Source of the DNA: a virus | Strand: one strand, 5' to 3' | Length of the DNA: 59,057 nt | Virus record (IMG/VR): IMGVR_UViG_3300031565_000032 | Shown: positions 1-59,057 of the stretch, piece after piece | Layout: every line of letters starts with the position of its first letter | Numbering within the stretch: position 1 is the stretch's first letter | The notes under the pieces: model-generated | The model's input: only the letters and a program-made list of their open reading frames with translations | What the model was told of the DNA's origin: nothing | Databases searched by the model: none | Position numbers and translations under genes: made by a program

Positions 1-127
1 CCTGTGTATTCACCTAGTGTATTAATATCGAGTAAGCCTTTCCTGATAAAACCCCAAAATTCCGCGAAGGCATATTCCATTTCATATTTATCAAAATTAG
101 CATCTTTAACTCTGGAATAACGAATAT
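1..127. repeat. Terminal overlap copy 1, identical to 58931-59057. Implies a circular or circularly assembled genome of 58,930 bp.
   Basis: Direct comparison of both ends: 127/127 identical (cctgtgtattcacc...ggaataacgaatat). The repeat lies inside a CDS. Confidence 0.95.
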
Positions 128-191
128 TTGATGCTCCGTACCACCATCTACCTGTTTTAATGTGCCTTGCTCTGAATTTAATCTCTCTCAT
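1..191 (-). CDS. YopX family protein, N-terminal part. The gene is split by the linearisation point; the rest is 58732-58930.
   Basis: Reverse complement from ATG at 191 gives MREIKFRARHIKTGRWWYGASNIRYSRVKDANFDKYE, joining in frame to MEYAFAEF...GLKDKNGIEIYEGDIL of ORF 58732..59010. MREIKFRA and KNG.EIYEGDI are YopX hallmarks. Full product is 129 aa. Confidence 0.85.
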   Translation of the reverse strand, partial: MREIKFRARHIKTGRWWYGASNIRYSRVKDANFDKYEMEYAFAEFWGFIRKGLLDINTLGEYT

Positions 192-355
192 GCTTCCTCC
201 TTTATTTTAAGAGCTACTTCACAAGTCTCGCACCAAACTTGACGGTGTAAACAATCTGATTCAGTAAAGGGGCAGGGTGTTAAGTCTAAAATATTCTCCA
301 GGTCTCTTATAAGTTTCTCCTCGTCTGGGTCTCCGATATAAATTTCTTTAGTCAT
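188..355 (-). CDS. Hypothetical small protein (55 aa)
   Basis: ATG at 355 follows GGAGGTGA. Product MTKEIYIGDPDEEKLIRDLENILDLTPCPFTESDCLHRQVWCETCEVALKIKEEA. Stop overlaps the yopX-like ATG (ATGA). Below the ORF-track length cutoff. Confidence 0.55.
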   Translation of the reverse strand: MTKEIYIGDPDEEKLIRDLENILDLTPCPFTESDCLHRQVWCETCEVALKIKEEA

Positions 356-364
356 TTCACCTCC

Positions 365-553
365 TTAGTCACAGCCAGATAGTTCACCAAAACTTTTTAT
401 AAACTCTCCAAGTAATTTGTCTAACTTGCGCCATTCGCTTATATTTTCTTGGTCTGATTCTGTGTAGGATGCTAAGATTGCACGAAGACTCCCCTTCGCA
501 TGTTCCCATTCCATGTAGCGCATAACCTCAATGGCAGTAATACCACTATTCAT
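365..553 (-). CDS. Hypothetical protein (62 aa)
   Basis: ORF track; 4-nt overlap with the upstream gene, same-strand operon context. Confidence 0.6.
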   Translation of the reverse strand: MNSGITAIEVMRYMEWEHAKGSLRAILASYTESDQENISEWRKLDKLLGEFIKSFGELSGCD

Positions 554-933
554 TTCTTCCTACCTTCCCACCATGCGTCTAACATGGCATCGTAAATGCT
601 TTGTGCTGCTTTCGTTACCTCTTTAAACCCCTCTTTGTCTTTAGGGCATAGGTATTGCAAACCCCATTGTGTAAACATAGGTCTGGTTTCAATACTTACT
701 TCTTCCTGGCAGTAATCACACTTTTTTACCAACACTTTATTCTCCTTTAATAATATTCCCAAAATGTATTCCGTATTCAACGGTGTTTTCTTGCTGGTAA
801 TCTTCCGCCCATATAATGGCTTTCTTGAGGCTCTTCTCACGCCGTAATTCACTTCCTGTACCCGTATCGGCGCACAAGATTGATATGACGTATTCCCTTT
901 CAACTCTTGTAATTTCAAGGTAATTATTTGCAC
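550..933 (-). CDS. Hypothetical protein (127 aa)
   Basis: ORF track; abuts 934..1128 and overlaps 365..553 by 4 nt. Preferred over the alternate frame 737..937. Confidence 0.65.
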   Translation of the reverse strand: MQIITLKLQELKGNTSYQSCAPIRVQEVNYGVRRASRKPLYGRKITSKKTPLNTEYILGILLKENKVLVKKCDYCQEEVSIETRPMFTQWGLQYLCPKDKEGFKEVTKAAQSIYDAMLDAWWEGRKK

Positions 934-1128
934 TCATTCTTGTACCTCCTTATAAATCATACCTAGTTTTCTTATTGTTCTGTTATGTTTAAAGATATTC
1001 TTTTCACACTGGTCGCACAGGTTAGTCCGCCACTTCTTTGTTAAGTTTTCAAAGAGTTCAAAGATAGCATACCCGTAAACATCAGGTTCTACTTTAAGTT
1101 GTAGTGTACGTCCGCATTTACATTTCAT
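934..1128 (-). CDS. Hypothetical small Cys-pair (zinc-ribbon-like) protein (64 aa)
   Basis: CKCG...CDQC pairs; coupled to neighbouring genes. Confidence 0.6.
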   Translation of the reverse strand: MKCKCGRTLQLKVEPDVYGYAIFELFENLTKKWRTNLCDQCEKNIFKHNRTIRKLGMIYKEVQE

Positions 1129-1487
1129 TTAACATCGCCTTTAAAGATATACATTCTACGGGCTACGACTATTCTTAGGGCTTTAAGGCAGTGTAGTTGT
1201 ATGCCAGAAGCTACAACGTCTTCGTATTTAACTTTGTGTATAACTTCGTAAGAACATCTAAATTGTCTAGCACTTATTAAACTTGTGAAAATATGAAACC
1301 CAGTAGGATAACGCATATCCAAGTTGTCAATATCATCTTTCTTACTATCCTCATACCATTTATCACATCCATATCTTTTGCTCCCATTAAATTGGGGGGT
1401 TAGATGGTAGGATTGGTCTTTTTTAAAGACTTTGTACCCTTCGCCCGTTCCCTCTTTTATTACTTTGTCAACCTTACTCAAGCACAT
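1125..1487 (-). CDS. Hypothetical protein (120 aa)
   Basis: ORF track; GGAGGTG upstream of the ATG at 1487. Confidence 0.7.
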   Translation of the reverse strand: MCLSKVDKVIKEGTGEGYKVFKKDQSYHLTPQFNGSKRYGCDKWYEDSKKDDIDNLDMRYPTGFHIFTSLISARQFRCSYEVIHKVKYEDVVASGIQLHCLKALRIVVARRMYIFKGDVK

Positions 1488-1489
1488 AT

Positions 1490-1624
1490 TTACACCTCCA
1501 AATATTTAATATCAAGTTTAGAAGCTATTAGTATTACATCTCTATTTAAGTGTCTGTCTATTCTGCACCATCTTCTACCTGACTGGTGCGACCTGTGCTT
1601 TATTCCTATAGATTTAATCTTCAC
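1490..1624 (-). CDS. Possible small basic protein (44 aa, GTG start)
   Basis: My translation: VKIKSIGIKHRSHQSGRRWCRIDRHLNRDVILIASKLDIKYLEV. GTGA overlap with the stop of 1621..1902. Fills an otherwise empty 130-nt gap. Confidence 0.3.
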   Translation of the reverse strand: MKIKSIGIKHRSHQSGRRWCRIDRHLNRDVILIASKLDIKYLEV

Positions 1625-1902
1625 TTTACATCTCCTAAGAAGTTAAAAGTACCAGCGACCAAACCCATAAAAGATGGTAAAGCCTCTGCGTTGATGTATT
1701 GTTTGTGTTCCAATAGGAACTGTTTAATATCCTCCTCTGTAACTCCCTCTGGTTCATCGCCATATTTACAACATTCAAAGTCAAGTATCTCAAGAAGCCC
1801 ATAATACAATCTTTGCTCTGGGTCGCTTGGTACTGGTTGCCCCAAATTTGAATGAACTCCCGCCCTTTGTGTTATTTGTTCTAATTGTTTAGATGTTAGC
1901 AT
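1621..1902 (-). CDS. Hypothetical protein (93 aa)
   Basis: ORF track; AAGGAGGG RBS upstream. Confidence 0.7.
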   Translation of the reverse strand: MLTSKQLEQITQRAGVHSNLGQPVPSDPEQRLYYGLLEILDFECCKYGDEPEGVTEEDIKQFLLEHKQYINAEALPSFMGLVAGTFNFLGDVK

Positions 1903-1913
1903 GTTCCCTCCTT

Positions 1914-2036
1914 TTAGTTCTGAATTCCTTTAGATAAAACAGGCATATATTCATACCCATATCGTGCTAAGAATAGTTTACGTAAGGTATCACTTGAACT
2001 ATCTCTACCTCTAATCTTTACCCAGAGTATTTTCAT
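1914..2036 (-). CDS. Possible small protein (40 aa)
   Basis: MKILWVKIRGRDSSSDTLRKLFLARYGYEYMPVLSKGIQN; ATGA overlap with the stop of 2033..2242. Confidence 0.35.
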   Translation of the reverse strand: MKILWVKIRGRDSSSDTLRKLFLARYGYEYMPVLSKGIQN

Positions 2037-2242
2037 TCTGCCCTCTTGTATAAACTTATTAGACTAAAAACAGCCAGGATAACTAAAATCACTATTACAG
2101 ATACTTCCACGGCCAGAATTACATTGTTTGGCTCCGAGATGTAAAACCTGCCGTATCTTATGATGTTGGAGAAGTGCCACAATATGCCTAACCCGAAGGC
2201 TATTGTACTTATACTGGTTGTTATCTGCAATTTATCCTTCAT
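2033..2242 (-). CDS. Small membrane protein (69 aa, two hydrophobic helices)
   Basis: ISTIAFGLGILWHF and VILAVEVSVIVILVILAVFSLISL segments. Confidence 0.7.
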   Translation of the reverse strand: MKDKLQITTSISTIAFGLGILWHFSNIIRYGRFYISEPNNVILAVEVSVIVILVILAVFSLISLYKRAE

Positions 2243-2272
2243 TTTCCCTCTCCTTAGTGTAAACTTTACGTT

Positions 2273-2641
2273 TCATTCTGTCCTGAGAGGTTCTCTACGA
2301 ATGTTCGGAGTTTGACGGCGTGGATTTTCGTGGTGGCTTCTCTGAGCCTGTCTTGCATCGTCTGTAACATAACCATTCCAGCCGTGTTCAGACAGATACT
2401 TACATACTTTATACATGGCCTTAATTTGTTCGGCTGCTGCCAGGGGGTTCTCCGGGTTGATTTCCTGACAGGCATTCCAAGCAGAGACGATTAGTTGGGC
2501 GTCTGCTTCGGTATCTATATGAGCTAAATATGTACTACGTGCTTTTTCTGGTTGAGCATAAATATGAAAGTCATCATTCTCTCTGTCATATATAAATTTT
2601 AACTCTCCTTTGGTGCATCCTAGTGTTGGTTTAGTGTTCAT
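2273..2641 (-). CDS. Hypothetical protein (122 aa)
   Basis: ORF track; AAGGAGGAG upstream. Preferred over the overlapping frame 2266..2475. Confidence 0.7.
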   Translation of the reverse strand: MNTKPTLGCTKGELKFIYDRENDDFHIYAQPEKARSTYLAHIDTEADAQLIVSAWNACQEINPENPLAAAEQIKAMYKVCKYLSEHGWNGYVTDDARQAQRSHHENPRRQTPNIRREPLRTE

Positions 2642-2668
2642 GGTCTCCTCCTTTAACCTCTAAGGTGG

Positions 2669-2848
2669 CTAAACTTCCTCATAATCTGCTACGATACGCT
2701 TACAGAGTTCTAGTATTTTGTGACGGGCGTTTGTTTCGTTATCGTCAGTATAGTCTGCGCCGGAGCGTTCAGGTGCTTCCCAGTTATCGTAGCAATCCTG
2801 TAGGTCTTTTAACGTGTTCCTGAATCTACAATAGCTCATGTTACCCAT
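2669..2848 (-). CDS. Hypothetical small protein (59 aa)
   Basis: GGAGGAAAGAATA then ATG at 2848. Product MGNMSYCRFRNTLKDLQDCYDNWEAPERSGADYTDDNETNARHKILELCKRIVADYEEV. One residue under the track cutoff. Confidence 0.6.
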   Translation of the reverse strand: MGNMSYCRFRNTLKDLQDCYDNWEAPERSGADYTDDNETNARHKILELCKRIVADYEEV

Positions 2849-2860
2849 TATTCTTTCCTC

Positions 2861-2883
2861 CTTGTCTACCCCTTATAGTTAGG
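2861..2883 (-). repeat. Early-region junction motif, copy 1
   Basis: Plus strand cttgtctaccccttatagttagg; near-identical to 3390-3415. Spans the stop of one gene and the RBS of the next. Confidence 0.7.
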
Positions 2884-3085
2884 ACTCTTTTACAACGCCC
2901 CACCCACCACGATTATAATTTAAGTTCTCGTCATAAAGTAATTCCCCGCTTGTGTAACCTTGCTCAAGAAATTCTTTGACGTGTTCCTGTTCGGATTCAG
3001 GCATTTCCTGGTCTTTCTCGTACCAATAGGATATAATGTAATCCTTCGGTACACTTGCCTCAATTTCAATAGTCCTGTTGTCCAT
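2879..3085 (-). CDS. Hypothetical acidic protein (68 aa)
   Basis: ORF track; GGGAGGAGAAAATA then ATG. Confidence 0.65.
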   Translation of the reverse strand: MDNRTIEIEASVPKDYIISYWYEKDQEMPESEQEHVKEFLEQGYTSGELLYDENLNYNRGGWGVVKES

Positions 3086-3107
3086 TATTTTCTCCTCCCT
3101 TTATACA

Positions 3108-3124
3108 CTACCCTTATAGGGGTC
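3108..3124 (-). repeat. Early-region junction motif, degenerate copy 2
   Basis: ctacccttataggggtc; contains the CCCTTATAGGG hairpin core. Confidence 0.5.
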
Positions 3125-3128
3125 ATGT

Positions 3129-3383
3129 TTATTTGCTGTCGTAAGCAGTTTGAAGATTTAACCAAAATTGCGCTCCTGTTCCAAAAGCCGTTGAAAGCTT
3201 ATGTGCTAACATGAGAGTTATCCGCCTTTTCCCGTCTAGCATTTCCTCAACGAGTTTCAACTTACAACCCATTTCCGTAGCAAGCGTTTCATACGACCAC
3301 CCCCTAGTGCCTAATTCCTCTTTTATGAGTTCGCTTGGAGGAAACACCTCTGCTGGGATTCTCCTTTCATTCATTCTCTTCAC
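3129..3383 (-). CDS. HigA-like / XRE-family HTH protein (antitoxin-type, 84 aa)
   Basis: PSELIKEELGTRGWSYETLATEMGCKLKLVEEMLDGKRRITLMLAHKLSTAFGTGAQFWLNLQTAYD matches the HigA/VapI HTH pattern (PGE.L.EE...ls..elA...gv....i..il.G...it...A..L...fG.s..fWlnLQ). Confidence 0.8.
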   Translation of the reverse strand: MKRMNERRIPAEVFPPSELIKEELGTRGWSYETLATEMGCKLKLVEEMLDGKRRITLMLAHKLSTAFGTGAQFWLNLQTAYDSK

Positions 3384-3389
3384 TCCTTT

Positions 3390-3415
3390 CTTGTCTACCC
3401 CTTATAGGGGTTAGG
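3390..3415 (-). repeat. Early-region junction motif, copy 3
   Basis: cttgtctaccccttataggggttagg; CCCCT-TAT-AGGGG hairpin. Same flanks (TTAGGACT, AAGGAG) as copy 1. Confidence 0.7.
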
Positions 3416-3608
3416 ACTTTCTTATTAATCTTCCCTCTGGCGCATCTATGTGATATGATTCTAATTCACGAGTTAGCCAGCAATAAGCACATACTGCCCT
3501 CTGGTCTATTTCAGCACCCGTAAGGTAGCAATTCATGTGTTCTTTATTAGGCGGACATCGTGTTAAATCTATATCAATATTATTTATTCGTAATTCAACA
3601 ATTCCCAC
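3411..3608 (-). CDS. Hypothetical protein (65 aa)
   Basis: ORF track; operon context. Confidence 0.6.
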   Translation of the reverse strand: MGIVELRINNIDIDLTRCPPNKEHMNCYLTGAEIDQRAVCAYCWLTRELESYHIDAPEGRLIRKS

Positions 3609-3630
3609 TCTCTTTACTCCTCCCTTTTAT

Positions 3631-3942
3631 TCAGGATAGGGCTAGGACTAATACGCTTTCCCATAGTTGTAAAGCTCTAATTTTAGCGTCCTTCTTTTTG
3701 GCGTGATATTTCTCTTTACTTAGCTTGTAAAGATTTTTTGATTTAATGAAATGGTATATACCGGAAACAAACCTCTTTTTGCCGTTATGCTGAACTGGCT
3801 CAGTAGTCCAAAAATACTGATGTTTATAACCTTTGTGATGGTAATATCTATAAGCAGGACTACGAGACGTGAATAATTGTATTAATACTGGGTCACTATT
3901 AATAATGTTCTCAAGAGCTTGACGTGTCTTTTCTAAAGTCAT
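3631..3942 (-). CDS. Hypothetical basic protein (103 aa)
   Basis: ORF track; AAAGGGGGTAAAGGAA then ATG. Confidence 0.7.
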   Translation of the reverse strand: MTLEKTRQALENIINSDPVLIQLFTSRSPAYRYYHHKGYKHQYFWTTEPVQHNGKKRFVSGIYHFIKSKNLYKLSKEKYHAKKKDAKIRALQLWESVLVLALS

Positions 3943-4017
3943 TTCCTTTACCCCCTTTTAGGCTTTTATCTCTGAGGGTGTTCGCATCACCCCCAGGACA
4001 TAAGAGTCTAACTTACT

Positions 4018-4173
4018 TTATACCCTATCAAAGGCCAGATAAGATATGAGTTTCCATTGCGTGCCATCACGCTTATAAGATTCCAAAGCCCAGTGGCGCA
4101 ATGCTCTATCAGGTATTCTCGCCTTTAGTCTTCGTGCGACCCTTAACATATCCTTGAAATTTCTTGGTTTCAT
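4018..4173 (-). CDS. Possible small basic protein (51 aa)
   Basis: GGAGGTTAAGGAA then ATG at 4173. Product MKPRNFKDMLRVARRLKARIPDRALRHWALESYKRDGTQWKLISYLAFDRV. Confidence 0.45.
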   Translation of the reverse strand: MKPRNFKDMLRVARRLKARIPDRALRHWALESYKRDGTQWKLISYLAFDRV

Positions 4174-4266
4174 TTCCTTAACCTCCATATTTATTTACTT
4201 ATATTATGAGCTTACCCGCTCACTGGCTACCCTGATAACACGGCACCAGGGCAGCCGGTCAAGGGG

Positions 4267-4503
4267 TTAGCTATTTACATAGTCAATAATTGATTTTGCG
4301 CAGGCCGGGCAGTAAGGCTCATCTTCTACTAAATTGACCAATTTAGTTGTGCCACATTGATTGCAGGTAGCCCTTATGGTCATTTCCCATTTATCAAACT
4401 CTCTTAGCACTGTGTTGTAGCCTCCGCAGTTTTTGCAGCTTTCGTATGTGATAGCAGGATGATTCTTTCGTATATTCTGTAGTTCTTTTTCAGTTAGTTT
4501 CAT
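4267..4503 (-). CDS. Zinc-ribbon protein (78 aa), first gene of the minus arm
   Basis: CKNCGG...CNQCG...CPAC; GGGAGGTAAAGGAA then ATG. Confidence 0.7.
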   Translation of the reverse strand: MKLTEKELQNIRKNHPAITYESCKNCGGYNTVLREFDKWEMTIRATCNQCGTTKLVNLVEDEPYCPACAKSIIDYVNS

Positions 4504-4534
4504 TTCCTTTACCTCCCATGTATTCTATATCTAA

Positions 4535-4563
4535 ACTTTACACCCGTATTAGGTACTTGTCAA
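4535..4563 (-). promoter_or_regulatory. Sigma70-like promoter for the minus (early) arm
   Basis: Minus strand reads TTGACA-17 nt-TAAAGT. In plus coordinates, -35 is 4558-4563 and -10 is 4535-4540. It lies about 30 nt upstream of the RBS of 4267..4503. Confidence 0.6.
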
Positions 4564-4598
4564 TAGGTTTTGGGTTAAAATGGCATATTTATTTTTAC

Positions 4599-4627
4599 TT
4601 GACGGCCTGTAAAGGTTATGATACAAT
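4599..4627 (+). promoter_or_regulatory. Sigma70-like promoter for the plus arm; the downstream ATG is only 6 nt past the -10
   Basis: TTGACG (4599-4604), 17-nt spacer, TACAAT (4622-4627), then aaagat and ATG at 4634. Confidence 0.6.
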
Positions 4628-4633
4628 AAAGAT

Positions 4634-5014
4634 ATGAAGCGTGGTAGACCTAAAAAGAACTTAAAATTACGAGCTGGTGAACTTGCGATAATAGATAAAG
4701 GTATGGCCGAATCTAAAGCGGGTAAGACAATTAAAAGGGAATCTTGCGCCAGGTATGTTCCCAAATTAACGCCTTTAAAAGACTTAACACTGGAAGAGAT
4801 TAAAAGACAGAAGACAGATGTTTGCCAATTCCCAGATTGGAAGCGTAAAGCTATGGTAAATAGTAATTACTCTAATGAATGTTACATCCCTACTGCAGAT
4901 TATAATAAAATGTATCCGGGTAAACTAGAGGAATTATATAATAATCGTTATATCAAACCTACTAAGGAAGAGGTAAACAAATATGGAAAAACTACCTATA
5001 AAGAGAGAACTTAA
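4634..5014 (+). CDS. Hypothetical basic protein with N-terminal GRPKK (AT-hook-like), 126 aa
   Basis: ORF track. No RBS, and the ATG sits at the predicted transcription start. Confidence 0.65.
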   Translation: MKRGRPKKNLKLRAGELAIIDKGMAESKAGKTIKRESCARYVPKLTPLKDLTLEEIKRQKTDVCQFPDWKRKAMVNSNYSNECYIPTADYNKMYPGKLEELYNNRYIKPTKEEVNKYGKTTYKERT

Positions 5015-5387
5015 TGCAGAGCAGATATTATTCGCTAAATGGCTATCGGTCCCCGGGCAGCAGAAGGGCACACAGAAAGATTTAGCAATAGAATTGGGAG
5101 TCTCTGACCAGACTTTATGCAATTGGAAGAAAGACCCCCGGATTATAGAAATAAAAAGAGAATATATAGATGCCATGGGAGACGATTTGGTCCCTGATGC
5201 TATAGAAGCTCTAAAAAAACAATTAACATCAAAGAATGAGATGGTAGCCAACAAAGCAGCTAAAGACATATTAGACAGATGGGGGCAGACAAGGCAATTA
5301 GGCAGGATAACATCTATAAAAGAGTTCTACGTATACTTAGAGAATAAGGGTAAAGTAATCGACATTACTGCCGAAGATGTGGAATGA
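4983..5387 (+). CDS. HTH DNA-binding protein resembling the phBC6A51-type / small-terminase N-terminal HTH (134 aa)
   Basis: LNAEQILFAKWLSVPGQQKGTQKDLAIELGVSDQTLCNWKKDPRI, an HTH followed by a helical tail. The terminase-small role is not established because the gene is 17.5 kb from terL. Confidence 0.5.
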   Translation: MEKLPIKRELNAEQILFAKWLSVPGQQKGTQKDLAIELGVSDQTLCNWKKDPRIIEIKREYIDAMGDDLVPDAIEALKKQLTSKNEMVANKAAKDILDRWGQTRQLGRITSIKEFYVYLENKGKVIDITAEDVE

Positions 5388-5479
5388 TGTTTGAATTTTG
5401 GTGTGGATTTATAACCGGCGCGGGGTTTGTTTTGGTAATAGTAGCTTTTTGTCTATGGCGAATAAGTAAAAGGGCTTAA
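5384..5479 (+). CDS. Possible 31-aa membrane peptide
   Basis: ATGA overlap with the upstream stop. Product MMFEFWCGFITGAGFVLVIVAFCLWRISKRA. Confidence 0.35.
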   Translation: MMFEFWCGFITGAGFVLVIVAFCLWRISKRA

Positions 5480-5666
5480 TATTGATGAATTTGTACATCA
5501 TATAGATATGGACAAGTCAAACAACAAGAAAAATAATTTGCACATTTCAAAACAATACGCTCATAAAAAGATACATGCAACATTTAATCATTTATGCAAA
5601 GAACTTATGGCTAGGGGTATAGTAACTTTTGATAAGGAGAGTGAAGGTTATGGATTGCAGCCCTGA
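5466..5666 (+). pseudogene. HNH endonuclease C-terminal remnant without a usable start codon
   Basis: Frame reads VKGLNIDEFVHHIDMDKSNNKKNNLHISKQYAHKKIHATFNHLCKELMARGIVTFDKESEGYGLQP. It has the HH..D...N..NL core only. The frame opens just after a TAA with no ATG/GTG before the motif. Confidence 0.4.
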
Positions 5667-6069
5667 GTATATCAAGATGTGTAATTGTCCTGAGATACAG
5701 CAATACAAGGTTCATAGACAAACAGATATGTATTTGCACAAGGGGATTGACGGGGATGAAGTTATGGCTGGCTATAATCTTACTTATGTTGCGAACTCTA
5801 TCTGGCTACCCCGTCAAGACCAGTTACAGGAGATGGTATCTCTTGATTCATTAAAAGAGAGGCATTGGTGGTATAAAGGGATAAGCCTCACAGAATGTCT
5901 TATATGGGGGATGGTTGATTTCGTAGATGCAGGCACTCATGATTATATATTTTGCATGAAAGGTTACGCCAAACAGTTCATCTCTATGGAACAACTTGGG
6001 TTAGCCTTTTGTATGGCTGAAAAATATAACAAATGTTGGGATGGAGAGTCGTGGAAATTAAGACAATAG
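5650..6069 (+). CDS. Hypothetical protein (139 aa from ATG 5650; the track's TTG start is 5629)
   Basis: AAGGAGAGTGAAGGTT then ATG; MDCSPEYIKMCNCPEIQ... Confidence 0.7.
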   Translation: MDCSPEYIKMCNCPEIQQYKVHRQTDMYLHKGIDGDEVMAGYNLTYVANSIWLPRQDQLQEMVSLDSLKERHWWYKGISLTECLIWGMVDFVDAGTHDYIFCMKGYAKQFISMEQLGLAFCMAEKYNKCWDGESWKLRQ

Positions 6070-6455
6070 AATTTAATGGCAAAAAATACAGACCGGTTTG
6101 TGTTTGTGGGAGATGGGTTAATCGTTCTACTACTAACCCTAGAACTTATTTATCTCGTGATATGTGGTGTTTCTATACAAACGAAGTATTGGGGAATCGT
6201 GATATTATACATCATATTAATAGGGATTCACTTGATGATAGAATGAGCAACTTTGAGAAGTATTATTGGGGACTTCACTCATCAAAACATCTAACTGGTA
6301 TTAAACGTAGTGAGGAAACTCGTAGAAAAATCAGTATTGGTAAATCAAAACCTAATCCTGTTAGAAGTTTAAATATCTTGGGAGAGAATAACCCTAATTG
6401 GAAGGGTGGATTCTCTAATTCTTATAAGTATAGCCCTTATCGTAACTTAGTGTAA
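6033..6455 (+). CDS. HNH homing endonuclease with NUMOD-like C-terminal repeats (140 aa)
   Basis: IIHHINRDSLDDRMSNF (HNH core), followed by GIKRSEETRRKIS and GENNPNWKGG (NUMOD3-like). Confidence 0.75.
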   Translation: MLGWRVVEIKTIEFNGKKYRPVCVCGRWVNRSTTNPRTYLSRDMWCFYTNEVLGNRDIIHHINRDSLDDRMSNFEKYYWGLHSSKHLTGIKRSEETRRKISIGKSKPNPVRSLNILGENNPNWKGGFSNSYKYSPYRNLV

Positions 6456-6727
6456 TGAAAGAGAAATTTAATAAAATACGGAACGGTACTAAGTGGGTAA
6501 TAGTATAAAAGCAATTACGGGCTAATCCCTCTTCTATAAAGGATGAAGATGTTTGCCAACTCAAATATATAAGGAGGACAACAGTGGATAATAAATGTCT
6601 TAAACTAACAAAAGGTAATACCCCTATTGAATATATTAACAATGGGGGGGTATATGGCTCATAAGAATAGAGGTACCAATGCGGGTTACGTAAAACTGAT
6701 GGTATCAGGCACTTAGCTGATATTGAT

Positions 6728-7018
6728 ATGGAGAATAAGGCCACTAATATGAAGGCTATTTTAAACAAGGGTATTATGGTACTGGGTAGTATGTTTTTAA
6801 TTTCTTATCTTGTACTTAAAGTTTTAGCCAATGCTGTCCAAAAGGCTAGGCACGAATTCTATGACACCAGGCAAGATAATGGCAGAGGTACAAAAGCTAG
6901 TCTCAAAGATGGGGCTAACAATTATGTTTATGTAAAGGTAGGGGGTCATAATTTACAAACATTGCGACAGGCTCTGAGAGCATGCCTCTTAGAAAATCCA
7001 ATTAAAAATAAGTTTTAG
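6728..7018 (+). CDS. Hypothetical N-terminally membrane-anchored protein (96 aa)
   Basis: GIMVLGSMFLISYLVLKVLA hydrophobic segment. Confidence 0.6.
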   Translation: MENKATNMKAILNKGIMVLGSMFLISYLVLKVLANAVQKARHEFYDTRQDNGRGTKASLKDGANNYVYVKVGGHNLQTLRQALRACLLENPIKNKF

Positions 7019-7022
7019 GATT

Positions 7023-8441
7023 ATGTCAATAATAACATTTAACAGTGATACGAAGCACCGGAAGTCCTGGTTCACGGGGTTAAGTTTTAGTCACCCTGCC
7101 AAGATGATGCTGCCCTTACAACTCTGGATTATAGACAACTATACCCAGCCAGGTGACGTGATACTTGACCCTTTGGCTGGCTCCGGTACTGTCATGGTGG
7201 GCTGTTCAATGGGCAGGCATGTTATCTGCGTGGAGCTTGAAAAGAAGTTCTGCGACATGATGCAAGGCAACTGGGCGAAGATACAGCAGCGTGGTTCTCA
7301 GCTCGGTCATTCTATGGGAACGGCCCAAATAATACAGGGTGATGCCAGACAATTAGAGGGGATACTGTGCGATTCTATTATATCTTCACCACCTTACGGC
7401 AACCGCTTATCAGATGCAGAGGTTGATGATAACGACCCCCAGAGAATGTCCTATCGGCAGGCATTGGGGAAGGTAGACAAGATTATAACCAGCCCGCCTT
7501 ATGCAGCGCAAATACAAGGCTCTGGTGCTGATGCTGCCCGTAAGAGGATAGCAGAAGGAAAGTATAATGGATTACGCCCTGATGTCTGGCTCTCCAAAGG
7601 TAACATAGCTGGTTCTACTTATGGGGATGGTTACTCAAAGGACCCTGATAATATTGGATGCTTACCCTATGGCAAATTGGATGCTGTAATAACGTCTCCA
7701 CCGCACGGCGGAAACTCCGAGCCTTACATGAGCAAAGACTTATTGAGAATACGCACGGAGATGGGGCGGGACCCGAGTAAACCATCAGCGCAAACCGAAG
7801 GCTACGGCGATAACCCCAACAATCTGGGTAACTTATCTTATGGTTCTATTGACTCCATTATCACAAGTCCACCGTATGAGGAAGCAATCGGGGAGAAACA
7901 CCACTCGCCAGCACATGAAAGAATATCTAAAGATATACATTGGGATACGACTTATACGGAGCGAGGCCGACCAGACAACATCGGTAACTTAAAATCAGCC
8001 TCATATTTAGAGGCCATGCTTCAGGTATATCAACAGTGCTTTGCCGTGCTGAAGCCTCAAGGTTTACTAATTCTCGTTACTAAAAACTTTATCAGGAATC
8101 GCCAGGAAGTACGTCTTGATGAGGACACTATCAAACTATGTGAGACGGCGGGCTTTACTTTTAAGGAACGCCACTATCGGAAACTCCAATCTCAATCATT
8201 CTGGCGCACGATTGCCTTACTGAAATGCGATAATCGTAAAGGCAGTAAGACAAACCCGAAATGTAAATTAGGACTAAAATGCCCAGTTAAGATTGATAAA
8301 GCCATAATTGCCATGTTATTACCTATGGATACCGAAGAACGAATTAAAACAATAGAGATAATAGAAAAACTATGCCCCCATTTTATAAACACTATGCCAA
8401 AATTGGATAAAGAGGACATATTAATCTTTAGTAAAGAATAA
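7023..8441 (+). CDS. DNA N6/N4 methyltransferase with reiterated catalytic motif IV (472 aa)
   Basis: Motif I VILDPLAGSGT is followed by SSPPY (aa 121-125), TSPPY (156-160), TSPPH (224-228) and TSPPY (281-285). Confidence 0.8.
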   Translation: MSIITFNSDTKHRKSWFTGLSFSHPAKMMLPLQLWIIDNYTQPGDVILDPLAGSGTVMVGCSMGRHVICVELEKKFCDMMQGNWAKIQQRGSQLGHSMGTAQIIQGDARQLEGILCDSIISSPPYGNRLSDAEVDDNDPQRMSYRQALGKVDKIITSPPYAAQIQGSGADAARKRIAEGKYNGLRPDVWLSKGNIAGSTYGDGYSKDPDNIGCLPYGKLDAVITSPPHGGNSEPYMSKDLLRIRTEMGRDPSKPSAQTEGYGDNPNNLGNLSYGSIDSIITSPPYEEAIGEKHHSPAHERISKDIHWDTTYTERGRPDNIGNLKSASYLEAMLQVYQQCFAVLKPQGLLILVTKNFIRNRQEVRLDEDTIKLCETAGFTFKERHYRKLQSQSFWRTIALLKCDNRKGSKTNPKCKLGLKCPVKIDKAIIAMLLPMDTEERIKTIEIIEKLCPHFINTMPKLDKEDILIFSKE

Positions 8442-8492
8442 TCTTACATTAAATAAATAGAAGGTGAAATATTTATCCCTGATGAGGTTTAA

Positions 8493-8687
8493 ATGGATAT
8501 AGAACTTAATGAAATCGCTTACTTAGCTAATGCCTTGAATAGCCAAACAGCCGATATACATCGCATTTGTAAAGAACTTAAAGTAACCATTAAAATCTTG
8601 GAAGCTAAATGCAGAAGTCTAGATACTATCCAAACTCATATATTTAAAAACATTAATTTAATAAGTAAAGGAAGTTTAAAAGAATAA
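8493..8687 (+). CDS. Hypothetical protein (64 aa)
   Basis: ORF track. Confidence 0.55.
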   Translation: MDIELNEIAYLANALNSQTADIHRICKELKVTIKILEAKCRSLDTIQTHIFKNINLISKGSLKE

Positions 8688-8704
8688 AAAAAGGAGTAGG
8701 TATT

Positions 8705-9133
8705 ATGGGAAAAAACAATGTAATGGGCGCAGTATCACTAACGCCAGACCGCAAGGCACGCTTTGAGAGCTTTGCGGGGTCAAGGGGTATGACTCTATCT
8801 AAGATGTTTAGGGAAGCTGCTAACTTTTACATGGAATTTGACTTCGACTTGTTTTGTATGCTCAAGGTTGTCTCCCAGGATACGGGACTCCCGATGGGTA
8901 ATATTATCGAACGCTATTGTCTGGCTTTTATGGCCGAGCTTGAGGCCGAGGACAGGGTATCCGGTGGGCGGATAAACAAAGCCATGATAGAGCTAGCCCC
9001 CGGTATGAATGCCCTTGAATTTTATAACTTCTGGCTGAAAATGAGCATACAGGAATTAAGCGATAACTTGCAAAAACAGGCCGATATCGATTCTAAGGAA
9101 GAGGTAGTGCCTAAGTATTGGAAGTCTAAATGA
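8705..9133 (+). CDS. Hypothetical protein, possibly a ribbon-helix-helix N-terminus (142 aa)
   Basis: AAGGAGTAGGTATT then ATG. SLTPDRKARFESFAGSRGMTLSKMFREAANFY resembles a CopG/RHH segment. Confidence 0.6.
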   Translation: MGKNNVMGAVSLTPDRKARFESFAGSRGMTLSKMFREAANFYMEFDFDLFCMLKVVSQDTGLPMGNIIERYCLAFMAELEAEDRVSGGRINKAMIELAPGMNALEFYNFWLKMSIQELSDNLQKQADIDSKEEVVPKYWKSK

Positions 9134-10164
9134 TAATTGACGGTAAGCATATAGGTGATGAGTGCTACGTTATAGCTGAAATAGGCCATAATCACGGAGG
9201 TAGTTTACAAACGGCCTTAGAGATGATTAAAGTAGCTAAAGAATGCGGTGCGGATGCTGTCAAGTTCCAGAAGAGGGATAACAAAACACTTTACACTAAA
9301 GAACTGTACGACTCGCCCTATGTCAATGAGAACAGTTACGGCAAGACTTACGGAGAACACCGTGAAGCACTGGAGTTTAATGATGAATACCATAAATTAC
9401 AGATATACTCTAAAGAAATCGGTATAACGATGTTCGCCACCGCCTTTGATTTTAAGAGTGCCGACTTTCTCTTTGATTTAGGTGTGCCGGCTTTCAAGAT
9501 AGCGTCCGGTGATTTAACCAACACCCCTCTATTGGAGTATGTAGCTCATTTCCAGAAACCGATGATAGTCTCCACTGGGGGAGGTACGATAACTGATGTT
9601 GTAAGAGCGTATAGCACTATTATGCCGATTAATTCTCAGTTGTGTTTCATGCAATGCACCTGTAGTTACCCCTGTGATTTTAAAGAGATGAACTTAAACG
9701 TAGTCAAGACCTATCGAGAGATATTCCCTGGTATAGTTGTAGGACTCTCCGCCCACGATAGCGGTATTGCGATGTCCTTAGTGGGTTATATGTTGGGAGC
9801 GAGAATTATAGAGAAGCATTTTACCTTAAACAGAGCCTCAAAGGGAACCGACCATGCTTTCTCCTTAGAACCTCAAGGACTCAGGAAGTTAGTACGTGAC
9901 TTAAAGAGAGCGCACTTAGCTTTAGGCGATGGTATTAAGCAATTTTACGCCAGCGAATCGAATGGTCTACGCAAGATGGGTAAGAAATTAGTGGTTTCAA
10001 GTGACTTACCGATTGGTCATACCTTAACGTATGATGATATTGCCATAAAATCTCCCAACGATGGTTTACCCCCTTATGAGATAAGTAATGTCATCGGGAA
10101 GAATACTCTCAGGGCATTAAAGGAGGATGAGAACGTCACTTTTGAGGATTTAGTAGATGGGTAG
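9130..10164 (+). CDS. neuB: NeuB-family nonulosonic (sialic) acid synthase 1, with SAF-type C-terminus (344 aa)
   Basis: YVIAEIGHNHGGSLQTALEMIKVAKECGADAVKFQKR, FKIASGDLTN, GLSAHDSGI, IIEKHFTL, GTDHAFSLEP. The YGKTYGEHREALEF segment resembles the animal-type NANS subfamily. Confidence 0.85.
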   Translation: MIIDGKHIGDECYVIAEIGHNHGGSLQTALEMIKVAKECGADAVKFQKRDNKTLYTKELYDSPYVNENSYGKTYGEHREALEFNDEYHKLQIYSKEIGITMFATAFDFKSADFLFDLGVPAFKIASGDLTNTPLLEYVAHFQKPMIVSTGGGTITDVVRAYSTIMPINSQLCFMQCTCSYPCDFKEMNLNVVKTYREIFPGIVVGLSAHDSGIAMSLVGYMLGARIIEKHFTLNRASKGTDHAFSLEPQGLRKLVRDLKRAHLALGDGIKQFYASESNGLRKMGKKLVVSSDLPIGHTLTYDDIAIKSPNDGLPPYEISNVIGKNTLRALKEDENVTFEDLVDG

Positions 10165-12181
10165 AAACTACTCGCTGTATAGAGGTACTATCCAGGTAAA
10201 TGATAATTTTAGTGTCCTTAAAACAATGCTGGATGATACAGAGGCAGCCCCCGGGATTTATAAACCTACTATTTACTGGAAGACTTATGAAAAGTTCTCT
10301 CTCCCCGAATTATTACATTTAGGATTGCATGATTTTAGGAGAAGAAAGGAAACAATCCTCTCTAAATTCGGGGCGACTGATTATAACCCGGAAATACCAA
10401 TTGATTTTAAGAAAAGCAAAATTATAGAGAAGCTGCATAATGCACAAATTAGATTAATTGACAAGGCAGTTCGTCATAGAATGAAAACCTCCGTAGATAA
10501 AGAGTCTAAACGAATAGGGGCTAAATCATTCAGGGAATTTGAAGCATCTGTAGTTGGCAACCCCGAACACGTCATTGAAATAGACGGCAAGTTGTACACC
10601 TATAAAATCCTGCATTATTACAGGCAGTATTTATATTGCTGTCGCTATATTAACTTTGATTCGGTTAAAACAATGGTTGAACTTGGCAGTGGGGCGGGGA
10701 AACAGGCCGAAGTGATTAAGAAATTGTATCCTGATATCTGTATATTGCTTTTTGATATCCCCCCTCAATTATACGTATGCCAGCAGTATTTATCTGCTGT
10801 TTTCCCTGATTGTGTAGTGCCTTACGAATCTACCAGAGAGATGACAAAGTTGCCGGAAGACCGAAGGGGTAAAATCTTCTTATTCGGGAGTCATAAATTC
10901 CCCATTCTTGATAGTATCGAGAGCGACTTATTCTGGAGTGCGTGCTCCTTTCAGGAGATGGAGCCGGAAGTGGTGGCGAATTATTTAAGCTATGTGAATC
11001 GTTCCGCGAAAACCGTTTACCTGGCTCAAATGATGGAAGGGAAGCATTTAATTTCAAAAACCCGATCCAGGGGGGTATTTAAACCCACGGTCTTTGAGGA
11101 CTACAAACGTGGGCTTTCAAATTTTAATCTATTAGATTGTTCACCAACCCCTATGGCATCATCGGATAAAGAAAGCAGTTCTTTCTGGGTGCGTAAACTA
11201 AAAGTAGACACTGAGGTTACAAAAGAAGAGAAAGTTGATTTGCAGAATAGCAGTAATGCCCTCTTAAATTGGTTTCTCCACCCGTCCGATTTAGAAGGGC
11301 ATACTCTATACATGATAGCTATGAATATCAAGGCTGCATACCATAATCTCCACATGTTTGAGGGAGAGGAAATTGAGAAAGACATCCCATCTATAGATTG
11401 GTCTAAGTATAAGGACCAAGATTACATAGAACCCTTGAAACGATTACAGCAAACGGAGAAATTAAATCACTATATATCTCATTTCATTCTACATGGGAGT
11501 CTGGCAACCCGTGATTACATTAAAGGGTGGAGTGATGTCGATGCTCTTCTGGTGATTAAAAAGGAAACGTTGGACGACCCGGGCAAATTACTTGAATTAC
11601 GAGAGTTATGTCTTGCAATGCACCCTATTCTTGGGGAAATAGACCCCTTACACCATCATGGATTGCAGTTTATTACAGAATATGATTTAGAGGCTTATCC
11701 CGATACGTTCCTACCCCCCGTTATCTTTGATTACTCCGTTTCACTCCTGGGGCAAAGTAAAATGAACCTTAGAGTAAGGGACTGTGGTGAGGAATGGTTT
11801 GTAGTATTCCATAAAATATGTGAGACCTTAAAACAAGCCTGCGAACAGGGTGAATTGAGGCATCACCCCTACAAGGGGGAGTTTCTTTTAAGCCACTTTA
11901 GAAATGATGCGATGTACCAACTCAAATATCTGCTCTCGTTAGTCATGCTGCTGCCATCCTACTATCTTGGGCTTAAAGGGAAGAGTGTTTATAAGAAATA
12001 TTCCTTTGATGCTTGCCCCAAGTTTAAGAATTGGGGAATTGTTGAGAAGGCTTCTAATATACGTAGCCTTTGGGTTGAAACAGAAGGGAACAAAATCTCT
12101 GGTTGGGTAAAGGAAATACTTGGTGAAGACTACCTGTGTGAAGCATCTAAACTGGCTGAGGAGATGAATGACCGACTTTAA
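10157..12181 (+). CDS. Two-domain protein: N-terminal class-I SAM methyltransferase-like domain (sugar O-methyltransferase-like) plus C-terminal nucleotidyltransferase-fold domain (674 aa)
   Basis: VELGSGAGKQAEVIKKLYPDICILLFDIP (GxGxG + acidic strand-2) in the N-terminal half. FILHGSLATRDYIKGWSDVDALLVI (hG[GS]x9-13D.D NTase signature) at about aa 455-480. Confidence 0.55.
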   Translation: MGRNYSLYRGTIQVNDNFSVLKTMLDDTEAAPGIYKPTIYWKTYEKFSLPELLHLGLHDFRRRKETILSKFGATDYNPEIPIDFKKSKIIEKLHNAQIRLIDKAVRHRMKTSVDKESKRIGAKSFREFEASVVGNPEHVIEIDGKLYTYKILHYYRQYLYCCRYINFDSVKTMVELGSGAGKQAEVIKKLYPDICILLFDIPPQLYVCQQYLSAVFPDCVVPYESTREMTKLPEDRRGKIFLFGSHKFPILDSIESDLFWSACSFQEMEPEVVANYLSYVNRSAKTVYLAQMMEGKHLISKTRSRGVFKPTVFEDYKRGLSNFNLLDCSPTPMASSDKESSSFWVRKLKVDTEVTKEEKVDLQNSSNALLNWFLHPSDLEGHTLYMIAMNIKAAYHNLHMFEGEEIEKDIPSIDWSKYKDQDYIEPLKRLQQTEKLNHYISHFILHGSLATRDYIKGWSDVDALLVIKKETLDDPGKLLELRELCLAMHPILGEIDPLHHHGLQFITEYDLEAYPDTFLPPVIFDYSVSLLGQSKMNLRVRDCGEEWFVVFHKICETLKQACEQGELRHHPYKGEFLLSHFRNDAMYQLKYLLSLVMLLPSYYLGLKGKSVYKKYSFDACPKFKNWGIVEKASNIRSLWVETEGNKISGWVKEILGEDYLCEASKLAEEMNDRL

Positions 12182-13037
12182 ATATCCACCTGTTTTAAGC
12201 ATGGCAGACTACATGGAGGTGATTGACTTATTCTGTCAGGACAATAGGAAAGCGAAGGCTATTTATACTATCGGCACTATAAACGACCCTGGTATCTCAG
12301 ATATTGACTTTCTGGTAGTTGATGCTGTGCCTAAAATCAGTCCGAAGGTCAGGGAATACCTTGTGGGTGGCAATGTGCTTGTTATGCCGGAATCTATGAT
12401 GAAATACATCAATTATTTGGAACGGTTTGACTTGCAGCAGGTCTGGGGTGATGAATTAGAAATTGAAAAGAACGAAAACGAATTATTTGATGCCATTGAA
12501 ATTATAGAGTGGCTTCCTGAGCGTATCTGCCTGCTGGAACATCTTAAGAGTGTCCATGATATTAGACGGACTCTATTGTATTTGAAATCAATGGATTTAA
12601 GTATCAGGAATGTTGAAAAATATCTTAATATCGCATTCCCCAGGATTAGCAATGAGGAAATCCGTAGCAATTACCGTGCTTTATCTAATGTCGTGGGTGA
12701 ATATATTAGGGTAGCGCATCAGGCGTGGGAAATGTTTGAAGAGAGAACAAACTTCTTTACAGGGGAGGTTGATGGTAGCGTGAATTTCTCCAATTATTAT
12801 ACGTTTACAAACCGATTTCCCTTGTTGATGCAATACCTGTGCTATATAACCTCAATACAGTGTAGTTTTTCACGGAGACTGAGGCGGTTCGCCCAACTAA
12901 AGGGTTATCTATCTTTCAATGACTGGGATTTAGAATGCTTGATTTCATTTCGGGTGGGCTTAATGAATGAATTATACCAGTGGTTTGTAAAGGAGAACCT
13001 TAAATCGGGGATGATTAAATATGGATGGATTCTCTAA
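12168..13037 (+). CDS. Hypothetical protein with a nucleotidyltransferase-like G..x..SDIDFLVV signature (289 aa)
   Basis: IYTIGTINDPGISDIDFLVVD near the N-terminus; 14-nt overlap with the upstream gene. Confidence 0.45.
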   Translation: MTDFKYPPVLSMADYMEVIDLFCQDNRKAKAIYTIGTINDPGISDIDFLVVDAVPKISPKVREYLVGGNVLVMPESMMKYINYLERFDLQQVWGDELEIEKNENELFDAIEIIEWLPERICLLEHLKSVHDIRRTLLYLKSMDLSIRNVEKYLNIAFPRISNEEIRSNYRALSNVVGEYIRVAHQAWEMFEERTNFFTGEVDGSVNFSNYYTFTNRFPLLMQYLCYITSIQCSFSRRLRRFAQLKGYLSFNDWDLECLISFRVGLMNELYQWFVKENLKSGMIKYGWIL

Positions 13038-13112
13038 AGAACTACGCCTGCTCGGTAGGCCAAAGGTTTTCCCATTCTGGGACAATATGATAGAAATATA
13101 TGCGGTGAAATA

Positions 13113-13937
13113 GTGATTATAGGTTGCATAAACAAAACATTCAGTAAACTACCCCGCCGGTGGAATGGTTTACACCTTGAAGACAGCCACTACTATTGTA
13201 TAATTAATCCCTGTTTTCTGCGTGGGGAGCAGAGTGTCCCCTATGCACTATTATTCGGGCAGGAAATCTTTGAGTTGATATCCGTTCACGTACCCCTTAA
13301 TTTAGGGGGTAGTGTTCTGGATGTAGGTTGTGGAGATGGTAGATTGGCCTCTGCCTTTGTCAGAGGGAATAAGAATAAATTTCATGGTATTTATGCGGGT
13401 TTTGATGTTGACCCAAATAGAATCAAGGCATTAAAACAACTACTAAGAACAAACGACAATTTTTCATTTATATATGCGGATATATTCCACCCCTACTACA
13501 ATACAAAAGGAACGATACAGCCTGATGAGTACAGGTTTGAATACCCCGATGAGAGTTTTGACCTTGTTATATTCAATTCAATTTTCACCCACATTCGGTT
13601 AAAAACAATTGAACGTAATTTAAGAGAAGCCTACCGTTGTTTAAAACCTGGAGGGAAGGTATGGGCAACATTCTATCTTATAGACCAGTTCTATAATCCC
13701 AAGTATAAAGGATTGAAATGGCACTTTAACTGGAAATGCGAAGAGGGATTTACGGCAGTACATGATACCCCTTCGTCTTGCATGGCCTATCCAATCAAAA
13801 AGGTAGGTGTTTTATGTAAGGAGATAGGCTTTTCTATTGAGAAATACATAATCGGCTATTGGAAGATAATTAGACGAACACTGGATAATACCGAGCAGGA
13901 CGTTTTGATATTAAGGAAACCAGATGGAATGGAATAA
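13113..13937 (+). CDS. Class I SAM-dependent methyltransferase (274 aa, GTG start)
   Basis: VLDVGCGDGRLA (motif I), GFDVD, DLVIFNSIFTH, LKPGGKVWATF. Confidence 0.8.
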   Translation: MIIGCINKTFSKLPRRWNGLHLEDSHYYCIINPCFLRGEQSVPYALLFGQEIFELISVHVPLNLGGSVLDVGCGDGRLASAFVRGNKNKFHGIYAGFDVDPNRIKALKQLLRTNDNFSFIYADIFHPYYNTKGTIQPDEYRFEYPDESFDLVIFNSIFTHIRLKTIERNLREAYRCLKPGGKVWATFYLIDQFYNPKYKGLKWHFNWKCEEGFTAVHDTPSSCMAYPIKKVGVLCKEIGFSIEKYIIGYWKIIRRTLDNTEQDVLILRKPDGME

Positions 13938-15267
13938 CTTAGAGTTACCATTGGCCTATTATCAGGATGATGCTGTTTATCATATTTGCGGTGATGCATT
14001 AAAGGTACTTCCCGAACTGCCGAGTGATAGCATTGACTTATTGGCTACTGACCCGCCGTATGGGATAGGGTTCATGGGGAAGGACTGGGACAAGGCGTTA
14101 CCCGATAAAAGGATATGGCAAGAATGTTTCAGGGTATTAAAGGACGGGTCGTTCGCCTTTGTGATGAGCATACCCAGAGCCGACTGTCTCTCAAGGATGA
14201 TTATAAGTTTAGAGGATGCGGGATTCATGGTGAACTTCACGCCTATCTTCTGGGCGTATGCCAGTGGATTCCCGAAGGCGCAGAATATCAGTAAAGCAGT
14301 GGATAAGAGGTTGGGGGCTGAAAGGGAAGTGGTGGGTGATGACCCCGAAGCCAAGCGAAGAAATAAAGCCACGACTAAATTTTCCAATCTCTACGGTGAT
14401 ATAAATGACTTACCCGTTATCCCCCTAACAGCTCCCGCCACTCCCCAAGCCAAAGCCCTAGACGGCAGTTATGGGGGATTCCAACCAAAACCCGCCGTTG
14501 AAATCATAATCGTGGCGATGAAGCCGTTAAGTGAAAAGACCTTTGTTGACCAGGCTCTTAGAAACAGGAAGGGTATCACGTGGCTGGATGACGGACGGAT
14601 ACCCTATGAGAGTGAAGTTGACAAAGACATACTAGAAGCAAAAGCCAGTAAGGTTTTTAGTGGCGTAAAACCTTTTGGTGGGGTTAATGGTATAGGTAGT
14701 GCCCTGAAGCCAAATAATCAAGGTCGTTTTCCAGCCAATCTCTTAGTCAGTGATGATGTACTGAATGACGGTAGGGTAACAAAGTCAACTGGCGGTAATC
14801 AGGCTAACAGAACCGATGCTATATGGGGTAATGCTAGATATTCTCCTGAGTCAAAAGGATTAGGCGACTCTGGTTCATTCTCCCGCTACTTTGATTTAGA
14901 CAAGTGGGCTGAAACACTCCCCTTTTTAATCGTACCAAAAGCCAGCAAGTCAGAGAAGAATAAATATCTTGATAAAGGAGAAACTCCATTCTTGCCATCG
15001 GGAGCATTTGAAACAAACGGCGGTGAAAAGAAACACACTTTAATGAGAAATAATCACCCCACCGTCAAGCCTCTTAAACTCATGTCCTATCTAATCATGC
15101 TAGGTTCAAGGGAAGGTGATATAGTCTTAGACCCCTTCGGCGGTTCGGGTACTACGGCACTGGCCAGCAAGCAGTTAAATCGGCGTTGCATTATCTCGGA
15201 GTTAAAAGAGCCGTATTGTGAAATCGCAGCTAAAAGATGTTCACAAAGTGTAATGAGGTTAGGATGA
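13924..15267 (+). CDS. DNA methyltransferase, N4/N6 beta-class (447 aa)
   Basis: DLLATDPPYGI (motif IV) near the N-terminus and IVLDPFGGSGTTALAS (motif I) near the C-terminus. Confidence 0.85.
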   Translation: MEWNNLELPLAYYQDDAVYHICGDALKVLPELPSDSIDLLATDPPYGIGFMGKDWDKALPDKRIWQECFRVLKDGSFAFVMSIPRADCLSRMIISLEDAGFMVNFTPIFWAYASGFPKAQNISKAVDKRLGAEREVVGDDPEAKRRNKATTKFSNLYGDINDLPVIPLTAPATPQAKALDGSYGGFQPKPAVEIIIVAMKPLSEKTFVDQALRNRKGITWLDDGRIPYESEVDKDILEAKASKVFSGVKPFGGVNGIGSALKPNNQGRFPANLLVSDDVLNDGRVTKSTGGNQANRTDAIWGNARYSPESKGLGDSGSFSRYFDLDKWAETLPFLIVPKASKSEKNKYLDKGETPFLPSGAFETNGGEKKHTLMRNNHPTVKPLKLMSYLIMLGSREGDIVLDPFGGSGTTALASKQLNRRCIISELKEPYCEIAAKRCSQSVMRLG

Positions 15268-16406
15268 ATAATATTGTACTTGTAACGCACTGTGTAGATA
15301 CCGAGGGGCCAATTGGTGGTGATGTCCGCAGGAGAGAAGACGGCTCACAGGAGTTCATGGGCACATGGGAAGAGATAATGGAGTCGTTGGGTGAACTTAC
15401 ATCTGACCGTTTCCGCCAATTACACGCTGATAGTTTCGGCAATCCCTATTTGTATAACTGGTTTCTCATGGACTTCACAGGGTTTAAGACAAATCCTAAG
15501 AACCGTGTTACGAAATATAATGATACCTATGACCACATCATTTCATTGCCTACTCAATTCGACCACCTGTACTGGCATTACCATCACCCCCCAACGAACG
15601 GGGTAGGCGACCAATGGAGTGGTGATTGGGATTCAAGCGATGAATATAATAATATTCTCTGCCACAGGTTGATTGACCGACATGATTTCCCCGAAGTGTT
15701 CCGTGCGGGCGGGACGATTGAAGACAACAAGTGCTCCCACTGGCTTGAGAAGAATATTATGGTTGACTATTCCAACCGTGTTTCTAAAAAGTCGTACCCC
15801 ACGGATAACATTTTTGACTTCAACTGGTTTGGTACACCATCACACCAGGGCTTTTATCATCCTTCTTTTGAAGACTTTACAAAGCCCGGGAGTATGAGGC
15901 GATATATTGTAAAATGCAATGATTTAAAATCTCGGTTATGCGAGGTAAATCAATACGATGTAGATGAATGCTTTGCTATGGCCAGATATTATGAACGGCC
16001 TATTTTACTGTCTTACTTCAGCCACGACCATCGAGATATGAGGGAAGAGACCGACTGCGTATATAAAATGCTTACCAAGGCGTCACTTAAATATAATATT
16101 AACTGGGAATACTGCGGTGCACTCGCGGCTGTCCAGCGATTAGACAATCTTGATATTAAAAAAGTATTTATGGATGTTGAAATAATTAGAGACATGATGG
16201 TCATTAAAACCGATAGCCCTATTTACCAGGATGAACCATTTGTTGCCGTAAAGTACGATAGAGAGTATGCCAGACTATACCCTATCAGGGTAGATGATTG
16301 GTGGTGGTGTAATATTCGGTACGCCTTAGATATTGGGGTTGCGGTAACTTCTTTAAGTGGGAATAAGACCGTGTGGAGTAAAAATGTTAGCTATTATACA
16401 GGCTAG
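15264..16406 (+). CDS. Hypothetical protein in the sugar island, possibly carbohydrate esterase/deacetylase-like (380 aa)
   Basis: ATGA overlap with the upstream stop. MNNIVLVTHCVDTEGP start, His-rich (YWHYHHPP, FSHDHRD). The functional guess is weak. Confidence 0.5.
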   Translation: MNNIVLVTHCVDTEGPIGGDVRRREDGSQEFMGTWEEIMESLGELTSDRFRQLHADSFGNPYLYNWFLMDFTGFKTNPKNRVTKYNDTYDHIISLPTQFDHLYWHYHHPPTNGVGDQWSGDWDSSDEYNNILCHRLIDRHDFPEVFRAGGTIEDNKCSHWLEKNIMVDYSNRVSKKSYPTDNIFDFNWFGTPSHQGFYHPSFEDFTKPGSMRRYIVKCNDLKSRLCEVNQYDVDECFAMARYYERPILLSYFSHDHRDMREETDCVYKMLTKASLKYNINWEYCGALAAVQRLDNLDIKKVFMDVEIIRDMMVIKTDSPIYQDEPFVAVKYDREYARLYPIRVDDWWWCNIRYALDIGVAVTSLSGNKTVWSKNVSYYTG

Positions 16407-17100
16407 AATGAGGTCGAAAAGGTTTAAGGGGAAGGTGCTTAAAGAGATAAGCGGTAAGCCTCTCCTGTGGCATGTTGTTAATCGTGTGCGACATTCCAAG
16501 ATTGATGATTTGGTTGTGGCTACTACCATTAATCCAGAAGACGACCCGATTGTAAGGTTTGCAGAAGAATACCATATTAAAACTTTCCGTGGTAGCGAGG
16601 AAGACGTGCTAGACCGTTTCTATCAAGCAGCCAAGAAAGTTAAGAATATCGTGCGGGTTTGCGGGGATAACCCATTGATTGACCCAGAGACAATTGATAC
16701 AGTTATTAATCTTTATGATGGATATGACTACTTTAGTAACAGAAGTTACCCCGAAGGGTTGCACGTAGAGGTCTTTTCTTTTGAAGTATTAGAGCAGGCA
16801 TGGAAGGAAGCCAAATCTTTTGAACGGGAGCATGTTACCCCATTTATTTATCATCATGACGAGCGTTTCAAGATAGGGGGCATTGTGGCGAATCTTCCCC
16901 CGATGAGATTGTGTGTAGACTATCCCTGTGATTTAGAATTAGTAAGAGAGGTCTACAAGAAGTTATGGCAGGGGGATATATTTAATACTGGTGACATCTG
17001 TCACCTATTTGAAGTTCACCCGGAATTACTGGAAATCAACAAAGGAATTCCACGGCTTGAAGGATACCATGAAAGTCAGCGTAATCATCACCTGTTATAA
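16384..17100 (+). CDS. Cytidylyltransferase, SpsF/COG1861-type (CTP_transf_3 family), 238 aa
   Basis: MLAIIQARMRSKRFKGKVLKEISGKPLLWHVVNRV...VVATT...RGSEEDVLDRF...VCGDNPLIDP. Confidence 0.8.
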   Translation: MLAIIQARMRSKRFKGKVLKEISGKPLLWHVVNRVRHSKIDDLVVATTINPEDDPIVRFAEEYHIKTFRGSEEDVLDRFYQAAKKVKNIVRVCGDNPLIDPETIDTVINLYDGYDYFSNRSYPEGLHVEVFSFEVLEQAWKEAKSFEREHVTPFIYHHDERFKIGGIVANLPPMRLCVDYPCDLELVREVYKKLWQGDIFNTGDICHLFEVHPELLEINKGIPRLEGYHESQRNHHLL

Positions 17101-17731
17101 CTTAGCGGATTATATTGACAGGGCTACACGGAGTTGCTTGAATCAGACTCTCCCGGAAGAGGAGTTTGAAGTTATAGTTGTTGACGATGCCAGCACGGAT
17201 TATAGCAGAAAAATTATTACAGGTCTTGGGCATTTTGTCAAACCGATTTTCCTGGAGAAGAATGTTGGGGTAGCTGAAGCATCTAACATCGGGATAGAAA
17301 AAGCTAAAGGTAAATACATTATTAGAGTTGATGGGGATGATTACATTAACCGGAACATACTTTTTATTATGTCGGAGATTCTTGAATGGAATGATGATAT
17401 CGGGTTCGTTTATTGCGACCAGATTAAAGTAGACGAGGGGGAAGAGAGAAGGGTTGAAATAAACACATTGGAAAAACTCTTAAATAATGGTGCTGGTGTG
17501 ATGTTCCGTAAGTCCTATCTTGAATCAATAGGATTATATGACCCCAAATTGAGAACCAGTGAAGATTATGATTTGATTCTCAGGTATATGAAGAATTTTA
17601 ACGGCTACCATTTGCGGTTGCCATATTACCGCTACTTCCAGAGGGAGGGCAGCCTAAGTAAGTCACCTGATAGGGCTACATTACAGAGTGAAATAAGGGG
17701 AAGGCAATGTCGGAATTCTTTGATAGATTAG
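17070..17731 (+). CDS. Family 2 glycosyltransferase (220 aa from ATG 17070)
   Basis: MKVSVIITCYNLADYIDRATRSCLNQTL..FEVIVVDDASTD...RVDGDD (DxD). Confidence 0.85.
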
Positions 17732-18780
17732 GGGAAAGAGCCTATATTATTGCCGAAGCTGGGGTGAATCATCTCGGCTCTCTGGAGCTTGGCGAAAGGT
17801 TAATCAGGGGGGCAAAGGAATCTGGGGCGGATGCCATAAAATTCCAAACCTATAAGGCTGAGAAGCTAACCACGAAAGATGCCCCTAGATTCTGGGATTG
17901 GGATGGTGAATGTGAAGGGTCTCAATATGACTCTTACTCACTTTTAGATTCCTTTGGCTATAAAGAGCATAAGAAGTTAAAGGAATTATGTGATAAATAC
18001 GGGATAGACTTTCTGTCTACCGCATTTGATAATGAAGCCGTTGACTACCTGGATAAGTTAGGCATGAAAGCCTTTAAGATAGCTTCTTGTGATTTAACCA
18101 ACCATCCCCTTTTAAAGTATATCGCCAAAAAGGGAAAGCCTATTTTACTATCCACCGGGGGCAGTACGATAAATGAGATTCACGAAGCCGTGGATATAAT
18201 CGAACCGATAAATAAAGAGATTGTCATTATGCACTGCACTCTATGTTATCCTACCAAAAATAAGGATGCAAATATAAATGCTATCAGTCATTTGAAGAAT
18301 GAGTTCCCCTATTTAATCGGGCTATCCGATCATACTTTGGGTATCTTAACACCTGTTATAGCCAGAACTTTAGGGGCGGTATTAATTGAGAAGCATTATA
18401 CGGTAGATAAAACTTTAGGTAAGAGCGCGGACCATTGTATATCGGTTGACACTGATGAATTAAAAAAACTTATTGAGCAGGTGAGAATATGTGAGACGCT
18501 TCTGGGGGGGAAGAAGCAAGTTGCGGATTGTGAAGTAAGAGCCAGGAAGTACGCACGGCGGAGTATCGTTTTAGCTAAAAATCTGTCAAAGGGGCGTATA
18601 CTGCGTGAAAAAGACCTGATATTTAAAAGGCCGGGGACGGGGATATCCCCCAGCCTGTTAGATGGAGTAATCGGTAAAAAAATTAACACTGATATTACCA
18701 AAGATTCTATATTGGCATGGAGTATGCTTGAAAGCGATAGAAAATATATAAACACTATAAGGATACCTTATGAGGATTAA
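17707..18780 (+). CDS. NeuB/PseI/LegI-family nonulosonic acid synthase 2, with SAF-type C-terminus (357 aa)
   Basis: YIIAEAGVNHLGSLELGERLIRGAKESGADAIKFQTYKAEKL, FKIASCDLTN, GLSDHTLG, LIEKHYT, SADHCISV. Confidence 0.85.
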   Translation: MSEFFDRLGERAYIIAEAGVNHLGSLELGERLIRGAKESGADAIKFQTYKAEKLTTKDAPRFWDWDGECEGSQYDSYSLLDSFGYKEHKKLKELCDKYGIDFLSTAFDNEAVDYLDKLGMKAFKIASCDLTNHPLLKYIAKKGKPILLSTGGSTINEIHEAVDIIEPINKEIVIMHCTLCYPTKNKDANINAISHLKNEFPYLIGLSDHTLGILTPVIARTLGAVLIEKHYTVDKTLGKSADHCISVDTDELKKLIEQVRICETLLGGKKQVADCEVRARKYARRSIVLAKNLSKGRILREKDLIFKRPGTGISPSLLDGVIGKKINTDITKDSILAWSMLESDRKYINTIRIPYED

Positions 18781-20209
18781 TGAAAAAGAAGGCGCAGAGG
18801 GAACACTATGGCGTGAATTGTGGGGAGCCTATATCGAGGCTACCAAATCCTTATGGAGTAAATTTCCCGAAGTTCTGGCCGGAGGCTTTTATCTTATTTC
18901 CCCCTATCATTCTGCTTTCGGATTAAAAACTAAAATGAGGAATTGTATTTTATTTATTCAATTCATCATATTATTCGTTCTCCACCCCTTGAAACTGAAT
19001 TTCACTTTTGACCCCTGTGATGCGGTTATATTTTGCTCTTCTACTAAACCAAGTATTCAGGAATCTATGTTACCTCTTGTAGCTCGGCTGGTAAAAAGGG
19101 GATATCGCTGCGCAGTTATCACTTCTTCCAATATGTATATATGGGTGGCTGATGTCTACCCTAAAATAAGTATTACCACTATTGTCAATTTCAGAAAGCG
19201 ATTAACCTACGGGTACAATCGGGTATCTTCATTCAAAATATTTTGCAGGGCATTATTGATAACAGCTATTTTGTATGCCCAAATCATCCGTAAACACCCC
19301 CTTGATTTTACTAAGTTACTCCACAATCCCCTTAAAGTTTTATACATGATGATGATGAGTTCCCACAAGTTGAGCGTTGCCGGCGATATACTCAGACAAC
19401 TCAAGCCCCGCCTTATGGTTACGATGCAGGAAAGGTTGCCGATTGCAGCGGAGTTGCTTTTATCTAAAGAAGCGGATAAATTCTATAAGATTCTGTATCA
19501 CTATGAAGAGCCGATGATATTCTCTGCCCCGATAATATCTCAAGAGGTTTGTGTTTGGAATCAGACAATGATAGATGAACTGTTAAAAGTCTCAGACCGA
19601 ACCCCGACTTATACTATTGTTGGGAGTCAGGAAATCAGCAATGCGCTCATAAATACTAAAGTAATTTCTAGTGGTGATAAACCTGTATTCCTTTACCTGT
19701 CACAGTTCGGGCAATTGAATGATGGTTTTACTGAGGCTCCTAGAGAAGCTATGTCATGGATAGAGTACGCGGCAAAGGAATGCAGTGATTGGTATTTTGT
19801 CATAAAGCGCAGAGCATTCCATTACGATGTGGTTGACCCTGGTGCAGAAAAACTTAAATACGATAATGTTTTCATTCCAGATGAGAAGATGGATTTTAAC
19901 CTTTGTATGCGTTGGTCTAATGTGGCTGTTGTGGGGTCTATCTATTCTATGGGGCTTTTTACTGTAGCAGGGATTGGGAAAGAATCATTTAGATTACTTG
20001 TCCCACACAGAACGAATAAACACCCTATCATTGATGAAATTTCAACCCCCGTTCATTCAAAAGAGGAGTTAGTAAAGTTGCTAAAAAACTTTACTCGTGG
20101 TAAAATATCAATGAAAGATTTAAAAGAGGATTCAAGATTCCCTTACAGGGGGCAAACTTTAAATAGAATGGAAAGTTTATGCCTGAAGCATTTAGGGAAT
20201 AAAGTATGA
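18770..20209 (+). CDS. Hypothetical 479-aa protein in the sugar island (candidate novel transferase)
   Basis: Overlaps both neighbours by 4-11 nt. Hydrophobic N-terminal segment (ILFIQFIILFVL). No family recognised by eye. Confidence 0.6.
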   Translation: MRINEKEGAEGTLWRELWGAYIEATKSLWSKFPEVLAGGFYLISPYHSAFGLKTKMRNCILFIQFIILFVLHPLKLNFTFDPCDAVIFCSSTKPSIQESMLPLVARLVKRGYRCAVITSSNMYIWVADVYPKISITTIVNFRKRLTYGYNRVSSFKIFCRALLITAILYAQIIRKHPLDFTKLLHNPLKVLYMMMMSSHKLSVAGDILRQLKPRLMVTMQERLPIAAELLLSKEADKFYKILYHYEEPMIFSAPIISQEVCVWNQTMIDELLKVSDRTPTYTIVGSQEISNALINTKVISSGDKPVFLYLSQFGQLNDGFTEAPREAMSWIEYAAKECSDWYFVIKRRAFHYDVVDPGAEKLKYDNVFIPDEKMDFNLCMRWSNVAVVGSIYSMGLFTVAGIGKESFRLLVPHRTNKHPIIDEISTPVHSKEELVKLLKNFTRGKISMKDLKEDSRFPYRGQTLNRMESLCLKHLGNKV

Positions 20210-21189
20210 AGACGATTTTAATCACAGGTATAGCAGGGTTTTTCGGGCATCATTTATTGGAGCATATTCTGAAGGATACCGATTGGAACGTTATTGGTTT
20301 AGAGGGGATAAACTATGCAGGGAATTTAGGGCGGGTTAAAGATATTGGTATCTTTACTGAAAATGAGCACCGTGTAAAGTTTGTCTGGCATGACTTACGT
20401 TCATCTTTTAATGATACAGTTATTAATCAAATAGGGCAGGTTGATTACATTGTTCACCTTGCAGCCGAGACGCATGTTGAAAGAAGTCTGATTGATTCAA
20501 GGCCATTTGTATTAAGTAACGTACTTGGGACTTGCCATCTTCTTGAATATACCAAGCACTATCAGAAGAAACTTACTAAATATATTCAATTCTCCACCGA
20601 TGAGGTTTTCGGACCCGCTCCACCTGGGGTCGATTACAAAGAATGGGACACACACAGACCATCTAACCCGTATTCCGGGGCTAAAGCCGGGGCTGATGAT
20701 TTAGCACTTTCCTTTGCGCACTCTTTCCAGATACCGATTATCATTACTCATACAATGAATATGTTTGGGGAGAGACAGCATGAGGAAAAGTTTCTGCCGA
20801 TGACAATCAAGAAAATACTCACAGGTGAGACGGTTACTATTCACGGGCAGAAGGATAGTATTAGTACCAGGAAATGGATTCATTGTAGGAATGTAGCTAA
20901 TGCGGTTACATTCTTATTGGCTAAGGGAGAGCCGGAGGATAAGTATAATATTGCGGGTGAAGAACTGGACGTTCTTAGTTTTGCCCAGTTCATATCTAAA
21001 GTTATAGGCAAGCCACTTATATATGAATTTCTGGATTTCCACGCCACCCGTCCAGGCCACGACCTCCGCTATAGTTTAGATGGTAGTAAACTTGCAAGCA
21101 TGGGTTGGAAACCCCCCATAGAGTTTCTGCCTTCATTGGAGAGGGTTATAAAATGGACACTGCAAAATAAACAATGGATAGGTCTTTAA
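20206..21189 (+). CDS. NAD-dependent sugar-nucleotide 4,6-dehydratase/epimerase (RfbB-like extended SDR), 327 aa
   Basis: ILITGIAGFFGHHL (GxxGxxG), STDEVFG, YSGAKAGADD (YxxxK). Confidence 0.85.
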   Translation: MKTILITGIAGFFGHHLLEHILKDTDWNVIGLEGINYAGNLGRVKDIGIFTENEHRVKFVWHDLRSSFNDTVINQIGQVDYIVHLAAETHVERSLIDSRPFVLSNVLGTCHLLEYTKHYQKKLTKYIQFSTDEVFGPAPPGVDYKEWDTHRPSNPYSGAKAGADDLALSFAHSFQIPIIITHTMNMFGERQHEEKFLPMTIKKILTGETVTIHGQKDSISTRKWIHCRNVANAVTFLLAKGEPEDKYNIAGEELDVLSFAQFISKVIGKPLIYEFLDFHATRPGHDLRYSLDGSKLASMGWKPPIEFLPSLERVIKWTLQNKQWIGL

Positions 21190-21196
21190 GGGGGGA

Positions 21197-21370
21197 ATGA
21201 TGAAACAGAATGTATGTGAATATCCTTGTTGGGATGGTGGGGTTTATATAGAAACTGCATGGCAAGATGATATTCGTCTGAAGAAGCGGTTCGCCGTAGA
21301 GAGGAAAGAGAAGATTGCAGCCATGAACTCTATAAAGAGATTCTTTTGGAGACTTCTTATAAATGACTAA
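21197..21370 (+). CDS. Possible small protein (57 aa)
   Basis: MMKQNVCEYPCWDGGVYIETAWQDDIRLKKRFAVERKEKIAAMNSIKRFFWRLLIND; overlaps the next start by 8 nt. Confidence 0.4.
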   Translation: MMKQNVCEYPCWDGGVYIETAWQDDIRLKKRFAVERKEKIAAMNSIKRFFWRLLIND

Positions 21371-22058
21371 TCTATTTGATTTAACTGGTAAAAAGGCAGT
21401 AGTGACTGGCGGTAAGGGTCTTTTAGCTCCTATATGGTGCGAGACTTTAAGAACGGCTGGTGCAGATGTTCATATAATAGATTTGCCAATGGATGATGTC
21501 AGGGATAGAGAGAAATTAAATTTCCTTGCTGGTCATTGGTCTCCTGTTGATATTATCGTAAACAACGCTGCCATAGACAACCCGCCGACTTCAAAAGCTA
21601 CATTCTTTGGGAACTGTAAAGAAATATTAGACGTTAATCTACAGGGTGCGGTTAATGTCTGCGAGGCTTTCATACCTTCAATGATTAAAAACGGCGGGGG
21701 AGTGATTGTAAACATAGGTTCTATTCAAGGATATGGTGGTGCTGATTACAGGAACTATCCAGAGGACTTTGAGAAACCAATAGGATACAATTTAAGTAAG
21801 TGGGGTCTAAGAGGTTTAAGTAAATCAATCTGCGTTCAATACGGTAGATACAACATACGGGCAGTCACACCGTCATTTAGTGCTTACGATGGTGGGAAGT
21901 TAGAACCTGCATTCCTAGAGAAGTTCCTGCACAATATCCCTCTTAATAGGTGTGTCTCTAAGGAGAGTCTGCAAATGACGCTCTTATATGCTGTATGCTG
22001 TCCCGAACTTACAGGCGTAGACTGGAGAGTAGATGGAGGTTTAGGCGCATGGGCGTGA
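21363..22058 (+). CDS. Short-chain dehydrogenase/reductase (231 aa)
   Basis: KAVVTGGKGLL, NNAAI, YNLSKWG (YxxxK). Confidence 0.8.
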   Translation: MTNLFDLTGKKAVVTGGKGLLAPIWCETLRTAGADVHIIDLPMDDVRDREKLNFLAGHWSPVDIIVNNAAIDNPPTSKATFFGNCKEILDVNLQGAVNVCEAFIPSMIKNGGGVIVNIGSIQGYGGADYRNYPEDFEKPIGYNLSKWGLRGLSKSICVQYGRYNIRAVTPSFSAYDGGKLEPAFLEKFLHNIPLNRCVSKESLQMTLLYAVCCPELTGVDWRVDGGLGAWA

Positions 22059-22060
22059 AA

Positions 22061-22195
22061 ATGATAAAACTACCTGTTTATAAAGATATGGATTCACCAT
22101 TAGAATATATAAGATTAGAACTTAAAGATGAAGTATGGGATAAATTAAAAGAATACGCACCTCCCCTTACAATTGTAGAGGATATAAATGACTAA
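22061..22195 (+). CDS. Possible small acidic protein (44 aa)
   Basis: MIKLPVYKDMDSPLEYIRLELKDEVWDKLKEYAPPLTIVEDIND; overlaps the next start by 8 nt. Confidence 0.4.
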   Translation: MIKLPVYKDMDSPLEYIRLELKDEVWDKLKEYAPPLTIVEDIND

Positions 22196-22892
22196 TTGTG
22201 TAGCCCTAATCCCCTGTCGCAGTGGCTCTAAGAGAATACCTGATAAGAATATTAAACTCTTAGGGGGCAATCCTCTTATTTACTGGACGATTAAAGCTGC
22301 TTTAGAGAGTAAGGTATTTGATGATGTTATAGTTTCAACCAATTCAGATAAGTACGCCGACATTGCCAGAAGCTACGGGGCTGAAGTGATAATGAGACCT
22401 GAAGAGTACGCTACTGATATATCCCCTGACATCCAATGGGTTAAATACACCTTAGACAACGTACAATCAATATCTGGGCGTTTTTATGATTGCTTTAGTA
22501 TCTTACGACCTACCTCACCTTTTCGTACACCAGAAACGATACAAAGGGCATGGCGAGAATTTACAGCACAGGAGGTAGATTCACTGAGGGCTGTAGAGAA
22601 GTGTAGCCAGCACCCTTGCAAGATGTGGCGTATTGAAAACAAATATATGATGTTACCACTATACCCAGAGATGCACAGCCAACCCTATCAGACATTACCT
22701 GAAATATATATTCAAAACGCCTCTCTTGAAATAGCATGGACTAGAGTTTTAGATAAAGATTCTATATCAGGGTTTTATGTAATGCCCTTCTTTACTCAGG
22801 GATATGGAGGCTTTGATATAAACACAGAGATGGACTGGCAGATTGCCGAGGAGTTAATACGCACTAATAAAGTGAAATTACCGATGATTTAA
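22188..22892 (+). CDS. neuA: Acylneuraminate (CMP-nonulosonate) cytidylyltransferase, NeuA-type (234 aa)
   Basis: VALIPCRSGSKRIPDKNIKLLGGNPLIYWTIKAALES...VIVSTNS...ILRPTSPFR. Confidence 0.85.
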   Translation: MTNCVALIPCRSGSKRIPDKNIKLLGGNPLIYWTIKAALESKVFDDVIVSTNSDKYADIARSYGAEVIMRPEEYATDISPDIQWVKYTLDNVQSISGRFYDCFSILRPTSPFRTPETIQRAWREFTAQEVDSLRAVEKCSQHPCKMWRIENKYMMLPLYPEMHSQPYQTLPEIYIQNASLEIAWTRVLDKDSISGFYVMPFFTQGYGGFDINTEMDWQIAEELIRTNKVKLPMI

Positions 22893-24316
22893 TGGATAAT
22901 CCCTTTACAGAAGTAATAAGTAAGATAAAAGAAGATAAGCGTCAGAAAGTCCCTCTGTTAAGTGGGGAGGGTTCTGAGGTTGTCAATTACTGGCGTTTAA
23001 ATCCCGTTAGATTCATAGAAGATGTATTAGGGGTCAAACTATGGTCTAAACAGGCCCAGATTTGCAACTCAGTGCGTGACAACCCACGTACAAGCGTGAG
23101 GTCGTGTTCTGCTGTAGGGAAGACGGGAGTTAGTGCTTTAATAGTGTTATGGTTCCTGTGTGCTTTCAGGCCGGCTACCGTTCTGACAACTGGTAGGAGT
23201 TTTAGACAGGTTAAAGAGCAGTTATGGAGGGAGATACGTACCAGACATGCACAATCTCGAAGACCAATAGGGGGTGAGATTACTCAGGTATCCTTAAATC
23301 TCGCGGAAGACTGGTTTGCTCTTGGGTTCTCTACTGATGAATCGGACAGAGTAACGGGGTATCATAATAGACACGTATTAGTTATCGTGGATGAGGCCAG
23401 CGGGGTCCCTGAAGAAGTTTACGGGGCTTTAGATAATCCTTTAAGTTCGGGGTGGACTCGTCAGTTAATTATAGGCAACCCTACTCAGTCGGTGGGTAAA
23501 TTCAGGGATAGTTTTACTTCTGCTACTTTCAATTCGTTCCACATATCGGCATTTGATACGCCCAATTTCACCGGAGAAGAGGGCGATTTTTCTTTTTTGA
23601 TTTCTAAAGAATATGTTGAAGCTAAGAAGTTAGAATGGGGGGAAGATAATCCATTATATGAAGTTTTTATTAAAGGGGACTTCCCCTCCGGTGAGACCGA
23701 TAGGTTAATCCCCTTTGGGGCGGCTGAACTGGCAATTAACAGAGAAATAAAACCCGATAAAGAAGAAGAATACGCAATGGGGATTGATACAGCTAGATTT
23801 GGCGAAGATGAAAACGCCCTATATATAAGACACGGAAGTAGGGTAATTAAAAGCGTCTTCTGGAAGAAATCCGATACCGAAGCCTCTATTGGTAAAATAG
23901 TGCATGAACTAAAACTCTTAAAAGAAGCCGAAACCCCATGCAATATTATTAACATAGATGAGGGCTATAATCCAGGTATTGTTGACGGGTTGAAAGCATT
24001 AAAATACAAAGTTAATGGAATTACATTTCAATCAAAAGCTAAAAATCATAAACTATTTGCTAATGTTCGTGCTGAAATGTTCTGGAATCTTGCAGATAGA
24101 TTTAAGGCAGGAACGATTGATATCCCTAACGATAAGGTATTATTAAAGCAAGTAACAGACATTAAGAAAAAACCCTTAGACAGACAGGACAAAATCATAA
24201 TAGAGTCTAAGGAAGATATGAAAGCAAGGGGCTTAAAATCACCTGACAGAGCTGATGCATTAGCTTTATGCTTTATGAACCCAGTCCCTAGACCCTTGAG
24301 TATCAGGTGGGTTTAA
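22892..24316 (+). CDS. terL: Terminase large subunit (474 aa)
   Basis: LWSKQAQI, Walker A SCSAVGKTG, Walker B VLVIVDEASGV, and a C-terminal nuclease segment AMGIDTARFGEDENAL. The ATG overlaps the neuA-like stop (TAATG). Confidence 0.9.
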   Translation: MDNPFTEVISKIKEDKRQKVPLLSGEGSEVVNYWRLNPVRFIEDVLGVKLWSKQAQICNSVRDNPRTSVRSCSAVGKTGVSALIVLWFLCAFRPATVLTTGRSFRQVKEQLWREIRTRHAQSRRPIGGEITQVSLNLAEDWFALGFSTDESDRVTGYHNRHVLVIVDEASGVPEEVYGALDNPLSSGWTRQLIIGNPTQSVGKFRDSFTSATFNSFHISAFDTPNFTGEEGDFSFLISKEYVEAKKLEWGEDNPLYEVFIKGDFPSGETDRLIPFGAAELAINREIKPDKEEEYAMGIDTARFGEDENALYIRHGSRVIKSVFWKKSDTEASIGKIVHELKLLKEAETPCNIINIDEGYNPGIVDGLKALKYKVNGITFQSKAKNHKLFANVRAEMFWNLADRFKAGTIDIPNDKVLLKQVTDIKKKPLDRQDKIIIESKEDMKARGLKSPDRADALALCFMNPVPRPLSIRWV

Positions 24317-24532
24317 AGGTAACGTGTCCGCTTTCACCTCCTCATAGTCTATAAATTTAACTCCTTCTAAACCTTCTTCTATGTTAGTAATTACATAATC
24401 GTGATTTTCACATAATAAATCAATGATATTAATGGATGTGCCATCTTCCAGTAACTTCTGAGCGATAGGTTTTATTACAGGTACAACGATTTTAAGTAGT
24501 ATCTGGTCGTACTTGGTAAATACCTTTTTCAT
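24266..24532 (-). CDS. Hypothetical protein (88 aa), reverse-strand cassette gene 2
   Basis: ORF track. Its 3' end overlaps the terL 3' end by 51 nt (convergent). Confidence 0.55.
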   Translation of the reverse strand: MKKVFTKYDQILLKIVVPVIKPIAQKLLEDGTSINIIDLLCENHDYVITNIEEGLEGVKFIDYEEVKADTLPLNPPDTQGSRDWVHKA

Positions 24533-24849
24533 TTATCTTCCTCATCAGGGATAAAGACTAAATTACCTTTCCTTCCCATGTAGGAATGAGGTTCCTTGAG
24601 ACCGATGAAACCAGCGAGATTAGCACCATGTAAATATGATTGGTAAACATCATTAGGTATTCCTTCTTTTATCAAAGCCTTTAGCATCGCATCTGCGCCG
24701 AGTTCAAAGGCTTGACTACCTTCTGCCCTTTGCGAAGCACTTATCATCCCTCCATAACTCCCAGCATCAAATCTATAATATTCTAATATAGTGTCTGCTA
24801 ATTTAGCCTTATCGTACGGGTTCTCCCATCCTTCTTCAGGTCTCCACAT
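24529..24849 (-). CDS. Hypothetical protein (106 aa), reverse-strand cassette gene 1
   Basis: TAGGAGGTGAAAT then ATG; has its own promoter upstream. Confidence 0.65.
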   Translation of the reverse strand: MWRPEEGWENPYDKAKLADTILEYYRFDAGSYGGMISASQRAEGSQAFELGADAMLKALIKEGIPNDVYQSYLHGANLAGFIGLKEPHSYMGRKGNLVFIPDEEDK

Positions 24850-24867
24850 ATTTCACCTCCTATATAT

Positions 24868-24896
24868 AGTTTACATCTTTTAAGTAGAGAAGTCAA
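24868..24896 (-). promoter_or_regulatory. Sigma70-like promoter for the 24849-24266 cassette
   Basis: Minus strand TTGACT-17 nt-TAAACT, followed by ATATATAGGAGGTGAAAT and ATG. Confidence 0.55.
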
Positions 24897-25009
24897 ACAG
24901 ACGTAAAAAGGGGTAGTGGGTCAATATGCTAGAATACCCCTAGATGGCCTGAGAAACTATCTAAGGGTATTCTTTTATTTGGGGTCTTTTTATTTGACCC
25001 AGTTTGACC

Positions 25010-25096
25010 GGGGAGTTGTCAGAGTGGTTGATTGTACTCGACTTAAAATCGAGAGGCTGTGCGAGCAGCCCAGGAGTTCGAATCTCCTACTCCCCG
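25010..25096 (+). tRNA. tRNA-Leu (anticodon UAA), type II with a long variable arm, no encoded CCA
   Basis: Hand fold. Acceptor GGGGAGT/ACTCCCC. Anticodon stem CTCGA/TCGAG with loop CTTAAAA. Variable arm GGCTG/CAGCC. T arm AGGAG-TTCGAAT-CTCCT. Discriminator G. Confidence 0.85.
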
Positions 25097-25240
25097 CTCA
25101 AGTATTATTATAGCATATGAATAGAATTTGTCAAGTCAAGAGCGAAACTTAACTCTTAAGGGAATGGCAAAAAGGAGGCAAAATGGTTATTAATCATTCA
25201 TTCGAGGAACAACTATAGAAGAGATTATAAAACTAGGTCA

Positions 25241-25269
25241 TTGACAATGTAACCATGTTGCCATAAAAT
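25241..25269 (+). promoter_or_regulatory. Strong sigma70-like promoter reading into the inverted-repeat module
   Basis: TTGACA (25241-25246), 17-nt spacer, TAAAAT (25264-25269). Confidence 0.6.
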
Positions 25270-25289
25270 TAACACGCCCATAACTGGGT

Positions 25290-25303
25290 ATGGTGACACG
25301 GTG
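25290..25303. repeat. Left arm of a perfect 14-bp inverted repeat
   Basis: ATGGTGACACGGTG; the reverse complement CACCGTGTCACCAT is at 25474-25487. Confidence 0.9.
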
Positions 25304-25370
25304 TTACCGTGCAGTGTGTGCAGGCAACCCTAGGAACACGGGCACAATGGATGCCTGGAAAGGGGGTTAA

Positions 25371-25463
25371 ATGCACATACTAAAGTTGGTTAAAATGGCA
25401 GTGAAAAGTTGGCTAACAAGAAAACGACGTAAACAAATACGCCGTATGTTACTAGCGGAGTAA
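25371..25463 (+). CDS. Possible 30-aa amphipathic/basic peptide inside the inverted-repeat module
   Basis: AAAGGGGGTTAA then ATG. Product MHILKLVKMAVKSWLTRKRRKQIRRMLLAE. Confidence 0.3.
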   Translation: MHILKLVKMAVKSWLTRKRRKQIRRMLLAE

Positions 25464-25473
25464 CTTGTCAGAG

Positions 25474-25487
25474 CACCGTGTCACCAT
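25474..25487. repeat. Right arm of the 14-bp inverted repeat
   Basis: CACCGTGTCACCAT, followed by TTTTAT. Confidence 0.9.
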
Positions 25488-25515
25488 TTTATATCAAACA
25501 TTCATGATTTGTCAA
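25486..25515 (-). promoter_or_regulatory. Convergent sigma70-like promoter on the minus strand, facing the same module
   Basis: Minus strand TTGACA (plus 25510-25515), 16-18 nt, TATAAAAT. The -10 abuts the right repeat arm. Confidence 0.45.
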
Positions 25516-25543
25516 TCCCCTCTCTGATTAACTCAACCCTCAT

Positions 25544-25828
25544 TCAAATTGACCCACTACCTTTTTCTTTATTCTCTTGATAATACTTGTAAGCTTTCAT
25601 CTTGTTACATTTACGGCAGTAAGTCTCAAGGTTATCCCACCTTGTTTTATTCTTAGTAAAGTTTACTAGTGGTTGATATTTCTTACAAATAGTACATTTT
25701 TTGAGACCATTTATATATCCGTATGCACCAATACTATGTTTAAATTTCGTATGACATTCTCTACAACGACAGGATGTATGTGAGAAGTAAGTGAGTTCCT
25801 TATGGCAAACTATACAATAACTATTCAT
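25544..25828 (-). CDS. Cys-rich zinc-finger protein (94 aa), reverse-strand insert
   Basis: CIVCH..CRCRECH..CTICKKYQPLVNFTKNK..CRKCN. The last two pairs resemble the N-terminal Zn module seen on many phage HNH/DNA-binding proteins. Confidence 0.65.
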   Translation of the reverse strand: MNSYCIVCHKELTYFSHTSCRCRECHTKFKHSIGAYGYINGLKKCTICKKYQPLVNFTKNKTRWDNLETYCRKCNKMKAYKYYQENKEKGSGSI

Positions 25829-25833
25829 ACTTT

Positions 25834-25879
25834 AATTATACACTAATACCATAACCCTTTTCAAGCATGGTGTATAATT
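25834..25879. repeat. 10-bp perfect inverted repeat (AATTATACAC ... GTGTATAATT) in a divergent intergenic region; each arm carries a TATAAT on one strand
   Basis: Arms at 25834-25843 and 25870-25879, with a 26-nt spacer. Confidence 0.8.
25835..25864 (-). promoter_or_regulatory. Promoter for 25828..25544; the ATG lies 6 nt after the -10 (leaderless geometry)
   Basis: Minus strand TTGAAA-18 nt-TATAAT-TAAAGT-ATG. Confidence 0.45.
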
Positions 25880-25940
25880 ATAAGTAGAGATATAAGTATA
25901 CAAGCATATAAGCATATTGGTTGTCATGGGGGATAAATAA

Positions 25941-26210
25941 ATGCATAAGCATGACCATGAGTGTGGGGAGTGCAAGCACGATTGTTTACACTACTGTTCT
26001 TGTTGTGGTAAAGTTTATTGTTGCAAATGCAAACAGGAATGGGGGAATTATAGTTATATATCTCCTTATTATCCTATAACTACTCCCAATTGGCCTAGAG
26101 ACCCTTATACTTGGACTTACTCAAAGCCTACTGCCATCCCCACAACTACTACCATTCCTTACGTTTTTACCAGTGCCACAACCATAACATCTTGCGCACA
26201 CAATCACTAA
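25941..26210 (+). CDS. Hypothetical protein: Cys/His-rich N-terminus, Thr/Pro/Tyr-rich C-terminus (89 aa)
   Basis: MHKHDHECGECKHDCLHYCSCCGKVYCCKCK, then ...PYYPITTPNWPRDPYTWTYSKPTAIPTTTTIPYVFTSATTITSCAHNH. Confidence 0.5.
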   Translation: MHKHDHECGECKHDCLHYCSCCGKVYCCKCKQEWGNYSYISPYYPITTPNWPRDPYTWTYSKPTAIPTTTTIPYVFTSATTITSCAHNH

Positions 26211-26492
26211 AAGAATATTGGGTGACATAGGGATAAATCCTAAGAGTAAATTATTACACTCTGATAAAGCAGGTGGGGGCTGGATAGTAACTTAGACTTG
26301 GCAAGTAAGACTTTTTATATAGAATACTGGGGTGGCGGAATGGATAACGCACTAAAGGGTCTGGTCGTATAGCAGAAACGTCAAACCTCACATCATTTGT
26401 GGTAACGATGTGAGTACCAGTCTAGGGTGAACGTAACGTAATATGCCTGCCACTAGGGGTCTTACGTAGGCAAATCCCTAGCCTCAGATTGA

Positions 26493-28406
26493 TTGAGAGA
26501 TACGAGATTGGCGATTTTAGATAGGTTCTTCACTAGGGTTCCTAAGAGAAAATCAAGTTCCATATCTGTCCCCTGGGAAATCCCCGATGATAGAAATACG
26601 GATGGTCTTCTGAGAGCTTATGGGGAAGTTTACTCTTTATTTGGCATTGCTTTAAGAATTGCTACAGCTGTTTCTGAAGTCAAGTGGAGATTGTATAAGG
26701 GTTCTGAGAGAAGCGAGCGTTCTCAAGTCTCCAAACACCCCATTTTAACATTACTGGATTATGCCAATAAATTCCAAACAGGTCAAGAGATTATGGAACT
26801 CACCCAGTTGCACATGGACCTGGCGGGGAAAGCCTATTGGTACTTGCCGAAGACTGGATTAAACGTACCTGGCGAAATATGGGTTATGGACCCCAATTTA
26901 GTAAAACCCATCCCCTCTAAAAGCGGGTTTATAGCAGGGTATGTTTACAGGAACGGGTTAGAGCAGATACCCTTTAGTACAAATGATATTATACGCTTCC
27001 CCATGCCCGACCCGCGCAACCAACTAGGTGGTATAGGTTATGCTCAAGCTGCTGCTATTGAACTGGACTCCGAGAATTACGCTGGTATATGGAACAGGAA
27101 TTTCTTTTACAACTCTGCCAGGCCGGACGGGGCTTTAGAAACTGATGAGACCCTAACAGAAGAACAGTTTGAACAATTAAAAAGTCAGTGGGAATCCAGA
27201 CATGGCGGGATTTCAAGATCACATAAGATAGCGATTTTAGAAGGCGGGATTAAATACAGACAAATCCAGGTAAATCAGAAGGACATGGATTTCTCCCAGT
27301 TAAGAAAGCAAACTAGGGAAAATATTATGTTTGCTTTTGGGATACCTCAATCCGTCATGGGGGTATCTGAGAATGTTAATAGAGCCAATGCCGAAGCGGG
27401 AGACTATACATTTGCACGATGGTTAATTAAACCACGCCTGACAAGAATTAAAAACAAACTAAATGAACAGTTAATACCGATGTTCCCACAAGCTAAAGGT
27501 GTTGAAATAGACTTTGATGAGGTAGTGCCTGAGACAATTGACCAAAAAAGGGACTTGGCTGAATCAGGGGTTAGGGCTGGGTGGTTGACAATAAATGAAG
27601 CTCGCAAGATGAATGGGTTCGATACTGCTAAAGGTGGGGATGTTTTCCTGATTCCATTTAACATGATGCCTACTCCCTCGGATGAGGAGATTGTAAAACC
27701 CGAACCGCCCGCATCACCTCCAGAAGAAGCCCCCCCCGAAGAACCAAAGTCTAAGGGGTTCTCTGAAGAGCAAAAAGAGGCTAGGTGGTTATCTTATATA
27801 TTTAAAACTGGAAGGCAGGAAATTAAGTTTCAAAACGCATTTAAAACTTTACTCGATGAGCAGTCTGATGAAGTCATTTCTAATTACATAAATCATGGTG
27901 AAGCGGAATTTGATGTAGATATTTGGAACAATAGATTTAAAAATGTATTTAAAGTTTTAATAGGCTTAGTTTATGAAGATGCGTGTGAGAATGTTAAGCA
28001 ACCCGACCCATACGCTTTAGAGTGGATAGAACAAAGAGCTTTAGAGATGGCAACCTCCATAAATATGACTACAAAAGCATCTCTAAGGATGGCTTTAAGG
28101 GAAGGGATAGGTCAGGGGGAAAGTGTTTCCGAGATTACACGCAGGATAAAAGGGTTCTTTGCAGAGACTTACAAAGGCAGGGCGCAGAAGATAGCTCGGA
28201 CTGAAGTTATAGCAGCATCTAATGAGGGGGCTTTAAGAGGTTACGAGGACGCGGGTATAGAGAAGGCTGAATTCTACGCTGCCCTGGATGAACGTATGTG
28301 CCCAGATTGCGAATCATTACACGGTAATATTTACCCGATAGAAGAGGCTCACGGTATTATCCCAGTTCACCCCTCATGCCGTTGTACATATATACCTATT
28401 GTTTAG
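26493..28406 (+). CDS. Portal protein (HK97 family) fused to a C-terminal Mu-F/SPP1 gp7-like minor head domain (637 aa, TTG start uncertain)
   Basis: Portal-type segments (AGKAYWYL, GEIWVMDP, NFFYNSARPDGAL, ILEGG, FGIPQSVMG). C-terminus ARTEVIAASNEGALRGYE...DERMCPDCESLHG...HPSCRCTYIPI. Confidence 0.85.
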   Translation: MRDTRLAILDRFFTRVPKRKSSSISVPWEIPDDRNTDGLLRAYGEVYSLFGIALRIATAVSEVKWRLYKGSERSERSQVSKHPILTLLDYANKFQTGQEIMELTQLHMDLAGKAYWYLPKTGLNVPGEIWVMDPNLVKPIPSKSGFIAGYVYRNGLEQIPFSTNDIIRFPMPDPRNQLGGIGYAQAAAIELDSENYAGIWNRNFFYNSARPDGALETDETLTEEQFEQLKSQWESRHGGISRSHKIAILEGGIKYRQIQVNQKDMDFSQLRKQTRENIMFAFGIPQSVMGVSENVNRANAEAGDYTFARWLIKPRLTRIKNKLNEQLIPMFPQAKGVEIDFDEVVPETIDQKRDLAESGVRAGWLTINEARKMNGFDTAKGGDVFLIPFNMMPTPSDEEIVKPEPPASPPEEAPPEEPKSKGFSEEQKEARWLSYIFKTGRQEIKFQNAFKTLLDEQSDEVISNYINHGEAEFDVDIWNNRFKNVFKVLIGLVYEDACENVKQPDPYALEWIEQRALEMATSINMTTKASLRMALREGIGQGESVSEITRRIKGFFAETYKGRAQKIARTEVIAASNEGALRGYEDAGIEKAEFYAALDERMCPDCESLHGNIYPIEEAHGIIPVHPSCRCTYIPIV

Positions 28407-28414
28407 GAGGTTTT

Positions 28415-29557
28415 ATGGAAACTATTTATAAAGTCCTGGAAGATTGCGAAGTTAAGAAACTTGGTGAGAGGCAATACGAATTTGTTGCTTCAACTTCTAC
28501 TCAAGACAGAGATGGTGAAGTTATTAATGCAGAGGGTTGGGATACTAAGAACTTTAAAAAGAACCCCGTGATTATGTATGCCCACGATTATCATTCATTA
28601 CCCGTAGGCCGAGCACCGAGGGTTTGGATGTCTGACGGGAAGTTGAAAAACACTGTTGAATTCCCACCCGAAGGAACTTATGAATTCGCTGATATTGTTG
28701 AAAGGTTAGTTGACACAGGCTATTTAAAAACTGAATCAGTCGGGTTCATACCTAAGAAGTGGGAAGATGGCGATGGTGAGAAAGCCCCCAGACGGACATA
28801 TACCAAACAGGAACTATTAGAGATTTCAATTGTACCTGTTCCCTCAAACCCCGATGCTTTACGAAACGCAGTAGAGGACGGTGTGATTACAACTAAGGAA
28901 TTTGAAGCTATCACAAAACCCGAAGAGACTGACGAATATATCAGGATTCCAGTAAATGATTGTAAAGTTACGGCCACAATAGATATATCCAAAAAGGAAG
29001 GTATCAAGGCTTTATATTGTGGCGAAGAAAAGCAAGTCAGAACGTATCTCTTTAAGAAAGAAGCCCCCTATAACTGGACTATGGCAAGGGCTAAGAAATG
29101 GGTAGAGGAACACAAGTCTGTAGATGATGAGATTACTAAAGTTGATAATACCACGATTGAGAATATAACCATTGAAGTAGAGGAAAAGGATAAACCAGTG
29201 AGTCAGGCTGCAATTATAGATGAACTGGATTACTTAATAAGGTGTCTTGATGACGTAGGGTTGAATGAGGATGCTATAAAGGAGGCATGGGGATTAGTGA
29301 GAAAAATTATGCGTTTGTCAGGTGACGACATACCTGTTGACATAGAAGAAAAGGTGGGGGCGGTACTGAGTAAAAAGAACAAGAACAAATTAAACCAGAT
29401 TAAAAATCTGGCGCAAGAAGTGATTGACTCAGCACAAACCGAACCCGAAGCAGAACCAGAAAAAGAGGATGATAAAGCGATAACGCAGGAAATGGTAATT
29501 GATATAGTCAAGAATGCCGTGTCTAACGCTATCGCTAGAGCACAAGGTAAAGTTTAA
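28415..29557 (+). CDS. HK97-family prohead protease with a C-terminal scaffold-like acidic coiled-coil extension (380 aa)
   Basis: TAGGAGGTTTT then ATG. FVASTSTQDRDGEVINAEGWDTKNFKKNPVIMYAHD; the C-terminal half is rich in E/K/D. Confidence 0.85.
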   Translation: METIYKVLEDCEVKKLGERQYEFVASTSTQDRDGEVINAEGWDTKNFKKNPVIMYAHDYHSLPVGRAPRVWMSDGKLKNTVEFPPEGTYEFADIVERLVDTGYLKTESVGFIPKKWEDGDGEKAPRRTYTKQELLEISIVPVPSNPDALRNAVEDGVITTKEFEAITKPEETDEYIRIPVNDCKVTATIDISKKEGIKALYCGEEKQVRTYLFKKEAPYNWTMARAKKWVEEHKSVDDEITKVDNTTIENITIEVEEKDKPVSQAAIIDELDYLIRCLDDVGLNEDAIKEAWGLVRKIMRLSGDDIPVDIEEKVGAVLSKKNKNKLNQIKNLAQEVIDSAQTEPEAEPEKEDDKAITQEMVIDIVKNAVSNAIARAQGKV

Positions 29558-29568
29558 CAGGAGGTAAA

Positions 29569-30774
29569 ATGGAAACTTTAACATTAGAACAAATCGCAGA
29601 AATAGCAACTAAGGCAGCTAATGAAGCGGTTGAAAAATTAAAGGAGCCGGAGAAAAAGGAAATTCACGTAGAGGTCATTGCTAACCCTGAAGATAAGTTA
29701 CTGAAAGACCCGAAGGGTGGCTTTAAGAGTATGGGGCACTTCTTTACTGACCTCATCAGGGCAGAGGGTCCAGGCAATGCTCCCCCGCAAACCCTCAAAG
29801 ACTACGATAGGGCACTCAGAAAGACAGCCGGATACATGGAAGAGGGCGACCTTAGTCAGGGTGGCTATTTAGTCCCCGAAGAGTTCAGGGCGGTTCTTTT
29901 ACAGACAGCTATGGAAACTTCCATAGTGAAGTCAAGGGCAACAAATATCCCGATGGCAACCAACAGAGTTGTCATACCAGCCTTGATAGATGACGACCAT
30001 TCCACTGATTATTTTGGTGGGGTTGTTATCTACAGGACAGAAGAGAAGGGTGAAAAGACTCCCAAGAATCCAGTATTCGGTAAAATTGGGCTGACCTTAC
30101 ACAAATTAACAGGGTTATGCTATATAACTGATGAACTTTTAACGGATTCAGTTATATCTATTGAACCTATAGTTAGAAGCACATTCGGACAGGCCATAGC
30201 GTTTGTGCAGGACTACGACTTCTTGAGGGGGTCTGGTGCTAACCAGGCACTGGGAGTTTTCAATGCAGCCAACCCTTCACTCATCACGGTATCCAAAGAA
30301 ACGAACCAGGTAGCCGACACCATTGTCTTTGAGAACATCGTTAAGATGTGGCAGAGAATGTACCCTGCCGGACACGCAAAGGCAGTATGGATAGCCAACA
30401 TCAATTGTTTCCAGCAGTTGGCTTCAATGAGCCTGCCGTCTGGTACTGCTGGGGTGCCCGTATGGATGCCTGCCGGTGGTATTGCCGGAGCACCATTCCA
30501 GACCCTGATGGGCAGACCTCTAATCTTCACCGAGAAAATGGCCACGCTAGGTGACCTGTATGACATAGGCTTAGTTGACTTTTCTCAATATCTTATCGGT
30601 GAAAAGGGTGGTGGAGTTAATATGGCTTCATCTATCCATGTCAGGTTCATCTATGATGAGGTTGCTTTCAGGTTCGTTATGAGGTATGATGGCCAGCCTT
30701 GGTGGCTCTCTACACTAACCCCGAAGGCGGGAAGCACCTTGAGTCCGTTTATCACTTTGGCCGAGCGTGCCTAG
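29569..30774 (+). CDS. Major capsid protein, HK97 fold (401 aa)
   Basis: Follows the protease. GGYLVPEEF motif and an N-terminal delta-domain-like helical region. Confidence 0.9.
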   Translation: METLTLEQIAEIATKAANEAVEKLKEPEKKEIHVEVIANPEDKLLKDPKGGFKSMGHFFTDLIRAEGPGNAPPQTLKDYDRALRKTAGYMEEGDLSQGGYLVPEEFRAVLLQTAMETSIVKSRATNIPMATNRVVIPALIDDDHSTDYFGGVVIYRTEEKGEKTPKNPVFGKIGLTLHKLTGLCYITDELLTDSVISIEPIVRSTFGQAIAFVQDYDFLRGSGANQALGVFNAANPSLITVSKETNQVADTIVFENIVKMWQRMYPAGHAKAVWIANINCFQQLASMSLPSGTAGVPVWMPAGGIAGAPFQTLMGRPLIFTEKMATLGDLYDIGLVDFSQYLIGEKGGGVNMASSIHVRFIYDEVAFRFVMRYDGQPWWLSTLTPKAGSTLSPFITLAERA

Positions 30775-30799
30775 TTTAATCTAATAAGGAGGAAATGAA

Positions 30800-31294
30800 A
30801 TGGGAGTATATACATTTAGTCAAGATAATCTGATAATCCCGCTGAACTTAGCAGGTGCAACTGCTGGGACTGCTGCCGAGATGGATTCCTTTAACATGAG
30901 GGGGTATGACCAGGCAACTGTAATCTTCACTCAAAGTGCCTCAGTAGCTGGGAATAATGTGCTAACAATGGAGACTGGTGCTTCAAATAGTGCGGATACT
31001 AGTGATGCCACATTCCATTATAGGTGGGGTAGTGCTACTGTTGGTGCTTCTAACTCTGATAAATTAACCGCTGATGCCACAGCCTCTACCCTGACCATGA
31101 CAGCTACAACCTATCAGGGCAAGATGCTAGTCATAGAACTGCACGCTGACGAACTGCCCAAGTCCGGTGAAACAGTCTATTCTTGGGTAACTCCAGACAT
31201 CGATGGCACTGCTACTAAGGGTTTTATTAGTGGGATTGCAATCCTAAGTAAACCCCGCTATGCAAAGGCTGTAATGCCTACAGCTGTCAGTTAA
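30800..31294 (+). CDS. Putative head-associated structural protein, Ser/Thr/Ala-rich (164 aa)
   Basis: AAGGAGGAAATGAA then ATG; lies directly after the capsid gene. Confidence 0.6.
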   Translation: MGVYTFSQDNLIIPLNLAGATAGTAAEMDSFNMRGYDQATVIFTQSASVAGNNVLTMETGASNSADTSDATFHYRWGSATVGASNSDKLTADATASTLTMTATTYQGKMLVIELHADELPKSGETVYSWVTPDIDGTATKGFISGIAILSKPRYAKAVMPTAVS

Positions 31295-31378
31295 GGAAGA
31301 GAGGGATGATGAGAGTTTTCATGTTTGGTTGTCCTATTGAATATAGTGATGAACCAATCAAGCCTAAAAGAAAATATA

Positions 31379-31407
31379 GGCGGAAGGGGACAAAAGCCCC
31401 TTCCGCC
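31379..31407 (+). terminator. Perfect 11-bp GC-rich hairpin downstream of the capsid genes (no U-tract; transcript-stability or attenuator element)
   Basis: GGCGGAAGGGG-acaaaag-CCCCTTCCGCC. Confidence 0.4.
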
Positions 31408-31492
31408 CCACGGAAAGATAAAATGGTGCATAGTGCGCCTATTGTAAAAGGGGGAACCACTCCCTAATAAACTATAAGTATGGAGGAATCAA

Positions 31493-31837
31493 ATGGTAGC
31501 TAATGTTAAATCAAGCTGGAGGTCGGGTAATCTGGTCTTTGAACATGTTGTGTCCGGTGCTGCAATCCACTATGGAATCAGTGGCACAGGGTTAGATGTT
31601 AAATTCTGGGGAGACACAGCCAGCGTATACATGATGTGGGATTACAGTGCGGATAATTGGGTCTGTGCATCTCAAACCCATATAGATATGGCCGCCGATA
31701 AAGCTATGTTAATCTTTAAGGCTGGTAGTGCTTGTGGTGATAGCCCAACAGCCGATGCGGAAACAGGGTGGCTTAACGCATATATTACTTCTGAAACTGC
31801 CACAAATCTAGTCTATATACCGTACTATACTACTTAA
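31493..31837 (+). CDS. Small head-module protein, paralog A (114 aa), putative decoration protein
   Basis: Close paralog of 31852..32199 (VANVKSSW.SGNLVFEHVVSGAAIHYG..GTGLDVKFWGDTASVYM.WDYSADN.VCASQT). Confidence 0.75.
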   Translation: MVANVKSSWRSGNLVFEHVVSGAAIHYGISGTGLDVKFWGDTASVYMMWDYSADNWVCASQTHIDMAADKAMLIFKAGSACGDSPTADAETGWLNAYITSETATNLVYIPYYTT

Positions 31838-31851
31838 AAAGGAGGAAACAA

Positions 31852-32199
31852 ATGCCTGTAGCTAATGTGAAATCCAGTTGGCAGTCTGGGAATTTAGTCT
31901 TTGAGCATGTAGTTTCCGGGGCTGCTATTCATTACGGGGTAAATGGTACGGGTCTTGACGTTAAGTTTTGGGGTGATACGGCTAGTGTATATATGCTTTG
32001 GGATTACAGTGCGGATAACCTAGTTTGTGCATCACAAACGAACATAGATATGTCGGCTGCTAAGCCCATGTTAATCTTCAAAGTTGGAACTTCGGCAAGT
32101 TCTAACCCAACGACTTATCCTGAAGCTGGTTGGCTTAATGTGCATATCGCCACTGACGCAGCGTCTTCTATAGTCTACGTACCGTACTACGTTTCATAA
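31852..32199 (+). CDS. Small head-module protein, paralog B (115 aa), putative decoration protein
   Basis: See paralog A; AAAGGAGGAAACAA then ATG. Confidence 0.75.
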   Translation: MPVANVKSSWQSGNLVFEHVVSGAAIHYGVNGTGLDVKFWGDTASVYMLWDYSADNLVCASQTNIDMSAAKPMLIFKVGTSASSNPTTYPEAGWLNVHIATDAASSIVYVPYYVS

Positions 32200-32220
32200 A
32201 ATAAAAGGAGGAGTTAACGT

Positions 32221-33837
32221 TTGAAAGGGAATGATGTGAAAGACTTAATCTTGTTAGCAAAGGGGCACACAAGAAGGGAGTGCCCATTCGATGGAGCCGA
32301 AGTGTGGGGAGTTAATGATGTCGGTAGTTTCCCCGAATTCAAGGGGAAAAAGATTGACAGGCTATTCACCTTTGACCCAAGGTCGGATGAGTTCATCAAA
32401 GATATGAAGGCAGTAGCCCCTATTACCAGTTGGCGTGATTATGCTGATGTCAAATACCCGATAGATGAACTAATTGAACACTTCGGGACCAGGTACTTTA
32501 CCAACACAATAAGTTTTATGGTTGCCCTGGCCATCTATGAGGGGTTCACTCGTATTAGAATGTATGGGGTGGATGCTCCCTATGGGGGTATCTACTTCAT
32601 GGAAAAGAGTGGTCTTGAATACTGGATAGGCAGAGCGCAACAAGCTGGTATGGAGATAATACCCTGTAAAGAATCACATATCTTAAGAACCCATGATGAC
32701 CAGTTGTATGGGGAGAGAAAAGGGAAAAGGCTCATCCCTCTTTATTTATCAGAGCGTATGATAATCATAAATACATTACCAACAAAGGGAAACTATGATA
32801 CGATTTACCGTTCTGGTCTTGTAAGGTGGTTCGTTGGCCTGAAGGATAAGGAGCGCATAGAGCACAAGGTTGAACTCGGCCATAGTACGGAAGGGCATTT
32901 AGCTTATAAGTGTGACCACGAATTCCTCACCAAAGTCTATTTCACGGAGTGGGCACTTGAATACCTGATAGACTTGCTAAGGAATATGGAAAGAGAAGGG
33001 AAATTACCAATCAATATGGTCTCTGTCTATGAGAAGTTAGTTCTCTGTAACACACCTGATAAGGTAGGGGACACTAACGAAAAGGAAGTTAGGGTTTCCT
33101 ATATCTTGCCCACCAAGAACAGGGAAAATATCATCAGGAAATCCTTAGAAGATATCAGAAAACTCCTTACACCAAAAGATGAATTGATTGTCGTTGATGG
33201 GAGCACTAACAATGATACATTGAAAGTTCTTGAGGAATATGCGGATGTAATAACTAGAATTATTCCCGTAGAAAATGATGGGCATGCTCATGGTCTTAAC
33301 ATAGGTATTATGGAATCCAGAGGTGAGTATGTCAAACCACTTGCTGATGATGATGTAGTTTCACCGGAGGAGATGGAGAGGGCGATAGATTATTTGAATG
33401 AAAACAGGGATATCGACCTGCTCGTTTGTGGGGGTGTCAAGCAACAGGGCGTACATCAGTTCGTAACAGTAGCCCCAAAGAATTACGGTCATGACGTAAA
33501 GGATGTATTCACATACGGGGCTTGCATGGTTGGGTTTATACATAGACGTGATTCATTTAGTAAGTTAGGACTGTATGACACTTCTTATGTTGATATTGAC
33601 CAAGAAATTGCAACAAGGGCAATTAGCATGGGACTTAAAGTTAAATTCTTCCCGGGTAAGCATTATTTCCATGCTACTCATACAAACAGCACCGGGTATC
33701 TTCAATTAGCTCAATGGAATAAGGACAACCGTAATCTAATAAAACAATATTGTCCTAGAGTTTTCTACTACAAGTATTTAATAGGCAATAAGATTCGCTC
33801 TTTCAAATCCAATATAAGGGGATGGCTTACTTCTTAA
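32221..33837 (+). CDS. Two-domain glycosyltransferase: N-terminal Rossmann-like domain reminiscent of DUF115/Maf and CstII-type sialyltransferases, plus C-terminal GT2 domain (538 aa, TTG start)
   Basis: AAGGAGGAG sits 7 nt before the TTG. N-terminus: AEVWGVNDVG...DRLFTFDP...YFTNTISFMVALAIYEGFTRIRMYGVD. C-terminus: VSYILPTKNRENIIRKSLEDI...LIVVDGSTNND...PLADDDV. Confidence 0.65.
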   Translation: MKGNDVKDLILLAKGHTRRECPFDGAEVWGVNDVGSFPEFKGKKIDRLFTFDPRSDEFIKDMKAVAPITSWRDYADVKYPIDELIEHFGTRYFTNTISFMVALAIYEGFTRIRMYGVDAPYGGIYFMEKSGLEYWIGRAQQAGMEIIPCKESHILRTHDDQLYGERKGKRLIPLYLSERMIIINTLPTKGNYDTIYRSGLVRWFVGLKDKERIEHKVELGHSTEGHLAYKCDHEFLTKVYFTEWALEYLIDLLRNMEREGKLPINMVSVYEKLVLCNTPDKVGDTNEKEVRVSYILPTKNRENIIRKSLEDIRKLLTPKDELIVVDGSTNNDTLKVLEEYADVITRIIPVENDGHAHGLNIGIMESRGEYVKPLADDDVVSPEEMERAIDYLNENRDIDLLVCGGVKQQGVHQFVTVAPKNYGHDVKDVFTYGACMVGFIHRRDSFSKLGLYDTSYVDIDQEIATRAISMGLKVKFFPGKHYFHATHTNSTGYLQLAQWNKDNRNLIKQYCPRVFYYKYLIGNKIRSFKSNIRGWLTS

Positions 33838-33846
33838 GAGGATAAT

Positions 33847-34011
33847 GTGAAACACTTTACATTAAAGAGACTGCAAAGCGATAAGGATGATTTGGAAAAA
33901 CAATACCAGAATCTTAAAAGACAACATAAAAACATTGGGGAACAAGCATTGATGGTTCAGGGGGCTATCAAATATATCAATCAAACGATAGAGAAGTTAA
34001 CCGGGGAATAG
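33847..34011 (+). CDS. Possible coiled-coil protein (54 aa, GTG start)
   Basis: VKHFTLKRLQSDKDDLEKQYQNLKRQHKNIGEQALMVQGAIKYINQTIEKLTGE. Confidence 0.4.
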   Translation: MKHFTLKRLQSDKDDLEKQYQNLKRQHKNIGEQALMVQGAIKYINQTIEKLTGE

Positions 34012-34068
34012 CTGGTCGGAAACGGCCAGCACATCATCCCTAAGGCGGGGGGTGAGATTCCCCCCGCC
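34011..34068 (+). terminator. Two tandem GC-rich hairpins after the glycosyltransferase gene
   Basis: GCTGGTCG-GAAA-CGGCCAGC (34011-34030, GNRA loop) and GGCGGGGGG-tgagatt-CCCCCCGCC (34044-34068). No clear U-tract. Confidence 0.45.
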
Positions 34069-34092
34069 TAATAGTAAGGAGGTATTAAATAA

Positions 34093-34380
34093 ATGAGTAT
34101 AAGACCTAATTCTATAACTAGAATGACTGCCACGGGCGATTTAACGGGTGGTCCCGCAGAGCTTCTATGGTTGAACATAGCTAACAGTGCCACGCTCGGC
34201 CTGGCTGCGTCCTTATTTGACGCCTCAACCCCTACTAGTGGGGCAAGAATGACTATCGAAGTAGGGGCGGATGATACATACTTCGCCCACTTTGGAAGTG
34301 GCTATATCTGGAATACCAAAGTCCATGTTGGGACAGTGGACGCAGGATTAATAATTACAGGTGCTTTTGTAAGTGCATAA
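34093..34380 (+). CDS. Hypothetical structural-module protein (95 aa)
   Basis: TAAGGAGGTATTAAATAA then ATG. Confidence 0.7.
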   Translation: MSIRPNSITRMTATGDLTGGPAELLWLNIANSATLGLAASLFDASTPTSGARMTIEVGADDTYFAHFGSGYIWNTKVHVGTVDAGLIITGAFVSA

Positions 34381-34410
34381 ATAAAATGACATTTAATTTT
34401 ACGTTAAACA

Positions 34411-34545
34411 ATGATTAAAAAGGTTCGTGAACAAGCGGTTGTTGAAAGAACTCATTGTCCTAGATGCGATTATCCTTTATACAAAAAGTCTGATGGGGCT
34501 TTACGATGCCAATACTGTGGGGCGAATTATCCCCCGAGGAAATGA
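34411..34545 (+). CDS. Small zinc-ribbon protein, tandem copy 1 (44 aa)
   Basis: MIKKVREQAVVERTHCPRCDYPLYKKSDGALRCQYCGANYPPRK. Confidence 0.45.
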   Translation: MIKKVREQAVVERTHCPRCDYPLYKKSDGALRCQYCGANYPPRK

Positions 34546-34632
34546 TGAAGAAGGAAGGGGTTTATTTCTTACTAGCGTTCTACATGGTTATAGTAGCTAC
34601 AATTTGCATGATTAAATTTTTAATAGGTTAAA

Positions 34633-34809
34633 ATGTCATTTGAAACTCTATTAAATATGATTAAGAAGGTTCGAGAGCAAGAGGTTGAAGAACTGACCTT
34701 ATGCCCCGATTGCGATTATCCTTTAAGTAAAAAGACTGACGGAACTTTACACTGTCTATACTGTGGGTATTCATGGCCGAGGAGAATTAGTAATGCCAGA
34801 AATCGGTGA
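34633..34809 (+). CDS. Small zinc-ribbon protein, tandem copy 2 (58 aa)
   Basis: MSFETLLNMIKKVREQEVEELTLCPDCDYPLSKKTDGTLHCLYCGYSWPRRISNARNR. Confidence 0.45.
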   Translation: MSFETLLNMIKKVREQEVEELTLCPDCDYPLSKKTDGTLHCLYCGYSWPRRISNARNR

Positions 34810-35254
34810 GATAAAAGCGGGTAAGTATATAGGGTATAGCCCATTTTCAGATAATAGATATATCTGGCTCGCCTGTATTGATTGTGGCAAAAAACGATGG
34901 GTTGGTTACTCAAGCCTTAAGCGTTCTAACTATCATGGCAGATGCAAAAGTTGTGATGCCAAAGCTATACCAAGACCATCGCAATATAGAGGGAGGCATT
35001 TATCAACCGAGGGTTATGTCATGGTTCAACTTCCCCCAAGTGATTTCTTCTACCCTATGACTGAAAAGACAGGATATATAAAAGAGCATAGGTTGATTAT
35101 GGCAAGACATTTGAAAAGATGTTTGATGCCATTTGAGGTGGTGCATCATAAAGAAAAGCCAATTAATGATAATCGCATAAGCAATCTATCTCTGGAAACT
35201 GCTGGAAGTCATGTTGCTTATCATAATAGTCATGGGGCATATAGGGGGCGTTAG
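34793..35254 (+). CDS. HNH homing endonuclease (153 aa from ATG 34793)
   Basis: GYIKEHRLIMARHL...VVHHKEKPINDNRISNLSL; N-terminal CIDCGK...CKSC zinc pair. Confidence 0.8.
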   Translation: MPEIGEIKAGKYIGYSPFSDNRYIWLACIDCGKKRWVGYSSLKRSNYHGRCKSCDAKAIPRPSQYRGRHLSTEGYVMVQLPPSDFFYPMTEKTGYIKEHRLIMARHLKRCLMPFEVVHHKEKPINDNRISNLSLETAGSHVAYHNSHGAYRGR

Positions 35255-36073
35255 ATGAATTTATATGCTGATGTAACAACTTTGAAGAGTAGCGCCTATT
35301 TAGATAAAAGTGCCACGACTGATAATTTATACCTCCGTGACCTATTAGAAGCATCTTCACGAATGGAAGACGATTACACAGGAAGGCACTTCTACGCCTA
35401 TAACGGCACTCAATATCTCGATGGTGCCGGTACTACGATGTGGACTCCTGATATCCTTTCTATATCTACATTAAAAACTGACGAAGATGATGACGCAACC
35501 TTTGAAAATACCCTAAGTGTTAATACGGATTATTATTTATACCCCTTGAATTCAGTCGTAAAGACAAGGGCGGTGATTAGAAACCAGGGTTCTTATTCGA
35601 GTTTTGCCAATGGTATCAGAAAGGGTGTGGAGATTACAGGTGTGTTTGGTTATGGGAATGGAACATCATCCACCCCCTATGTTGATAGTGGTCTTATCTT
35701 ATCCTCTTCTATAGGTGCTACGGATACCACATGCACTGTTAGCGCGAGTGGTAATTTTTCCATAGGCCAAACTTTATTAATGGATAGCGAGCAATGTTAT
35801 ATAGACAATATGTCTTCAAGCACCCTAACAATAGAAAGAGGTATAAACGGAACGTCAGCTACCACTCATTCTGCTACAACTACACTTTACATATACGAAT
35901 ATCCAGAACCTATTAAAGAGGCATGTTTAATTCAGGCTATGCGGTGGTGGTCACGTAAAGATTCAGCCTTTGCGGATGTTGTCGGAGTGCCTGAACTCGG
36001 AACTGTAATAGCCAAGAAAGGGCTTGACCCGGACGTGATAGAAATCTTGAGACCTTATAAGAGATATGCTTAA
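35255..36073 (+). CDS. Head-tail connector (gp6-like N-terminus) with a Ser/Thr-rich extension (272 aa)
   Basis: YADVTTLKSSAYLDKSATTDNLYLRDLLEASSRMEDDYTGRHFY matches the gp6-like connector pattern. Confidence 0.65.
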   Translation: MNLYADVTTLKSSAYLDKSATTDNLYLRDLLEASSRMEDDYTGRHFYAYNGTQYLDGAGTTMWTPDILSISTLKTDEDDDATFENTLSVNTDYYLYPLNSVVKTRAVIRNQGSYSSFANGIRKGVEITGVFGYGNGTSSTPYVDSGLILSSSIGATDTTCTVSASGNFSIGQTLLMDSEQCYIDNMSSSTLTIERGINGTSATTHSATTTLYIYEYPEPIKEACLIQAMRWWSRKDSAFADVVGVPELGTVIAKKGLDPDVIEILRPYKRYA

Positions 36074-36263
36074 ATGTGAGGCAATAAATGAGGATTGGGA
36101 ATGTTCTCACCGCAATGGGGACAATAGAATGGCAAGTCGAGAAGTGGCTCAAAAGACCCCGACTTTACCAACTTATTGCAATAAGGACATTTAATCTGGA
36201 ATAATTCCAACCTTATTACCTTATCCATATTTGTATAATAGCACGAAAATATAGAGATGTCAA

Positions 36264-36656
36264 ATGCTTAATTTTAAAATTGTAGGATTAGACAAATTAA
36301 ATAAAAAGCTCGGTGAAGGTATTAAAAAACCTTTAATCAGTGGTATTAAAAAGATAGTCTTCACTTTAGAAGGAGAGACAAAAGTTGCCACACCTGTCGG
36401 GTTAAGTGGTGACTTGAGTTCGTCAGAATTTTCTAAATATGGTGCTACTGAGGGTATGGTAGGAACGAATAAGGAATATGCACCTTTCGTAGAATATGGG
36501 ACACAATACATGGAGGCTAGGCATGTTACTAGGAATAATCAGACAAGGGTTCTCGGTCAAGGGATGTTCTCTTTCGGTTTAGAGCAATTAAAAAAGAAAA
36601 TGGGTAATTTATTAAAAGGTATTGCCATTAATATAGAAAATAGGTGGGGTAGTTAA
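36264..36656 (+). CDS. HK97 gp10-family head-tail adaptor protein (130 aa)
   Basis: MLNFKIVGLDKLNKKL...GETKVATPV..G.L..S...NKEYAPFVEYGT. Confidence 0.75.
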   Translation: MLNFKIVGLDKLNKKLGEGIKKPLISGIKKIVFTLEGETKVATPVGLSGDLSSSEFSKYGATEGMVGTNKEYAPFVEYGTQYMEARHVTRNNQTRVLGQGMFSFGLEQLKKKMGNLLKGIAINIENRWGS

Positions 36657-37069
36657 TGTCTATTGAATCAATCGGCACGGCTTTAGGGGTTAAACTTGAA
36701 GGCATATCAGGTCTGAGAGTCTACAATCCTGCTGAGTTGCCTAAAAGTATAAAAGAGTTTCCCTGTGCTTTAATCATGCCAGGTGAGATAAATTACCATG
36801 ACACGATGGGGGGAGCTTCTTATTTAACGATTAATTATAGAGTTATTATAGCGGTCTCAAATCAAGACCAGCCGGATAAATTAAATAAACTAATGGACTA
36901 CATAGAACCAACAGGAACGTACTCAGTAGTGGCGAAGGTAGAGGCGGATGGGACGCTTGGGGGCACGGCTTCTGATTGCATAGTATTAAGTAATGCAGGA
37001 GTAGGGACTACGATGTGGGGTGGCATAGCTCTTTTGAGTACGGAGTTTGTAGTACAGGTCTTTTCATAG
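36656..37069 (+). CDS. Hypothetical protein; its position suggests a tail-completion/terminator role (137 aa)
   Basis: ATGA-type overlap with the gp10-like gene; precedes the tail tube genes. Confidence 0.6.
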   Translation: MSIESIGTALGVKLEGISGLRVYNPAELPKSIKEFPCALIMPGEINYHDTMGGASYLTINYRVIIAVSNQDQPDKLNKLMDYIEPTGTYSVVAKVEADGTLGGTASDCIVLSNAGVGTTMWGGIALLSTEFVVQVFS

Positions 37070-37078
37070 GGGGTTAAT

Positions 37079-37810
37079 ATGGGTAGAACTCACGCTAAGA
37101 ATTCTGAAATATTTGTAGATGAATTTGACTTTTCAGGTTTAGTAAATGCTATAGATATAGCTATAGAAAATCCTGTGGCAGAGGTTACGGCATTCAGTGA
37201 TACGGATGCCACATTCGTAGATGGGAAACCAAGTTTCTCTATTACACTCAATGGTTTATATTCTACCGATTATGATGCCGAGATGTTTGCTGATTTAACT
37301 TCTTCAAACAGGTTACTTACAGTTTCACCAGGGGATTCCGCTACAGCAGGTGGGGTAGCTTATTTCGGACAGGGGGATATCACTTCAAGGCCTATAACAT
37401 CAAACATAGGTGAGGCCATTCTTTTAAATACAACATGGAATGGTAATAAACCATTGACCAGAGGGAAAATTCTTTACAGAGGGATTGCCACCGCCAGTGT
37501 AGCCGGTACGGGTTATCATTTGGGTGCGGTTGCATCAACAGAACAGTTAATAGCTTTCCAGCATGTTATGAGTGCGACTGCTGGTACTACATTGATTACC
37601 ATTATAGAAAGCGATAGCACTTCGGCTTTCGGTATTGCTTCCACGGCGGTAACATTTACCACAGTTTCCACTTCCGATATTGCTGAAAGGAAAGCTACTG
37701 CCGGGGCTATGACAGATACATGGTATAGAACACACATGGAAATAACAGGCGCATCGGCATCTTATGACATATTAGTGGTTGCGGGGATAGCACCCCTCGG
37801 CTCATCTTAG
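37079..37810 (+). CDS. Major tail (tube) protein paralog 1, with a ~110-aa C-terminal extension (243 aa)
   Basis: MGRTHAKNSEIFVDEFDFSGLVNAIDIAIENPVAEVTAFSDT... shares its N-terminal domain with 37820 and 38243. Confidence 0.7.
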   Translation: MGRTHAKNSEIFVDEFDFSGLVNAIDIAIENPVAEVTAFSDTDATFVDGKPSFSITLNGLYSTDYDAEMFADLTSSNRLLTVSPGDSATAGGVAYFGQGDITSRPITSNIGEAILLNTTWNGNKPLTRGKILYRGIATASVAGTGYHLGAVASTEQLIAFQHVMSATAGTTLITIIESDSTSAFGIASTAVTFTTVSTSDIAERKATAGAMTDTWYRTHMEITGASASYDILVVAGIAPLGSS

Positions 37811-37819
37811 GAGGTAAAT

Positions 37820-38233
37820 ATGGCAAGGACATTTGGGGGTAACGCAGATTTTACTCTTGGGGCTACAGCCTTAGAGTCCTGGCTTAATTCTATAACGATG
37901 AATGTGGATGTCCCTGTTTCGGAAATAACTGCATTCTCTGATACTTACCAGAATGTGGTGGCGGGAAAGAAGAATGTCACACTAGAATTAGCGGGTGTAT
38001 TAGATACAACTTCGGCTGCTGCGGATGCTATTATCTTTGGGTGTATTGGGAAAGGGGTTGCAACTATGACGTTTAAGCCTCTTGGGTCTACAACTGCTTA
38101 TTACCAAACTTCATCATCGGGATTAACGGGGACTCTGGTAAAAAGCTATTCAATATCATTACCTGTGGGGGATAAAGGTAGTTTCACCGCATCTCTACAG
38201 GATTCAGCAAGCACGGTTAGAAAAACCGCATAA
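37820..38233 (+). CDS. Tail tube protein paralog 2 (137 aa)
   Basis: MARTFGGNADFTLG...NSITMNVDVPVSEITAFSDTYQNVVAGKKNVTLELAG. Confidence 0.7.
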   Translation: MARTFGGNADFTLGATALESWLNSITMNVDVPVSEITAFSDTYQNVVAGKKNVTLELAGVLDTTSAAADAIIFGCIGKGVATMTFKPLGSTTAYYQTSSSGLTGTLVKSYSISLPVGDKGSFTASLQDSASTVRKTA

Positions 38234-38242
38234 GGAGGAATT

Positions 38243-38653
38243 ATGGCAAGAGCACATGGGAAAGACGCAAATTTTGCATTCGGTACAGCAACAAAACTAG
38301 AGAATGAGGTTAATGCGGTAACGCTAAACTTTGATGTCCCAGTAGCAGAAATAACCGCATTCAGTGATACTTATCAGAATGTAGTGGCGGGAAAACCAGC
38401 AGCCACCATTGATATCGCAGGGGCATGGCAATCAACAGCCACGGGGGGGGATGCTGTAATATTCGCTGCTTTAGGTGGGGCAGCCTTGAATTATGACTTT
38501 GAACCCGATGGCACTACTGGATATGATGGTTATGCTGTCCCGACTAACTATTCAATTACAGCTAATACAAACGATGCCATTAAATACACGGCTACATTCC
38601 AACATAACGGTAAGAATGCTGCGATAGATGGCAGTGCACCGAGCAGAGCCTAA
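38243..38653 (+). CDS. Tail tube protein paralog 3 (136 aa)
   Basis: MARAHGKDANFAFG...NAVTLNFDVPVAEITAFSDTYQNVVAGKPAATIDIAG. Confidence 0.7.
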   Translation: MARAHGKDANFAFGTATKLENEVNAVTLNFDVPVAEITAFSDTYQNVVAGKPAATIDIAGAWQSTATGGDAVIFAALGGAALNYDFEPDGTTGYDGYAVPTNYSITANTNDAIKYTATFQHNGKNAAIDGSAPSRA

Positions 38654-38664
38654 ATTAAGGAGGG

Positions 38665-39090
38665 ATGATGAGTAAAATACCAACCAGGAAAGTCAAGAGC
38701 GATGACTGTGTAATCCATATAGGGCGTGAAGTGGATGTCAAGACACAGGAAATAACCAGTGAGGGGGAAGCCTACTACGTCCACAAAGGTGAGTGGGTAG
38801 AGATTATCCCCCTATTCTCCGTTAGACAATACATAGCGTGGAATAAACTTAGAAACTCGCTTACGGGCAATGAAGATGCGATGGAGAGAGCTTTAGATTC
38901 ACTTTGCAAAGAACTTTCTAACAAGGTTGTGAAGTGGAACTGGACAGACAATGAGGGGAATAAACTACCTCAACCTTATAAGAAACCAGAAATTATTATG
39001 GACTTGAATGAGGAGGAATTAATCTGGCTGAGTACGGCCTTAGTTGAAACTCAAGGTCAACGAAAAAACGCCTCTACGCCCTCGGCTTAG
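38665..39090 (+). CDS. Tail assembly chaperone, short (G-like) form (141 aa)
   Basis: Lies between the tube genes and the tape measure; contains a slippery heptamer near its 3' end. Confidence 0.75.
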   Translation: MMSKIPTRKVKSDDCVIHIGREVDVKTQEITSEGEAYYVHKGEWVEIIPLFSVRQYIAWNKLRNSLTGNEDAMERALDSLCKELSNKVVKWNWTDNEGNKLPQPYKKPEIIMDLNEEELIWLSTALVETQGQRKNASTPSA

Positions 39091-39323
39091 AACTTATTGA
39101 CGAGGGCAATCAGACACCAGAGAGTTTATTAAGTGTAATATGTGAGAGTTTTAATTGTCTACCTAGTGAAGCATTAGAGGAAGACCCTCAAATGATTATC
39201 GCTATACTAGAATGTAGATTAGCTCAGGAAGCTAAAAGACAGTTCAATGAAAACGCTGGCAAATTAAGTGGGAATGCTGCGGATTTGTGGGCTGAGATAA
39301 ATATAGGATTAAAGAGGAGGTAG
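38665..39323 (+). CDS. Tail assembly chaperone, -1 frameshifted long (GT-like) form
   Basis: After A_AAA_AAC (39063-39069) the -1 frame stays open to the TAG at 39321-39323: KKRLYALGLELIDEGNQTPESLLSVICESFNCLPSEALEEDPQMIIAILECRLAQEAKRQFNENAGKLSGNAADLWAEINIGLKRR. Confidence 0.65.
39063..39069 (+). promoter_or_regulatory. Programmed -1 ribosomal frameshift slippery site A_AAA_AAC
   Basis: The heptamer is in X_XXY_YYZ phase relative to the ATG at 38665 (codons CGA AAA AAC). Confidence 0.65.
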
Positions 39324-39325
39324 TA

Positions 39326-39805
39326 TTAATCTGGTGGTCTTATTACTATTTCCCAATCATTAATATTAGCTGCGGAAACTTCAACGTAATATTCTCCTAC
39401 CCCAGCATAACTATATGTTGTCCCGCTAGTATCGCTTGGGAATAGACAGGATTCTACATTAAAAAGGGTTTCACCTCTCGGATAGATATAAAATGAAAAC
39501 ATTGCCCATTCTGGCTCGCCCGTAGTGTAAGACCAATCAATAATCCATTCTTCTGTAGTTACGGTGAATGGTGGCGTTTTCCTGTCCCCGCTACCAGTTA
39601 ATACAATGGGTTCAAAAATGATTTGTGGTTCAGGTTGTGTGATTGGAGAAAGAATATCTTGTTGCTCAGTTGATTCGATTATTACTGGTTCAGTAGGCGT
39701 TGGTGCAAGGGTAACATCTAACGGGATGGGGGATATATTCTCCTCACAAGATAAAGGTATGAGAACGATAAATATAATCGGTAATAAAAATTCTAATCCC
39801 CTCAT
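39326..39805 (-). CDS. Predicted lipoprotein (159 aa), reverse-strand moron in the tail module
   Basis: MRGLEFLLPIIFIVLIPLSCEE: signal peptide with an L-S-C lipobox-like site. Has its own promoter and a GGGAGGTTGGAAT RBS. Confidence 0.7.
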   Translation of the reverse strand: MRGLEFLLPIIFIVLIPLSCEENISPIPLDVTLAPTPTEPVIIESTEQQDILSPITQPEPQIIFEPIVLTGSGDRKTPPFTVTTEEWIIDWSYTTGEPEWAMFSFYIYPRGETLFNVESCLFPSDTSGTTYSYAGVGEYYVEVSAANINDWEIVIRPPD

Positions 39806-39823
39806 ATTCCAACCTCCCTATTA

Positions 39824-39852
39824 AGTATAAAACTATTTAAAGGATTTGTCAA
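39824..39852 (-). promoter_or_regulatory. Sigma70-like promoter of the lipoprotein moron
   Basis: Minus strand TTGACA-17 nt-TATACT. Confidence 0.6.
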
Positions 39853-39864
39853 TGGCTGAAGCTG

Positions 39865-40515
39865 CTAAAGAAGTGGTAGGGGAAAGGTTTTAGAGTTATG
39901 GCTAGTATGGCAAACACAACAAAGCGTAATGAGATTATGCAATTTATTGGCTTGTTCCCAATCCCCATTAAATTCCCGAAAGGGAATGATGTGGTGAACA
40001 TCAAGTCTGACTTGCCTTGTCTTTTTGTGGCAATGTTGGCAATGATAGTCATCTCTCTTAAGGGCAAGTTTACGATGGCTAGGCCAAGTAGGGCCATAAT
40101 AAGGCTCATATCCACCTTTATAACCTGGATGGTTTTCTGGCTTCATTCTAATAAATTTATACCAGCAATTCAGCGAGCAAAAACGTGCGATACGTTTTCT
40201 AGAGTAAGCATGACGGGATACCTCGAATTCCTCACCACAGAATTCACAGATATTTATAATCAATGGTTTTCTAAGTTTCAGAACAGGCTTACCAATTTTT
40301 GCTTTACTTATATGTCGCCCCCATTTAACAGAGTGAGGGAGAAGACGCCCTTTATAACGGATAGCCTTACATTTTGTAGAGCAAGTAGCATATTTCCCGA
40401 TTGCCGAAGGATAAACATAAAACGATTTTCCGCATACAGAACATATTTGGTTAATACCTTTAAGTGCTTTGCCCTTACCTCTCATAATACTAATTATAGC
40501 ATACGAGTCATACAT
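39865..40515 (-). CDS. HNH endonuclease (216 aa from ATG 40515; the track's TTG start is 40521)
   Basis: DDYHCQHCHKKTRQVRLDVHHIIPFREF....NLITLCCVCH, plus repeated Zn pairs (CSVCGK..CSTKC; CEFCGE..CSLNC). Confidence 0.8.
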   Translation of the reverse strand: MYDSYAIISIMRGKGKALKGINQICSVCGKSFYVYPSAIGKYATCSTKCKAIRYKGRLLPHSVKWGRHISKAKIGKPVLKLRKPLIINICEFCGEEFEVSRHAYSRKRIARFCSLNCWYKFIRMKPENHPGYKGGYEPYYGPTWPSHRKLALKRDDYHCQHCHKKTRQVRLDVHHIIPFREFNGDWEQANKLHNLITLCCVCHTSHNSKTFPLPLL

Positions 40516-40521
40516 TAGCAA

Positions 40522-40527
40522 ATTATA
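40522..40527 (-). promoter_or_regulatory. TATAAT box 6 nt upstream of the HNH ATG (leaderless geometry)
   Basis: Minus strand TATAAT-TTGCTA-ATG. The -35 is weak (TTTAAA at 16 nt). Confidence 0.35.
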
Positions 40528-40548
40528 ATCCTATTGGAGGAAATTTAA

Positions 40549-42342
40549 ATGGCAGATGCAGCCAAGCTTGCTATATCCATATCGGCAGATGACAAGGCAA
40601 GTGCTGTAATGGGTCGTCTGCAAAATAGTTTGGGCGGTCTTAGGAAGGCTGGCATGGCTATGACAGCCGCTGGTGGGGCAATTGTAGGAATCTTTGGCAT
40701 GGCTGGCAAATCTGCTGCTGAATTTGAGGGCGGGATGCGAGAAGTAAACTCCATGATGGGGTTAGGGCAAGCTGAATTTCAAGCTATGTCTGACCAAGTA
40801 TTAGACTTATCCAAAGATATAGGGGTGGACGCCGTTGCTTCAACCAAGGCATTATATCAAGCTATTTCCGCTGGTATGCCAAAAGAGAATGTTGTTGATT
40901 TTATGGCAATAGCCACTAAAGCTGCTATTGCCGGTGTGACTGAAACTGAAGTTGCCGTTGATGGTCTAACCACTGTAATGAACGCCTTTAAACTCCCGAT
41001 GAGCGATGCCCAGAAAGTGGCCGACATTATGTTTACCACTGTCAAGGGTGGTAAAACCACATTAGAAGAGTTGGCGGCTTCAATGTTTAATGTTGCGCCT
41101 ATCGCTGCTTCTGCGGGGGTAGAGTTTGGAGTTGTATCGGCAGCATTGGCTACCATGACGAAGCAAGGTGTTCCTACAGCACAAGCTACAACCCAACTCA
41201 GGCAAGCAATGGTAGCATTAATGAAACCAACTGTAGATATGGCAACGATAGTAGATAAGTTGGGCTATGCTTCAAGCAGAGCAATGCTTGACGAACTTGG
41301 CCTCGCTAAAACACTGGATACTCTCCGAGAAGCAACTGGTGGCAGCGATGAAATGCTTATGAAGATGTTTGGCTCCGTAGAGGCTGGTTCAGCAGTATTA
41401 GCATTAACAGGGAAGAATGCTGAAATGTTTGCGGCTGATTTAGTAGCTATCAAATCGGCAACAAAGGGGGCGGGCGCAGCCACCGATGCCTTTAATGAAA
41501 TTAACAAGGGTGCAGGGCGACAGTTTGAGGCAATGAAAGAGAAGATGAAAGGTGTGCTAATTTCCCTGGGGCAGCAATTCATCCCACTGGTCACAACACT
41601 CGCCACTAAAATTTCCGGGGTGGTTGAGAAAATTATAGCATGGATGAAAGAAAATCCCCAATTAGCCAAGATGATTACTTTAGTTGCTGGCGCAATTGGG
41701 GTGTTGATGCTAGCCCTCGGCCCGCTTTTAGTTGTGTTGCCTGGTATTGTTGCCGCCCTCCCAGTTCTAGGGGCTGCCTTTGCTGCTATAACGGGTCCGA
41801 TAGGGATTGTGGTTGGAGCGATAGCAGGATTGGTTGCTATAGGTGTATTAGTTTACAAAAACTGGGATACGATTAAGGCAAAGACTGTTGAAATATGGGA
41901 AAGTATTGTTGATTTCTTCAAAGGGATTCCGGAGAAAATAGGGGCTGCATTCTCTACAGTAAAAGATATTATTTTATCACCTTTCAGGGCTGCGTGGACT
42001 GGTATTGGTATTGGCCTAAACTGGCTGATAAACCAGATAAACAAAATCAAGTTTACTTTTCCTGATTGGATTCCAGGTATTGGGGGTAAAGGATGGGAAG
42101 GGTTTAATATCCCTGCGGTAGAATTACCCTCATTCAAAAACGGAGGTATAGTCCCTGGCATGATAGGGCAACCAGTTCCGATTCTAGCACATGGTGGTGA
42201 ACGGGTTAGCTCCAATGGTGGCGGTACGCCTGTTTTCAATATCTATGTCGCAGGTTCTATATTAACCGAGAGAGATTTAAGGGACACATTAAGAGAAGCA
42301 TTTATCGACATTAAGTTAGCGAATACTACAACAGGATTTTAA
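40549..42342 (+). CDS. Tail tape measure protein (TP901-type core), 597 aa
   Basis: MREVNSMMGLGQAEFQAMSDQVLDLSKDIGV...ALYQAISAG; Ala/Gly-rich with C-terminal hydrophobic segments. Follows the chaperone genes. Confidence 0.9.
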   Translation: MADAAKLAISISADDKASAVMGRLQNSLGGLRKAGMAMTAAGGAIVGIFGMAGKSAAEFEGGMREVNSMMGLGQAEFQAMSDQVLDLSKDIGVDAVASTKALYQAISAGMPKENVVDFMAIATKAAIAGVTETEVAVDGLTTVMNAFKLPMSDAQKVADIMFTTVKGGKTTLEELAASMFNVAPIAASAGVEFGVVSAALATMTKQGVPTAQATTQLRQAMVALMKPTVDMATIVDKLGYASSRAMLDELGLAKTLDTLREATGGSDEMLMKMFGSVEAGSAVLALTGKNAEMFAADLVAIKSATKGAGAATDAFNEINKGAGRQFEAMKEKMKGVLISLGQQFIPLVTTLATKISGVVEKIIAWMKENPQLAKMITLVAGAIGVLMLALGPLLVVLPGIVAALPVLGAAFAAITGPIGIVVGAIAGLVAIGVLVYKNWDTIKAKTVEIWESIVDFFKGIPEKIGAAFSTVKDIILSPFRAAWTGIGIGLNWLINQINKIKFTFPDWIPGIGGKGWEGFNIPAVELPSFKNGGIVPGMIGQPVPILAHGGERVSSNGGGTPVFNIYVAGSILTERDLRDTLREAFIDIKLANTTTGF

Positions 42343-42344
42343 TT

Positions 42345-42890
42345 ATGGCTACTTTAACTTTAAGACCTAATGATACGGGGAGTGAGACAAGCATTTCTTA
42401 CCAATATCCTAACTCAACTTATCATTGGGATAAAGTAGATGATGTAACTCCAGATGAAGACTCAACCTGTGTTTACAATGTCCTTGTTACGTCATATCAG
42501 AGAGACTTGTATAACCTTCCCGTTTCCGGTGGCTCTGGGGCAATCGAGTTCATCAGGGTTTATTTCCGATGTTACGACCCTGAGAAAGTGAGTTATGCCA
42601 AAGCGTCTATAAAGAGTGGCTCAACGGTAACTGACGGTACGGAACAATCTATTACTGACACCTGGACTACTTATTCGGAAAGATGGGATATTAACCCCGA
42701 TACAAGTATAGCATGGACGTGGGTGGACATAGATGCCCTACAGATTGGCGTGTCTCTTAAAAAAGCTGAGAGTGGTGCTGCATTTTGCACTCAGGTCTAT
42801 GTTGAAATTGTTACAATGGAAGGACATTTAATGCGTGATACACACAGTGGGTCATACTATTATAGAGGTGCAGGGCCTACAAGGTCCTGA
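42345..42890 (+). CDS. Tail-tip module protein sharing a domain with the C-terminus of 43394..46162 (181 aa)
   Basis: LRPNDTGSETS...HWDKVDDVTPDEDSTCVY...IAWTWVDIDALQIGVSLK compared with IRPNAAGDSTQ...CVNDSTADDATTYV...LAWTWAEIAALQVGCTLG. Confidence 0.7.
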   Translation: MATLTLRPNDTGSETSISYQYPNSTYHWDKVDDVTPDEDSTCVYNVLVTSYQRDLYNLPVSGGSGAIEFIRVYFRCYDPEKVSYAKASIKSGSTVTDGTEQSITDTWTTYSERWDINPDTSIAWTWVDIDALQIGVSLKKAESGAAFCTQVYVEIVTMEGHLMRDTHSGSYYYRGAGPTRS

Positions 42891-42931
42891 ACGTGAAGGA
42901 CAACTAATACAAAATTCTAAGGAGGTTTAAC

Positions 42932-43354
42932 ATGTCAGCCGGAAGTTGGCTTTTTACTAACACAGGGAGAACAAGTCTGATAAATGGAACATTTGATGTA
43001 GATACAGATGCTTTCAAGATGGCATTGTTCACAAGTTCCTCAGACATAGGGGCAGCCACAGCATCCTATCCAGCGAGCAATGAAGTTGCACAGGCTAATG
43101 GATATCTCACAGGTGGGGTATCTGTTGATTTAATTCTAACAGGTACTACCGCTGTAAAGTGTGATGTGAGCACTGACCCAATATGGACGGCAAGCGGGGG
43201 TTCACTTGTAGCACGTTGGGGAGCACTTTACGAAGTGAGTGGTAATGTACTTTGCTACGCCTTACTTGATTCAGCATCAGCCGATGTCACCGCTACTGAT
43301 GGGAATACCCTGACTGTTGCGACTCATGCGAATGGCGTGTTCACTTTGTCCTAA
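42932..43354 (+). CDS. Hypothetical tail-module protein (140 aa)
   Basis: TAAGGAGGTTTAAC then ATG. Confidence 0.7.
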   Translation: MSAGSWLFTNTGRTSLINGTFDVDTDAFKMALFTSSSDIGAATASYPASNEVAQANGYLTGGVSVDLILTGTTAVKCDVSTDPIWTASGGSLVARWGALYEVSGNVLCYALLDSASADVTATDGNTLTVATHANGVFTLS

Positions 43355-43393
43355 GCAAAGGCCCAATCCTATGAAATGTAAAGACTGTCTTAT

Positions 43394-46162
43394 ATGGCAT
43401 ACTTAGCTAACTGGTCTTATCGTAAAGCGATTGTCGTAGCGCATACCGATGATGGAGCACAGGCCAATTACCAGCTTAAACTATTAGTAGGTGAATCATC
43501 GGGAGCAACTGGCGAGCAGGTTGACTGCGGGGGTAAGGTTGCCTCAGACTTTGACGACCTTCGCTTTACTGCTGATGATGGCACAACCCTGCTAGACTAT
43601 TGGATTGAAAGCATTACAGGTGCTTCGCCTAACGGTCTAGCCACTGTCTGGGTTGAAGTACCTTCTATCGCTGCACACCCTGACGATACCACTATCTATA
43701 TGTACTACGGCGGCACTGAAACAGCAGTTACATCTGGGGCAAATACATTCATAGTCTTTGACAACTTTGAGCGTGGCAATGACGGCGATACAGTAGGTGG
43801 TGATTGGACAGAGATATCTGCTCATGTCCATATCTCTACCGAACAAGATATCGGGGATGTTGCTGGATATACTGGCACACGGTCAGCTAAGTTTATAGGT
43901 TCAGACCCATCCCCGCAAGCAACTATTCCTGTCACCTTTAGTGCTAAAAATGCCATACGATTTAGGTATTATAAAGAGACTGCGCCTGTAATATATTTCT
44001 ACCATCAGGCTGGGGCAGGAAGTTATTTGAGGATTACCCAGTTTGATGCAGCAGAAGACATATTCGTCTATGATGGTGCATCTTATGTTGATACTACCTT
44101 GAATTGTCTTGCAGATACATGGGGATATTGTGAGATATACAACTTTGCCGCTAACACCATTGACCTTAATGTGGATGAGAATGTAAAAACTGGTTGCGAT
44201 ATTACAAATACATTTGATTATGCTATTAACGTATTTAAGGTTCTTGGAGACCTTGTTGCAACAAGGGATACATGGATTGATGATTTTATAGTCCGCAACT
44301 GGACTGCCAATGAGCCGACATGGGGGAGTTTTGGTGGAGAAGAAGTCGTAGTAACCCCTGACACTTTGAAACTTACCCTCACCACCTATGCCCTGGATGT
44401 CGGCATTGATTTCGTGGTAACCCCCTCAACTCTGGCACTTACCTTAATAACTTATGCATTGGAAGTTTATGTTATAAATGGTTCTACTTTCCCTTATAAA
44501 TTCCCTATAACATTTCAACTGGATAACTGTGAAGTAAGAATAGGATTTGATTCTGACCCGATGGATGCCACCCAGACTTGGACTGATGTATCCAGAGATG
44601 TTCAAACAATTTCTATTAACAGGGGTAGACAGCATGAATTGGATAGGTTTGAGGCAGGCGAGGCGATTATTGTTCTAAGGGATACTTCTTATTGGTTCTG
44701 GCCTGACAATACGCAAGGTGCTTATTACGATAACGTAAAGATAGGTAAAGCCGTCAACATAAACCGTACTCACGAAGGTGTACTTTACCATTTATATACA
44801 GGATACATAACATCAATAACCCCTGGGTGGACAGGACAACCTAATATCGGACCTAACGTGACAATCAGGTGCGGAGATTTTATCAATAATCTATCTCACA
44901 CTTTACTTAACGATGCTTCAGGATACGACCAGGAGTTAAGCGGTACTAGAGTAGGGAACGTCCTTAGTGATGCTTCATTCCCTTCAGGGGATATAGATGC
45001 AGATGTAGGGCAGGAAAATATGATATCTTCCGGGGCGTTAGCTAATGTAAATGCCCAGACCCATTTACTAAGCGTCATGGAATCTGAAATAGGGGCTTTC
45101 TACATGGCTGCTGATGGAGACGCACAGTTTGAAGATAGGTCTCACAGAAACGCCTCCCCCCATGATACCGCGCAGTCCATTTTTGGTGACGACTCCGGTG
45201 AGATGCAATACACTGACGTTTCATTCACTATGGATAACAAGTTCCTCTATAATGAGATTAGATTAAACCGATCCGGTGGTACTGAGCAGACAGCCTCCGA
45301 TGCTACATCACAAACAACCTATGGCACAAGGACACTATCTAAAACAGGTCTATTATTAACTTCCGATGTGATAGTTGATATCTATTGTGATTTCTACCTT
45401 TCAAGATATAAAGACCAGGGTAATGTAATGAGGCTTAGAAGTATCATTATCAACCCTCAAAGCGACCCTGATAATCTATGGCCGAAGGTTTTAGGTTATG
45501 AGATTTCTACCAGAATTACCATTAGATTGAACTCAGGGTATGTTGATGGTGATTACTTTATAGAGGGTATCCAGCATACCTACGATAATCAAACAAAACT
45601 ATGGACTACCAAGTGGATGCTAAGTGACGCTACCAGTTACTACCCCGCTCAGAGTCCTTTAGAGGAAACTATAAGGCCAAACGCTGCGGGAGATTCTACA
45701 CAATGCCTTGCTGTCGGGACTTCGCCAAACTGGGAATGTGTCAATGATTCTACGGCGGATGATGCTACAACATACGTTAGAGGGCAAAACGAGACTGGCA
45801 CTGTCGCATGGTACAAAGACCTCTACAATATGGGGGTTACTAATTATTCTTCGGGAACTATAAATAGTGTTAAATTCTATACACGATATAAGCATGATAA
45901 CGCACCAACATATGTCCCATTGATAGTCAAAACGAATGGCACAGAGTACACACCGCTAGGAACAAAGGCAGCGGGTCTACCCACGATAAACTGGACAACA
46001 GAGAATTATACATATACCACTAACCCAAAAACAGGTTTAGCCTGGACGTGGGCTGAAATAGCAGCTTTACAGGTGGGTTGTACACTAGGGACAGGTTCGA
46101 TTAGTGGTTATAACTATGTCACTCAGCAATATGCAGTAGTAAATTACACACCTACATGGTAA
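43394..46162 (+). CDS. Large multi-domain tail tip / receptor-binding protein (922 aa): DUF2341-like/lectin-like N-terminus, Dit-like (siphovirus tail) central part, and the C-terminal domain shared with 42345
   Basis: NWSYRKAIVV...NYQLKLLV...DFDDLRFTADDGTTLLDYWIE (DUF2341-type). RGRQHELDRFEAGEAIIVLRD (phage-tail-family type). Confidence 0.75.
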   Translation: MAYLANWSYRKAIVVAHTDDGAQANYQLKLLVGESSGATGEQVDCGGKVASDFDDLRFTADDGTTLLDYWIESITGASPNGLATVWVEVPSIAAHPDDTTIYMYYGGTETAVTSGANTFIVFDNFERGNDGDTVGGDWTEISAHVHISTEQDIGDVAGYTGTRSAKFIGSDPSPQATIPVTFSAKNAIRFRYYKETAPVIYFYHQAGAGSYLRITQFDAAEDIFVYDGASYVDTTLNCLADTWGYCEIYNFAANTIDLNVDENVKTGCDITNTFDYAINVFKVLGDLVATRDTWIDDFIVRNWTANEPTWGSFGGEEVVVTPDTLKLTLTTYALDVGIDFVVTPSTLALTLITYALEVYVINGSTFPYKFPITFQLDNCEVRIGFDSDPMDATQTWTDVSRDVQTISINRGRQHELDRFEAGEAIIVLRDTSYWFWPDNTQGAYYDNVKIGKAVNINRTHEGVLYHLYTGYITSITPGWTGQPNIGPNVTIRCGDFINNLSHTLLNDASGYDQELSGTRVGNVLSDASFPSGDIDADVGQENMISSGALANVNAQTHLLSVMESEIGAFYMAADGDAQFEDRSHRNASPHDTAQSIFGDDSGEMQYTDVSFTMDNKFLYNEIRLNRSGGTEQTASDATSQTTYGTRTLSKTGLLLTSDVIVDIYCDFYLSRYKDQGNVMRLRSIIINPQSDPDNLWPKVLGYEISTRITIRLNSGYVDGDYFIEGIQHTYDNQTKLWTTKWMLSDATSYYPAQSPLEETIRPNAAGDSTQCLAVGTSPNWECVNDSTADDATTYVRGQNETGTVAWYKDLYNMGVTNYSSGTINSVKFYTRYKHDNAPTYVPLIVKTNGTEYTPLGTKAAGLPTINWTTENYTYTTNPKTGLAWTWAEIAALQVGCTLGTGSISGYNYVTQQYAVVNYTPTW

Positions 46163-46171
46163 GGAGTTAAA

Positions 46172-46711
46172 ATGGCCAATTCATTTGTTATTGGAGAAAT
46201 CAGACGTGGATATGAGATAGGCAAACTAGACCAGCGGCGAGGTTATATTTGGCAATCATGTGAAATTTGCGAAACTCTCAATTGGGCTAGAATTCATAAA
46301 GGAAAGCCCTATTCCAAAAGATGTATGAAATGCGCCAATCGTGAAAGGTTAATAGGCAAAAAGAGAGAGCAATCTATCGCTTGGAATGGGGGCAAATCTC
46401 GTAGTGGAGGTTATGTAAAAGTACTAATGCCCGAAAACCCCCGTGCTGATGTAAAAGGATATATGTTTGAGCATATCTATGTATGGGAAACTATTCACCA
46501 AATGCCCGTGCCTGATGGTTATGTTATACATCATTTGAATGGTATTAAAAGTGATAATCGCCCTAAAAATCTATGCGCCATGAAAAAAAGTTTACATATA
46601 GGTCAGACCCAACCGTACAAAAAGAAAATAAGGGAATTGGAAGTAGAAATTAAATTACTACGGAATGCTCTAGAAAACAATCAAATGATTTTCAATATAG
46701 GAGAGAATTAA
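46172..46711 (+). CDS. HNH homing endonuclease (179 aa)
   Basis: CEICE...CMKCAN Zn pair; GYMFEHIYVWE...VIHHLNGIKSDNRPKNLCAM. Confidence 0.8.
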   Translation: MANSFVIGEIRRGYEIGKLDQRRGYIWQSCEICETLNWARIHKGKPYSKRCMKCANRERLIGKKREQSIAWNGGKSRSGGYVKVLMPENPRADVKGYMFEHIYVWETIHQMPVPDGYVIHHLNGIKSDNRPKNLCAMKKSLHIGQTQPYKKKIRELEVEIKLLRNALENNQMIFNIGEN

Positions 46712-46712
46712 T

Positions 46713-47123
46713 ATGAGCAATTCTTTAGCGCATACTACTCAGGGGACGACCCTAACTCAAGCGGAATATGAGGGGACTTCGGGGACTCATATAGTATCAA
46801 TCGAGCACCACACCGCTAGTGATACACTTACAAAAGAAGAAACACTTTCGTTTCATACCAATCTAGGGGCTACCGCTTCTGTATCTTTAGCTTTACCACA
46901 GGATGCTGCAACAGGGTGTTTGTTTTCGTTTAGCGTGATGGCAAGTTTTGGATTAATAATAGACCCTGGCGCAGCCGGCGGGATTTATATAAATGGAGCA
47001 AAGCAGGGAGATGATGCCCATATCTGGGCGGATGCTATAGGAGAGTCCATAACGCTAGTCAATGATGGTAATGGAGATTGGGCTTCCCTATTCATGAGTG
47101 GAACTTGGGGTGTAGTAAGTTAG
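46713..47123 (+). CDS. Hypothetical protein (136 aa)
   Basis: ORF track; coupled to the upstream stop. Confidence 0.65.
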   Translation: MSNSLAHTTQGTTLTQAEYEGTSGTHIVSIEHHTASDTLTKEETLSFHTNLGATASVSLALPQDAATGCLFSFSVMASFGLIIDPGAAGGIYINGAKQGDDAHIWADAIGESITLVNDGNGDWASLFMSGTWGVVS

Positions 47124-47131
47124 GAGTTGAT

Positions 47132-47374
47132 ATGAATAAATTAACACCAGCGAAAAGAGACCAATATTTAATAGAACTTTATACTGCTGTTTTAGGAGTA
47201 CCGGGTACGGATGATAAAGGTATGGCTGGCGATATTAAGGAGTTAGAAAAACATACCAAAAGACAAAACGGCAGGATTTCAAAGAATACAATTTACATCG
47301 TAGCTTTATTCGGACTCATGGCTGGTCTGGGTCTATTGGAAGGTACTGGGATTATACATCTCTTTGGAGTTTAA
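47132..47374 (+). CDS. Small protein with a C-terminal transmembrane helix (XhlA/holin-like topology), 80 aa
   Basis: TAGGAGTTGAT then ATG; ...KELEKHTKRQNGRISKNTIYIVALFGLMAGLGLL. Confidence 0.55.
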   Translation: MNKLTPAKRDQYLIELYTAVLGVPGTDDKGMAGDIKELEKHTKRQNGRISKNTIYIVALFGLMAGLGLLEGTGIIHLFGV

Positions 47375-47380
47375 CTATGA

Positions 47381-47542
47381 GTGAGTGTCCCCGTAGTCTG
47401 CCCTATTTGCTATCAGAAAAACCCTTTTAGATACAAGACTGAAGATGATAGATTCAGATATTGGGAGTGCCGTTTTTGCGGACACATAGAGATACAACGT
47501 CTTGTTAATAAGGATGATTTAGATACTGAGTGGGATGTTTAG
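47381..47542 (+). CDS. Possible zinc-ribbon protein (53 aa, GTG start)
   Basis: VSVPVVCPICYQKNPFRYKTEDDRFRYWECRFCGHIEIQRLVNKDDLDTEWDV. Confidence 0.35.
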   Translation: MSVPVVCPICYQKNPFRYKTEDDRFRYWECRFCGHIEIQRLVNKDDLDTEWDV

Positions 47543-47802
47543 TCCCCTCTTATACTACCAGCAATTCGATTCCCTAATACATCCACCCCGGCACCAGCTA
47601 CAAAGGCGATTACTATGTCCATTATTGATACCGCCCCTGCCAACTGATAACCTACGGCAAAGACACCACCTGCTACTAAAGCACGTATTACGGAAGAAGC
47701 AAACTTACGCCCTACAAATGGTTCGCCTGAATCAAGCCACCCCATAATAGCTGCTGCCAATCCCCCACCACATGCTGCCAATGCTACATAAAGAATCCCC
47801 AT
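47539..47802 (-). CDS. Small multi-pass membrane protein, holin candidate (87 aa)
   Basis: Three Gly/Ala-rich hydrophobic segments. Last gene of the minus arm, coupled (TAAAATG) to 47804..48268. Confidence 0.6.
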   Translation of the reverse strand: MGILYVALAACGGGLAAAIMGWLDSGEPFVGRKFASSVIRALVAGGVFAVGYQLAGAVSIMDIVIAFVAGAGVDVLGNRIAGSIRGD

Positions 47803-47803
47803 T

Positions 47804-48268
47804 TTACCCTCCTATAAACCTTATTACTGACCCTTGCTTTGATTCAAGTTCTGTTTGTATTTTATTTGTCTGAGGCTCTACGAAATAGAAATCTCCCAGG
47901 TAGTCTATAAAGCCGTTCAATGCGTGTAGATTAGTCCACAATATGAAGAACGGAATAGCCGACCAGGGGGGGATTGTTATATTACCTTTCAGTCTCCATG
48001 CGAAATCATCGCAGTCAAAACTCTCCCCTATGTACTTTAATTTGTTCGTAGTATCCCAATTCAGGAATCTTTTTATATCCTCTACGGTGCAGGTTTTGTA
48101 ATAATAGTCAGGTAGATATAACGGAGCATCAGGGAACTTATCTATCAGAATAGAACTGAGTTCATTTATATCCATATCCCCCTTATAAACTAAAGAGGGT
48201 GGTGTAATCTGCGCTTCCAGTTCTTTAATTCTCTGCTTACATCTTGCCAGTTCAATGATAATTCCCAT
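47804..48268 (-). CDS. Hypothetical protein with a papain/transglutaminase-like Cys...His...acidic pattern; endolysin (endopeptidase) candidate (154 aa)
   Basis: FDCDDFAWRLKG ... NLHALNGFID ... FVEPQ; adjacent to the holin-like gene. No canonical lysozyme or amidase was seen elsewhere. Confidence 0.4.
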   Translation of the reverse strand: MGIIIELARCKQRIKELEAQITPPSLVYKGDMDINELSSILIDKFPDAPLYLPDYYYKTCTVEDIKRFLNWDTTNKLKYIGESFDCDDFAWRLKGNITIPPWSAIPFFILWTNLHALNGFIDYLGDFYFVEPQTNKIQTELESKQGSVIRFIGG

Positions 48269-48355
48269 TTATCTCCTCCATCTATGCATAAAATCACAGA
48301 ACATAGCGCATATCATCATTTCACAAAGCAAAAATATTGAATCAAACCACGTCAT
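48269..48355 (-). CDS. Possible 28-aa hydrophobic peptide
   Basis: MTWFDSIFLLCEMMICAMFCDFMHRWRR; exactly fills the gap between two genes (TAA-A-ATG and TAA-ATG junctions). Confidence 0.4.
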   Translation of the reverse strand: MTWFDSIFLLCEMMICAMFCDFMHRWRR

Positions 48356-48544
48356 TTAATATCCTTTAATATAGTTCTTTTCAATGATTTCGTGCAGCAA
48401 ATCGTAATCCTTGTAGTTTATAACAAAATAACCCTTTTTAGATTTAAACAATAATGTCATATTCTCTATATTATCACCGTCAACCTCAATCAGAACGTCA
48501 GTGATTTTACTATCTTCGCCATATGCTTCCCAAACGTAGTTCAT
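48356..48544 (-). CDS. Hypothetical protein (62 aa)
   Basis: ORF track; AAGGAGGTAAA then ATG. Confidence 0.65.
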   Translation of the reverse strand: MNYVWEAYGEDSKITDVLIEVDGDNIENMTLLFKSKKGYFVINYKDYDLLHEIIEKNYIKGY

Positions 48545-48572
48545 TTTACCTCCTTAATAGTTTTTATAGTAA

Positions 48573-48764
48573 TCATTTAATATCCTTTACACAGTAATCA
48601 TCAATTAAAAGATAGGTTTTATAGTATAGTTCTTCAATGGCCGTAGGGATTAAATCGTGGCGGTTGTGTTCAAAAGCCAACAATGCAAGGTCTAGTATAT
48701 TACGAGCAGAGCACAGTCTCTCCTCAAGGTCGTTGTCTAATTCCTCTGGCTCTTCGTCTTTCAT
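48573..48764 (-). CDS. Hypothetical acidic protein (63 aa)
   Basis: ORF track; 4-nt overlap upstream. Confidence 0.6.
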   Translation of the reverse strand: MKDEEPEELDNDLEERLCSARNILDLALLAFEHNRHDLIPTAIEELYYKTYLLIDDYCVKDIK

Positions 48765-49018
48765 TTCTTCCTCGCCCCCAATCTCTTAGTCTTTAATTTA
48801 AGAACTTTCTCCATAGCTACTATTGCTCTATCTAAGGCTTCGGAGTTATTTTTATCTATTAAATTTATACTATCTTCCGTTGCTTCCTCTAAGATTAACT
48901 TAGGGCATGGTACAAAGTAACAGGGGCAACTTTTACTGCAGGTAGTGTTCGTACCAAAAAGCTGCTTCGCTAACTCGCAATAAGCTGGTGTGTATTCGTC
49001 ATCAAACTTCTTAGCCAT
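48761..49018 (-). CDS. Hypothetical protein (85 aa)
   Basis: ORF track. Confidence 0.6.
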   Translation of the reverse strand: MAKKFDDEYTPAYCELAKQLFGTNTTCSKSCPCYFVPCPKLILEEATEDSINLIDKNNSEALDRAIVAMEKVLKLKTKRLGARKK

Positions 49019-49080
49019 AACTCTTTACCAGAGGGCATGCTTTAAAGTTGTAAGTTTGTTTCATATCAGAGCCTTAAACT

Positions 49081-49404
49081 TTAAATCTTGAATGTTATTA
49101 CAGTGACCATTGAAGATAGATTAAAACTTGGGTAAGCTCTTAACATGGCGGTTATTAAACTATCAACCCCATAATACTGAACTTTGCAAGCAAGATTATC
49201 AAACTCACCTATTGTTATATCCATGAAATCCTTATATTCTAATTTTGTAATAACACCCCTTGCAAGCTCTACCTCTTCACCCGTTTTCTCTAATACAATC
49301 GTATCCCCAACCTTAGATTGGGAACACCACTTATCACCAAGTCTTATCGTAGTATTTACCCCTTTGTGGTAACTCGGGTTTATGAATAACAATTTGTGTT
49401 CCAT
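49081..49404 (-). CDS. Hypothetical protein, possibly ASCH/PUA-like (107 aa)
   Basis: TTIRLGDKW...VGDTIVLE...ELARGVITKLEYKDF pattern; TAGGAGGTAAAGAG then ATG. Confidence 0.55.
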   Translation of the reverse strand: MEHKLLFINPSYHKGVNTTIRLGDKWCSQSKVGDTIVLEKTGEEVELARGVITKLEYKDFMDITIGEFDNLACKVQYYGVDSLITAMLRAYPSFNLSSMVTVITFKI

Positions 49405-49448
49405 CTCTTTACCTCCTATCCTTATTATAGTTTAAACTTTACACCATG

Positions 49449-49685
49449 TCAATAAAACCCTATACTCTCTTTATTACTTCTTCTACTGAGTATCTGGTCA
49501 ATCGGGTTATCGTTCCGTACTCTAAAAAACTTATCTCTTAAATTTAAAGGTATCTTGTCATCATCAAAAGAATTATAGAATACTTTAGTTTCGTGACAAT
49601 ATTTACAGACACCTACACTTTCCCTTCCGTTTGGCTCTGGGAACTCCCAGTAGTGCTGACAGATTAAAACTAATTGGTTATTCAT
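49449..49685 (-). CDS. Hypothetical protein (78 aa)
   Basis: ORF track. Confidence 0.6.
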   Translation of the reverse strand: MNNQLVLICQHYWEFPEPNGRESVGVCKYCHETKVFYNSFDDDKIPLNLRDKFFRVRNDNPIDQILSRRSNKESIGFY

Positions 49686-49701
49686 ATTTAATTAGCCGAT
49701 G

Positions 49702-49908
49702 TTAGTTTGCCGGCTCTATAAAGGTCTCATGGTAAAAAAGATAGCTATCGCTTGTCAGCCTTTTAACCCGTACTACGTCAAGGTCATTTCTATCAACGCC
49801 ACAATACTTAAATCTCTTCCCTTCGGCTTTCTTCCTCAAGGAATCATGGACAGGGTAAAGGTGATCAAGCCCGACCTGCGATATTTTGACGATTGTACCT
49901 GTTTTCAC
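49702..49908 (-). CDS. Hypothetical protein (68 aa)
   Basis: ORF track; AGGAGGTGAAAGGTGAAAAC then ATG. Confidence 0.6.
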   Translation of the reverse strand: MKTGTIVKISQVGLDHLYPVHDSLRKKAEGKRFKYCGVDRNDLDVVRVKRLTSDSYLFYHETFIEPAN

Positions 49909-50087
49909 CTTTCACCTCCTGCCGTCCTACTGGACGATGGTTATTTGGGTATACACAGTTTTTCTATAGAGATTCCTCTATCCTTCCAGCAACAGGCGCC
50001 TTTATAATTACACCTACGATTCTTTTTGAAGGAGCAGAATCCCTTGTACTCACATTTTTTCAACTCGCCCTCACTTCCTGATGCTAA

Positions 50088-50369
50088 TTAGCCTCCATGG
50101 TAGATTTGATAATATGGCGTATGCCCTTCCCATTTCTTATCGTCCCAACTATCTGGCATACGTTCCACCTGTATTTCGTAGCCCTCGCCATCAGTAGCAA
50201 AAATAACCGCTTCGGTCATAGAAGGGGTAGCACTCTTACCCTCCTTTATAGCTCTGTCAATGGCATCACGTAAGAGTACCAATGCTTCTTTGTTACCAAC
50301 TATCTTGGCCTCGGTATGCTCTGCTATTTGCGGATAAATATTCATTAAGTTCATAACTGTCTCTCCCAT
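50088..50369 (-). CDS. Hypothetical protein (93 aa)
   Basis: ORF track. Confidence 0.65.
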   Translation of the reverse strand: MGETVMNLMNIYPQIAEHTEAKIVGNKEALVLLRDAIDRAIKEGKSATPSMTEAVIFATDGEGYEIQVERMPDSWDDKKWEGHTPYYQIYHGG

Positions 50370-50419
50370 TTTTACCTAGTTTATTTACACCTAATCAGGC
50401 TCGTTATCATGCCCTCTTT

Positions 50420-51097
50420 TTACCGGATGCTATTTTGCAACCTTCGTAGACCATCCTTTTCGACTACCTTAATCCCACAACTCTGTAGGTGGCTCATCAG
50501 GCTTTCGATTTTAGACCATGATGGCTCCGGCAAACCATGACGGTAACTGTCTGCACCAATCTCAACTATCTCAGGGTTAATATCCAATACCCATGACGTA
50601 AATATCTCAAGGTCAAAATCCATAATTGGTTCTATACTCAGAAACTTATGAGTGTTATTGTTCATGGCAAAACTGTGATAACGACTTATCGGGTGTGGTG
50701 CTCTACTATAATCAATCTTCCTGTTTGTCTCTATTGTAGCTCCATGATAAATGTGTTCAGGCCATACCAAGCCATTTAGAAACATATCAGGGCTTTTAGT
50801 TTGGAGCAAAAAGTTTGTTTCGGGATACTTTTCAATGACATTCAGAATAGAGTGCAATTGAGGCCATGTAGCAAAAGATATATCTCCCATGTCGGTAACA
50901 AACACGAAATCCCCAGGCTTAAAAGTCTTATCTAACTCATCGACATGAAAGGTCGGCTTGAATTTTGCAGTAGAATACCGAGGCGTATTAGCCAATTTCC
51001 CTAGAGCCAAATTCCTTGCCCAACAATAGGAGCACTCAAACCCACAACCTGTAAACGGATTCCAAGTTCTTGTTACAGTCTTGAACATCTTACTCAT
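50420..51097 (-). CDS. Gp37/Gp68-like (DUF5131-like) protein with a CX3CX2C cluster motif (225 aa)
   Basis: TWNPFTGCGFECSYCWARNLA at the N-terminus. Confidence 0.6.
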   Translation of the reverse strand: MSKMFKTVTRTWNPFTGCGFECSYCWARNLALGKLANTPRYSTAKFKPTFHVDELDKTFKPGDFVFVTDMGDISFATWPQLHSILNVIEKYPETNFLLQTKSPDMFLNGLVWPEHIYHGATIETNRKIDYSRAPHPISRYHSFAMNNNTHKFLSIEPIMDFDLEIFTSWVLDINPEIVEIGADSYRHGLPEPSWSKIESLMSHLQSCGIKVVEKDGLRRLQNSIR

Positions 51098-51131
51098 TTA
51101 ATTACCTCTCCCTTATTTGCTATTCCCCAAG

Positions 51132-51707
51132 CTAAACTTGAGACTGCAAATATACTAACCCCCTTATCTCCTGCCAATCTTTAACTCTGGTTAGTTTATT
51201 CTGTATGTCTAAACACTTTACATTCCACGACTGCTCATACAGGAGTTTTAAAGTACTGTTAGTATTCATTAGTTTAGCAGGCGAGTCGTCTATGTGGACA
51301 TCGTATGTTCCCAACCATTTTGTAACTAAATCATCAAACGGTATATTATATCTATTTAGCCACCTTTCAAGTTCTAATTGCCCCATATATTTAACCCTGT
51401 TTGAATAGATTATTATTTCATGTTTACCTCTCCACTCGTTAAGGGTTTCCAGCGCACCTTCATTGAACGTAGGCTCACCGAATACCTGTTCTTTAAACAT
51501 CACGTCAATTTCTAAATTAGATACTCCGAGTACATCTGCTAAGTCATAGGCATAAATTTCTCTGGGGGATAGGTCTACATTAAAGTATTTCTTAACCAAG
51601 AATTTAAAGTCATAGGCACAAATCACGCCGTCAATATCAACCAGGATACGTTTAGGTCTCTTTAAGTATTCCTCTAAACACTCAATAGCATCTGTTTCAG
51701 CTTTCAT
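51132..51707 (-). CDS. HAD-superfamily hydrolase, 5'(3')-deoxyribonucleotidase (NT5C)-like (191 aa)
   Basis: ILVDIDGVICAYD (DxDxV motif I), IIIYSNR, HIDDSP. Confidence 0.55.
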   Translation of the reverse strand: MKAETDAIECLEEYLKRPKRILVDIDGVICAYDFKFLVKKYFNVDLSPREIYAYDLADVLGVSNLEIDVMFKEQVFGEPTFNEGALETLNEWRGKHEIIIYSNRVKYMGQLELERWLNRYNIPFDDLVTKWLGTYDVHIDDSPAKLMNTNSTLKLLYEQSWNVKCLDIQNKLTRVKDWQEIRGLVYLQSQV

Positions 51708-51853
51708 TTCTCCTCCAATAGTATTTTAAAATACTCCTGTAATATATAAACAATCATAAAGTCCTGTATAGGGTTCTCTAAGAGGCGATAGTCCTTTCTC
51801 AATCTTTCATTACAGTTTTCTCTTATTCTATCTATTGTCTTCTGGTTTATCAT
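51704..51853 (-). CDS. Small protein (49 aa), ATGA-coupled at both ends
   Basis: MINQKTIDRIRENCNERLRKDYRLLENPIQDFMIVYILQEYFKILLEEK. Confidence 0.55.
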   Translation of the reverse strand: MINQKTIDRIRENCNERLRKDYRLLENPIQDFMIVYILQEYFKILLEEK

Positions 51854-52413
51854 AACTCTATATCGCTATCTACTTCATTCCCCCAAGAGTCCCAACCAAA
51901 AGCCCGTCGTCTTGCAAATAGTTCTATACGAGAAGCATCGGGATATACTCGCATTATTAAATCACGCATCGCTTCGGGCTTTTGAGAGTGTCGGCTTCTT
52001 GCTGCAAATATTACGTTTGCTTCACGGAGAGAAGCTGGAATGGGCATTTTCCCTCTGATGCCAAAAAGGACATGCTCGGTATTACCACGGAAATATGAGC
52101 CCATTCCAAGACCTGGCTGTTTTACCCACGTTAGTATAGTCCTGTAATCAAAACCCCAAGCTCGCATAATATGGAATGGAGTAAAAGAAGCATTTGTGTT
52201 GCGGTCACCATATAAACGAGGGTTAGTTATCCATAAAAATAAAGCGGAATCATCTGCTGCTATATTAACAACTGGTAGCTTAGAAATTTCTATCATGCTC
52301 ATTGTTGGATAGTTGTCCTCGGCTGTATTGCGTTCGTGACCATTATGGATATTCGGGCTTTTACGATATTGCCACGGCGGGTCAGCATATATTATCTGAT
52401 ATTTCTTATTCAT
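51850..52413 (-). CDS. MT-A70 family DNA N6-adenine methyltransferase (187 aa)
   Basis: YQIIYADPPWQY (DPPW), LFLWITN, HSQKP. Confidence 0.85.
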   Translation of the reverse strand: MNKKYQIIYADPPWQYRKSPNIHNGHERNTAEDNYPTMSMIEISKLPVVNIAADDSALFLWITNPRLYGDRNTNASFTPFHIMRAWGFDYRTILTWVKQPGLGMGSYFRGNTEHVLFGIRGKMPIPASLREANVIFAARSRHSQKPEAMRDLIMRVYPDASRIELFARRRAFGWDSWGNEVDSDIEL

Positions 52414-52440
52414 CTTGATTTATCCGTTTGAATATCCCCT

Positions 52441-53295
52441 TTATATATCCAAGAAGTACGGTTTCAACTCCACGATTTTCTTATTACGTACCTTGAGTAT
52501 CAGGAAGCCTATTTCTACCGGATCATACTCCGCAATCTCGGCATAACCTGAGAAGCCGTCTCCGTAAAGTTTAAGGAATGAGCCGGCGCATCCGTACCAT
52601 CTGGCATCGGGGTGAATGTAAGGTTCGTTCTGTCCCCAGGAAGTATAGTGTTGTTTTATTTTCTCTCCGTCATCTGTTAAATAAAGTTCAAACGTAGGTT
52701 CGCTTACGAGTAATTTATGGACGTGGTGCTTAATCATTACAGCACAGTCCCCGGCCTTCTTTCTAAGGTGTCTTTTAAGTGTTAATCGCATATTAGCCAC
52801 TACTCGGATAGGGTCATCGGCACTTGAGGTTATACCTTTATGACCATGAGTTTCAAATATCTTATACATCAAATTATCATTTTTATCGTTTATCGCTATC
52901 TTGCAGGTCCAAGTCCCATAATCCACACCCAGAGTTTCACATACTTTTGCGGTAATATCTCCGAAACGCCATAGTTTGCGTTCGTGATTGCCCATTAAAA
53001 TTGCCAGAAGTTTGTCCTTAATTGGCTCTCTATCCTTAATAGCTTCTTCCATTTGAACTAAAGGTAAAGGTTCTTTAAGCATCTCAGGGCTGAAACGCTT
53101 GTCATCAACCATAATTGCCTCTATCATATCCCCACCATCAACACCGTAGTTGTTCTTACAATCATCATACTTTGAGTTCATCATGCTAACGAGTTTATCC
53201 CAACCCTTATTAGAACTCAATTCAGCACCTTTGTGTCTATCCCCGAAGAAAAAGATGTTGTGGTCATTTTCCAATTGGTGCGTTATTAATTTCAT
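52441..53295 (-). CDS. Calcineurin-like metallophosphoesterase (284 aa)
   Basis: FFFGDRHKG, GGDMIE, MGNHERK, ETHGHKG. Confidence 0.75.
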   Translation of the reverse strand: MKLITHQLENDHNIFFFGDRHKGAELSSNKGWDKLVSMMNSKYDDCKNNYGVDGGDMIEAIMVDDKRFSPEMLKEPLPLVQMEEAIKDREPIKDKLLAILMGNHERKLWRFGDITAKVCETLGVDYGTWTCKIAINDKNDNLMYKIFETHGHKGITSSADDPIRVVANMRLTLKRHLRKKAGDCAVMIKHHVHKLLVSEPTFELYLTDDGEKIKQHYTSWGQNEPYIHPDARWYGCAGSFLKLYGDGFSGYAEIAEYDPVEIGFLILKVRNKKIVELKPYFLDI

Positions 53296-53312
53296 ACTTT
53301 ACCCCCTATCAT

Positions 53313-53738
53313 TTACCTTTCATAATGAAGACACCTGCAACCCATGCACATAATCCATTCCCCTTCTATTAATTTAACCCCGCAATCTCGACACCTGCCT
53401 TCTTCCATCATTCGTTTATACCGTTCATAATTTTTATTCTTCAGAACTTCGCTATTCCTGTTACAATATTCCCTCATCTTCCTTTGATGCAAATACCAAT
53501 GCTCGGCACAATACACACCTCCAACTGCTGGACTACTACACTTCTGGCAAAGCCCTAATTCTCTATGTTTTTGACGATTTCTTCTAGTATACATATTATG
53601 ATTTAAAAGATGTTTCTGGCATTTGGTATGCCCTTCTGCTGCGGGGCTTTTACATTTAATACAAATCCCCAATTCTTTATGACTAGCATATAATCGCCTA
53701 TTATGTTCTCTCTTTTTTTCTTTATCTTTATAAGGCAT
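53313..53738 (-). CDS. Protein with reiterated zinc-ribbon modules (141 aa)
   Basis: GICIKCKSPAAEGHTKCQKH / GLCQKCSSPAVGGVYCAEH / GRCRDCGVKLIEGEWIMCMGC. Confidence 0.65.
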   Translation of the reverse strand: MPYKDKEKKREHNRRLYASHKELGICIKCKSPAAEGHTKCQKHLLNHNMYTRRNRQKHRELGLCQKCSSPAVGGVYCAEHWYLHQRKMREYCNRNSEVLKNKNYERYKRMMEEGRCRDCGVKLIEGEWIMCMGCRCLHYER

Positions 53739-53816
53739 ATAACGTTATACCCCCATAATCCCTCGTCTAACTTATATAAACGCCCCAATTCTCATTGTAG
53801 TGCGTTAAAACATGGT

Positions 53817-53969
53817 TCAAATATTAACCATGACCTTATTCTTAAAGTTTGGTTTTTCTTGGCATCCTGGGCAGATTATCATAGCCCCGTCAGTCATGCG
53901 CCAGCTAGAAGTAAAGGTCTTTTTCTTATGGCAGGAATCACACTCTATTTTTTGGCCTACTTTATCCAT
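53817..53969 (-). CDS. Small zinc-ribbon protein (50 aa)
   Basis: TAATG junction with the upstream gene. Product MDKVGQKIECDSCHKKKTFTSSWRMTDGAMIICPGCQEKPNFKNKVMVNI. Confidence 0.5.
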   Translation of the reverse strand: MDKVGQKIECDSCHKKKTFTSSWRMTDGAMIICPGCQEKPNFKNKVMVNI

Positions 53970-54169
53970 TAACTTCTCACTACGTGTGCGCATAACTCCT
54001 CAATCTCCTCTACATTTAAGATTTCTATACCTGCTATCTGTTGTAGTTCTGTCTTATCTAAAATTAAAACATCGTCTACTAATTCTACACAGTGAAGAAG
54101 CCCGGGGTCTTCTATTAACTGAACATATAAAGCCTTTGCTTGTTTATCGTAGGTTACACGGGTTGGCAT
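53969..54169 (-). CDS. DUF2283-family protein (66 aa)
   Basis: VTYDKQAKALYVQL...LILDKTELQQIAGIEILN matches the YD.e.D.lyi...GiEiL pattern. Confidence 0.6.
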   Translation of the reverse strand: MPTRVTYDKQAKALYVQLIEDPGLLHCVELVDDVLILDKTELQQIAGIEILNVEEIEELCAHVVRS

Positions 54170-54171
54170 AA

Positions 54172-54375
54172 TTAATCCTCCTTCTTTAATCTATCAAGAT
54201 ATTCCTTTAGACGTTCGCAGGTATCGTGGCAACTCACTGTTCTTACATAATTCTCACCATGAAATTTCGTCATTGAATAACTCCCGTGCCCAGATTGGCA
54301 GTTATCACATGGTGATGGTGTTCCCTTTTCTACTTTATGATACCCTGCTTTTAATAGTTCCTTTTCTGTTTTCAT
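54172..54375 (-). CDS. Hypothetical protein (67 aa)
   Basis: ORF track. Confidence 0.6.
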   Translation of the reverse strand: MKTEKELLKAGYHKVEKGTPSPCDNCQSGHGSYSMTKFHGENYVRTVSCHDTCERLKEYLDRLKKED

Positions 54376-54376
54376 A

Positions 54377-54751
54377 TTAAGCCTCCAACATCTTTATTTT
54401 CTCTGTAAACTCTTTTTTAAGTGCTTCCCTATCAGGCATACCTAGCGTCTGGTTTCTTTTATACAGAGCGTCAAATCTTTTCTGGCCTAATATCTCTAAA
54501 AAGAACTCCGTTTTCTGTAGAGGATGCCCATCTAACCATGAGTGACATCCGTAGCAAACAGCGACCACGTTATCCTTATCCCAGCGTGTGCTTTTGTCAC
54601 CTCTTGAATGGTAGTGAGCGCAATGTAAAGTTTTCCATCCTTTATAAGAATTGGGTTTCTTTAATAGCCAGCATCGTTTACAATGTCCGCCGGATAAAAG
54701 ACGGACGTACTTTGAGAAGAGTTTATCCAGAGCGTCTATTTTAATCTTCAA
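54377..54751 (-). CDS. NinG-like recombination protein (124 aa)
   Basis: LFSKYVRL..GHCKRC...HCAHYHSRGDKSTRWDKDNVVAVCYGCHSWLDGHP. Confidence 0.55.
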   Translation of the reverse strand: MKIKIDALDKLFSKYVRLLSGGHCKRCWLLKKPNSYKGWKTLHCAHYHSRGDKSTRWDKDNVVAVCYGCHSWLDGHPLQKTEFFLEILGQKRFDALYKRNQTLGMPDREALKKEFTEKIKMLEA

Positions 54752-54923
54752 GGTGATCTTTTAATTCTCCTATATTCTTAGCAGCTTTCTCTATTAGTTC
54801 GCCCATAACTTTACTCGCTTCTTCTGTAGTTTCAAGGCAATCATCTACTAGAGTAAATAATGACGCGGCTTTGAAATATAACCTTTCAGCTTCCCTATAG
54901 TATTTTTGTTTTTTGGTTTCCAT
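54741..54923 (-). CDS. Hypothetical helical protein (60 aa)
   Basis: ORF track. Confidence 0.5.
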   Translation of the reverse strand: METKKQKYYREAERLYFKAASLFTLVDDCLETTEEASKVMGELIEKAAKNIGELKDHLED

Positions 54924-55122
54924 CTTTCTCCCCGCATTTCTCCATGTTCTCTTTACTACAATAACAACCTAACATCCCCCAGAATTCAGGTTTCTCACAA
55001 CACCCTCCAGTAGTAACAATATCACGACATACATCCTTGAACCCACATTCAGTACACTTTATTCTATATTTACAATCATCCATCTCTACTTCCATTTTAA
55101 CCCCTCTAAACTTTATAGTCAA
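54895..55122 (-). CDS. Cys-rich small protein (75 aa)
   Basis: CKYRIKCTECGFKDVCRD...GGCCEKPEFWGMLGCYC. Confidence 0.55.
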   Translation of the reverse strand: MTIKFRGVKMEVEMDDCKYRIKCTECGFKDVCRDIVTTGGCCEKPEFWGMLGCYCSKENMEKCGEKDGNQKTKIL

Positions 55123-56144
55123 GCATCTATAAACCCCGTAACTTTACAACGTGTACATGGTATATTTGAATTGCCTTGTTTTTTCCATTTCTTACCATAG
55201 CAATCAGGACATTTAATAACCTCACGGAAATTAATTATTTTTGTTCCTTTACTAACTATCGTGTAAGAATAATTTTTACCAATAACGGGAGCATTTTTCT
55301 CCTTAACACCCTTTACAGTAAGTAGAATATCATCAGGATTTTCTCCAAAGCCATCAAGTAGTAGTTCAACATCTGAAAAGTCCCTTACGAATTGACCCCC
55401 ACGTGGGTCATTTGAATATTCACTTTTCTGTAATGCAACAATAGCTATGCCTCTACCAAGATTAGCTTTAATTTCCTCAAGCACCTTGCCTATATCATAA
55501 AGTTCACTTGCATCAAGATTAATCCAATCTATGATATTTATTCTATCTTTAATAATATGTTCAGCATAATCCTCTCTTATTGGGAGAAGTGTGAATTTAT
55601 CAAAACCCCTATCGTCTGTCCAATTAACCCATTTACTCATTACATCTAATCTATCTAAAAATCTAGGTGATGGTTCGTACCTATCATTAACCAATACGGT
55701 ATATTCATTCCCCATTAAGACAGGGTTTTTATCTATATTCTCGGCACAAAAGTTAAGACACAGAGTCGTTTTACCCTTACTTTTTACACCACCTAAAGTT
55801 ATCAAATCCCCTTCTCTCATAGTAATAAACTCTGCGAAGTTTAACCACATTTTTGTATCGTAATCTCTAGGAAACCTCAAATCAAATGGTGGCCTACGTT
55901 CCCTTTGTTGCCCGAATACTTGTACGGGTTGTACTTGAATAATAACTTTATAAATACCATCTTGCCTACCCGAAGGCTTCAGTACTTTTTCCTCCACAAG
56001 ACGGTGTACGACTACCCTTATTCCTTCCCACGCAGGGCTATTAGGGTCTATTTTTAATTCATTACGTAATTTACTAACATCAATATTTCTACCTTGAATT
56101 GGCTTAATATATTCACGAACTTTATCAATTAGTTTTTCAGTCAT
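55119..56144 (-). CDS. RecA-fold P-loop replication ATPase (DnaB/RepA-like) with an N-terminal wHTH-like region and a C-terminal CxxC..CxxC knuckle (341 aa)
   Basis: GDLITLGGVKSKGKTTLCLNFCAEN (Walker A), INIIDWINLD (Walker B-like), CPDCYGKKW...CTRCKVTG. An iteron array lies immediately upstream. Confidence 0.65.
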   Translation of the reverse strand: MTEKLIDKVREYIKPIQGRNIDVSKLRNELKIDPNSPAWEGIRVVVHRLVEEKVLKPSGRQDGIYKVIIQVQPVQVFGQQRERRPPFDLRFPRDYDTKMWLNFAEFITMREGDLITLGGVKSKGKTTLCLNFCAENIDKNPVLMGNEYTVLVNDRYEPSPRFLDRLDVMSKWVNWTDDRGFDKFTLLPIREDYAEHIIKDRINIIDWINLDASELYDIGKVLEEIKANLGRGIAIVALQKSEYSNDPRGGQFVRDFSDVELLLDGFGENPDDILLTVKGVKEKNAPVIGKNYSYTIVSKGTKIINFREVIKCPDCYGKKWKKQGNSNIPCTRCKVTGFIDA

Positions 56145-56220
56145 GTAACTCCTGTAATGCCTGTAACGTCTGTAATAATATGTAATATTGAGTCGTATCT
56201 AATTTGTAACGCTTGTAACG
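56144..56220. repeat. Iteron-like array: 7 copies of TGTAAY, five of them phased at 9-10 bp and two more after a 24-bp step
   Basis: TGTAAC 56144, TGTAAT 56153, TGTAAC 56162, TGTAAT 56171, TGTAAT 56181, TGTAAC 56205, TGTAAC 56214. Confidence 0.8.
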
Positions 56221-56261
56221 CTTTAGGCTCATATTACATCCCCTTATATAATAGTATTTTT

Positions 56262-56516
56262 TTATATATACTCTTTATATTTCTTTTTAGGGAACTTAAG
56301 ATGTTGCTCCTGATGTAGATGTTCGGTCTTGTTAGTTAATTGGTTTAATTCTTTATCTGTATTATCTAGGATTTTGTATATTACTTTTCTATCATCCATG
56401 TGCCGGCTTATTATCTCTTCAAGCACGGATATTCTATAATGGAGTGAATTTACGGCAGTCTCTATACTCTCCTGCCATTCTATCCTATCCATTAACATAT
56501 CCCAATCTTCTTTCAT
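56262..56516 (-). CDS. Hypothetical protein (84 aa)
   Basis: ORF track. Confidence 0.6.
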   Translation of the reverse strand: MKEDWDMLMDRIEWQESIETAVNSLHYRISVLEEIISRHMDDRKVIYKILDNTDKELNQLTNKTEHLHQEQHLKFPKKKYKEYI

Positions 56517-56520
56517 TGAT

Positions 56521-56871
56521 TTAATCCATGTGGTTTATCCATTTTAAAATCAGTTTATTCATTGACTTGGTAAGAACTGTTCGGATACCATAGGTTTTTA
56601 TCATCCAATGTTCCATATCGCTGAGGTCTAAAAAGCCATCAACTTGCGCCTCAATATCAGTAATGTTAGTGGATGTATCGCCAGTTAGTTTTATCTCCTT
56701 ACTGATAATCTCCGCTACCCCCAAATTCTCACTTTTTGGAGAACGGTTATTTAAGTAAACCTGAACCAACTCGCCGACTTGCCAATCCTTATCTTTACGA
56801 GGAAATCTGAATGTTGTAAATTCGTGTTGATTTAATTTATCCCACTTTTGGCAGAAACTTATAATTCTCAT
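56521..56871 (-). CDS. ASCH-domain-like protein (116 aa)
   Basis: MRIISFCQKWDKLNQHEFTTFRFPRKDKDWQVGELVQVYL...LGVAEIISKE. Confidence 0.55.
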   Translation of the reverse strand: MRIISFCQKWDKLNQHEFTTFRFPRKDKDWQVGELVQVYLNNRSPKSENLGVAEIISKEIKLTGDTSTNITDIEAQVDGFLDLSDMEHWMIKTYGIRTVLTKSMNKLILKWINHMD

Positions 56872-57223
56872 TCTCTCCTTCTCTATCCTTGAGGGCTTGC
56901 CAATCTTCCGTACTCAATTCTAAATGCTCAAATTTACTAGCATCTTTTTGAATCATCTCAGTTAGATTATGAGCTTTCAGGTATTTTAATATCCTCTCCC
57001 GTTCCTCTTTCTTGGCCTCTTCCACTTCTCGCTCTATCGTATCATTTGCTTTTTTATATACCTTCTGTACGGCCTCATTTACTCTGGCTGTGTGGAGGAC
57101 GCAGATTTGGTCTACTATCTGTATTGCTCTTACTGCTAGTCTCTGCTCATCACGTATACCTTCCTCCCATAATTGATTCTTCGTCACTATAATCGCTTCT
57201 TCCCTGAACTCCTCATCAGTCAT
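56837..57223 (-). CDS. Hypothetical coiled-coil protein (128 aa)
   Basis: ORF track; CAGGAGGTCTAAC then ATG. Confidence 0.65.
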   Translation of the reverse strand: MTDEEFREEAIIVTKNQLWEEGIRDEQRLAVRAIQIVDQICVLHTARVNEAVQKVYKKANDTIEREVEEAKKEERERILKYLKAHNLTEMIQKDASKFEHLELSTEDWQALKDREGENENYKFLPKVG

Positions 57224-57619
57224 GTTAGACCTCCTGTTAATTAGTGGTGGGGGCTGGTTTATCTAGTCCATTTAACAGTATCCTCTAGAATCACGGCTAG
57301 TTCCCGCACCATAACTGTACCCCCACCTGCCAGCCAGTAGACAGTAGGAACTGGTCTCAAAGGACTATACTACTACTCTTTTACCCCTGCCCTTTCCTCT
57401 TTTTCCGAGTTCTTATTAAGTTCTTGTATTCCAACAAGAACGGGTGGCTGGCTACCAGCCCCTTGCCGAAGCACTCTATTAGAAGTACCATAGGTAGGTG
57501 GCTGGCCTTGCTGGCTCATTCTGTCCGTGAATGGTATTCTATCCGTTCCCAGCTTTCGCTGTCGGGCGTCCCCAGTCCGGCAAGTGCTCTCCAGCAAGAT
57601 ATTCAGTTGTACTCCTTTC
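57224..57619 (-). ncRNA. Candidate structured non-coding RNA or structured DNA element (about 390 nt, unclassified)
   Basis: Visibly G+C-richer than its flanks. The only ORFs are two mutually antisense low-complexity ones. Contains several short hairpins, including GNRA and UUCG tetraloops on the minus strand (see finding). Confidence 0.3.
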
Positions 57620-58087
57620 TTAGTTTAATCCTGTAGTATGCTTTATGCGGTTTTTATACCACTCAACTAATTGCTTGGCAGTTTCCGCTCCAAATATTGT
57701 GCTTAATTTTTCCGCCCTTATCATATCCCCGATTTCTTTTGTCGTCATTCCTACTTCCTGACCAGAGGGTTTAAGAACTTCCTCCCGTGCCTTTATAAAT
57801 TCGGCTTTAACTTCTGGGTCAAGCTCTGCTGTAGGTGGTGCTACTGGTGGTTTGATAAGGGCTTCTTTAACAGGCACAGCATTGTAGATATATTCCCGGT
57901 TGTATGCGACTGCAAAGTTTAATTGTAGAACTGCGCCGTCCTGCACTACGTCAAAGTATTGGACACGCTTATTACTTATCTTGTACTCAGTACCATTTTC
58001 GTCATTAAAAAGTAAATCCCCATAAGTATTGTCATGTTTATTGTGGACTGTTATTACCGCTTGTCTAGTTATCTGTTTCTCTACCAT
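57620..58087 (-). CDS. Hypothetical protein (155 aa)
   Basis: ORF track; AAGGAGGACAAAT then ATG. Confidence 0.7.
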   Translation of the reverse strand: MVEKQITRQAVITVHNKHDNTYGDLLFNDENGTEYKISNKRVQYFDVVQDGAVLQLNFAVAYNREYIYNAVPVKEALIKPPVAPPTAELDPEVKAEFIKAREEVLKPSGQEVGMTTKEIGDMIRAEKLSTIFGAETAKQLVEWYKNRIKHTTGLN

Positions 58088-58316
58088 ATTTGTCCTCCTT
58101 TAGTGCTCTTTTCTTTTGACACTCATTTATATAATCGCACCTTGCCTTTGTGTATAAATCTGTATCAAGTGGTATAAACCTTCCTAGACCAATAACATCA
58201 ATTTCTAAAGTTATTTTTGGTCTATCTCTTAGATATTCAAAAGCACATTTTTCTATCACTGTCTCTGGTTCAATCTCGAAATAGTAATTATCCTGATAGT
58301 GTAATCCTACTTTCAT
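58065..58316 (-). CDS. Hypothetical protein (83 aa from ATG 58316)
   Basis: AAAGGAGTGGGAAG then ATG; MKVGLHYQDNYYFEIEPE... The track's longer start at 58358 would overlap the upstream gene by 71 nt. Confidence 0.6.
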   Translation of the reverse strand: MKVGLHYQDNYYFEIEPETVIEKCAFEYLRDRPKITLEIDVIGLGRFIPLDTDLYTKARCDYINECQKKRALKEDKYGRETDN

Positions 58317-58470
58317 CTTCCCACTCCTTTTTGATTTCTTCCCATACTTCACATTCACCTGACCTTAACAGGCATGGTTTAATTCTTCCTGAAGGGCGTT
58401 CCGTCAACTCGCAGTAATCCCACCATTCATCCTCAGATATCCGTTTACTTTTAATGTGAGGGCATTTCAT
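58288..58470 (-). CDS. Hypothetical protein (60 aa)
   Basis: ORF track; 4-nt overlap upstream. Confidence 0.55.
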   Translation of the reverse strand: MKCPHIKSKRISEDEWWDYCELTERPSGRIKPCLLRSGECEVWEEIKKEWEDESRITLSG

Positions 58471-58691
58471 TCTTTTCCCTCCCTTTTGGTTACTCCTATA
58501 TCCTTGATGGCTTGTATTTGACCTTCATTCAATACTTTATTTACACCAGCGAATCTCCTGTCCATTGTATTATCTTTGACCTTGTAATCACAATATTTAC
58601 AGTGTTTTATTGACCATCCATAACCCATATAATTTGGCTCAAACGATTCAATCTCATCTAAGGTATTCTGTTTACAATTAGGGCATTTCAT
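58467..58691 (-). CDS. Zinc-ribbon protein (74 aa)
   Basis: CPNC...CKYC. Confidence 0.6.
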   Translation of the reverse strand: MKCPNCKQNTLDEIESFEPNYMGYGWSIKHCKYCDYKVKDNTMDRRFAGVNKVLNEGQIQAIKDIGVTKREGKE

Positions 58692-58731
58692 ATCTTTATT
58701 CTAACCTCTTTTCTTTACAGTGTCAAGTAAC

Positions 58732-59057
58732 TCAGGGTATGTTGATGTTGCCGATTACTTCCCTTCCGCTACAGTAATCACTGGTCAAGGGATACTTGTC
58801 CCCGTTCTCCAACCCATTGATGTTTTGGAAGTAAAACCCCGCTTCACTCCAGATTACTACCCAATCTGCATAAGAGTATCTGCGGAGAATATCCCCTTCG
58901 TAAATCTCAATGCCGTTCTTATCCTTGAGACCTGTGTATTCACCTAGTGTATTAATATCGAGTAAGCCTTTCCTGATAAAACCCCAAAATTCCGCGAAGG
59001 CATATTCCATTTCATATTTATCAAAATTAGCATCTTTAACTCTGGAATAACGAATAT
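58732..59057 (-). CDS. YopX family protein, main part. The 5' end continues across the circular junction to the ATG at window position 191.
   Basis: See feature 1..191; GLKDKNGIEIYEGDIL...EVIGNI. Confidence 0.85.
   Translation of the reverse strand, partial: IRYSRVKDANFDKYEMEYAFAEFWGFIRKGLLDINTLGEYTGLKDKNGIEIYEGDILRRYSYADWVVIWSEAGFYFQNINGLENGDKYPLTSDYCSGREVIGNINIP
58931..59057. repeat. Terminal overlap copy 2 (identical to 1-127)
   Basis: Direct comparison of both ends. Confidence 0.95.

Follow-up and report, generated by a model that had tools for sequence, protein, structure and literature searches.

A predicted nonulosonic acid biosynthesis island within the packaging module of a siphovirus-type phage

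Introduction

What would a small tailed phage do with genes for making and activating nonulosonic acids (NulOs), where did these genes come from, and to what would the sugars be attached? These questions are raised by a stretch of viral DNA (IMG/VR record IMGVR_UViG_3300031565_000032; 59,057 nucleotides, hereafter the window) in which such genes stand directly upstream of the large terminase gene, terL. A preliminary description of this DNA considered the arrangement "not a described system", which is too strong, as NulO genes have already been recorded in viruses and the island is not a new category. The Lake Biwa metagenome viral genome LBVG_26 carries neuA, neuB and neuC together with pse and pgl genes (bioRxiv 10.1101/655167), the EpaA and EpaB proteins of Acinetobacter baumannii prophages remodel pseudaminic acid (PMC12053666), and 11 IMG/VR contigs carry one of the cassettes described here. 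Among 50,697 GenBank phage records, a NeuB homologue occurs in only three, one of which is a Moritella contig.

Results

Genome and setting of the island

The phage genome is a complete circle of 58,930 bp, of the siphovirus type, and the 59-kb window spans all of it. It has been assembled repeatedly, in at least five assemblies. An identical NeuB1 protein is present in 16 contigs, and the five loci that we examined (from JGI, ENA and Logan) have the same gene order (5/5) and, in differing rotations, give one 58,930-bp circle. No integrase or repressor was recognised in the genome by Pfam/PHROG-type searches. An NT5C-type deoxynucleotidase gene lies at 51132 and an MT-A70 gene at 51850. The island, approximately a quarter of the phage DNA, consists of 13 co-oriented, mostly overlapping genes between a DNA methylase gene (7023) and terL (22892). 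The flanking features are:

4983..5387, + strand: terS-like HTH protein, left border of the packaging module (PF13022 HTH_Tnp_1_2, 4e-9)
7023..8441, + strand: DNA N6/N4 methyltransferase of the phage backbone (PF01555, 6e-18)
8705..9133, + strand: 142-aa ORF with a 4-nt ATGA overlap into NeuB1 (no Pfam/PHROG match)
22892..24316, + strand: large terminase terL, right border, with a TAATG overlap (~72% identical to terL of relatives L002-L005)

The assignment of terL is borne out by tblastn matches to annotated terminases. The terS-like protein has a homologue in relatives L002 and L004, encoded by the ORF that immediately precedes terL. Its gene abuts terL in relatives and lies 17.5 kb upstream of terL in the island phage, which places the island within the packaging module. 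All 80 terL relatives (80/80), including the four at ~72% identity (L002-L005), lack the island.

The preliminary description had proposed start/stop overlaps at nearly every junction, and we counted 11: 4 nt at 9130, 8 at 10157, 14 at 12168, 14 at 13924, 4 at 15264, 23 at 16384, 32 at 17069, 25 at 17707, 11 at 18770, 4 at 20206, and 1 nt (TAATG) at terL. The only gaps are 13037/13113 (75 nt), 21189/21363 (173 nt) and 22058/22188 (129 nt). The ORF coordinates were likewise correct with one exception, the GT2 gene, which starts at 17069 and not at 17070. Placing the island in the same operon as the structural genes went further than the data allow: promoter and terminator scans were at chance level, and a single late transcript is not assured because leftward ORFs, together with a tRNA, occupy a 2.2-kb stretch between terL and the portal gene.

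The uniqueness of the island among relatives and the incompleteness of its pathway (see below) would also fit passenger DNA that plays no role in the phage, either captured recently without being functional or joined to the genome by chimeric assembly. We give this reading a negligible probability, given the constant gene order in 5/5 loci of one 58,930-bp circle and the tight start/stop overlaps of ORFs that are all intact. Moreover, GC and GC3 of the island are the same as those of the phage backbone, to which they have ameliorated, and phage-specific fusions (NanM::NT-A) and rearrangements argue for residence and selection in the phage.

Branch A pairs NeuB1 with a distal cytidylyltransferase

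Searches against Pfam and NCBIfam upheld the family calls made earlier: two NeuB-family synthases, two CTP_transf_3 cytidylyltransferases (CTs) of different subtypes, a GT2, an RfbB-like dehydratase, an SDR, two sugar/SAM methyltransferases and two NTase-fold proteins, with a backbone DNA methylase mid-island. The NCBIfam equivalog cut-off is reached by neither synthase. Three genes make up the first branch:

9130..10164, + strand: NeuB1, NANS-type nonulosonate synthase (Pfam NeuB, 8e-76, and SAF)
21363..22058, + strand: classical SDR oxidoreductase, paired with CT 22188 (adh_short, 5e-20)
22188..22892, + strand: cytidylyltransferase 2, NeuA-like, predicted cognate activase of NeuB1 (CTP_transf_3, 7e-25)

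Two peptides quoted previously as typical of the animal NANS branch, YGKTYGEHREALEF and GTDHAFSLEPQGLRKLV, are both in ORF 9130, and by sequence comparison NeuB1 is indeed a member of this branch. It matches a human NANS sequence, entered by hand, with 290 bits and 41% identity, as compared to 186 bits for the second synthase, and groups with that same NANS sequence at 87% bootstrap in a neighbor-joining tree. NeuB1 is 66-75% identical to a large cellular clade, whose genes are followed by those for a HAD (KdsC-like) phosphatase, an SDR and a CT. Within this cellular cassette, adjacent genes encode the counterparts of NeuB1 (68-75% identity) and of CT 22188 (59-61%, in L088 and L089). Thus, the two synthase/activase pairs that had been proposed do not follow gene position: by homology, NeuB1 goes with the distal CT 22188. 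The SDR is 26-28% identical to the SDR of the cellular cassette and 60% identical to an SDR adjoining a CT in L172.

NeuB1 probably forms a 9-phosphate product, and the phage has no KdsC-type phosphatase for this branch. The phosphorylated route through Kdn-9-P or Neu5Ac-9-P is documented for B. thetaiotaomicron, human and Prymnesium parvum, and in P. parvum a dedicated phosphatase was likewise not found (PMC6200933). The grouping of NeuB1 with NANS and the synthase-phosphatase-activase logic of its cellular orthologues resemble this route. The differences are the missing phosphatase of the phage and the additional SDR and transketolase-like genes of the cellular cassette, which suggest a further-modified sugar.

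Branch B is a copy of a six-gene cellular cassette

The second branch comprises the following genes:

10157..12181, + strand: NanM-type sugar O-methyltransferase (aa 34-291) fused to an NTase-fold domain, NT-A (aa ~360-670) (TIGR04371; NTP_transf_2)
12168..13037, + strand: NT-B, second NTase-motif protein of the cassette (GISDIDF motif visible; no Pfam match)
15264..16406, + strand: X, predicted NodB/CE4-like deacetylase-fold protein with a C-terminal beta-sandwich (AF2/Foldseek)
16384..17100, + strand: cytidylyltransferase 1, SpsF/COG1861-like (CTP_transf_3, 3e-34)
17069..17731, + strand: small soluble GT2 glycosyltransferase of the cassette (Glycos_transf_2, 8e-28)
17707..18780, + strand: NeuB2, nonulosonate synthase of a clade without a characterised member (NeuB, 1e-79, and SAF)

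The series NT-A/NT-B/X/CT/GT2/NeuB2 is syntenic in Dehalococcoidia, Saccharibacteria and Actinomycetota MAGs and in the 11 IMG/VR contigs. Gene order is the same in L091, L092-L094 and these contigs, at 30-70% identity, and cassettes of this type are found in ordinary cellular glycan loci. NeuB2 is 56-64% identical to its L091/L092 counterparts, scores below the NeuB and PseI equivalog cut-offs, and falls in a clade (100% bootstrap) apart from PseI, SpsE and NmNeuB of the PDB. The cassette GT2 is 55-70% identical to those of L091, L092 and L175-L185. CT 16384 is 33-41% identical to the CT adjoining X and NeuB2-type genes (Actinomycetota L095-L101; L091) and is presumed, from this similarity, to be the activase for the NeuB2 product. 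The N-terminal half of ORF 10157 scores above the cut-off of TIGR04371 (3e-58), and its C-terminal half has a weak NTase fold (NTP_transf_2, 0.002). The NT-A profile matches the CdnD NTase core (1.4e-4), and NT-A homologues take the same cassette position in L090, L091, L093, L094 and L175-L185. NT-B is 22-43% identical to the ORF immediately 5' of X in L090-L094 and L175-L185.

ORF 15264 (X), previously regarded as unplaceable, is firmly predicted to have a deacetylase fold, and its gene is a conserved companion of those for NeuB and CMP-transferases. Its AF2 model (pLDDT 93.8) has polysaccharide deacetylases 3qbu, 1z7a, 3s6o and 5z34 as best Foldseek matches (TM 0.4-0.54). Fusions to GNAT or SAM-MT occur among the 139 homologues of the family, and most of 80 genome loci, across phyla, have NeuB and/or a CT within 10 kb.

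By sequence, the island is therefore a mosaic of two captured pre-existing cellular cassettes (A and B), inserted between terS and terL, and not an ad hoc gene set. The cellular source loci are surface-glycan loci with GT4, PMT and pyruvyl-transferase genes.

Remaining island genes and the possibility of DNA modification

Four genes complete the island:

13113..13937, + strand: class-I SAM-dependent methyltransferase (Methyltransf_11/25/23, 4e-15)
13924..15267, + strand: DNA N6/N4 methyltransferase of the phage backbone, interrupting the island (PF01555, 1e-28)
18770..20209, + strand: 479-aa rare protein, tentatively GT-B (glycosyltransferase or NeuC/2-epimerase-like; weak Foldseek matches)
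20206..21189, + strand: RfbB-like NDP-hexose 4,6-dehydratase, extended SDR (GDP_Man_Dehyd, 9e-48)

ORF 18770, the other ORF that had been left unplaced, has only three homologues among 5.8e9 proteins. In both contexts that were recovered (P0002 and P0004) the gene is closely followed by one for an NDP-sugar dehydratase/epimerase, with no gene between them in one case and a DUF268 gene between them in the other. Its AF2 model is poor (pLDDT 52), and the top Foldseek matches are mostly GT-B proteins (BshA, NeuC, UDP-GlcNAc 2-epimerases; TM <= 0.38), which tentatively suggests a GT-B fold. The dehydratase scores 248 bits with the dTDP-glucose 4,6-dehydratase model TIGR01181, below its 365 cut-off.

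The methylase at 13924-15267, which the earlier account did not spell out, is 56% identical at its C-terminus to a methylase of the island-less relative L004. A location among three DNA methylases, two of which flank or interrupt the island (7023, 13924) and one of which is the MT-A70 protein, would fit attachment of the sugars to phage DNA as a hypermodification against restriction. The NT5C-type enzyme and two NTase-fold proteins without an assigned substrate are also compatible with this. We nevertheless judge it very unlikely, since no hydroxymethylase, thymidylate-synthase-like enzyme, DNA glycosyltransferase or base-excision-type transferase was found in the phage, the same cassette occurs in cellular glycan loci without DNA-modification genes, and relatives carry DNA methylases without the island.

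A candidate NulO transferase in the head module

Outside the region covered by the preliminary description, we identified the following genes:

31493..32199, + strand: two tandem paralogous head-module proteins, 114/115 aa, immediately 5' of the GT42::GT2 gene
32221..33837, + strand: bifunctional protein with an N-terminal Cst-II/GT42-like domain and a C-terminal GT2, candidate NulO transferase (profile search)

ORF 32221 lies between capsid and head-tail adaptor genes, has no counterpart in relative L005, and is likely, from its domain matches, to be a NulO transferase. Campylobacter Cst-II/Cst-I (GT42) are the only significant PDB matches of its N-domain family profile (8e-7 to 3e-3). The match is limited to two CMP-binding Rossmann motifs: no alignment was obtained around the catalytic His188 and, by eye, the Arg129 equivalent is not conserved. 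The N-domain family consists mostly of ~185-aa stand-alone proteins and is absent from Pfam and PHROGs. A stand-alone homologue is encoded in a different phage-like structural region, and L172 has a homologue 4 kb away from an SDR-CT pair that resembles 21363/22188. The GT2 domain (aa 293-402, 2.8e-19) matches the PHROG "GtrB-like O-antigen conversion" family. This two-transferase architecture recalls bifunctional capsule polymerases, which combine hexosyl- and sialyl-transferases; unlike in the hexose/NulO co-polymerases, the partner domain here is GT2 and not GT4. The 114/115-aa paralogues are 72% identical to each other, have no counterpart in any terL relative, and could, speculatively, be acceptors or decoration proteins.

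Discussion

We tentatively favor, at a little short of an even chance, the reading that the island makes two CMP-activated NulOs whose acceptors are phage head proteins, such that the virion is glycosylated late in infection. We infer substrates, products, timing and acceptor as follows. NeuB1 would join PEP to a hexose phosphate, which could be Man-6-P, with Kdn-9-P as the product, or ManNAc-6-P, and the 9-phosphate would be cleaved off by a phosphatase of the host or by a promiscuous one. The SDR may re-tailor this sugar, and CT 22188 would activate it with CTP. In branch B, the viral copy of an uncharacterised bacterial cassette, NeuB2 would produce the second NulO from a 6-deoxy or amino hexose of host origin, a precursor that dehydratase 20206 and ORF 18770 (GT-B-like) may help to feed. 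This product would be tailored by X, with its deacetylase fold, and by both methyltransferases, and activated by CT 16384. For the transfer of the activated sugars the phage would use glycosyltransferases that it encodes itself, namely the GT2 of the cassette and the Cst-II-like::GT2 protein. As expected from the preliminary description, domain searches found no aminotransferase, acetyltransferase or canonical 2-epimerase in the phage.

A virion acceptor is suggested by the position of the transferase gene between capsid and head-tail adaptor genes, its absence from L005 and the lack of a recognised integrase. Morons that target the host envelope are common inside late operons as well, so gene position is weak evidence for the acceptor, and GT2 acceptors are often polyprenol-linked or polysaccharide. 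The same island could supply CMP-NulOs for remodelling the host surface (S-layer or flagellin glycan, capsule, LPS or wall polymer) in the course of infection or of carriage. As in classical glycan conversion by phages, this would block superinfection or prevent the debris of lysed cells from trapping progeny. We regard this as only slightly less likely than a virion acceptor. It would agree with the adjacent SDR-CT pair, conserved in L172, with the GtrB-like match of ORF 32221, with the origin of the cassettes in surface-glycan loci, and with the incomplete pathway, from which it would follow that the host already makes related precursors. The Lake Biwa authors also read viral neuABC clusters as host-surface remodelling. 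It is harder to reconcile with a likely NulO transferase in the head module, with an island between terS and terL and not in an attachment-site-proximal moron position, and with the failure to recognise an integrase or repressor or to see a flippase, polymerase or polyprenol-phosphate transferase.

Known systems bear on both readings. Like LBVG_26, the island phage is a tailed virus with a NeuB synthase and a CMP-transferase, with function read from annotation alone in both. It differs in having two synthase/activase branches (one NANS-type, one a six-gene cassette without a characterised member), in lacking NeuC, aminotransferase and acetyltransferase, and in being a small 59-kb siphovirus with its island in the terS-terL module and a Cst-II-like::GT2 protein in the head module. 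Likewise, EpaA/EpaB are a phage-borne CTP_transf_3 and SDR that act on a nonulosonic acid and need host precursors, comparable to CT 22188 and SDR 21363. However, they only epimerise a host-made sugar, from integrated prophages, and alter the capsule, whereas the island phage adds synthases, methyltransferases and transferases and has no integrase found. Apart from the domains that they have in common, the two pairs are probably not significantly related in sequence.

Freeman et al. (2023) reportedly showed that the capsid and tail proteins of mycobacteriophages are glycosylated by enzymes that these phages encode; such decoration is said to be proposed or shown for Che8, Corndog and Myrna. 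These phages are said to use host nucleotide sugars and simple hexoses, whereas the island phage, judged from its genes, would supply its own CMP-nonulosonates. PMC11256854 alludes to mycobacteriophage virion glycosylation. Given that a sialyltransferase-like enzyme is encoded among its head genes, NulOs may serve this phage as a coat for its own particles or for its host.

A complete circular genome of a siphovirus-type phage

The window is an entire JGI contig (3300031673|Ga0307377_10000392) that carries an exact 127-bp direct repeat at its ends (1-127 is identical to 58931-59057). We found the same genome in ENA assemblies of other samples, as 59,071-bp contigs whose rotations differ. Subtracting 127 from 59,057 gives 58,930 bp, as does subtracting 141 from 59,071, the figure of 141 being read as a k-mer size from the contig names (k141_) and not measured as an overlap; both lengths thus resolve to one 58,930-bp circle, indicating a complete circular assembly. 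An identical copy of the protein encoded by ORF 9130 (NeuB1) is present on 16 contigs, and gene order is the same in all five of the loci examined among them (JGI, ENA and Logan).

Pfam and PHROG scans revealed portal (PF04860), prohead protease, HK97-type capsid, major tail protein and tape-measure genes and no sheath gene, indicating a siphovirus-type tailed phage. Genes on the + strand span 4634 to about 47100, and the remainder are leftward and early-type, including YopX, an exonuclease, an NT5C nucleotidase and an MT-A70 methylase. Among about 55 scanned ORFs, we recognized no integrase or recombinase domain and no endolysin, and a tRNA was the sole match in an Rfam scan. The DNA methyltransferases, distal tail genes and further early genes are as follows.

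7023-8441, + strand, DNA methyltransferase, N6/N4 type
13924-15267, + strand, DNA methyltransferase, N6/N4 type, inside the island
43394-46162, 922-aa distal tail protein with a DUF2341 domain
46172-46711, HNH endonuclease, following the distal tail gene
50420-51097, - strand, DUF5131 protein among the early genes
51132-51707, - strand, NT5C-type HAD 5'-deoxynucleotidase, the sole HAD-fold enzyme in the genome
51850-52413, - strand, DNA methyltransferase, MT-A70

The presence of three DNA methyltransferases in a 59-kb genome suggests a heavy investment in anti-restriction. The 922-aa tail protein, whose DUF2341 domain we take to be LamG/concanavalin-like, is likely the receptor-binding protein. 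A DNA-level search among GenBank phages found no close relatives, and the top GenBank match to TerL, from Methanosarcinales virus BK063673.1, is just 33% identical. The host may be an archaeon; the nearest donors of the island are Dehalococcoidia, Saccharibacteria and Actinomycetota MAGs.

The island lies within the packaging block

The 13.8-kb island makes up 23% of the genome, and its GC and GC3 contents (0.407 and 0.415) are similar to those of the backbone (0.435 and 0.397). Its genes are found in none of 80 IMG/VR loci with relatives of terL, four of which are ~72% identical. In these relatives, a small HTH protein is encoded immediately 5' of terL; its homologue in the phage (4983-5387, PF13022) lies 17.5 kb 5' of terL, indicating that the methylases and the glycan island split terS from terL. 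This displacement bears out the preliminary description, which had placed the island in the packaging block. The island is co-oriented and contiguous with terS and terL in a late-operon layout with coupled start/stop junctions, and when we recomputed these junctions we obtained the same overlaps between island genes as originally described. It is unlikely that the island is junk DNA.

Beyond terL, a 2.2-kb insertion (24317-26492) separates terL from the portal gene, two genes that adjoin in relatives, and breaks the otherwise rightward late block. It contains the following features.

Within 24317-26492, three small leftward ORFs, one of which is an HNH endonuclease (25544-25828)
25010-25097, tRNA-Leu(UAA)

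Scans for consensus sigma-70 promoters and intrinsic terminators returned matches at chance level. Given these chance-level signals and the leftward ORFs and tRNA 3' of terL, co-transcription of the island with the head genes is putative.

Gene content of the island

All of the ORFs named in the preliminary description are present, with one correction: the GT2 gene starts at 17069 rather than 17070. The two proposed NeuB synthases are recognized as such by Pfam and NCBIfam, with NeuB (PF03102) and SAF domains that score above the Pfam gathering score in both NeuB1 (255 and 29 bits) and ORF 17707, or NeuB2 (268 and 38 bits). Likewise, both proposed cytidylyltransferases match CTP_transf_3 (PF02348) above the gathering score, ORF 16384 with 119 bits and ORF 22188 with 89 bits; the NCBIfam equivalog scores of ORF 16384 (KdsB, 52-73 bits; PseF, 29 bits) are all under cut-off. 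Pfam and NCBIfam also agree with the families assigned to the GT2 (17069), the RfbB-like extended-SDR dehydratase (20206) and the classical SDR (21363). The two SAM methyltransferases were correctly called as well, ORF 13113 being class-I and the N-terminal half of ORF 10157 being a NanM-type sugar O-methyltransferase that scores above the curated cut-off. ORF 13924-15267, which had gone unidentified, is the DNA N6/N4 methylase listed within the island, and its C-terminus shares 56% identity with the methylase of a relative that has no island, indicating that it is a backbone gene lodged within the island.

A NANS-type synthase and its cytidylyltransferase

The island is a mosaic drawn from two cassettes of cellular type, one with NeuB1 and the other with NeuB2. 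NeuB1 falls in a large cellular clade of closely conserved proteins, to which it is 66-75% identical. Two cellular loci of this type (L088 and L089) share the order NeuB1-type synthase, KdsC-like HAD phosphatase, SDR, (aldehyde dehydrogenase), CTP_transf_3 and transketolase/DXP-synthase-like gene, the phosphatase immediately 3' of the synthase being a Hydrolase_3 protein. FrhB-like and DUF2206 genes are further features of L088, the source of the closest NeuB1 orthologue; its GC content is ~40%, and together with the TerL match these features make an archaeal host conceivable. The transketolase-like member hints at an unusual and possibly chain-modified nonulosonate in bacteria; we found no literature on a cassette of this type with such a gene. 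CT 22188 shares 59-61% identity with the cytidylyltransferase of the cellular cassette, and the corresponding value for the SDRs (21363 in the phage) is 26-28%. The match of the cytidylyltransferase indicates that NeuB1 and CT 22188, encoded at opposite ends of the island, are a cognate pair.

NeuB1 had been read as an animal-type NANS, and this reading is upheld. Against a human NANS sequence that did not come from a database record, the score of NeuB1 is 290 bits, with 41% identity over its full length, and that of NeuB2 is 186 bits. In a neighbor-joining tree, NeuB1 groups with its L088 and L089 orthologues with 100% bootstrap, or 87% once this human NANS sequence joins, and PDB entry 1wvo, the SAF domain of NANS and the sole NANS fragment in the PDB, matches NeuB1 and not NeuB2. 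Together with the phosphatase that adjoins the cellular orthologues, these observations support a prediction that NeuB1 is a NANS-type synthase using a 6-phosphorylated hexose, which would be Man-6-P or ManNAc-6-P. Neither synthase reaches the cut-off of TIGR03569 (NeuB/NnaB equivalog, 399.65 bits; NeuB1 288, NeuB2 343) or of TIGR03586 (PseI equivalog, 340.25 bits; NeuB1 240, NeuB2 282).

The earlier claim that the pathway is incomplete is correct. Using Pfam on about 55 ORFs and tblastn with L088 and L091 enzymes, we detected no PLP aminotransferase, N-acetyltransferase, aldo-keto reductase or radical-SAM protein, and the DegT, Aminotran_3 and AKR proteins of L091 gave no tblastn match in the phage. 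The scanned ORFs are without the aminotransferase, N-acetyltransferase and 2-epimerase/nucleotidase domains of a complete canonical Pse/Leg/Neu5Ac pathway. A route from Man-6-P to Kdn skips the aminotransferase, acetyltransferase and epimerase, and so would account for part of this apparent incompleteness. Nor did tblastn with the L088 enzymes find phage counterparts of three further members of the cellular NeuB1-type cassette, its KdsC-type phosphatase, its transketolase and its aldehyde dehydrogenase. The characterised P. parvum pathway is likewise without a dedicated phosphatase, and redundant phosphatases have been invoked (PMC6200933). That the NT5C nucleotidase stands in for the missing NulO-9-P phosphatase is pure speculation.

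A six-gene cassette shared with cellular genomes and marine contigs classed as viral

NeuB2 belongs to a cassette with two nucleotidyltransferase-type proteins (NT-A, the C-terminal half of ORF 10157, and NT-B, ORF 12168), X (ORF 15264), CT 16384, which we propose to be the activase paired with NeuB2, and the GT2. The order NT-A, NT-B, X, cytidylyltransferase, GT2, NeuB is found in locus L091, in L092 (a Dehalococcoidia MAG) and in a pair of MAGs from Saccharibacteria that have no adjoining GT2, and phage positions 10157-18780 match this order at 30-70% identity. Actinomycetota MAGs have the order GT2-NeuB-CT-X, with a cytidylyltransferase of the 16384 type. Pol-beta-type NTase motifs are found in NT-B and in NT-A, the phage version of which is fused to the O-methyltransferase. 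In the neighbor-joining tree, NeuB2 and its L091 and L092 orthologues form a clade with 100% bootstrap, apart from PDB PseI (8h2c), SpsE and meningococcal NeuB. IMG/VR scans using single island proteins gave no matches; 11 IMG/VR contigs (L175-L185, 36-235 kb, from marine samples and classed as viral, for example IMGVR_UViG_3300025141_000034) carry the six-gene cassette in the same order at 30-70% identity. These contigs also have extra methyltransferases, GT4s and a UDP-glucose dehydrogenase, and their flanks are mostly ORFans. A PHROG scan of the flanks of one marine cassette-bearing contig (L187) found one exonuclease and nothing else.

Pfam gave nothing useful at E-values up to 10 for X, NT-B, ORF 18770 or the N-terminal domain of ORF 32221. 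X has 139 homologues without a Pfam domain, some of them fused to GNAT or SAM-MT domains. Of 80 genome loci that represent many phyla, with Helicobacter, Treponema, Roseburia and Magnetospirillum among them, most have a NeuB and/or CMP-type cytidylyltransferase gene no more than 10 kb from the X-family gene. As modelled with AF2 (pLDDT 93.8), X looks like a NodB/CE4 polysaccharide deacetylase with an added beta-sandwich, and its best Foldseek matches are 3qbu, 1z7a, 3s6o, 3cl6 and 5z34 (probability 0.99-1.0, TM 0.4-0.54). From structural resemblance alone, X is predicted to have a deacetylase-like beta/alpha barrel fold.

ORF 18770 has just three homologues among 5.8 billion proteins. In both of the contexts that we recovered, an NDP-sugar dehydratase/epimerase is encoded just 3', as in the phage, adjoining directly in one and following a DUF268 gene in the other. 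The phage dehydratase (20206) has a clear extended-SDR dehydratase fold (GDP_Man_Dehyd, 164 bits) and, at 248 bits, does not reach the cut-off of the RfbB equivalog TIGR01181 (365.1 bits). A profile of the ORF 18770 family had no match among PDB sequences. Its AF2 model, built from four sequences, is poor (pLDDT 52), and the best-ranked Foldseek matches of that model are mostly GT-B proteins (BshA, NeuC and UDP-GlcNAc 2-epimerases). These matches tentatively suggest that ORF 18770 may be a transferase or may supply the hydrolysing epimerase that is otherwise missing.

A sialyltransferase-like enzyme among the head genes

A candidate transferase for nonulosonic acids (NulOs) is encoded outside the island. 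Its gene is preceded by the capsid gene, a gene for a decoration-like 164-aa protein and two paralogues, and is followed by the head-tail adaptor gene.

31493-31837 and 31852-32199, tandem paralogues of 114/115 aa, 72% identical, directly 5' of ORF 32221
32221-33837, + strand, candidate NulO transferase (Cst-II-like::GT2), 538 aa, head module

The tandem paralogues, which are absent in all terL relatives, may be decoration proteins or glycan acceptors. ORF 32221 is likewise not found in L005, a terL relative that covers that region. A GT2 domain (2.8e-19) forms the C-terminal half of ORF 32221, and the first 290 residues match nothing in Pfam or PHROGs. An exhaustive search recruited 1,958 cluster representatives of this N-terminal domain. 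When a profile of 50 homologues was compared with the PDB, the sole significant matches were Campylobacter GT42 sialyltransferases, namely Cst-II (2drj, 1ro8, 1ro7 and 2x61; E-values of 8e-7 to 1e-5) and Cst-I (2p2v; 3e-3), with the next unrelated match at 0.34. The Cst-II match spans two CMP-binding motifs. The alignment ends at about Cst-II residue 165, leaving the region of the catalytic base His188 unaligned; a G-[IV]-D motif and a nearby Tyr are present, and an equivalent of Arg129 is absent. The significant profile matches indicate that the N-terminal domain is homologous to the CMP-NulO-binding Rossmann domain of GT42.

An unrelated 7.4-kb contig (L172; ENA ERZ25074855 NODE_10889) encodes an SDR fragment and a cytidylyltransferase 60-65% identical to 21363 and 22188. 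Next come five ORFan genes, then a two-domain homologue of ORF 32221 (45% identity), located 4 kb 3' of the SDR-CT pair, and a radical-SAM gene. This independent genomic linkage ties ORF 32221 to the NeuB1 branch. A stand-alone homologue is located in another phage-like structural region.

Possible acceptors of the sugars

In the mechanism that we propose, the phage would supply two CMP-nonulosonate branches that draw on central metabolites and intermediates of the host. The sugars would be tailored by O-methylation, deacetylation or re-acylation, and redox or epimerisation steps, and would then be transferred by the phage's own GT2 and Cst-II-like::GT2 enzymes. As acceptor, we narrowly and tentatively favor virion head proteins, since an insertion specific to this phage places the transferase among head genes, the island sits in the packaging block and lysogeny genes were not seen among the scanned ORFs. 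Nearly as likely is that the CMP-NulOs serve to remodel the host surface, a reading that has the sole experimental precedent, the prophage proteins EpaA/EpaB (PMC12053666). Addition of the sugars to phage DNA as a hypermodification is unlikely. The proposal in its entirety, that a small siphovirus makes its own CMP-nonulosonates, that its Cst-II-like::GT2 enzyme caps virion proteins and that the six-gene cassette is an undescribed nonulosonate pathway, is possible and, taken as a whole, doubtful.

Relation to other viral glycan genes and implications

NeuB is very rare among deposited phage genomes, being found in 3 of 50,697 records, and X and the two-domain transferase are found in none of them. 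Our search for literature on characterised phage NulO synthesis found annotation-level reports and EpaAB and nothing further. Viral neuABC clusters are known from metagenomes (bioRxiv 10.1101/655167). Given these earlier reports and the 11 cassette-bearing IMG/VR contigs, the island is an unusually rich variant within virus-borne glycan-biosynthesis islands and not a new category. Its novelty lies in having two branches, a route of the NANS type, a cassette yet to be characterised and, among the head genes, a sialyltransferase-like enzyme.

As surface signals and as receptors for phages, nonulosonic acids are of key importance. As a test case, the genome is compact, complete and repeatedly assembled, and it has two directly expressible synthase/activase pairs. 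It also draws attention to a NulO cassette of six genes conserved across Dehalococcoidia, Saccharibacteria and Actinomycetota MAGs and the 11 IMG/VR contigs, and to a newly recognized family, with about 2,000 representatives of a Cst-II-like domain, that lies outside Pfam and PHROGs. Should the acceptor be the host surface, the island would represent an unusually large investment in receptor remodelling for a seemingly non-temperate phage. If instead the virion is the acceptor, particle glycosylation would extend from hexoses to sialic-like sugars, with a bearing on adhesion, escape from host-receptor trapping and recognition by predators or immune systems, and a phage whose virion proteins are capped in this way would be the first "sialylated" bacteriophage particle.

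Follow-up and report, generated by a model that had tools for sequence, protein, structure and literature searches.

The window analyzed here, a 59,057-nt stretch of DNA from the virus IMGVR_UViG_3300031565_000032, encodes a 538-aa protein (32221 to 33837) in which a compact N-terminal core that is remotely homologous to the sialyltransferase CstII (GT42), by profile and by fold, is joined to a C-terminal GT2 domain. With moderate confidence, we interpret this protein as a bifunctional glycosyltransferase, soluble and expressed late, whose probable role is to decorate head proteins in the cytoplasm. That these proteins are glycosylated late, with a CMP-activated ulosonic acid, is well supported by inference, if unproven, because the CstII homology of the core, the capsid-linked position of the gene, and its association with nonulosonate genes all point in this direction. 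The gene and its immediate surroundings comprise the following features:

29569 to 30774, + strand: HK97-type major capsid protein (PF05065; E = 9.8e-44), a candidate acceptor and the anchor of the gene order
30800 to 31294, + strand: head-module protein of 164 aa, rich in Ser/Thr/Ala (S+T, 23%), candidate acceptor
31493 to 32199, + strand: tandem duplicates of 114 and 115 aa with 72% identity (S+T, 18%), candidate acceptors
32206 to 32211, + strand: AGGAGG ribosome-binding site, 9 nt upstream of the TTG (read from the sequence)
32221 to 33837, + strand: two-domain glycosyltransferase gene, 538 aa, TTG start (ORF list and sequence)
32221 to 32730, + strand: compact CstII/Maf-like Rossmann core, residues 1 to 170, proposed CMP-ulosonic-acid transferase (hhalign, AF2, and Foldseek)
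32305 to 32319, 32563 to 32574, and 32593 to 32595, + strand: core motifs WGVND, YGVD, and Tyr125, respectively (family conservation)
32731 to 33060, + strand: alpha/beta accessory subdomain, residues 171 to 280, predicted by AF2 and present in only a subset of the family
33091 to 33837, + strand: GT2 (GT-A) domain, residues 291 to 538 (Pfam PF00535), with the DDD motif at 33346 to 33354
33847 to 34011, + strand: 54-aa ORF directly 3' of the glycosyltransferase, seen only on copies of the same phage
34011 to 34068, + strand: pair of GC-rich hairpins lacking a T-run (RNA fold, -45 kcal/mol; z = -4.7)

The ORF list and the sequence bear out the 538-aa frame, TTG start, and strong AGGAGG site described in the sequence-only reading; the start is uncertain by 5 codons because an alternative in-frame GTG at 32236 gives a product (MKDLI...) that agrees with the N termini of homologs. 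The protein has no transmembrane helix (maximum Kyte-Doolittle 19-residue mean, 0.95), and the identical protein (P0001) is present on 10 contigs. Its location between the duplicated small head proteins and the connector genes was likewise described correctly: the 114/115-aa duplicates (31493 to 31837 and 31852 to 32199) are followed by the glycosyltransferase and then by a head-tail adaptor at 35255 (phrog_442), with three further ORFs (33847 to 34011, 34093 to 34380, and an HNH endonuclease at 34763 to 35254) preceding the adaptor. The hairpins that had been thought to close off the gene are real (0 of 200 shuffles were equally stable), but they are located after the 54-aa ORF rather than at the glycosyltransferase stop, and a terminator scan did not call them as intrinsic terminators. 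The C-terminal half is a clear GT2, as had been claimed, with a PF00535 match over residues 293 to 402 (70.1 bits against a cutoff of 23.3; E = 2.8e-19) and with the motifs VSYILPTKNR, VVDGSTNND, and DDD (residues 376 to 378) all in place. The ADDD at residues 375 to 378 aligns with the DHDD of 8bz4, and the DD is conserved in homologs. Searches of NCBIfam recovered GT2 families, and PDB sequence searches recovered the GT2 chains 5tz8, 6h1j, 8vh7, 2z86, and GmaR 22ao.

The genomic position of the N-terminal domain is stereotyped. In 53 cases, which fall into 25 clusters of the enzyme and 18 of the capsid protein (at 50% identity), its gene shares a strand with an HK97 capsid gene and begins 10 to 3,610 nt downstream of it (median, about 1.1 kb), with head-tail connector genes lying downstream in turn; this recurrent place supports the proposed link of the enzyme to the head. 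In the closest two-domain relatives, the capsid gene is likewise followed by genes for a ~165-aa protein, a ~150- to 177-aa protein, and the glycosyltransferase, in that order. The narrower proposal that the product of 30800 is a dedicated partner or specific acceptor was not borne out, and we rejected it: most control loci that lack the enzyme still have the family downstream of a related capsid gene, with the 164-aa family or a related one of ~262 aa in 36 of 56 capsid-anchored controls and the enzyme in only 3 of these 56. As the 164-aa family often occurs where the enzyme is absent, the data single out no acceptor; the 30800 product is a plausible one, though not specifically coupled to the enzyme. 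The 164-aa and 114/115-aa families gave no Pfam, PHROG, or PDB match.

A second set of genes, assigned throughout with Pfam and NCBIfam, lies upstream and probably supplies donors for the glycosyltransferase:

9130 to 22892, + strand: sugar island, probable donor supply
9130 to 10164 and 17707 to 18780, + strand: two NeuB-type synthases
10157 to 12181, + strand: NanM-like sugar O-methyltransferase
16357 to 17100 and 22188 to 22892, + strand: two CMP-sugar synthetases, KdsB-like and PseF-like, respectively
16991 to 17731, + strand: GT2 of the island
20206 to 21189, + strand: 4,6-dehydratase
21363 to 22058, + strand: SDR

The link of the enzyme to CMP-sugars, also part of the sequence-only reading, gains support from a strong two-way neighborhood association with NeuB and CMP-synthetase genes. 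The N domain was found in 29 of 80 NeuB-anchored viral loci versus 3 of 56 capsid-anchored controls (P = 2e-5); conversely, NeuB or CMP-synthetase genes occur in 12 of 77 N-domain-anchored loci versus 0 of 79 controls (P = 1e-4), and 65 of the 77 have no such gene within 10 kb. One relative is encoded directly 3' of a NeuB gene and a CMP-synthetase gene. Beside the glycosyltransferase of the three nearest two-domain relatives lie methyltransferases and a radical SAM/SPASM gene rather than nonulosonate genes.

Viral neuABC genes are by default interpreted as altering the host surface (10.1101/655167), and the enzyme could similarly use the island sugars to remodel a glycan of the host envelope (LPS/O antigen, capsule, teichoic acid, S-layer, or flagellin glycan) and not the virion, in an auxiliary or superinfection-exclusion role. 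The affinities of the GT2 half are in keeping with such a function: its best PHROG matches are "GtrB-like O-antigen conversion," its best NCBIfam and PDB matches are polysaccharide and teichoic-acid GT2s, and its stand-alone homologs sit in cellular sugar and polysaccharide clusters. We nevertheless regard action on a host glycan as unlikely. The protein lacks a membrane segment, unlike GtrB; its gene lies on the late strand within the head-to-connector block; the N domain keeps this place in 53 cases spanning 18 capsid clusters, which would be difficult to account for if the gene were an accessory one directed at the host; and a change of the host surface late in the lytic cycle would bring no obvious benefit. 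As regards modification of head proteins, which we favor, the papers searched contained no description of nonulosonate-glycosylated phage capsids.

The motif pattern described earlier for the N-terminal half was found, with WGVND (residues 29 to 33), DRLFTFDP (46 to 53), and NTISFMVALAIYEGFTRIRMYGVD (95 to 118) coinciding with conserved columns of the family. Searches against family HMMs found nothing relevant: residues 1 to 290 match no Pfam model at E <= 10 and no relevant model in NCBIfam or PHROG; scans of Pfam, NCBIfam, and PHROG with 9 stand-alone homologs and 54 family members gave no relevant match; and PF01973 (DUF115/MptE-like) matches neither the full protein (E <= 1), the N-terminal half (E <= 10), nor the 54 family members (E <= 0.01). 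A PDB sequence/profile search with the N domain (E <= 10) recovered only chance tailspike matches at E of about 1, and neither a family HMM nor a significant pairwise match places the domain in the GT42 sequence family. Profile-profile comparison with hhalign, on the other hand, aligned the core with residues 1 to 165 of CstII over 130 columns (96.3%; P = 1.8e-9), with 16 shuffled or reversed controls giving P >= 0.057. The aligned residue pairs (core-CstII) include N32-N31, T96-S132, G116-G152, D118-D154, and Y125-Y162, at core positions that are 79 to 99% conserved among 165 family members, and H/D52 of the core falls within one residue of CstII N51. We take the donor-binding and catalytic residues of CstII to be N31, N51, R129, S132, Y156, Y162, and H188; of these, R129 lies opposite a gap in the alignment, and the catalytic H188 lies beyond the aligned region. 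One homolog carries an intein exactly within the GVD...Y loop, which marks this loop as functionally critical.

An AF2 model of a 180-residue core (pLDDT, 91.6; pTM, 0.87) was compared with the PDB by using Foldseek, and its seven best matches were all to CstII (E = 6e-5 to 7e-4; TMq, 0.50 to 0.62). These were followed by thiamin pyrophosphokinase (TPK; E = 8e-4), SteA (E = 1e-3), Maf (5mu5; E = 3.2e-3; probability, 1.00; TMq, 0.54), and MptE (HPPK; E = 2e-2; TMq, 0.53), and viral proteins in BFVD that are named MptE-like were recovered with E = 2.9e-5 (TMq, 0.60) to 4e-4. A first model of 290 residues (pTM, 0.60), for which Foldseek was ambiguous and placed SteA on top, was superseded by that of the core. 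The domain is thus related in its predicted structure to both sialyltransferase and Maf folds; of the two likenesses suggested earlier, that to CstII holds by profile and by fold, and that to Maf/DUF115 is weaker and lacks a DUF115 HMM match. The accessory subdomain is confidently modeled (AF2 pLDDT of about 87 to 96 over residues 171 to 270) but gave no informative structural match; no more than some of the family members reach as far as about profile position 275. It might possibly bind the acceptor.

The predicted core fold is also common to pyrophosphokinases (TPK and MptE) and SteA, at Foldseek scores close to those of CstII. The N domain might accordingly be no glycosyltransferase at all but a nucleotide-binding module of the MptE/TPK/SteA kind, acting as a sugar or protein kinase or pyrophosphokinase, or a noncatalytic acceptor-binding module, with the GT2 alone carrying out transfer. 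That it matches no glycosyltransferase family HMM and has no aligned counterpart of the catalytic base His188 or of Arg129 would agree with this. We think it quite unlikely, however, since the sole sequence-level relationship found, in family-HMM and PDB sequence searches and a profile comparison with CstII, is to CstII and includes the D154/Y162 donor-phosphate loop; the association with NeuB and CMP-sugar synthetase genes is as expected of a user of CMP-sugars; and among the conserved positions of the family there is no GDxDS-like, Asp-rich Mg/ATP motif. To our knowledge, ulosonic acids do not occur on DNA. Glycosylation of phage DNA as a base hypermodification, rather than of protein, is very improbable, since the genes scanned include no hydroxymethyl-pyrimidine pathway and it is the capsid gene, and not replication genes, that forms the conserved partner, even though phage glycosyltransferases that hypermodify DNA are known (10.1101/2023.12.21.572611) and the sugar island contains or adjoins two genes for N6/N4 DNA methylases (7023 to 8441 and 13924 to 15267).

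In the decoration of head proteins that we propose, the N-terminal core (residues 1 to 170), as a stripped-down relative of the CstII/Maf type, would most likely transfer a CMP-activated ulosonic acid. This would be a nonulosonate that the NeuB and CMP-synthetase genes of the phage itself supply or, possibly, a sugar resembling Kdo. The GT2 domain would add a second, NDP-activated sugar, so that between them the two domains would assemble a disaccharide or longer glycan on Ser/Thr of a protein associated with the capsid, in the cytoplasm and before or during assembly. Candidate acceptors are the major capsid protein and the small, Ser/Thr-rich products of the genes that separate the capsid gene from the glycosyltransferase gene. 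We infer the donor and the acceptor, as we do the order of the two transfers and the presence of the product on the virion.

Several known systems offer parallels. CstII and CstI, the lipooligosaccharide sialyltransferases of Campylobacter jejuni (GT42; 1RO7 and 2P2V), share with the phage core a single Rossmann-like GT-A-variant domain in which beta1 and its loop, an xxN (N31/N32), a T/S before a long helix, a G-x-D, and a Tyr a few residues on (Y162/Y125) recur, and the phage core is expected to use a CMP-sugar donor as CstII does. At about 13 to 15% identity, however, the core has about 170 residues versus about 260 in CstII, lacks the lid domain, and aligns nothing with His188 or Arg129, and it is phage encoded, capsid adjacent, and fused to a GT2, with a protein rather than lipooligosaccharide as its likely acceptor. 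Maf (DUF115/MptE-like, PF01973; 5MU5), which belongs to the same fold class, O-links Pse/Leg from a CMP-sugar onto Ser/Thr of an abundant structural protein (cf. PMC5420450). It offers the best functional analogy for the proposed chemistry, although it has about 600 to 700 aa with flanking acceptor-binding domains versus about 170 aa with no PF01973 match in the phage core, and its target is the flagellum and not, as proposed here, the virion. Bifunctional bacterial enzymes such as the K4CP chondroitin polymerase (2Z86) and heparosan synthase (8VH7), which the GT2 half matches in sequence, build a mixed glycan with two catalytic glycosyltransferase domains in one soluble chain, as would the phage protein; they pair two GT2s and make polymers, whereas in the phage protein a single GT2 is joined to a CstII-like core. 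We know of no ulosonic-acid sugars reported in the glycans of mycobacteriophage virions. In the mycobacteriophages Che8, Corndog, and Myrna (Freeman et al. 2023, as summarized in PMC12363180), phage glycosyltransferases modify the phage's own capsid and tail-tube proteins, the sole established case of tailed phages that glycosylate themselves.

The N-domain family comprises 4,218 representative clusters, unannotated and mainly from phages. Among GenBank phages, the N domain found only a weak match, in Microcystis phage Mvi-Yong1342-1, where the protein is annotated as a "type 11 methyltransferase" and its gene precedes the terminase genes instead of lying downstream of the capsid gene; the two-domain gene itself turned up in no cultured phage there, and the nearest cultured phages by capsid protein are at most 43% identical and have unrelated hosts. 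A first pattern set matched nothing in the genome collection, and a second matched only three short MAG contigs. Of the candidate fusion partners in longer homologs, one was an intein and another gave nothing.

The recurrence of the N domain beside capsid genes and genes for sialic-acid-like sugars in many uncultured phages suggests that the heads of these phages are coated with sugars of this type. More tentatively, the N domain may define a large family (~4,200 clusters) of miniature CstII-like ulosonic-acid transferases whose place after the capsid gene reflects a common sialic-acid-like head coat, built from phage or host CMP-sugars, such that many viral neuB/neuA "auxiliary metabolic genes" would serve the virion and not the host surface. 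Self-glycosylation of the virion is established for only a few mycobacteriophages among tailed phages, where it blunts antibody recognition. If sialic-acid-like sugars are indeed placed on capsids by this family, the widespread viral neuB/neuA genes would be reassigned from host-surface remodeling to virion decoration, ~4,200 representative clusters of unannotated proteins from mostly uncultured phages would gain a predicted function, and a minimal sialyltransferase-like scaffold of about 170 aa would be usable for glycoengineering.

The ORF at 32221-33837 on the plus strand encodes a 538-aa protein (GT) with a TTG start, as both the ORF list and the sequence bear out; since homologues begin with MKDLI..., equivalent to an in-frame GTG at 32236, the true start possibly lies five codons further downstream, a shift that has no other consequence. 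The window is that of a tailed phage, and its late genes run from portal through major tail protein in the following order.

26493, portal
28376, prohead protease
29569, HK97-type major capsid protein
30800, 164-aa protein
31493 and 31852, duplicated 114/115-aa proteins, 72% identical
32206-32211, plus strand, AGGAGG, 9 nt upstream of the TTG
32221, the GT
33847, 54-aa ORF
34093, 95-aa ORF
34763, HNH endonuclease
35255, head-tail adaptor
downstream of the adaptor, neck, tail terminator, and major tail protein

The GC-rich hairpin pair at 34011-34068, earlier thought to close off the GT gene, is real (z, -4.7) but sits after the 54-aa ORF at 33847 and is without a T-run. The minus strand carries, at 31378-31408 between 30800-31294 and 31493, a strong GC-rich hairpin of 12 bp that has a T-run and overlaps an ORF of 53 aa on the plus strand (31306-31467), in the space following the 164-aa gene; such a hairpin could tune read-through inside the head operon. 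The HNH endonuclease gene (34763-35254) separates the head accessory genes from the adaptor, and several HNH genes are dispersed through the same module in relatives (e.g., L004).

The C-terminal half of the GT (residues 291-538, with the DDD motif at 376-378) is an unambiguous GT2 domain, as the sequence-only reading held: it is recovered by Pfam (E = 2.8e-19), matches many NCBIfam GT2 families, and has GT2 chains as its PDB sequence matches, namely, 5tz8 and 6h1j (which we take to be TarS and TarP), heparosan synthase 8vh7, chondroitin synthase 2z86, and GmaR 22ao. No hydrophobic segment was found in the whole 538-aa protein, indicating that the GT is cytoplasmic, and as a soluble enzyme it differs from GtrB-type conversion enzymes. 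Stand-alone relatives of this half are located in heptose-like and deoxy-sugar clusters, a setting that hints only weakly at the GT2 donor.

Searches of Pfam at a cut-off as loose as E<=10, and of NCBIfam, PHROGs, and PDB sequences, found no match to the N-terminal half. A database search recovered about 20 two-domain proteins, 39 to 55% identical, on phage-sized contigs, along with GT2s and ~300-aa N-terminal domains (N-domains) that each stand alone. When the stand-alone N-domains were built into a profile and compared with 1.84 billion cluster representatives, 4218 proteins matched at E<=1e-3, of which 1599 reached E<=1e-10; the best 150 of the 4218 were mostly 170 to 230 aa long and spanned only profile positions ~6 to 167. 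Given these thousands of matches, and with no model found by a Pfam/PHROG scan of 54 of the best 150, the core constitutes a large unannotated family, although it may already have a very recent Pfam entry (PF27659), an accession precomputed for the stand-alone N-domain P0029 and not reported by our local Pfam scan. P0029 and two other stand-alone N-domains (P0027 and P0030) carry a CxxC...CxxC zinc-ribbon-like insertion between core strands 2 and 3, with weak DnaJ-CXXCXGXG matches. The sole GenBank phage matching the N-domain (phmmer, 3e-11) is Microcystis phage Mvi-Yong1342-1 (PP496355.1; L001:3635-4438), where the gene immediately precedes that of the small terminase instead of following the capsid gene, and where its "type 11 methyltransferase" label looks like a misannotation.

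The sequence-only reading likened this half to Maf, the flagellin nonulosonate transferase, and to the Campylobacter sialyltransferase CstII. The likeness is real by profile and fold, but by HMM the domain is a member of neither family, and compared with both it is much reduced, without a lid. A 54-sequence core profile aligned with CstII (sequence checked against PDB 2wqq) over 130 columns with an hhalign probability of 96.3% (P = 1.8e-9), versus P>=0.057 for controls comprising one reversed and fifteen shuffled CstII sequences. The aligned GT-CstII pairs include N32-N31, T96-S132, G116-G152, D118-D154, and Y125-Y162, conserved in 165 family members at 83% (N32), 94% (T/S96), 99% (G116), 79% (D118), and 86% (Y125). 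In CstII, N31, S132, and Y162 touch the CMP-sugar. The alignment leaves CstII R129 opposite a gap and ends short of the catalytic His188. A first model of 290 residues (pLDDT 84, pTM 0.60) gave weak, mixed Foldseek matches to SteA, CstII, thiamin pyrophosphokinase, and Maf. With a second model, of the 180-residue core on a deeper alignment (pLDDT 91.6, pTM 0.87), CstII accounted for the best seven PDB matches (E, 6e-5 to 7e-4; TMq, 0.50-0.62), and these were followed by thiamin pyrophosphokinase, SteA, Maf 5mu5 (E, 3e-3; TMq, 0.54), and MptE-type HPPK 8sd5. Among predicted viral structures, the nearest are those of uncharacterised proteins from tailed phages that are uncultured; after them come ~700-aa phage proteins that carry the name MptE-like, together with a DUF115 protein from a mimivirid.

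One homologue of 582 aa (L090:18035-19783; IMGVR_UViG_3300044580_000035) contains an intein with a LAGLIDADG-like segment, whose junctions (...YGVDMAVD|CLAPE...SHN|TEYHY...) put it precisely in the stretch separating the GVD motif from the conserved Tyr, a loop that aligns with CstII D154-Y162; its PDB matches are chains deposited as replicative DNA helicase (6rix, 6bs8), taken to be DnaB mini-inteins. The stand-alone N-domain is present as two or three tandem paralogues at L016:8809-11581, L113:8526-11676, L132:6170-7542, and L067:2-1098, which suggests several linkages or acceptors. We count these paralogues and the intein in the GVD-Tyr loop as signs of the domain's importance.

In a combined set of viral loci (77 collected via the N-domain and 80 via NeuB), 53 N-domain genes, representing 25 enzyme and 18 capsid clusters (50% identity), share a strand with an upstream HK97 capsid gene and start 10 to 3610 nt (median, ~1.1 kb) after it. 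In a scan of 149 ORFs, those standing first and second downstream of these genes, head-tail connector families are commonest, and then CMP-transferase, epimerase/dehydratase (including PseB/CapD-type), short-chain dehydrogenase, radical SAM/SPASM, NeuB, GNAT, and FkbM families. Three two-domain relatives show the order capsid, ~165-aa protein, ~150-177-aa protein, GT, radical SAM/SPASM protein, ~350-aa unknown, FkbM-type and other methyltransferases, and adaptor; a more distant one has NeuB, CMP-synthetase, four unknowns, GT, and radical SAM/SPASM. In the closest two-domain relatives the radical SAM/SPASM gene follows the GT, at L004:11527-16732, L082:11665-15354, L083:11556-16469, and L084:11683-12543, and in the first three the ~350-aa unknown and then FkbM-type and class-I methyltransferases follow, all within the head module. 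This cassette, absent from the window, suggests further modification of the glycan or acceptor peptide.

The N-domain is present in 29/80 NeuB-anchored loci versus 3/56 capsid-anchored controls with >=2.5 kb downstream (Fisher p 2e-5), and NeuB or CMP-synthetase occurs within 10 kb in 12/77 N-domain-anchored loci versus 0/79 capsid controls (Fisher p 1e-4), p-values that are indicative only, given unequal flanks (10 kb versus 6 kb) and some near-duplicate loci. The window has such genes in a sugar island.

9130-22892, sugar island: two NeuB/PseI-like synthases; PseF-like and KdsB-like CMP-synthetases; a second GT2, a 4,6-dehydratase, and an SDR
10157-12181, in the island: 674-aa protein with a NanM-like sugar O-methyltransferase domain

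All these enzymes score below equivalog cut-offs and so do not fix the exact sugar. Two N6/N4-type DNA methyltransferase genes (7023-8441 and 13924-15267) are interleaved with the island, which also holds a class-I methyltransferase (13113-13937). Most N-domain family loci have no NeuB/CMP-synthetase genes nearby and might draw on host CMP-Kdo or host nonulosonates.

Three recurrent Ser/Thr-rich families (S+T, ~23-24% each) lie between the capsid gene and the enzyme: a ~160-aa family that includes 30800, the family of 31493 and 31852, and a ~262-aa family whose N terminus is related to the ~160-aa family (hhalign, 87%). None matched Pfam, PHROG, or PDB entries. In 36/56 capsid-anchored control loci the capsid gene has the ~160-aa or ~262-aa family after it, but the enzyme is found in only 3/56; these proteins are thus routine parts of the head module, to which the enzyme is an optional addition. 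The small Ser/Thr-rich head proteins, previously proposed as acceptors, are still plausible as such, but none is singled out and the ~160-aa family is common without the enzyme; the major capsid protein itself is likewise plausible. The adaptor (35255-36073; S+T, 22%) has a Ser/Thr-rich insertion at about residues 148-214 that matches tail and virion-protein PHROGs, apart from the adaptor domain, and the major tail protein (37079-37810) is 23.5% Ser+Thr; both are possible further acceptors.

We give roughly even chances to a soluble late enzyme that decorates a head protein: the CstII-like core would add a CMP-activated ulosonic acid and the GT2 half an NDP-sugar, with Ser/Thr of the head protein as the acceptor site. 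Remodelling of the host envelope would accord with the usual interpretation of viral neuABC genes as host-surface modifiers (10.1101/655167), but the protein is soluble and its position within the head module stereotyped, making this unlikely. Slightly less probable still is an N-domain that belongs to the MptE/TPK/SteA fold class, represented among its structural matches, without being a GT, since the motif alignment is CstII-specific and the domain is associated with CMP-sugar genes. Glycosylation of DNA is highly improbable, there being no hydroxymethyl-pyrimidine pathway among the genes scanned and the partner gene being the capsid gene.

Our literature search found no account of nonulosonate-decorated phage capsids or of this N-domain family, and the only precedent found for self-glycosylating tailed phages is the mycobacteriophage system (PMC12363180, PMC12691614). 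We infer that the GT, with head-protein decoration as its favored role, varies two known themes, sialyltransferase-like GTs and phage virion glycosylation.

Follow-up and report, generated by a model that had tools for sequence, protein, structure and literature searches.

A modular structured RNA family of uncultured tailed phages and its possible role as a cis-acting read-through element

Introduction

What is encoded by 396 nt of phage DNA that lie between two early genes and contain no credible gene of their own? A preliminary description, made from the letters of the sequence, had put this stretch forward as a candidate large structured RNA and had listed a number of hairpins within it. 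Strongly conserved large structured RNAs are rare, and they have repeatedly proved to be ribozymes, riboswitches or parts of the core machinery. At least 40 contigs of uncultured phages contain the family to which the present element belongs. It has no counterpart in Rfam 15 or in cultured phages, nor among the matches listed from bacterial genomes, and it is better conserved than the proteins encoded by its carrier phages. Herein we consider what kind of molecule it is, whether it has been seen before and what it may do. By the window we mean the whole stretch of DNA that was analyzed, a complete phage genome of 59,057 bp with direct terminal repeats (IMG/VR record).

Results and Discussion

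The gap and its open reading frames

The gap of 396 nt runs from the stop codon of one gene to the ATG of the next, both on the minus strand. The upstream gene (57620-58087) encodes a predicted protein of 155 aa with a conserved C-terminal block, GMTTKEIGDMIR...WYKNRIK, and the downstream gene (56837-57223) a predicted protein of 128 aa that has no Pfam match and one weak PHROG match (phrog_3878, unknown function, E = 0.006). The ORF content of 57224-57619 bears out the statement that no credible gene lies there, as the ORFs are short, mutually antisense and of low complexity. The two ORFs that had been named, 57373-57597 on the minus strand and 57424-57636 on the plus strand, are indeed present, but they are not the only ones since shorter ORFs occur as well. 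The G+C content of the gap (0.48-0.52) is higher than that of its flanks (0.28-0.44), also as described. When the minus-strand RNA is folded its minimum free energy (MFE) is -131.7 kcal/mol, compared with a mean of -115.1 kcal/mol (sd 5.3; z = -3.13) for shuffled sequences, and of 100 shuffles none is as stable.

That one of the two overlapping ORFs encodes a protein is so improbable that it can be set aside. Both are open (74 and 70 aa) and the sequence AAGGAG lies upstream of the minus-strand frame, but the start codon of that frame is TTG, at a distance of 14 nt from this Shine-Dalgarno-like sequence. For the 74-aa ORF the only match in the database search was a 48-aa sequence identical (100%) to part of the ORF itself, and neither ORF has a match in the PHROG search. 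Moreover, the spacing of the invariant strands of helix P2 (described below) is uniform modulo 3 across the family (15/17/16), i.e., there is no codon periodicity. The preliminary description had allowed that a coding signal might emerge for one or the other ORF, and neither shows one.

Homologues and census of the family

Metagenome relatives of the upstream 155-aa protein have ~40-57% identity to it and retain the C-terminal block. In four of the contigs (L010, L015, L020, and L014) the homologous gene is followed by a gene-free gap with short motifs in common with the window element, in L002 (= L005) and L008 the element is absent and the next ATG is 2 nt past the stop codon of the homologue, and in G012 the element lies ~8 kb from the homologous gene. 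The stop codon of the upstream gene falls after the same residue in relatives without the RNA.

Members of the family were collected by pattern scans together with a covariance model, with exact patterns used for the metagenome and genome collections. In IMG/VR, a scan with the pattern AGCCAGCAA...CCAGYYAC yielded ~12 true members among 103 matches, GCCAGYYACCCGAARGGGC gave ~24 true members among 28, and GCCAGCYACC-N40-70-CTACTRGCTGGC gave 33 matches, of which all those passed to the core covariance model (R1) matched it and the remainder were duplicate contigs of known members. At E < 1e-3, R1 matches 52 distinct cores in 46 loci, comprising the window, five metagenome contigs and 40 IMG/VR phage contigs, and further contigs carry identical copies. 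Complete genomes (41-65 kb) contain about one or two copies, sometimes two or three weaker ones, and some members have tandem cores. The conservation in related phages that the preliminary description had looked to is thus found in many uncultured phages. By BLASTP the six complete genomes have almost no proteins in common, namely only methyltransferases, tail proteins and an unannotated protein of ~570-620 aa, and this comparison of the six gave no candidate for a partner protein. The family is a modular RNA carried by many uncultured tailed phages that otherwise have hardly any relationship at the protein level.

Domain architecture

The window encodes at 57246-57612 (minus strand, as are all the coordinates that follow in this section) a non-coding RNA of ~365 nt with four consecutive domains in the order D1, an extra D2-like hairpin, the D2 three-way junction and D4. 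All of the strings named in the preliminary description were found where it had placed them. Its proposal of a large structured RNA holds, while its picture of independent hairpins gives way to a chain of four domains. The helices of D1, the extra hairpin, P2 and D4 all appear in the MFE fold computed from the single window sequence.

The RNA begins with an A/U-rich 5' leader, GUACAACUGAAUAU (57599-57612), which is a weak copy of the motif UUAACAA-N3-AAUAG that sits immediately 5' of the first helix and is present in 21 of the 46 loci. Domain D1 (57507-57598) is closed by helix P1, in which CUUGCUGG (57591-57598) pairs with CCAGCAAG (57507-57514) in the single-sequence MFE fold, and has a branched interior in which the previously noted CAGC-GAAA-GCUG (57550-57561) forms the inner hairpin. 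The interior of D1 is variable across the family, often with UGUCC...AACUAUCGG...GCGAAA...CCGAG. It is followed by a degenerate D2-like hairpin (57454-57506; MFE fold) with a stem of GCCAGCC (57500-57506) and GGCUGGU (57454-57460) and with UGC-UUCG-GCA (57464-57473), another of the hairpins noted before, as its cap. This extra hairpin is a tandem partial duplication of the core, and the same is seen in L013, L166, and L172.

The three-way junction of domain D2 (57329-57452) is present in every copy and is the part that R1 matches. Its helix P2 pairs GCCAGCCA (57445-57452) with UGGCUGGC (57329-57336), P3 pairs CCC (57442-57444) with GGG (57390-57392), and P4 pairs GUAG (57373-57376) with CUAC (57337-57340). 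In the family consensus P2 is GCCAGCYA/URGCUGGC, P3 is usually CCC-GAAA-GGG, a purine-rich joiner follows and P4 is usually GUAG(C)/(G)CUAC. The P3 loop of the window is replaced by a 45-nt insertion, to which the previously described 8-bp stem GUUCUUGU/ACAAGAAC (57420-57441) belongs, as a lineage-specific feature. One hairpin of the preliminary description, GGCUGG-UAG-CCAGCC (57446-57460), is probably wrong, as the family model and the MFE fold agree in assigning its arms to two separate helices, one arm to the extra hairpin (3' strand) and the other to the D2 stem (5' strand).

An optional domain, D3 (GCCUGAGCC/GGCUCAGGC), is absent in the window. Domain D4 (57246-57327) has the closing stem GGUGGGGGU/GCCCCCACC, and the long-range complement noted earlier, GGUGGGGG/CCCCCACC, is this stem, which covaries in 25 homologues. 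Its conserved top is GGGGU...ACCAGCCCC and its inner motif is UUAAAUGG; in the family as a whole D4 is closed by GGUGGGGU...CCAGCCCCACC and consists of a covarying outer stem, a top of GGGGU...(A)CCAGCCCC and the same inner motif. Each element has three CCAGC boxes and two GCUGG boxes, and the length of the RNA in the family ranges from 75 to 480 nt.

The 3' end of the element is close to the next gene. In the window, the ribosome-binding site AGGAGG (57230-57235) starts 11 nt past the end of D4 and is followed by the ATG (57221-57223), and in the members that have D4 the start codon is 15-33 nt past it, while in those lacking D4 the ribosome-binding site is immediately preceded by a CCCC-UUCG-GGGG hairpin. 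Such an arrangement might suggest that the RNA is processing or stability punctuation, directing cleavage by RNase III or RNase E or shielding mRNA ends, in which case the folded block would determine how strongly the gene immediately downstream is expressed. The leader adds to this, as it is A/U-rich and single-stranded and adjoins stable helices, which is the usual setting of an RNase E site. Processing sites, however, normally have no need of four domains, a conserved three-way junction or near-invariant sequence in phages whose proteomes are unrelated, and an element of this type would not be expected at one or two places per genome when there are dozens of gene junctions. We regard punctuation as an unlikely role.

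Evidence for selection on the RNA structure

R1 matches the window at 57327-57454 (minus strand) with 55.2 bits (E = 2e-12), and R2, the covariance model of D4, matches it at 57243-57330 (minus strand) with 30.8 bits. Within 693 kb of phage sequence, including the six complete genomes, R2 matches are found beside D2 cores only; D4 never occurs without D2 and the domains therefore belong to one molecule. The D4 stem has 10 pairs and among 25 sequences there are compensatory changes at six of them, with one pair represented as UA in 7, GC in 6, AU in 4, CG in 3, and GU in 2 sequences. For helix P1 of D1, RNAalifold gave the same 8 bp on 20 homologues, with at least one compensatory change at five of the eight pairs. 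Hence the covariation that had been looked to as support for an RNA is present in the stems of the homologues.

In 47 distinct sequences, 97% of the cells of P2 and P3 are paired, compared with 11-57% when the partners are slid, and one position of the D2 stem covaries (P2 position 7; UA 29, CG 13, UG 4). The retrieval patterns fixed much of the sequence of P2 and P3 so that their apparent invariance is in part ascertainment, but the covariation of D1 and D4 is independent of these fixed strings. Counts of 5-mer complements for P4 were not significant when compared with shuffles because this stem is short and mostly invariant. Pairing of the third CCAGC box, in D4, with the GCUGG box of either D1 or D2 was considered and rejected, as no convincing covariation was evident by eye. 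With homologues, compensatory changes, no coding signal and no Rfam match (see below), the earlier suggestion of a large structured non-coding RNA outside the known classes is well supported, and we consider it close to certain that these sequences are a structured RNA family.

The repeated boxes could in principle act as DNA rather than RNA, by binding a protein at an origin, recombination or packaging site. The three CCAGC and two GCUGG boxes of each element would be about one helical turn apart, with the arrangement CCAGCAAG-N-GCCAGC placing two of them at a distance of 10-11 nt, and a GCTGGTG(G/T) stretch in D1 resembles a Chi site. D1 starts with GCTGGTGG, which we take to be the exact E. 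coli Chi octamer, in L059, L094, L177, and L184, and with GCTGGTGT in most others. In the window copy, however, the sequence is GCTGGAGA, which differs from Chi. A protein site on duplex DNA would not call for the covariation seen in the variable stems, the G-U pairs and the GNRA and UUCG loops are found on the RNA-sense strand only, and the orientation is always that of transcription. A DNA-level site is thus very improbable.

Searches against known RNAs and other collections

Rfam 15 covers RNase P, tmRNA, 6S, SRP, group I and II introns, GOLLD, ROOL, HEARO, small ribozymes and riboswitches. At gathering thresholds its only match in the whole window is a tRNA-Leu at 25010-25096, and at E ≤ 10 the region 57100-57750 has one chance-level match (RAGATH-23) that lies inside the upstream gene. 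Likewise, 15 member loci gave no match at gathering thresholds and 14 member loci gave none at the element at E ≤ 5. This covariance-model comparison, which the preliminary description had suggested with GOLLD, ROOL and the small ribozymes in mind, therefore yields no family, and the likeness to RNase P RNA that it had called superficial is just that, since raising the cutoff to E ≤ 10 brings up no Rfam family that matches the element. ARAGORN found neither a tRNA nor a tmRNA at the element. A tRNA-like reading of D1 was rejected on this ground and also because the linker joining D1 to D2 is of variable length (1-4 nt) and tRNA-like arms are seen in L059 only.

When the window element and two members were compared by BLASTN with 50,697 cultured phage records, there was only one 19-nt chance match. 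One member had no BLASTN match in E. coli genomes, and an exact 18-mer scan of viral contigs gave two chance matches. A pattern for the D1/D2 junction was found in 38 stretches of 185,579 bacterial and archaeal species genomes, with no prophage copy among the matches listed. Those listed are ordinary coding sequence without an upstream D1 partner strand, and six of them have a downstream GCTGG but the rest of the fold is missing. A literature search with the family's signature strings also gave no match. The family is found in none of the RNA catalogues searched. As reported by Fremin et al. (2023), 10,006 unnamed candidate structured RNAs were predicted in IMG/VR viral contigs (PMC10690425), and these have in common with the present family both the data source and the kind of object; the family may be among them.

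Several more specific identities were rejected. Reverse transcriptase (PF00078) is absent from the six complete genomes (G000-G005), with matches in control genomes, which removes retron, DGR and UG27-type template RNAs and counts against a group II intron. For group I and II introns there is in addition no model match, and the residue at which the upstream ORF ends is identical with and without the element. A packaging RNA of the phi29 type was dismissed on the absence of an Rfam match and on the size of the carrier genomes (41-65 kb). For a T7-like phage promoter, no single-subunit RNA polymerase was found in five genomes, a weak result given that the controls matched nothing either.

These results bear on the idea of a ribozyme or a selfish mobile RNA, i.e., a motif that cleaves itself or an insertion of the intron type, passing from phage to phage. 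Mobility would account for the patchy occurrence among relatives (with L002 and L008 lacking the element at the same junction and G012 having it ~8 kb from the homologous gene), for tandem copies, and for an RNA that is far better conserved than the proteins of its carriers, and homing-endonuclease-type genes adjoin it in L014, L045, and L094. These endonuclease neighbors are, however, a small minority, no ribozyme or intron model matches, no gene is interrupted, as the upstream ORF ends at the same residue either way, no target-site duplication was seen and the six complete genomes have no reverse transcriptase. Such a selfish element is accordingly a distinctly unlikely explanation.

Genomic context

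All copies are on the sense strand of the close flanking ORFs and sit inside long co-directional gene blocks. From its sense orientation within the leftward early operon, the window RNA is therefore presumably co-transcribed with that operon. A near-consensus sigma-70-type promoter (TTGACA-17-TAGAAT, 11/12; 58698-58726, minus strand), predicted from its consensus match, is situated in the same operon ~1.1 kb upstream of the RNA, and no intrinsic terminator lies directly downstream of the window copy. In the family a consensus TTGACA promoter is found no more than 240 nt upstream in 6 of 52 copies. An intrinsic terminator is found no more than 330 nt downstream in 8 of 52, where ~1.4 would be expected from the sense-strand density and ~3 per junction. 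The complete layout of promoter, RNA, terminator and gene is seen in L174, L185, and L207, while in L045 a terminator directly follows D2, and in L114 the copies adjoin tRNA-like sequence.

The flanking genes differ from phage to phage. PD-(D/E)XK-type exonucleases lie downstream in one syntenic subgroup, scaffold-like genes are among the neighbors, HNH or homing-type endonuclease genes adjoin the element in L014, L045, and L094, and a head protease is upstream in one locus, the other neighbors being proteins without annotated function. The downstream genes, which include exonucleases, scaffold-like proteins, HNH endonucleases and many unrelated proteins without annotation, are of no one functional class and a riboswitch or gene-specific leader was therefore rejected; with flanking genes so varied, the element is not a gene-specific regulator.

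A possible cis-acting read-through RNA

We propose, with some reserve and at rather less than even confidence, that the RNA is a cis-acting read-through (processive antitermination) element of the kind represented by put and canT, the reading that best suits its genomic layout and one for which there are precedents. The RNA would fold while emerging and would act in cis on the transcription complex that made it, with the invariant helices binding host RNA polymerase or an elongation factor, and the polymerase so bound would resist terminators and Rho across the operon. The sense-strand position within co-directional blocks at one or two copies per genome is as in nutL/nutR and putL/putR, and helices that are near-invariant in spite of hardly alignable proteomes would fit a conserved host target such as RNA polymerase. 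The varied flanking genes, the terminators near downstream (8/52), the promoters near upstream (6/52), the promoter-RNA-terminator-gene layouts and the window promoter 1.1 kb upstream all argue in the same direction. RNA-only antiterminators, including large ones, are documented in mobile elements (PMC9378689, PMC11658703). On the other side, no terminator is near 44 of the 52 copies, the numbers behind the enrichment are small, the window copy itself has no intrinsic terminator directly downstream, and the invariance of P2 and P3 is partly ascertainment, as both were fixed by the search patterns. Moreover, the RNA with its optional domains and tandem cores is larger and more ornate than put and EAR RNA, and in this it is nearer to GOLLD and ROOL.

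The put RNAs of phage HK022 (putL and putR) are ~70 nt with two stem-loops, putR being ~270 nt downstream of its promoter, and they belong to early operon transcripts, are present in two copies per genome, act alone in cis on RNA polymerase and suppress terminators (PMC9378689). The present family fits this pattern in position, orientation and copy number but differs in size and topology (75-480 nt with up to four domains and a three-way junction), and no sequence resemblance was seen. That antiterminator RNAs can be as large as the present RNA is shown by canT of Tn916, a structured RNA of ~340-452 nt that functions in cis only and in one orientation and passes several terminators including foreign ones (PMC11658703). 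Both canT and conAn2 of pLS20 are, like the present RNA, large structured RNAs in mobile elements, a likeness of description, and canT is from a Gram-positive conjugative element whereas the present family is from phages.

Nearly as likely as read-through in cis, and a possibility to be taken seriously, is that a stable RNA is excised from the operon transcript and acts in trans, as a scaffold, a decoy or an RNA-only assembly like GOLLD and ROOL. The ornate multi-domain build with strongly conserved helices and loops would suit such a role, as would the single molecule indicated by D4 never occurring without D2. Some copies stand alone between a promoter and a terminator, the one in L045 ends in a terminator directly after D2, those of L114 lie beside tRNA-like sequence and in L182 tRNA-like elements have the same leader. 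GOLLD and ROOL provide a precedent, being large ornate multi-domain RNAs that are often phage-borne, lie near tRNAs and are of unknown role (PMC12286853). Against this, most copies have no promoter or terminator of their own, being fitted tightly between one gene's stop codon and the ribosome-binding site of the following gene, and there is no similarity to GOLLD or ROOL by Rfam models; the present RNA also differs from these two in being smaller, more modular and located between protein genes of an operon.

We consider it conceivable, though rather doubtful, that the family represents a new functional class of phage RNA, either a large RNA-only reprogrammer of host transcription or a new ribozyme or self-assembling RNA with near-invariant helices that touch a universal host component, and either one would account for the conservation of the RNA in phages with almost no recognizable proteins in common. 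If it is a cis antiterminator, the RNA-only control of polymerase known from put and canT would be common in environmental phages and a compact, portable read-through element would be gained, while a role in trans would make it a further orphan RNA beside GOLLD and ROOL. The covariance models and the list of members make the family directly testable.

The leader motif and its likeness to boxA

The read-through proposal also draws on the 5' leader. The gamma-proteobacterial boxA consensus is GYTCTTTAANA (PMC5725501), and leaders match it at 10-11 of 11 positions in 4 of 22 copies and at 3-8 in the others; the window leader matches at 3 of 11, although the consensus, being gamma-proteobacterial, may not be that of its host. 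A run of 14 nucleotides in the leader of L211 is identical to part of the boxA-spacer of E. coli rrn, as given in PMC2724277. These four leaders at 10/11 or better and the 14-nt identity favor read-through in cis, whereas the 3/11 match of the window leader does not. Furthermore, what is conserved across the family leaders is UUAACAA-N3-AAUAG, and neither the GCUC half of boxA nor the GCUCUUU core read by NusB/NusE. The likeness to boxA is thus a lead and not proof.

In lambda nut sites and rrn leaders boxA is accompanied by boxB, a G+C-rich hairpin of GNRA type to which the CCC-GAAA-GGG of P3 can be likened. The leader-to-P3 distance is, however, 60-250 nt in the family compared with ~8 nt in lambda nut, the GNRA hairpin of P3 lies inside a three-way junction, with its loop in the window replaced by the 45-nt insertion, and no gene for an N-like protein was recognized. 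A sigma-70 promoter reading of the leader motif was rejected since its hexamers do not have the key -10 bases and the first helix begins 0-3 nt after it.

The leader may recruit Nus factors that keep Rho away from untranslated regions; alternatively, it may serve as a signal for processing. Because the same motif precedes tRNA-like elements in L182, which counts against read-through in cis, it may instead mark untranslated RNA genes in general and not antiterminators. The motif also precedes small terminator-proximal hairpins in L045, L107, L174, and L207.

Modular Organization of the RNA

In some phages the D1-like and D2-like modules of the RNA are arranged in tandem arrays, in which two or three successive cores are followed by a single D4 domain, as in four of the phage and metagenome contig loci compared (L013:2960-3710, L014:2740-3290, L166:596-1085, and L172:1141-1543, all on the plus strand). 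The extra hairpin of the window (57454-57506) is a reduced version of this tandem-module arrangement.

Leader and tRNA-Like Sequences

In one contig locus (L182:4254-4760, minus strand) the leader motif UUAACAAUUGAAUAG is present in two additional copies, each located 5′ of a tRNA-like sequence. ARAGORN calls one of these sequences an abnormal tRNA whose anticodon has two bases, and the other has segments resembling a D-, an anticodon- and a T-arm. Since these copies precede tRNA-like sequence, the leader motif may be a mark of untranslated RNA genes in these phages. In another member (L059:2009-2155, minus strand), segments in the D1 interior resemble arms of a class-II tRNA: GGCGGAAUAGGUAGACGC is similar to a D-arm and GGGUGCAAAUCCC to a T-arm. 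ARAGORN called no tRNA in this member.

Genes and Signals Surrounding the RNA

The 155-residue protein encoded upstream (57620-58087, minus strand) has no match in Pfam or PHROG and its family is unannotated. The N-terminal half of the family is variable and its C-terminal block is nearly invariant (SGQEVGMTTKEIGDMIR...FG.E....L..WYK.RI..TTG; alignment A2), and its genes are found both with and without the adjoining RNA. A near-consensus sigma-70-type promoter (TTGACA-17-TAGAAT, 11/12 consensus matches; 58698-58726, minus strand) sits between the minus-strand genes 58732-59010 and 58467-58691 and, judged from its sequence, is probably an early promoter for the leftward operon in which the RNA lies. 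Further strong promoter matches on this strand are at 49452-49424 (12/12) and 49599-49572.

Just 3′ of the RNA, a CCCC-UUCG-GGGG hairpin recurs in five loci (L114, L177, L209, L221, and L186) and directly precedes the ribosome-binding site of the gene that follows, which in most cases encodes an exonuclease. It lacks a U-tract, which rules it out as a terminator, and it may be a 5′ stabiliser.

Endonuclease genes directly adjoin the RNA in three loci. In L014 (3254-3700, plus strand), the protein encoded downstream of the RNA contains GIIDGEG, a motif of LAGLIDADG-like type, and its PHROG match carries the label HNH endonuclease (2.5e-21). HNH-type motifs were recognized by eye in L045 (from ∼9685 onward) and L094 (7028-7213, minus strand).

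Minus-strand genes in the early arm of the window also match, in Pfam, DUF5131 (50420-51097; 3.5e-11), an NT5C-type 5′-deoxynucleotidase (51132-51707; 1e-8), and an MT-A70 methyltransferase (51850-52413; 5e-25); the MT-A70 protein has relatives by BLASTP in two complete phage genomes, G002 and G005.
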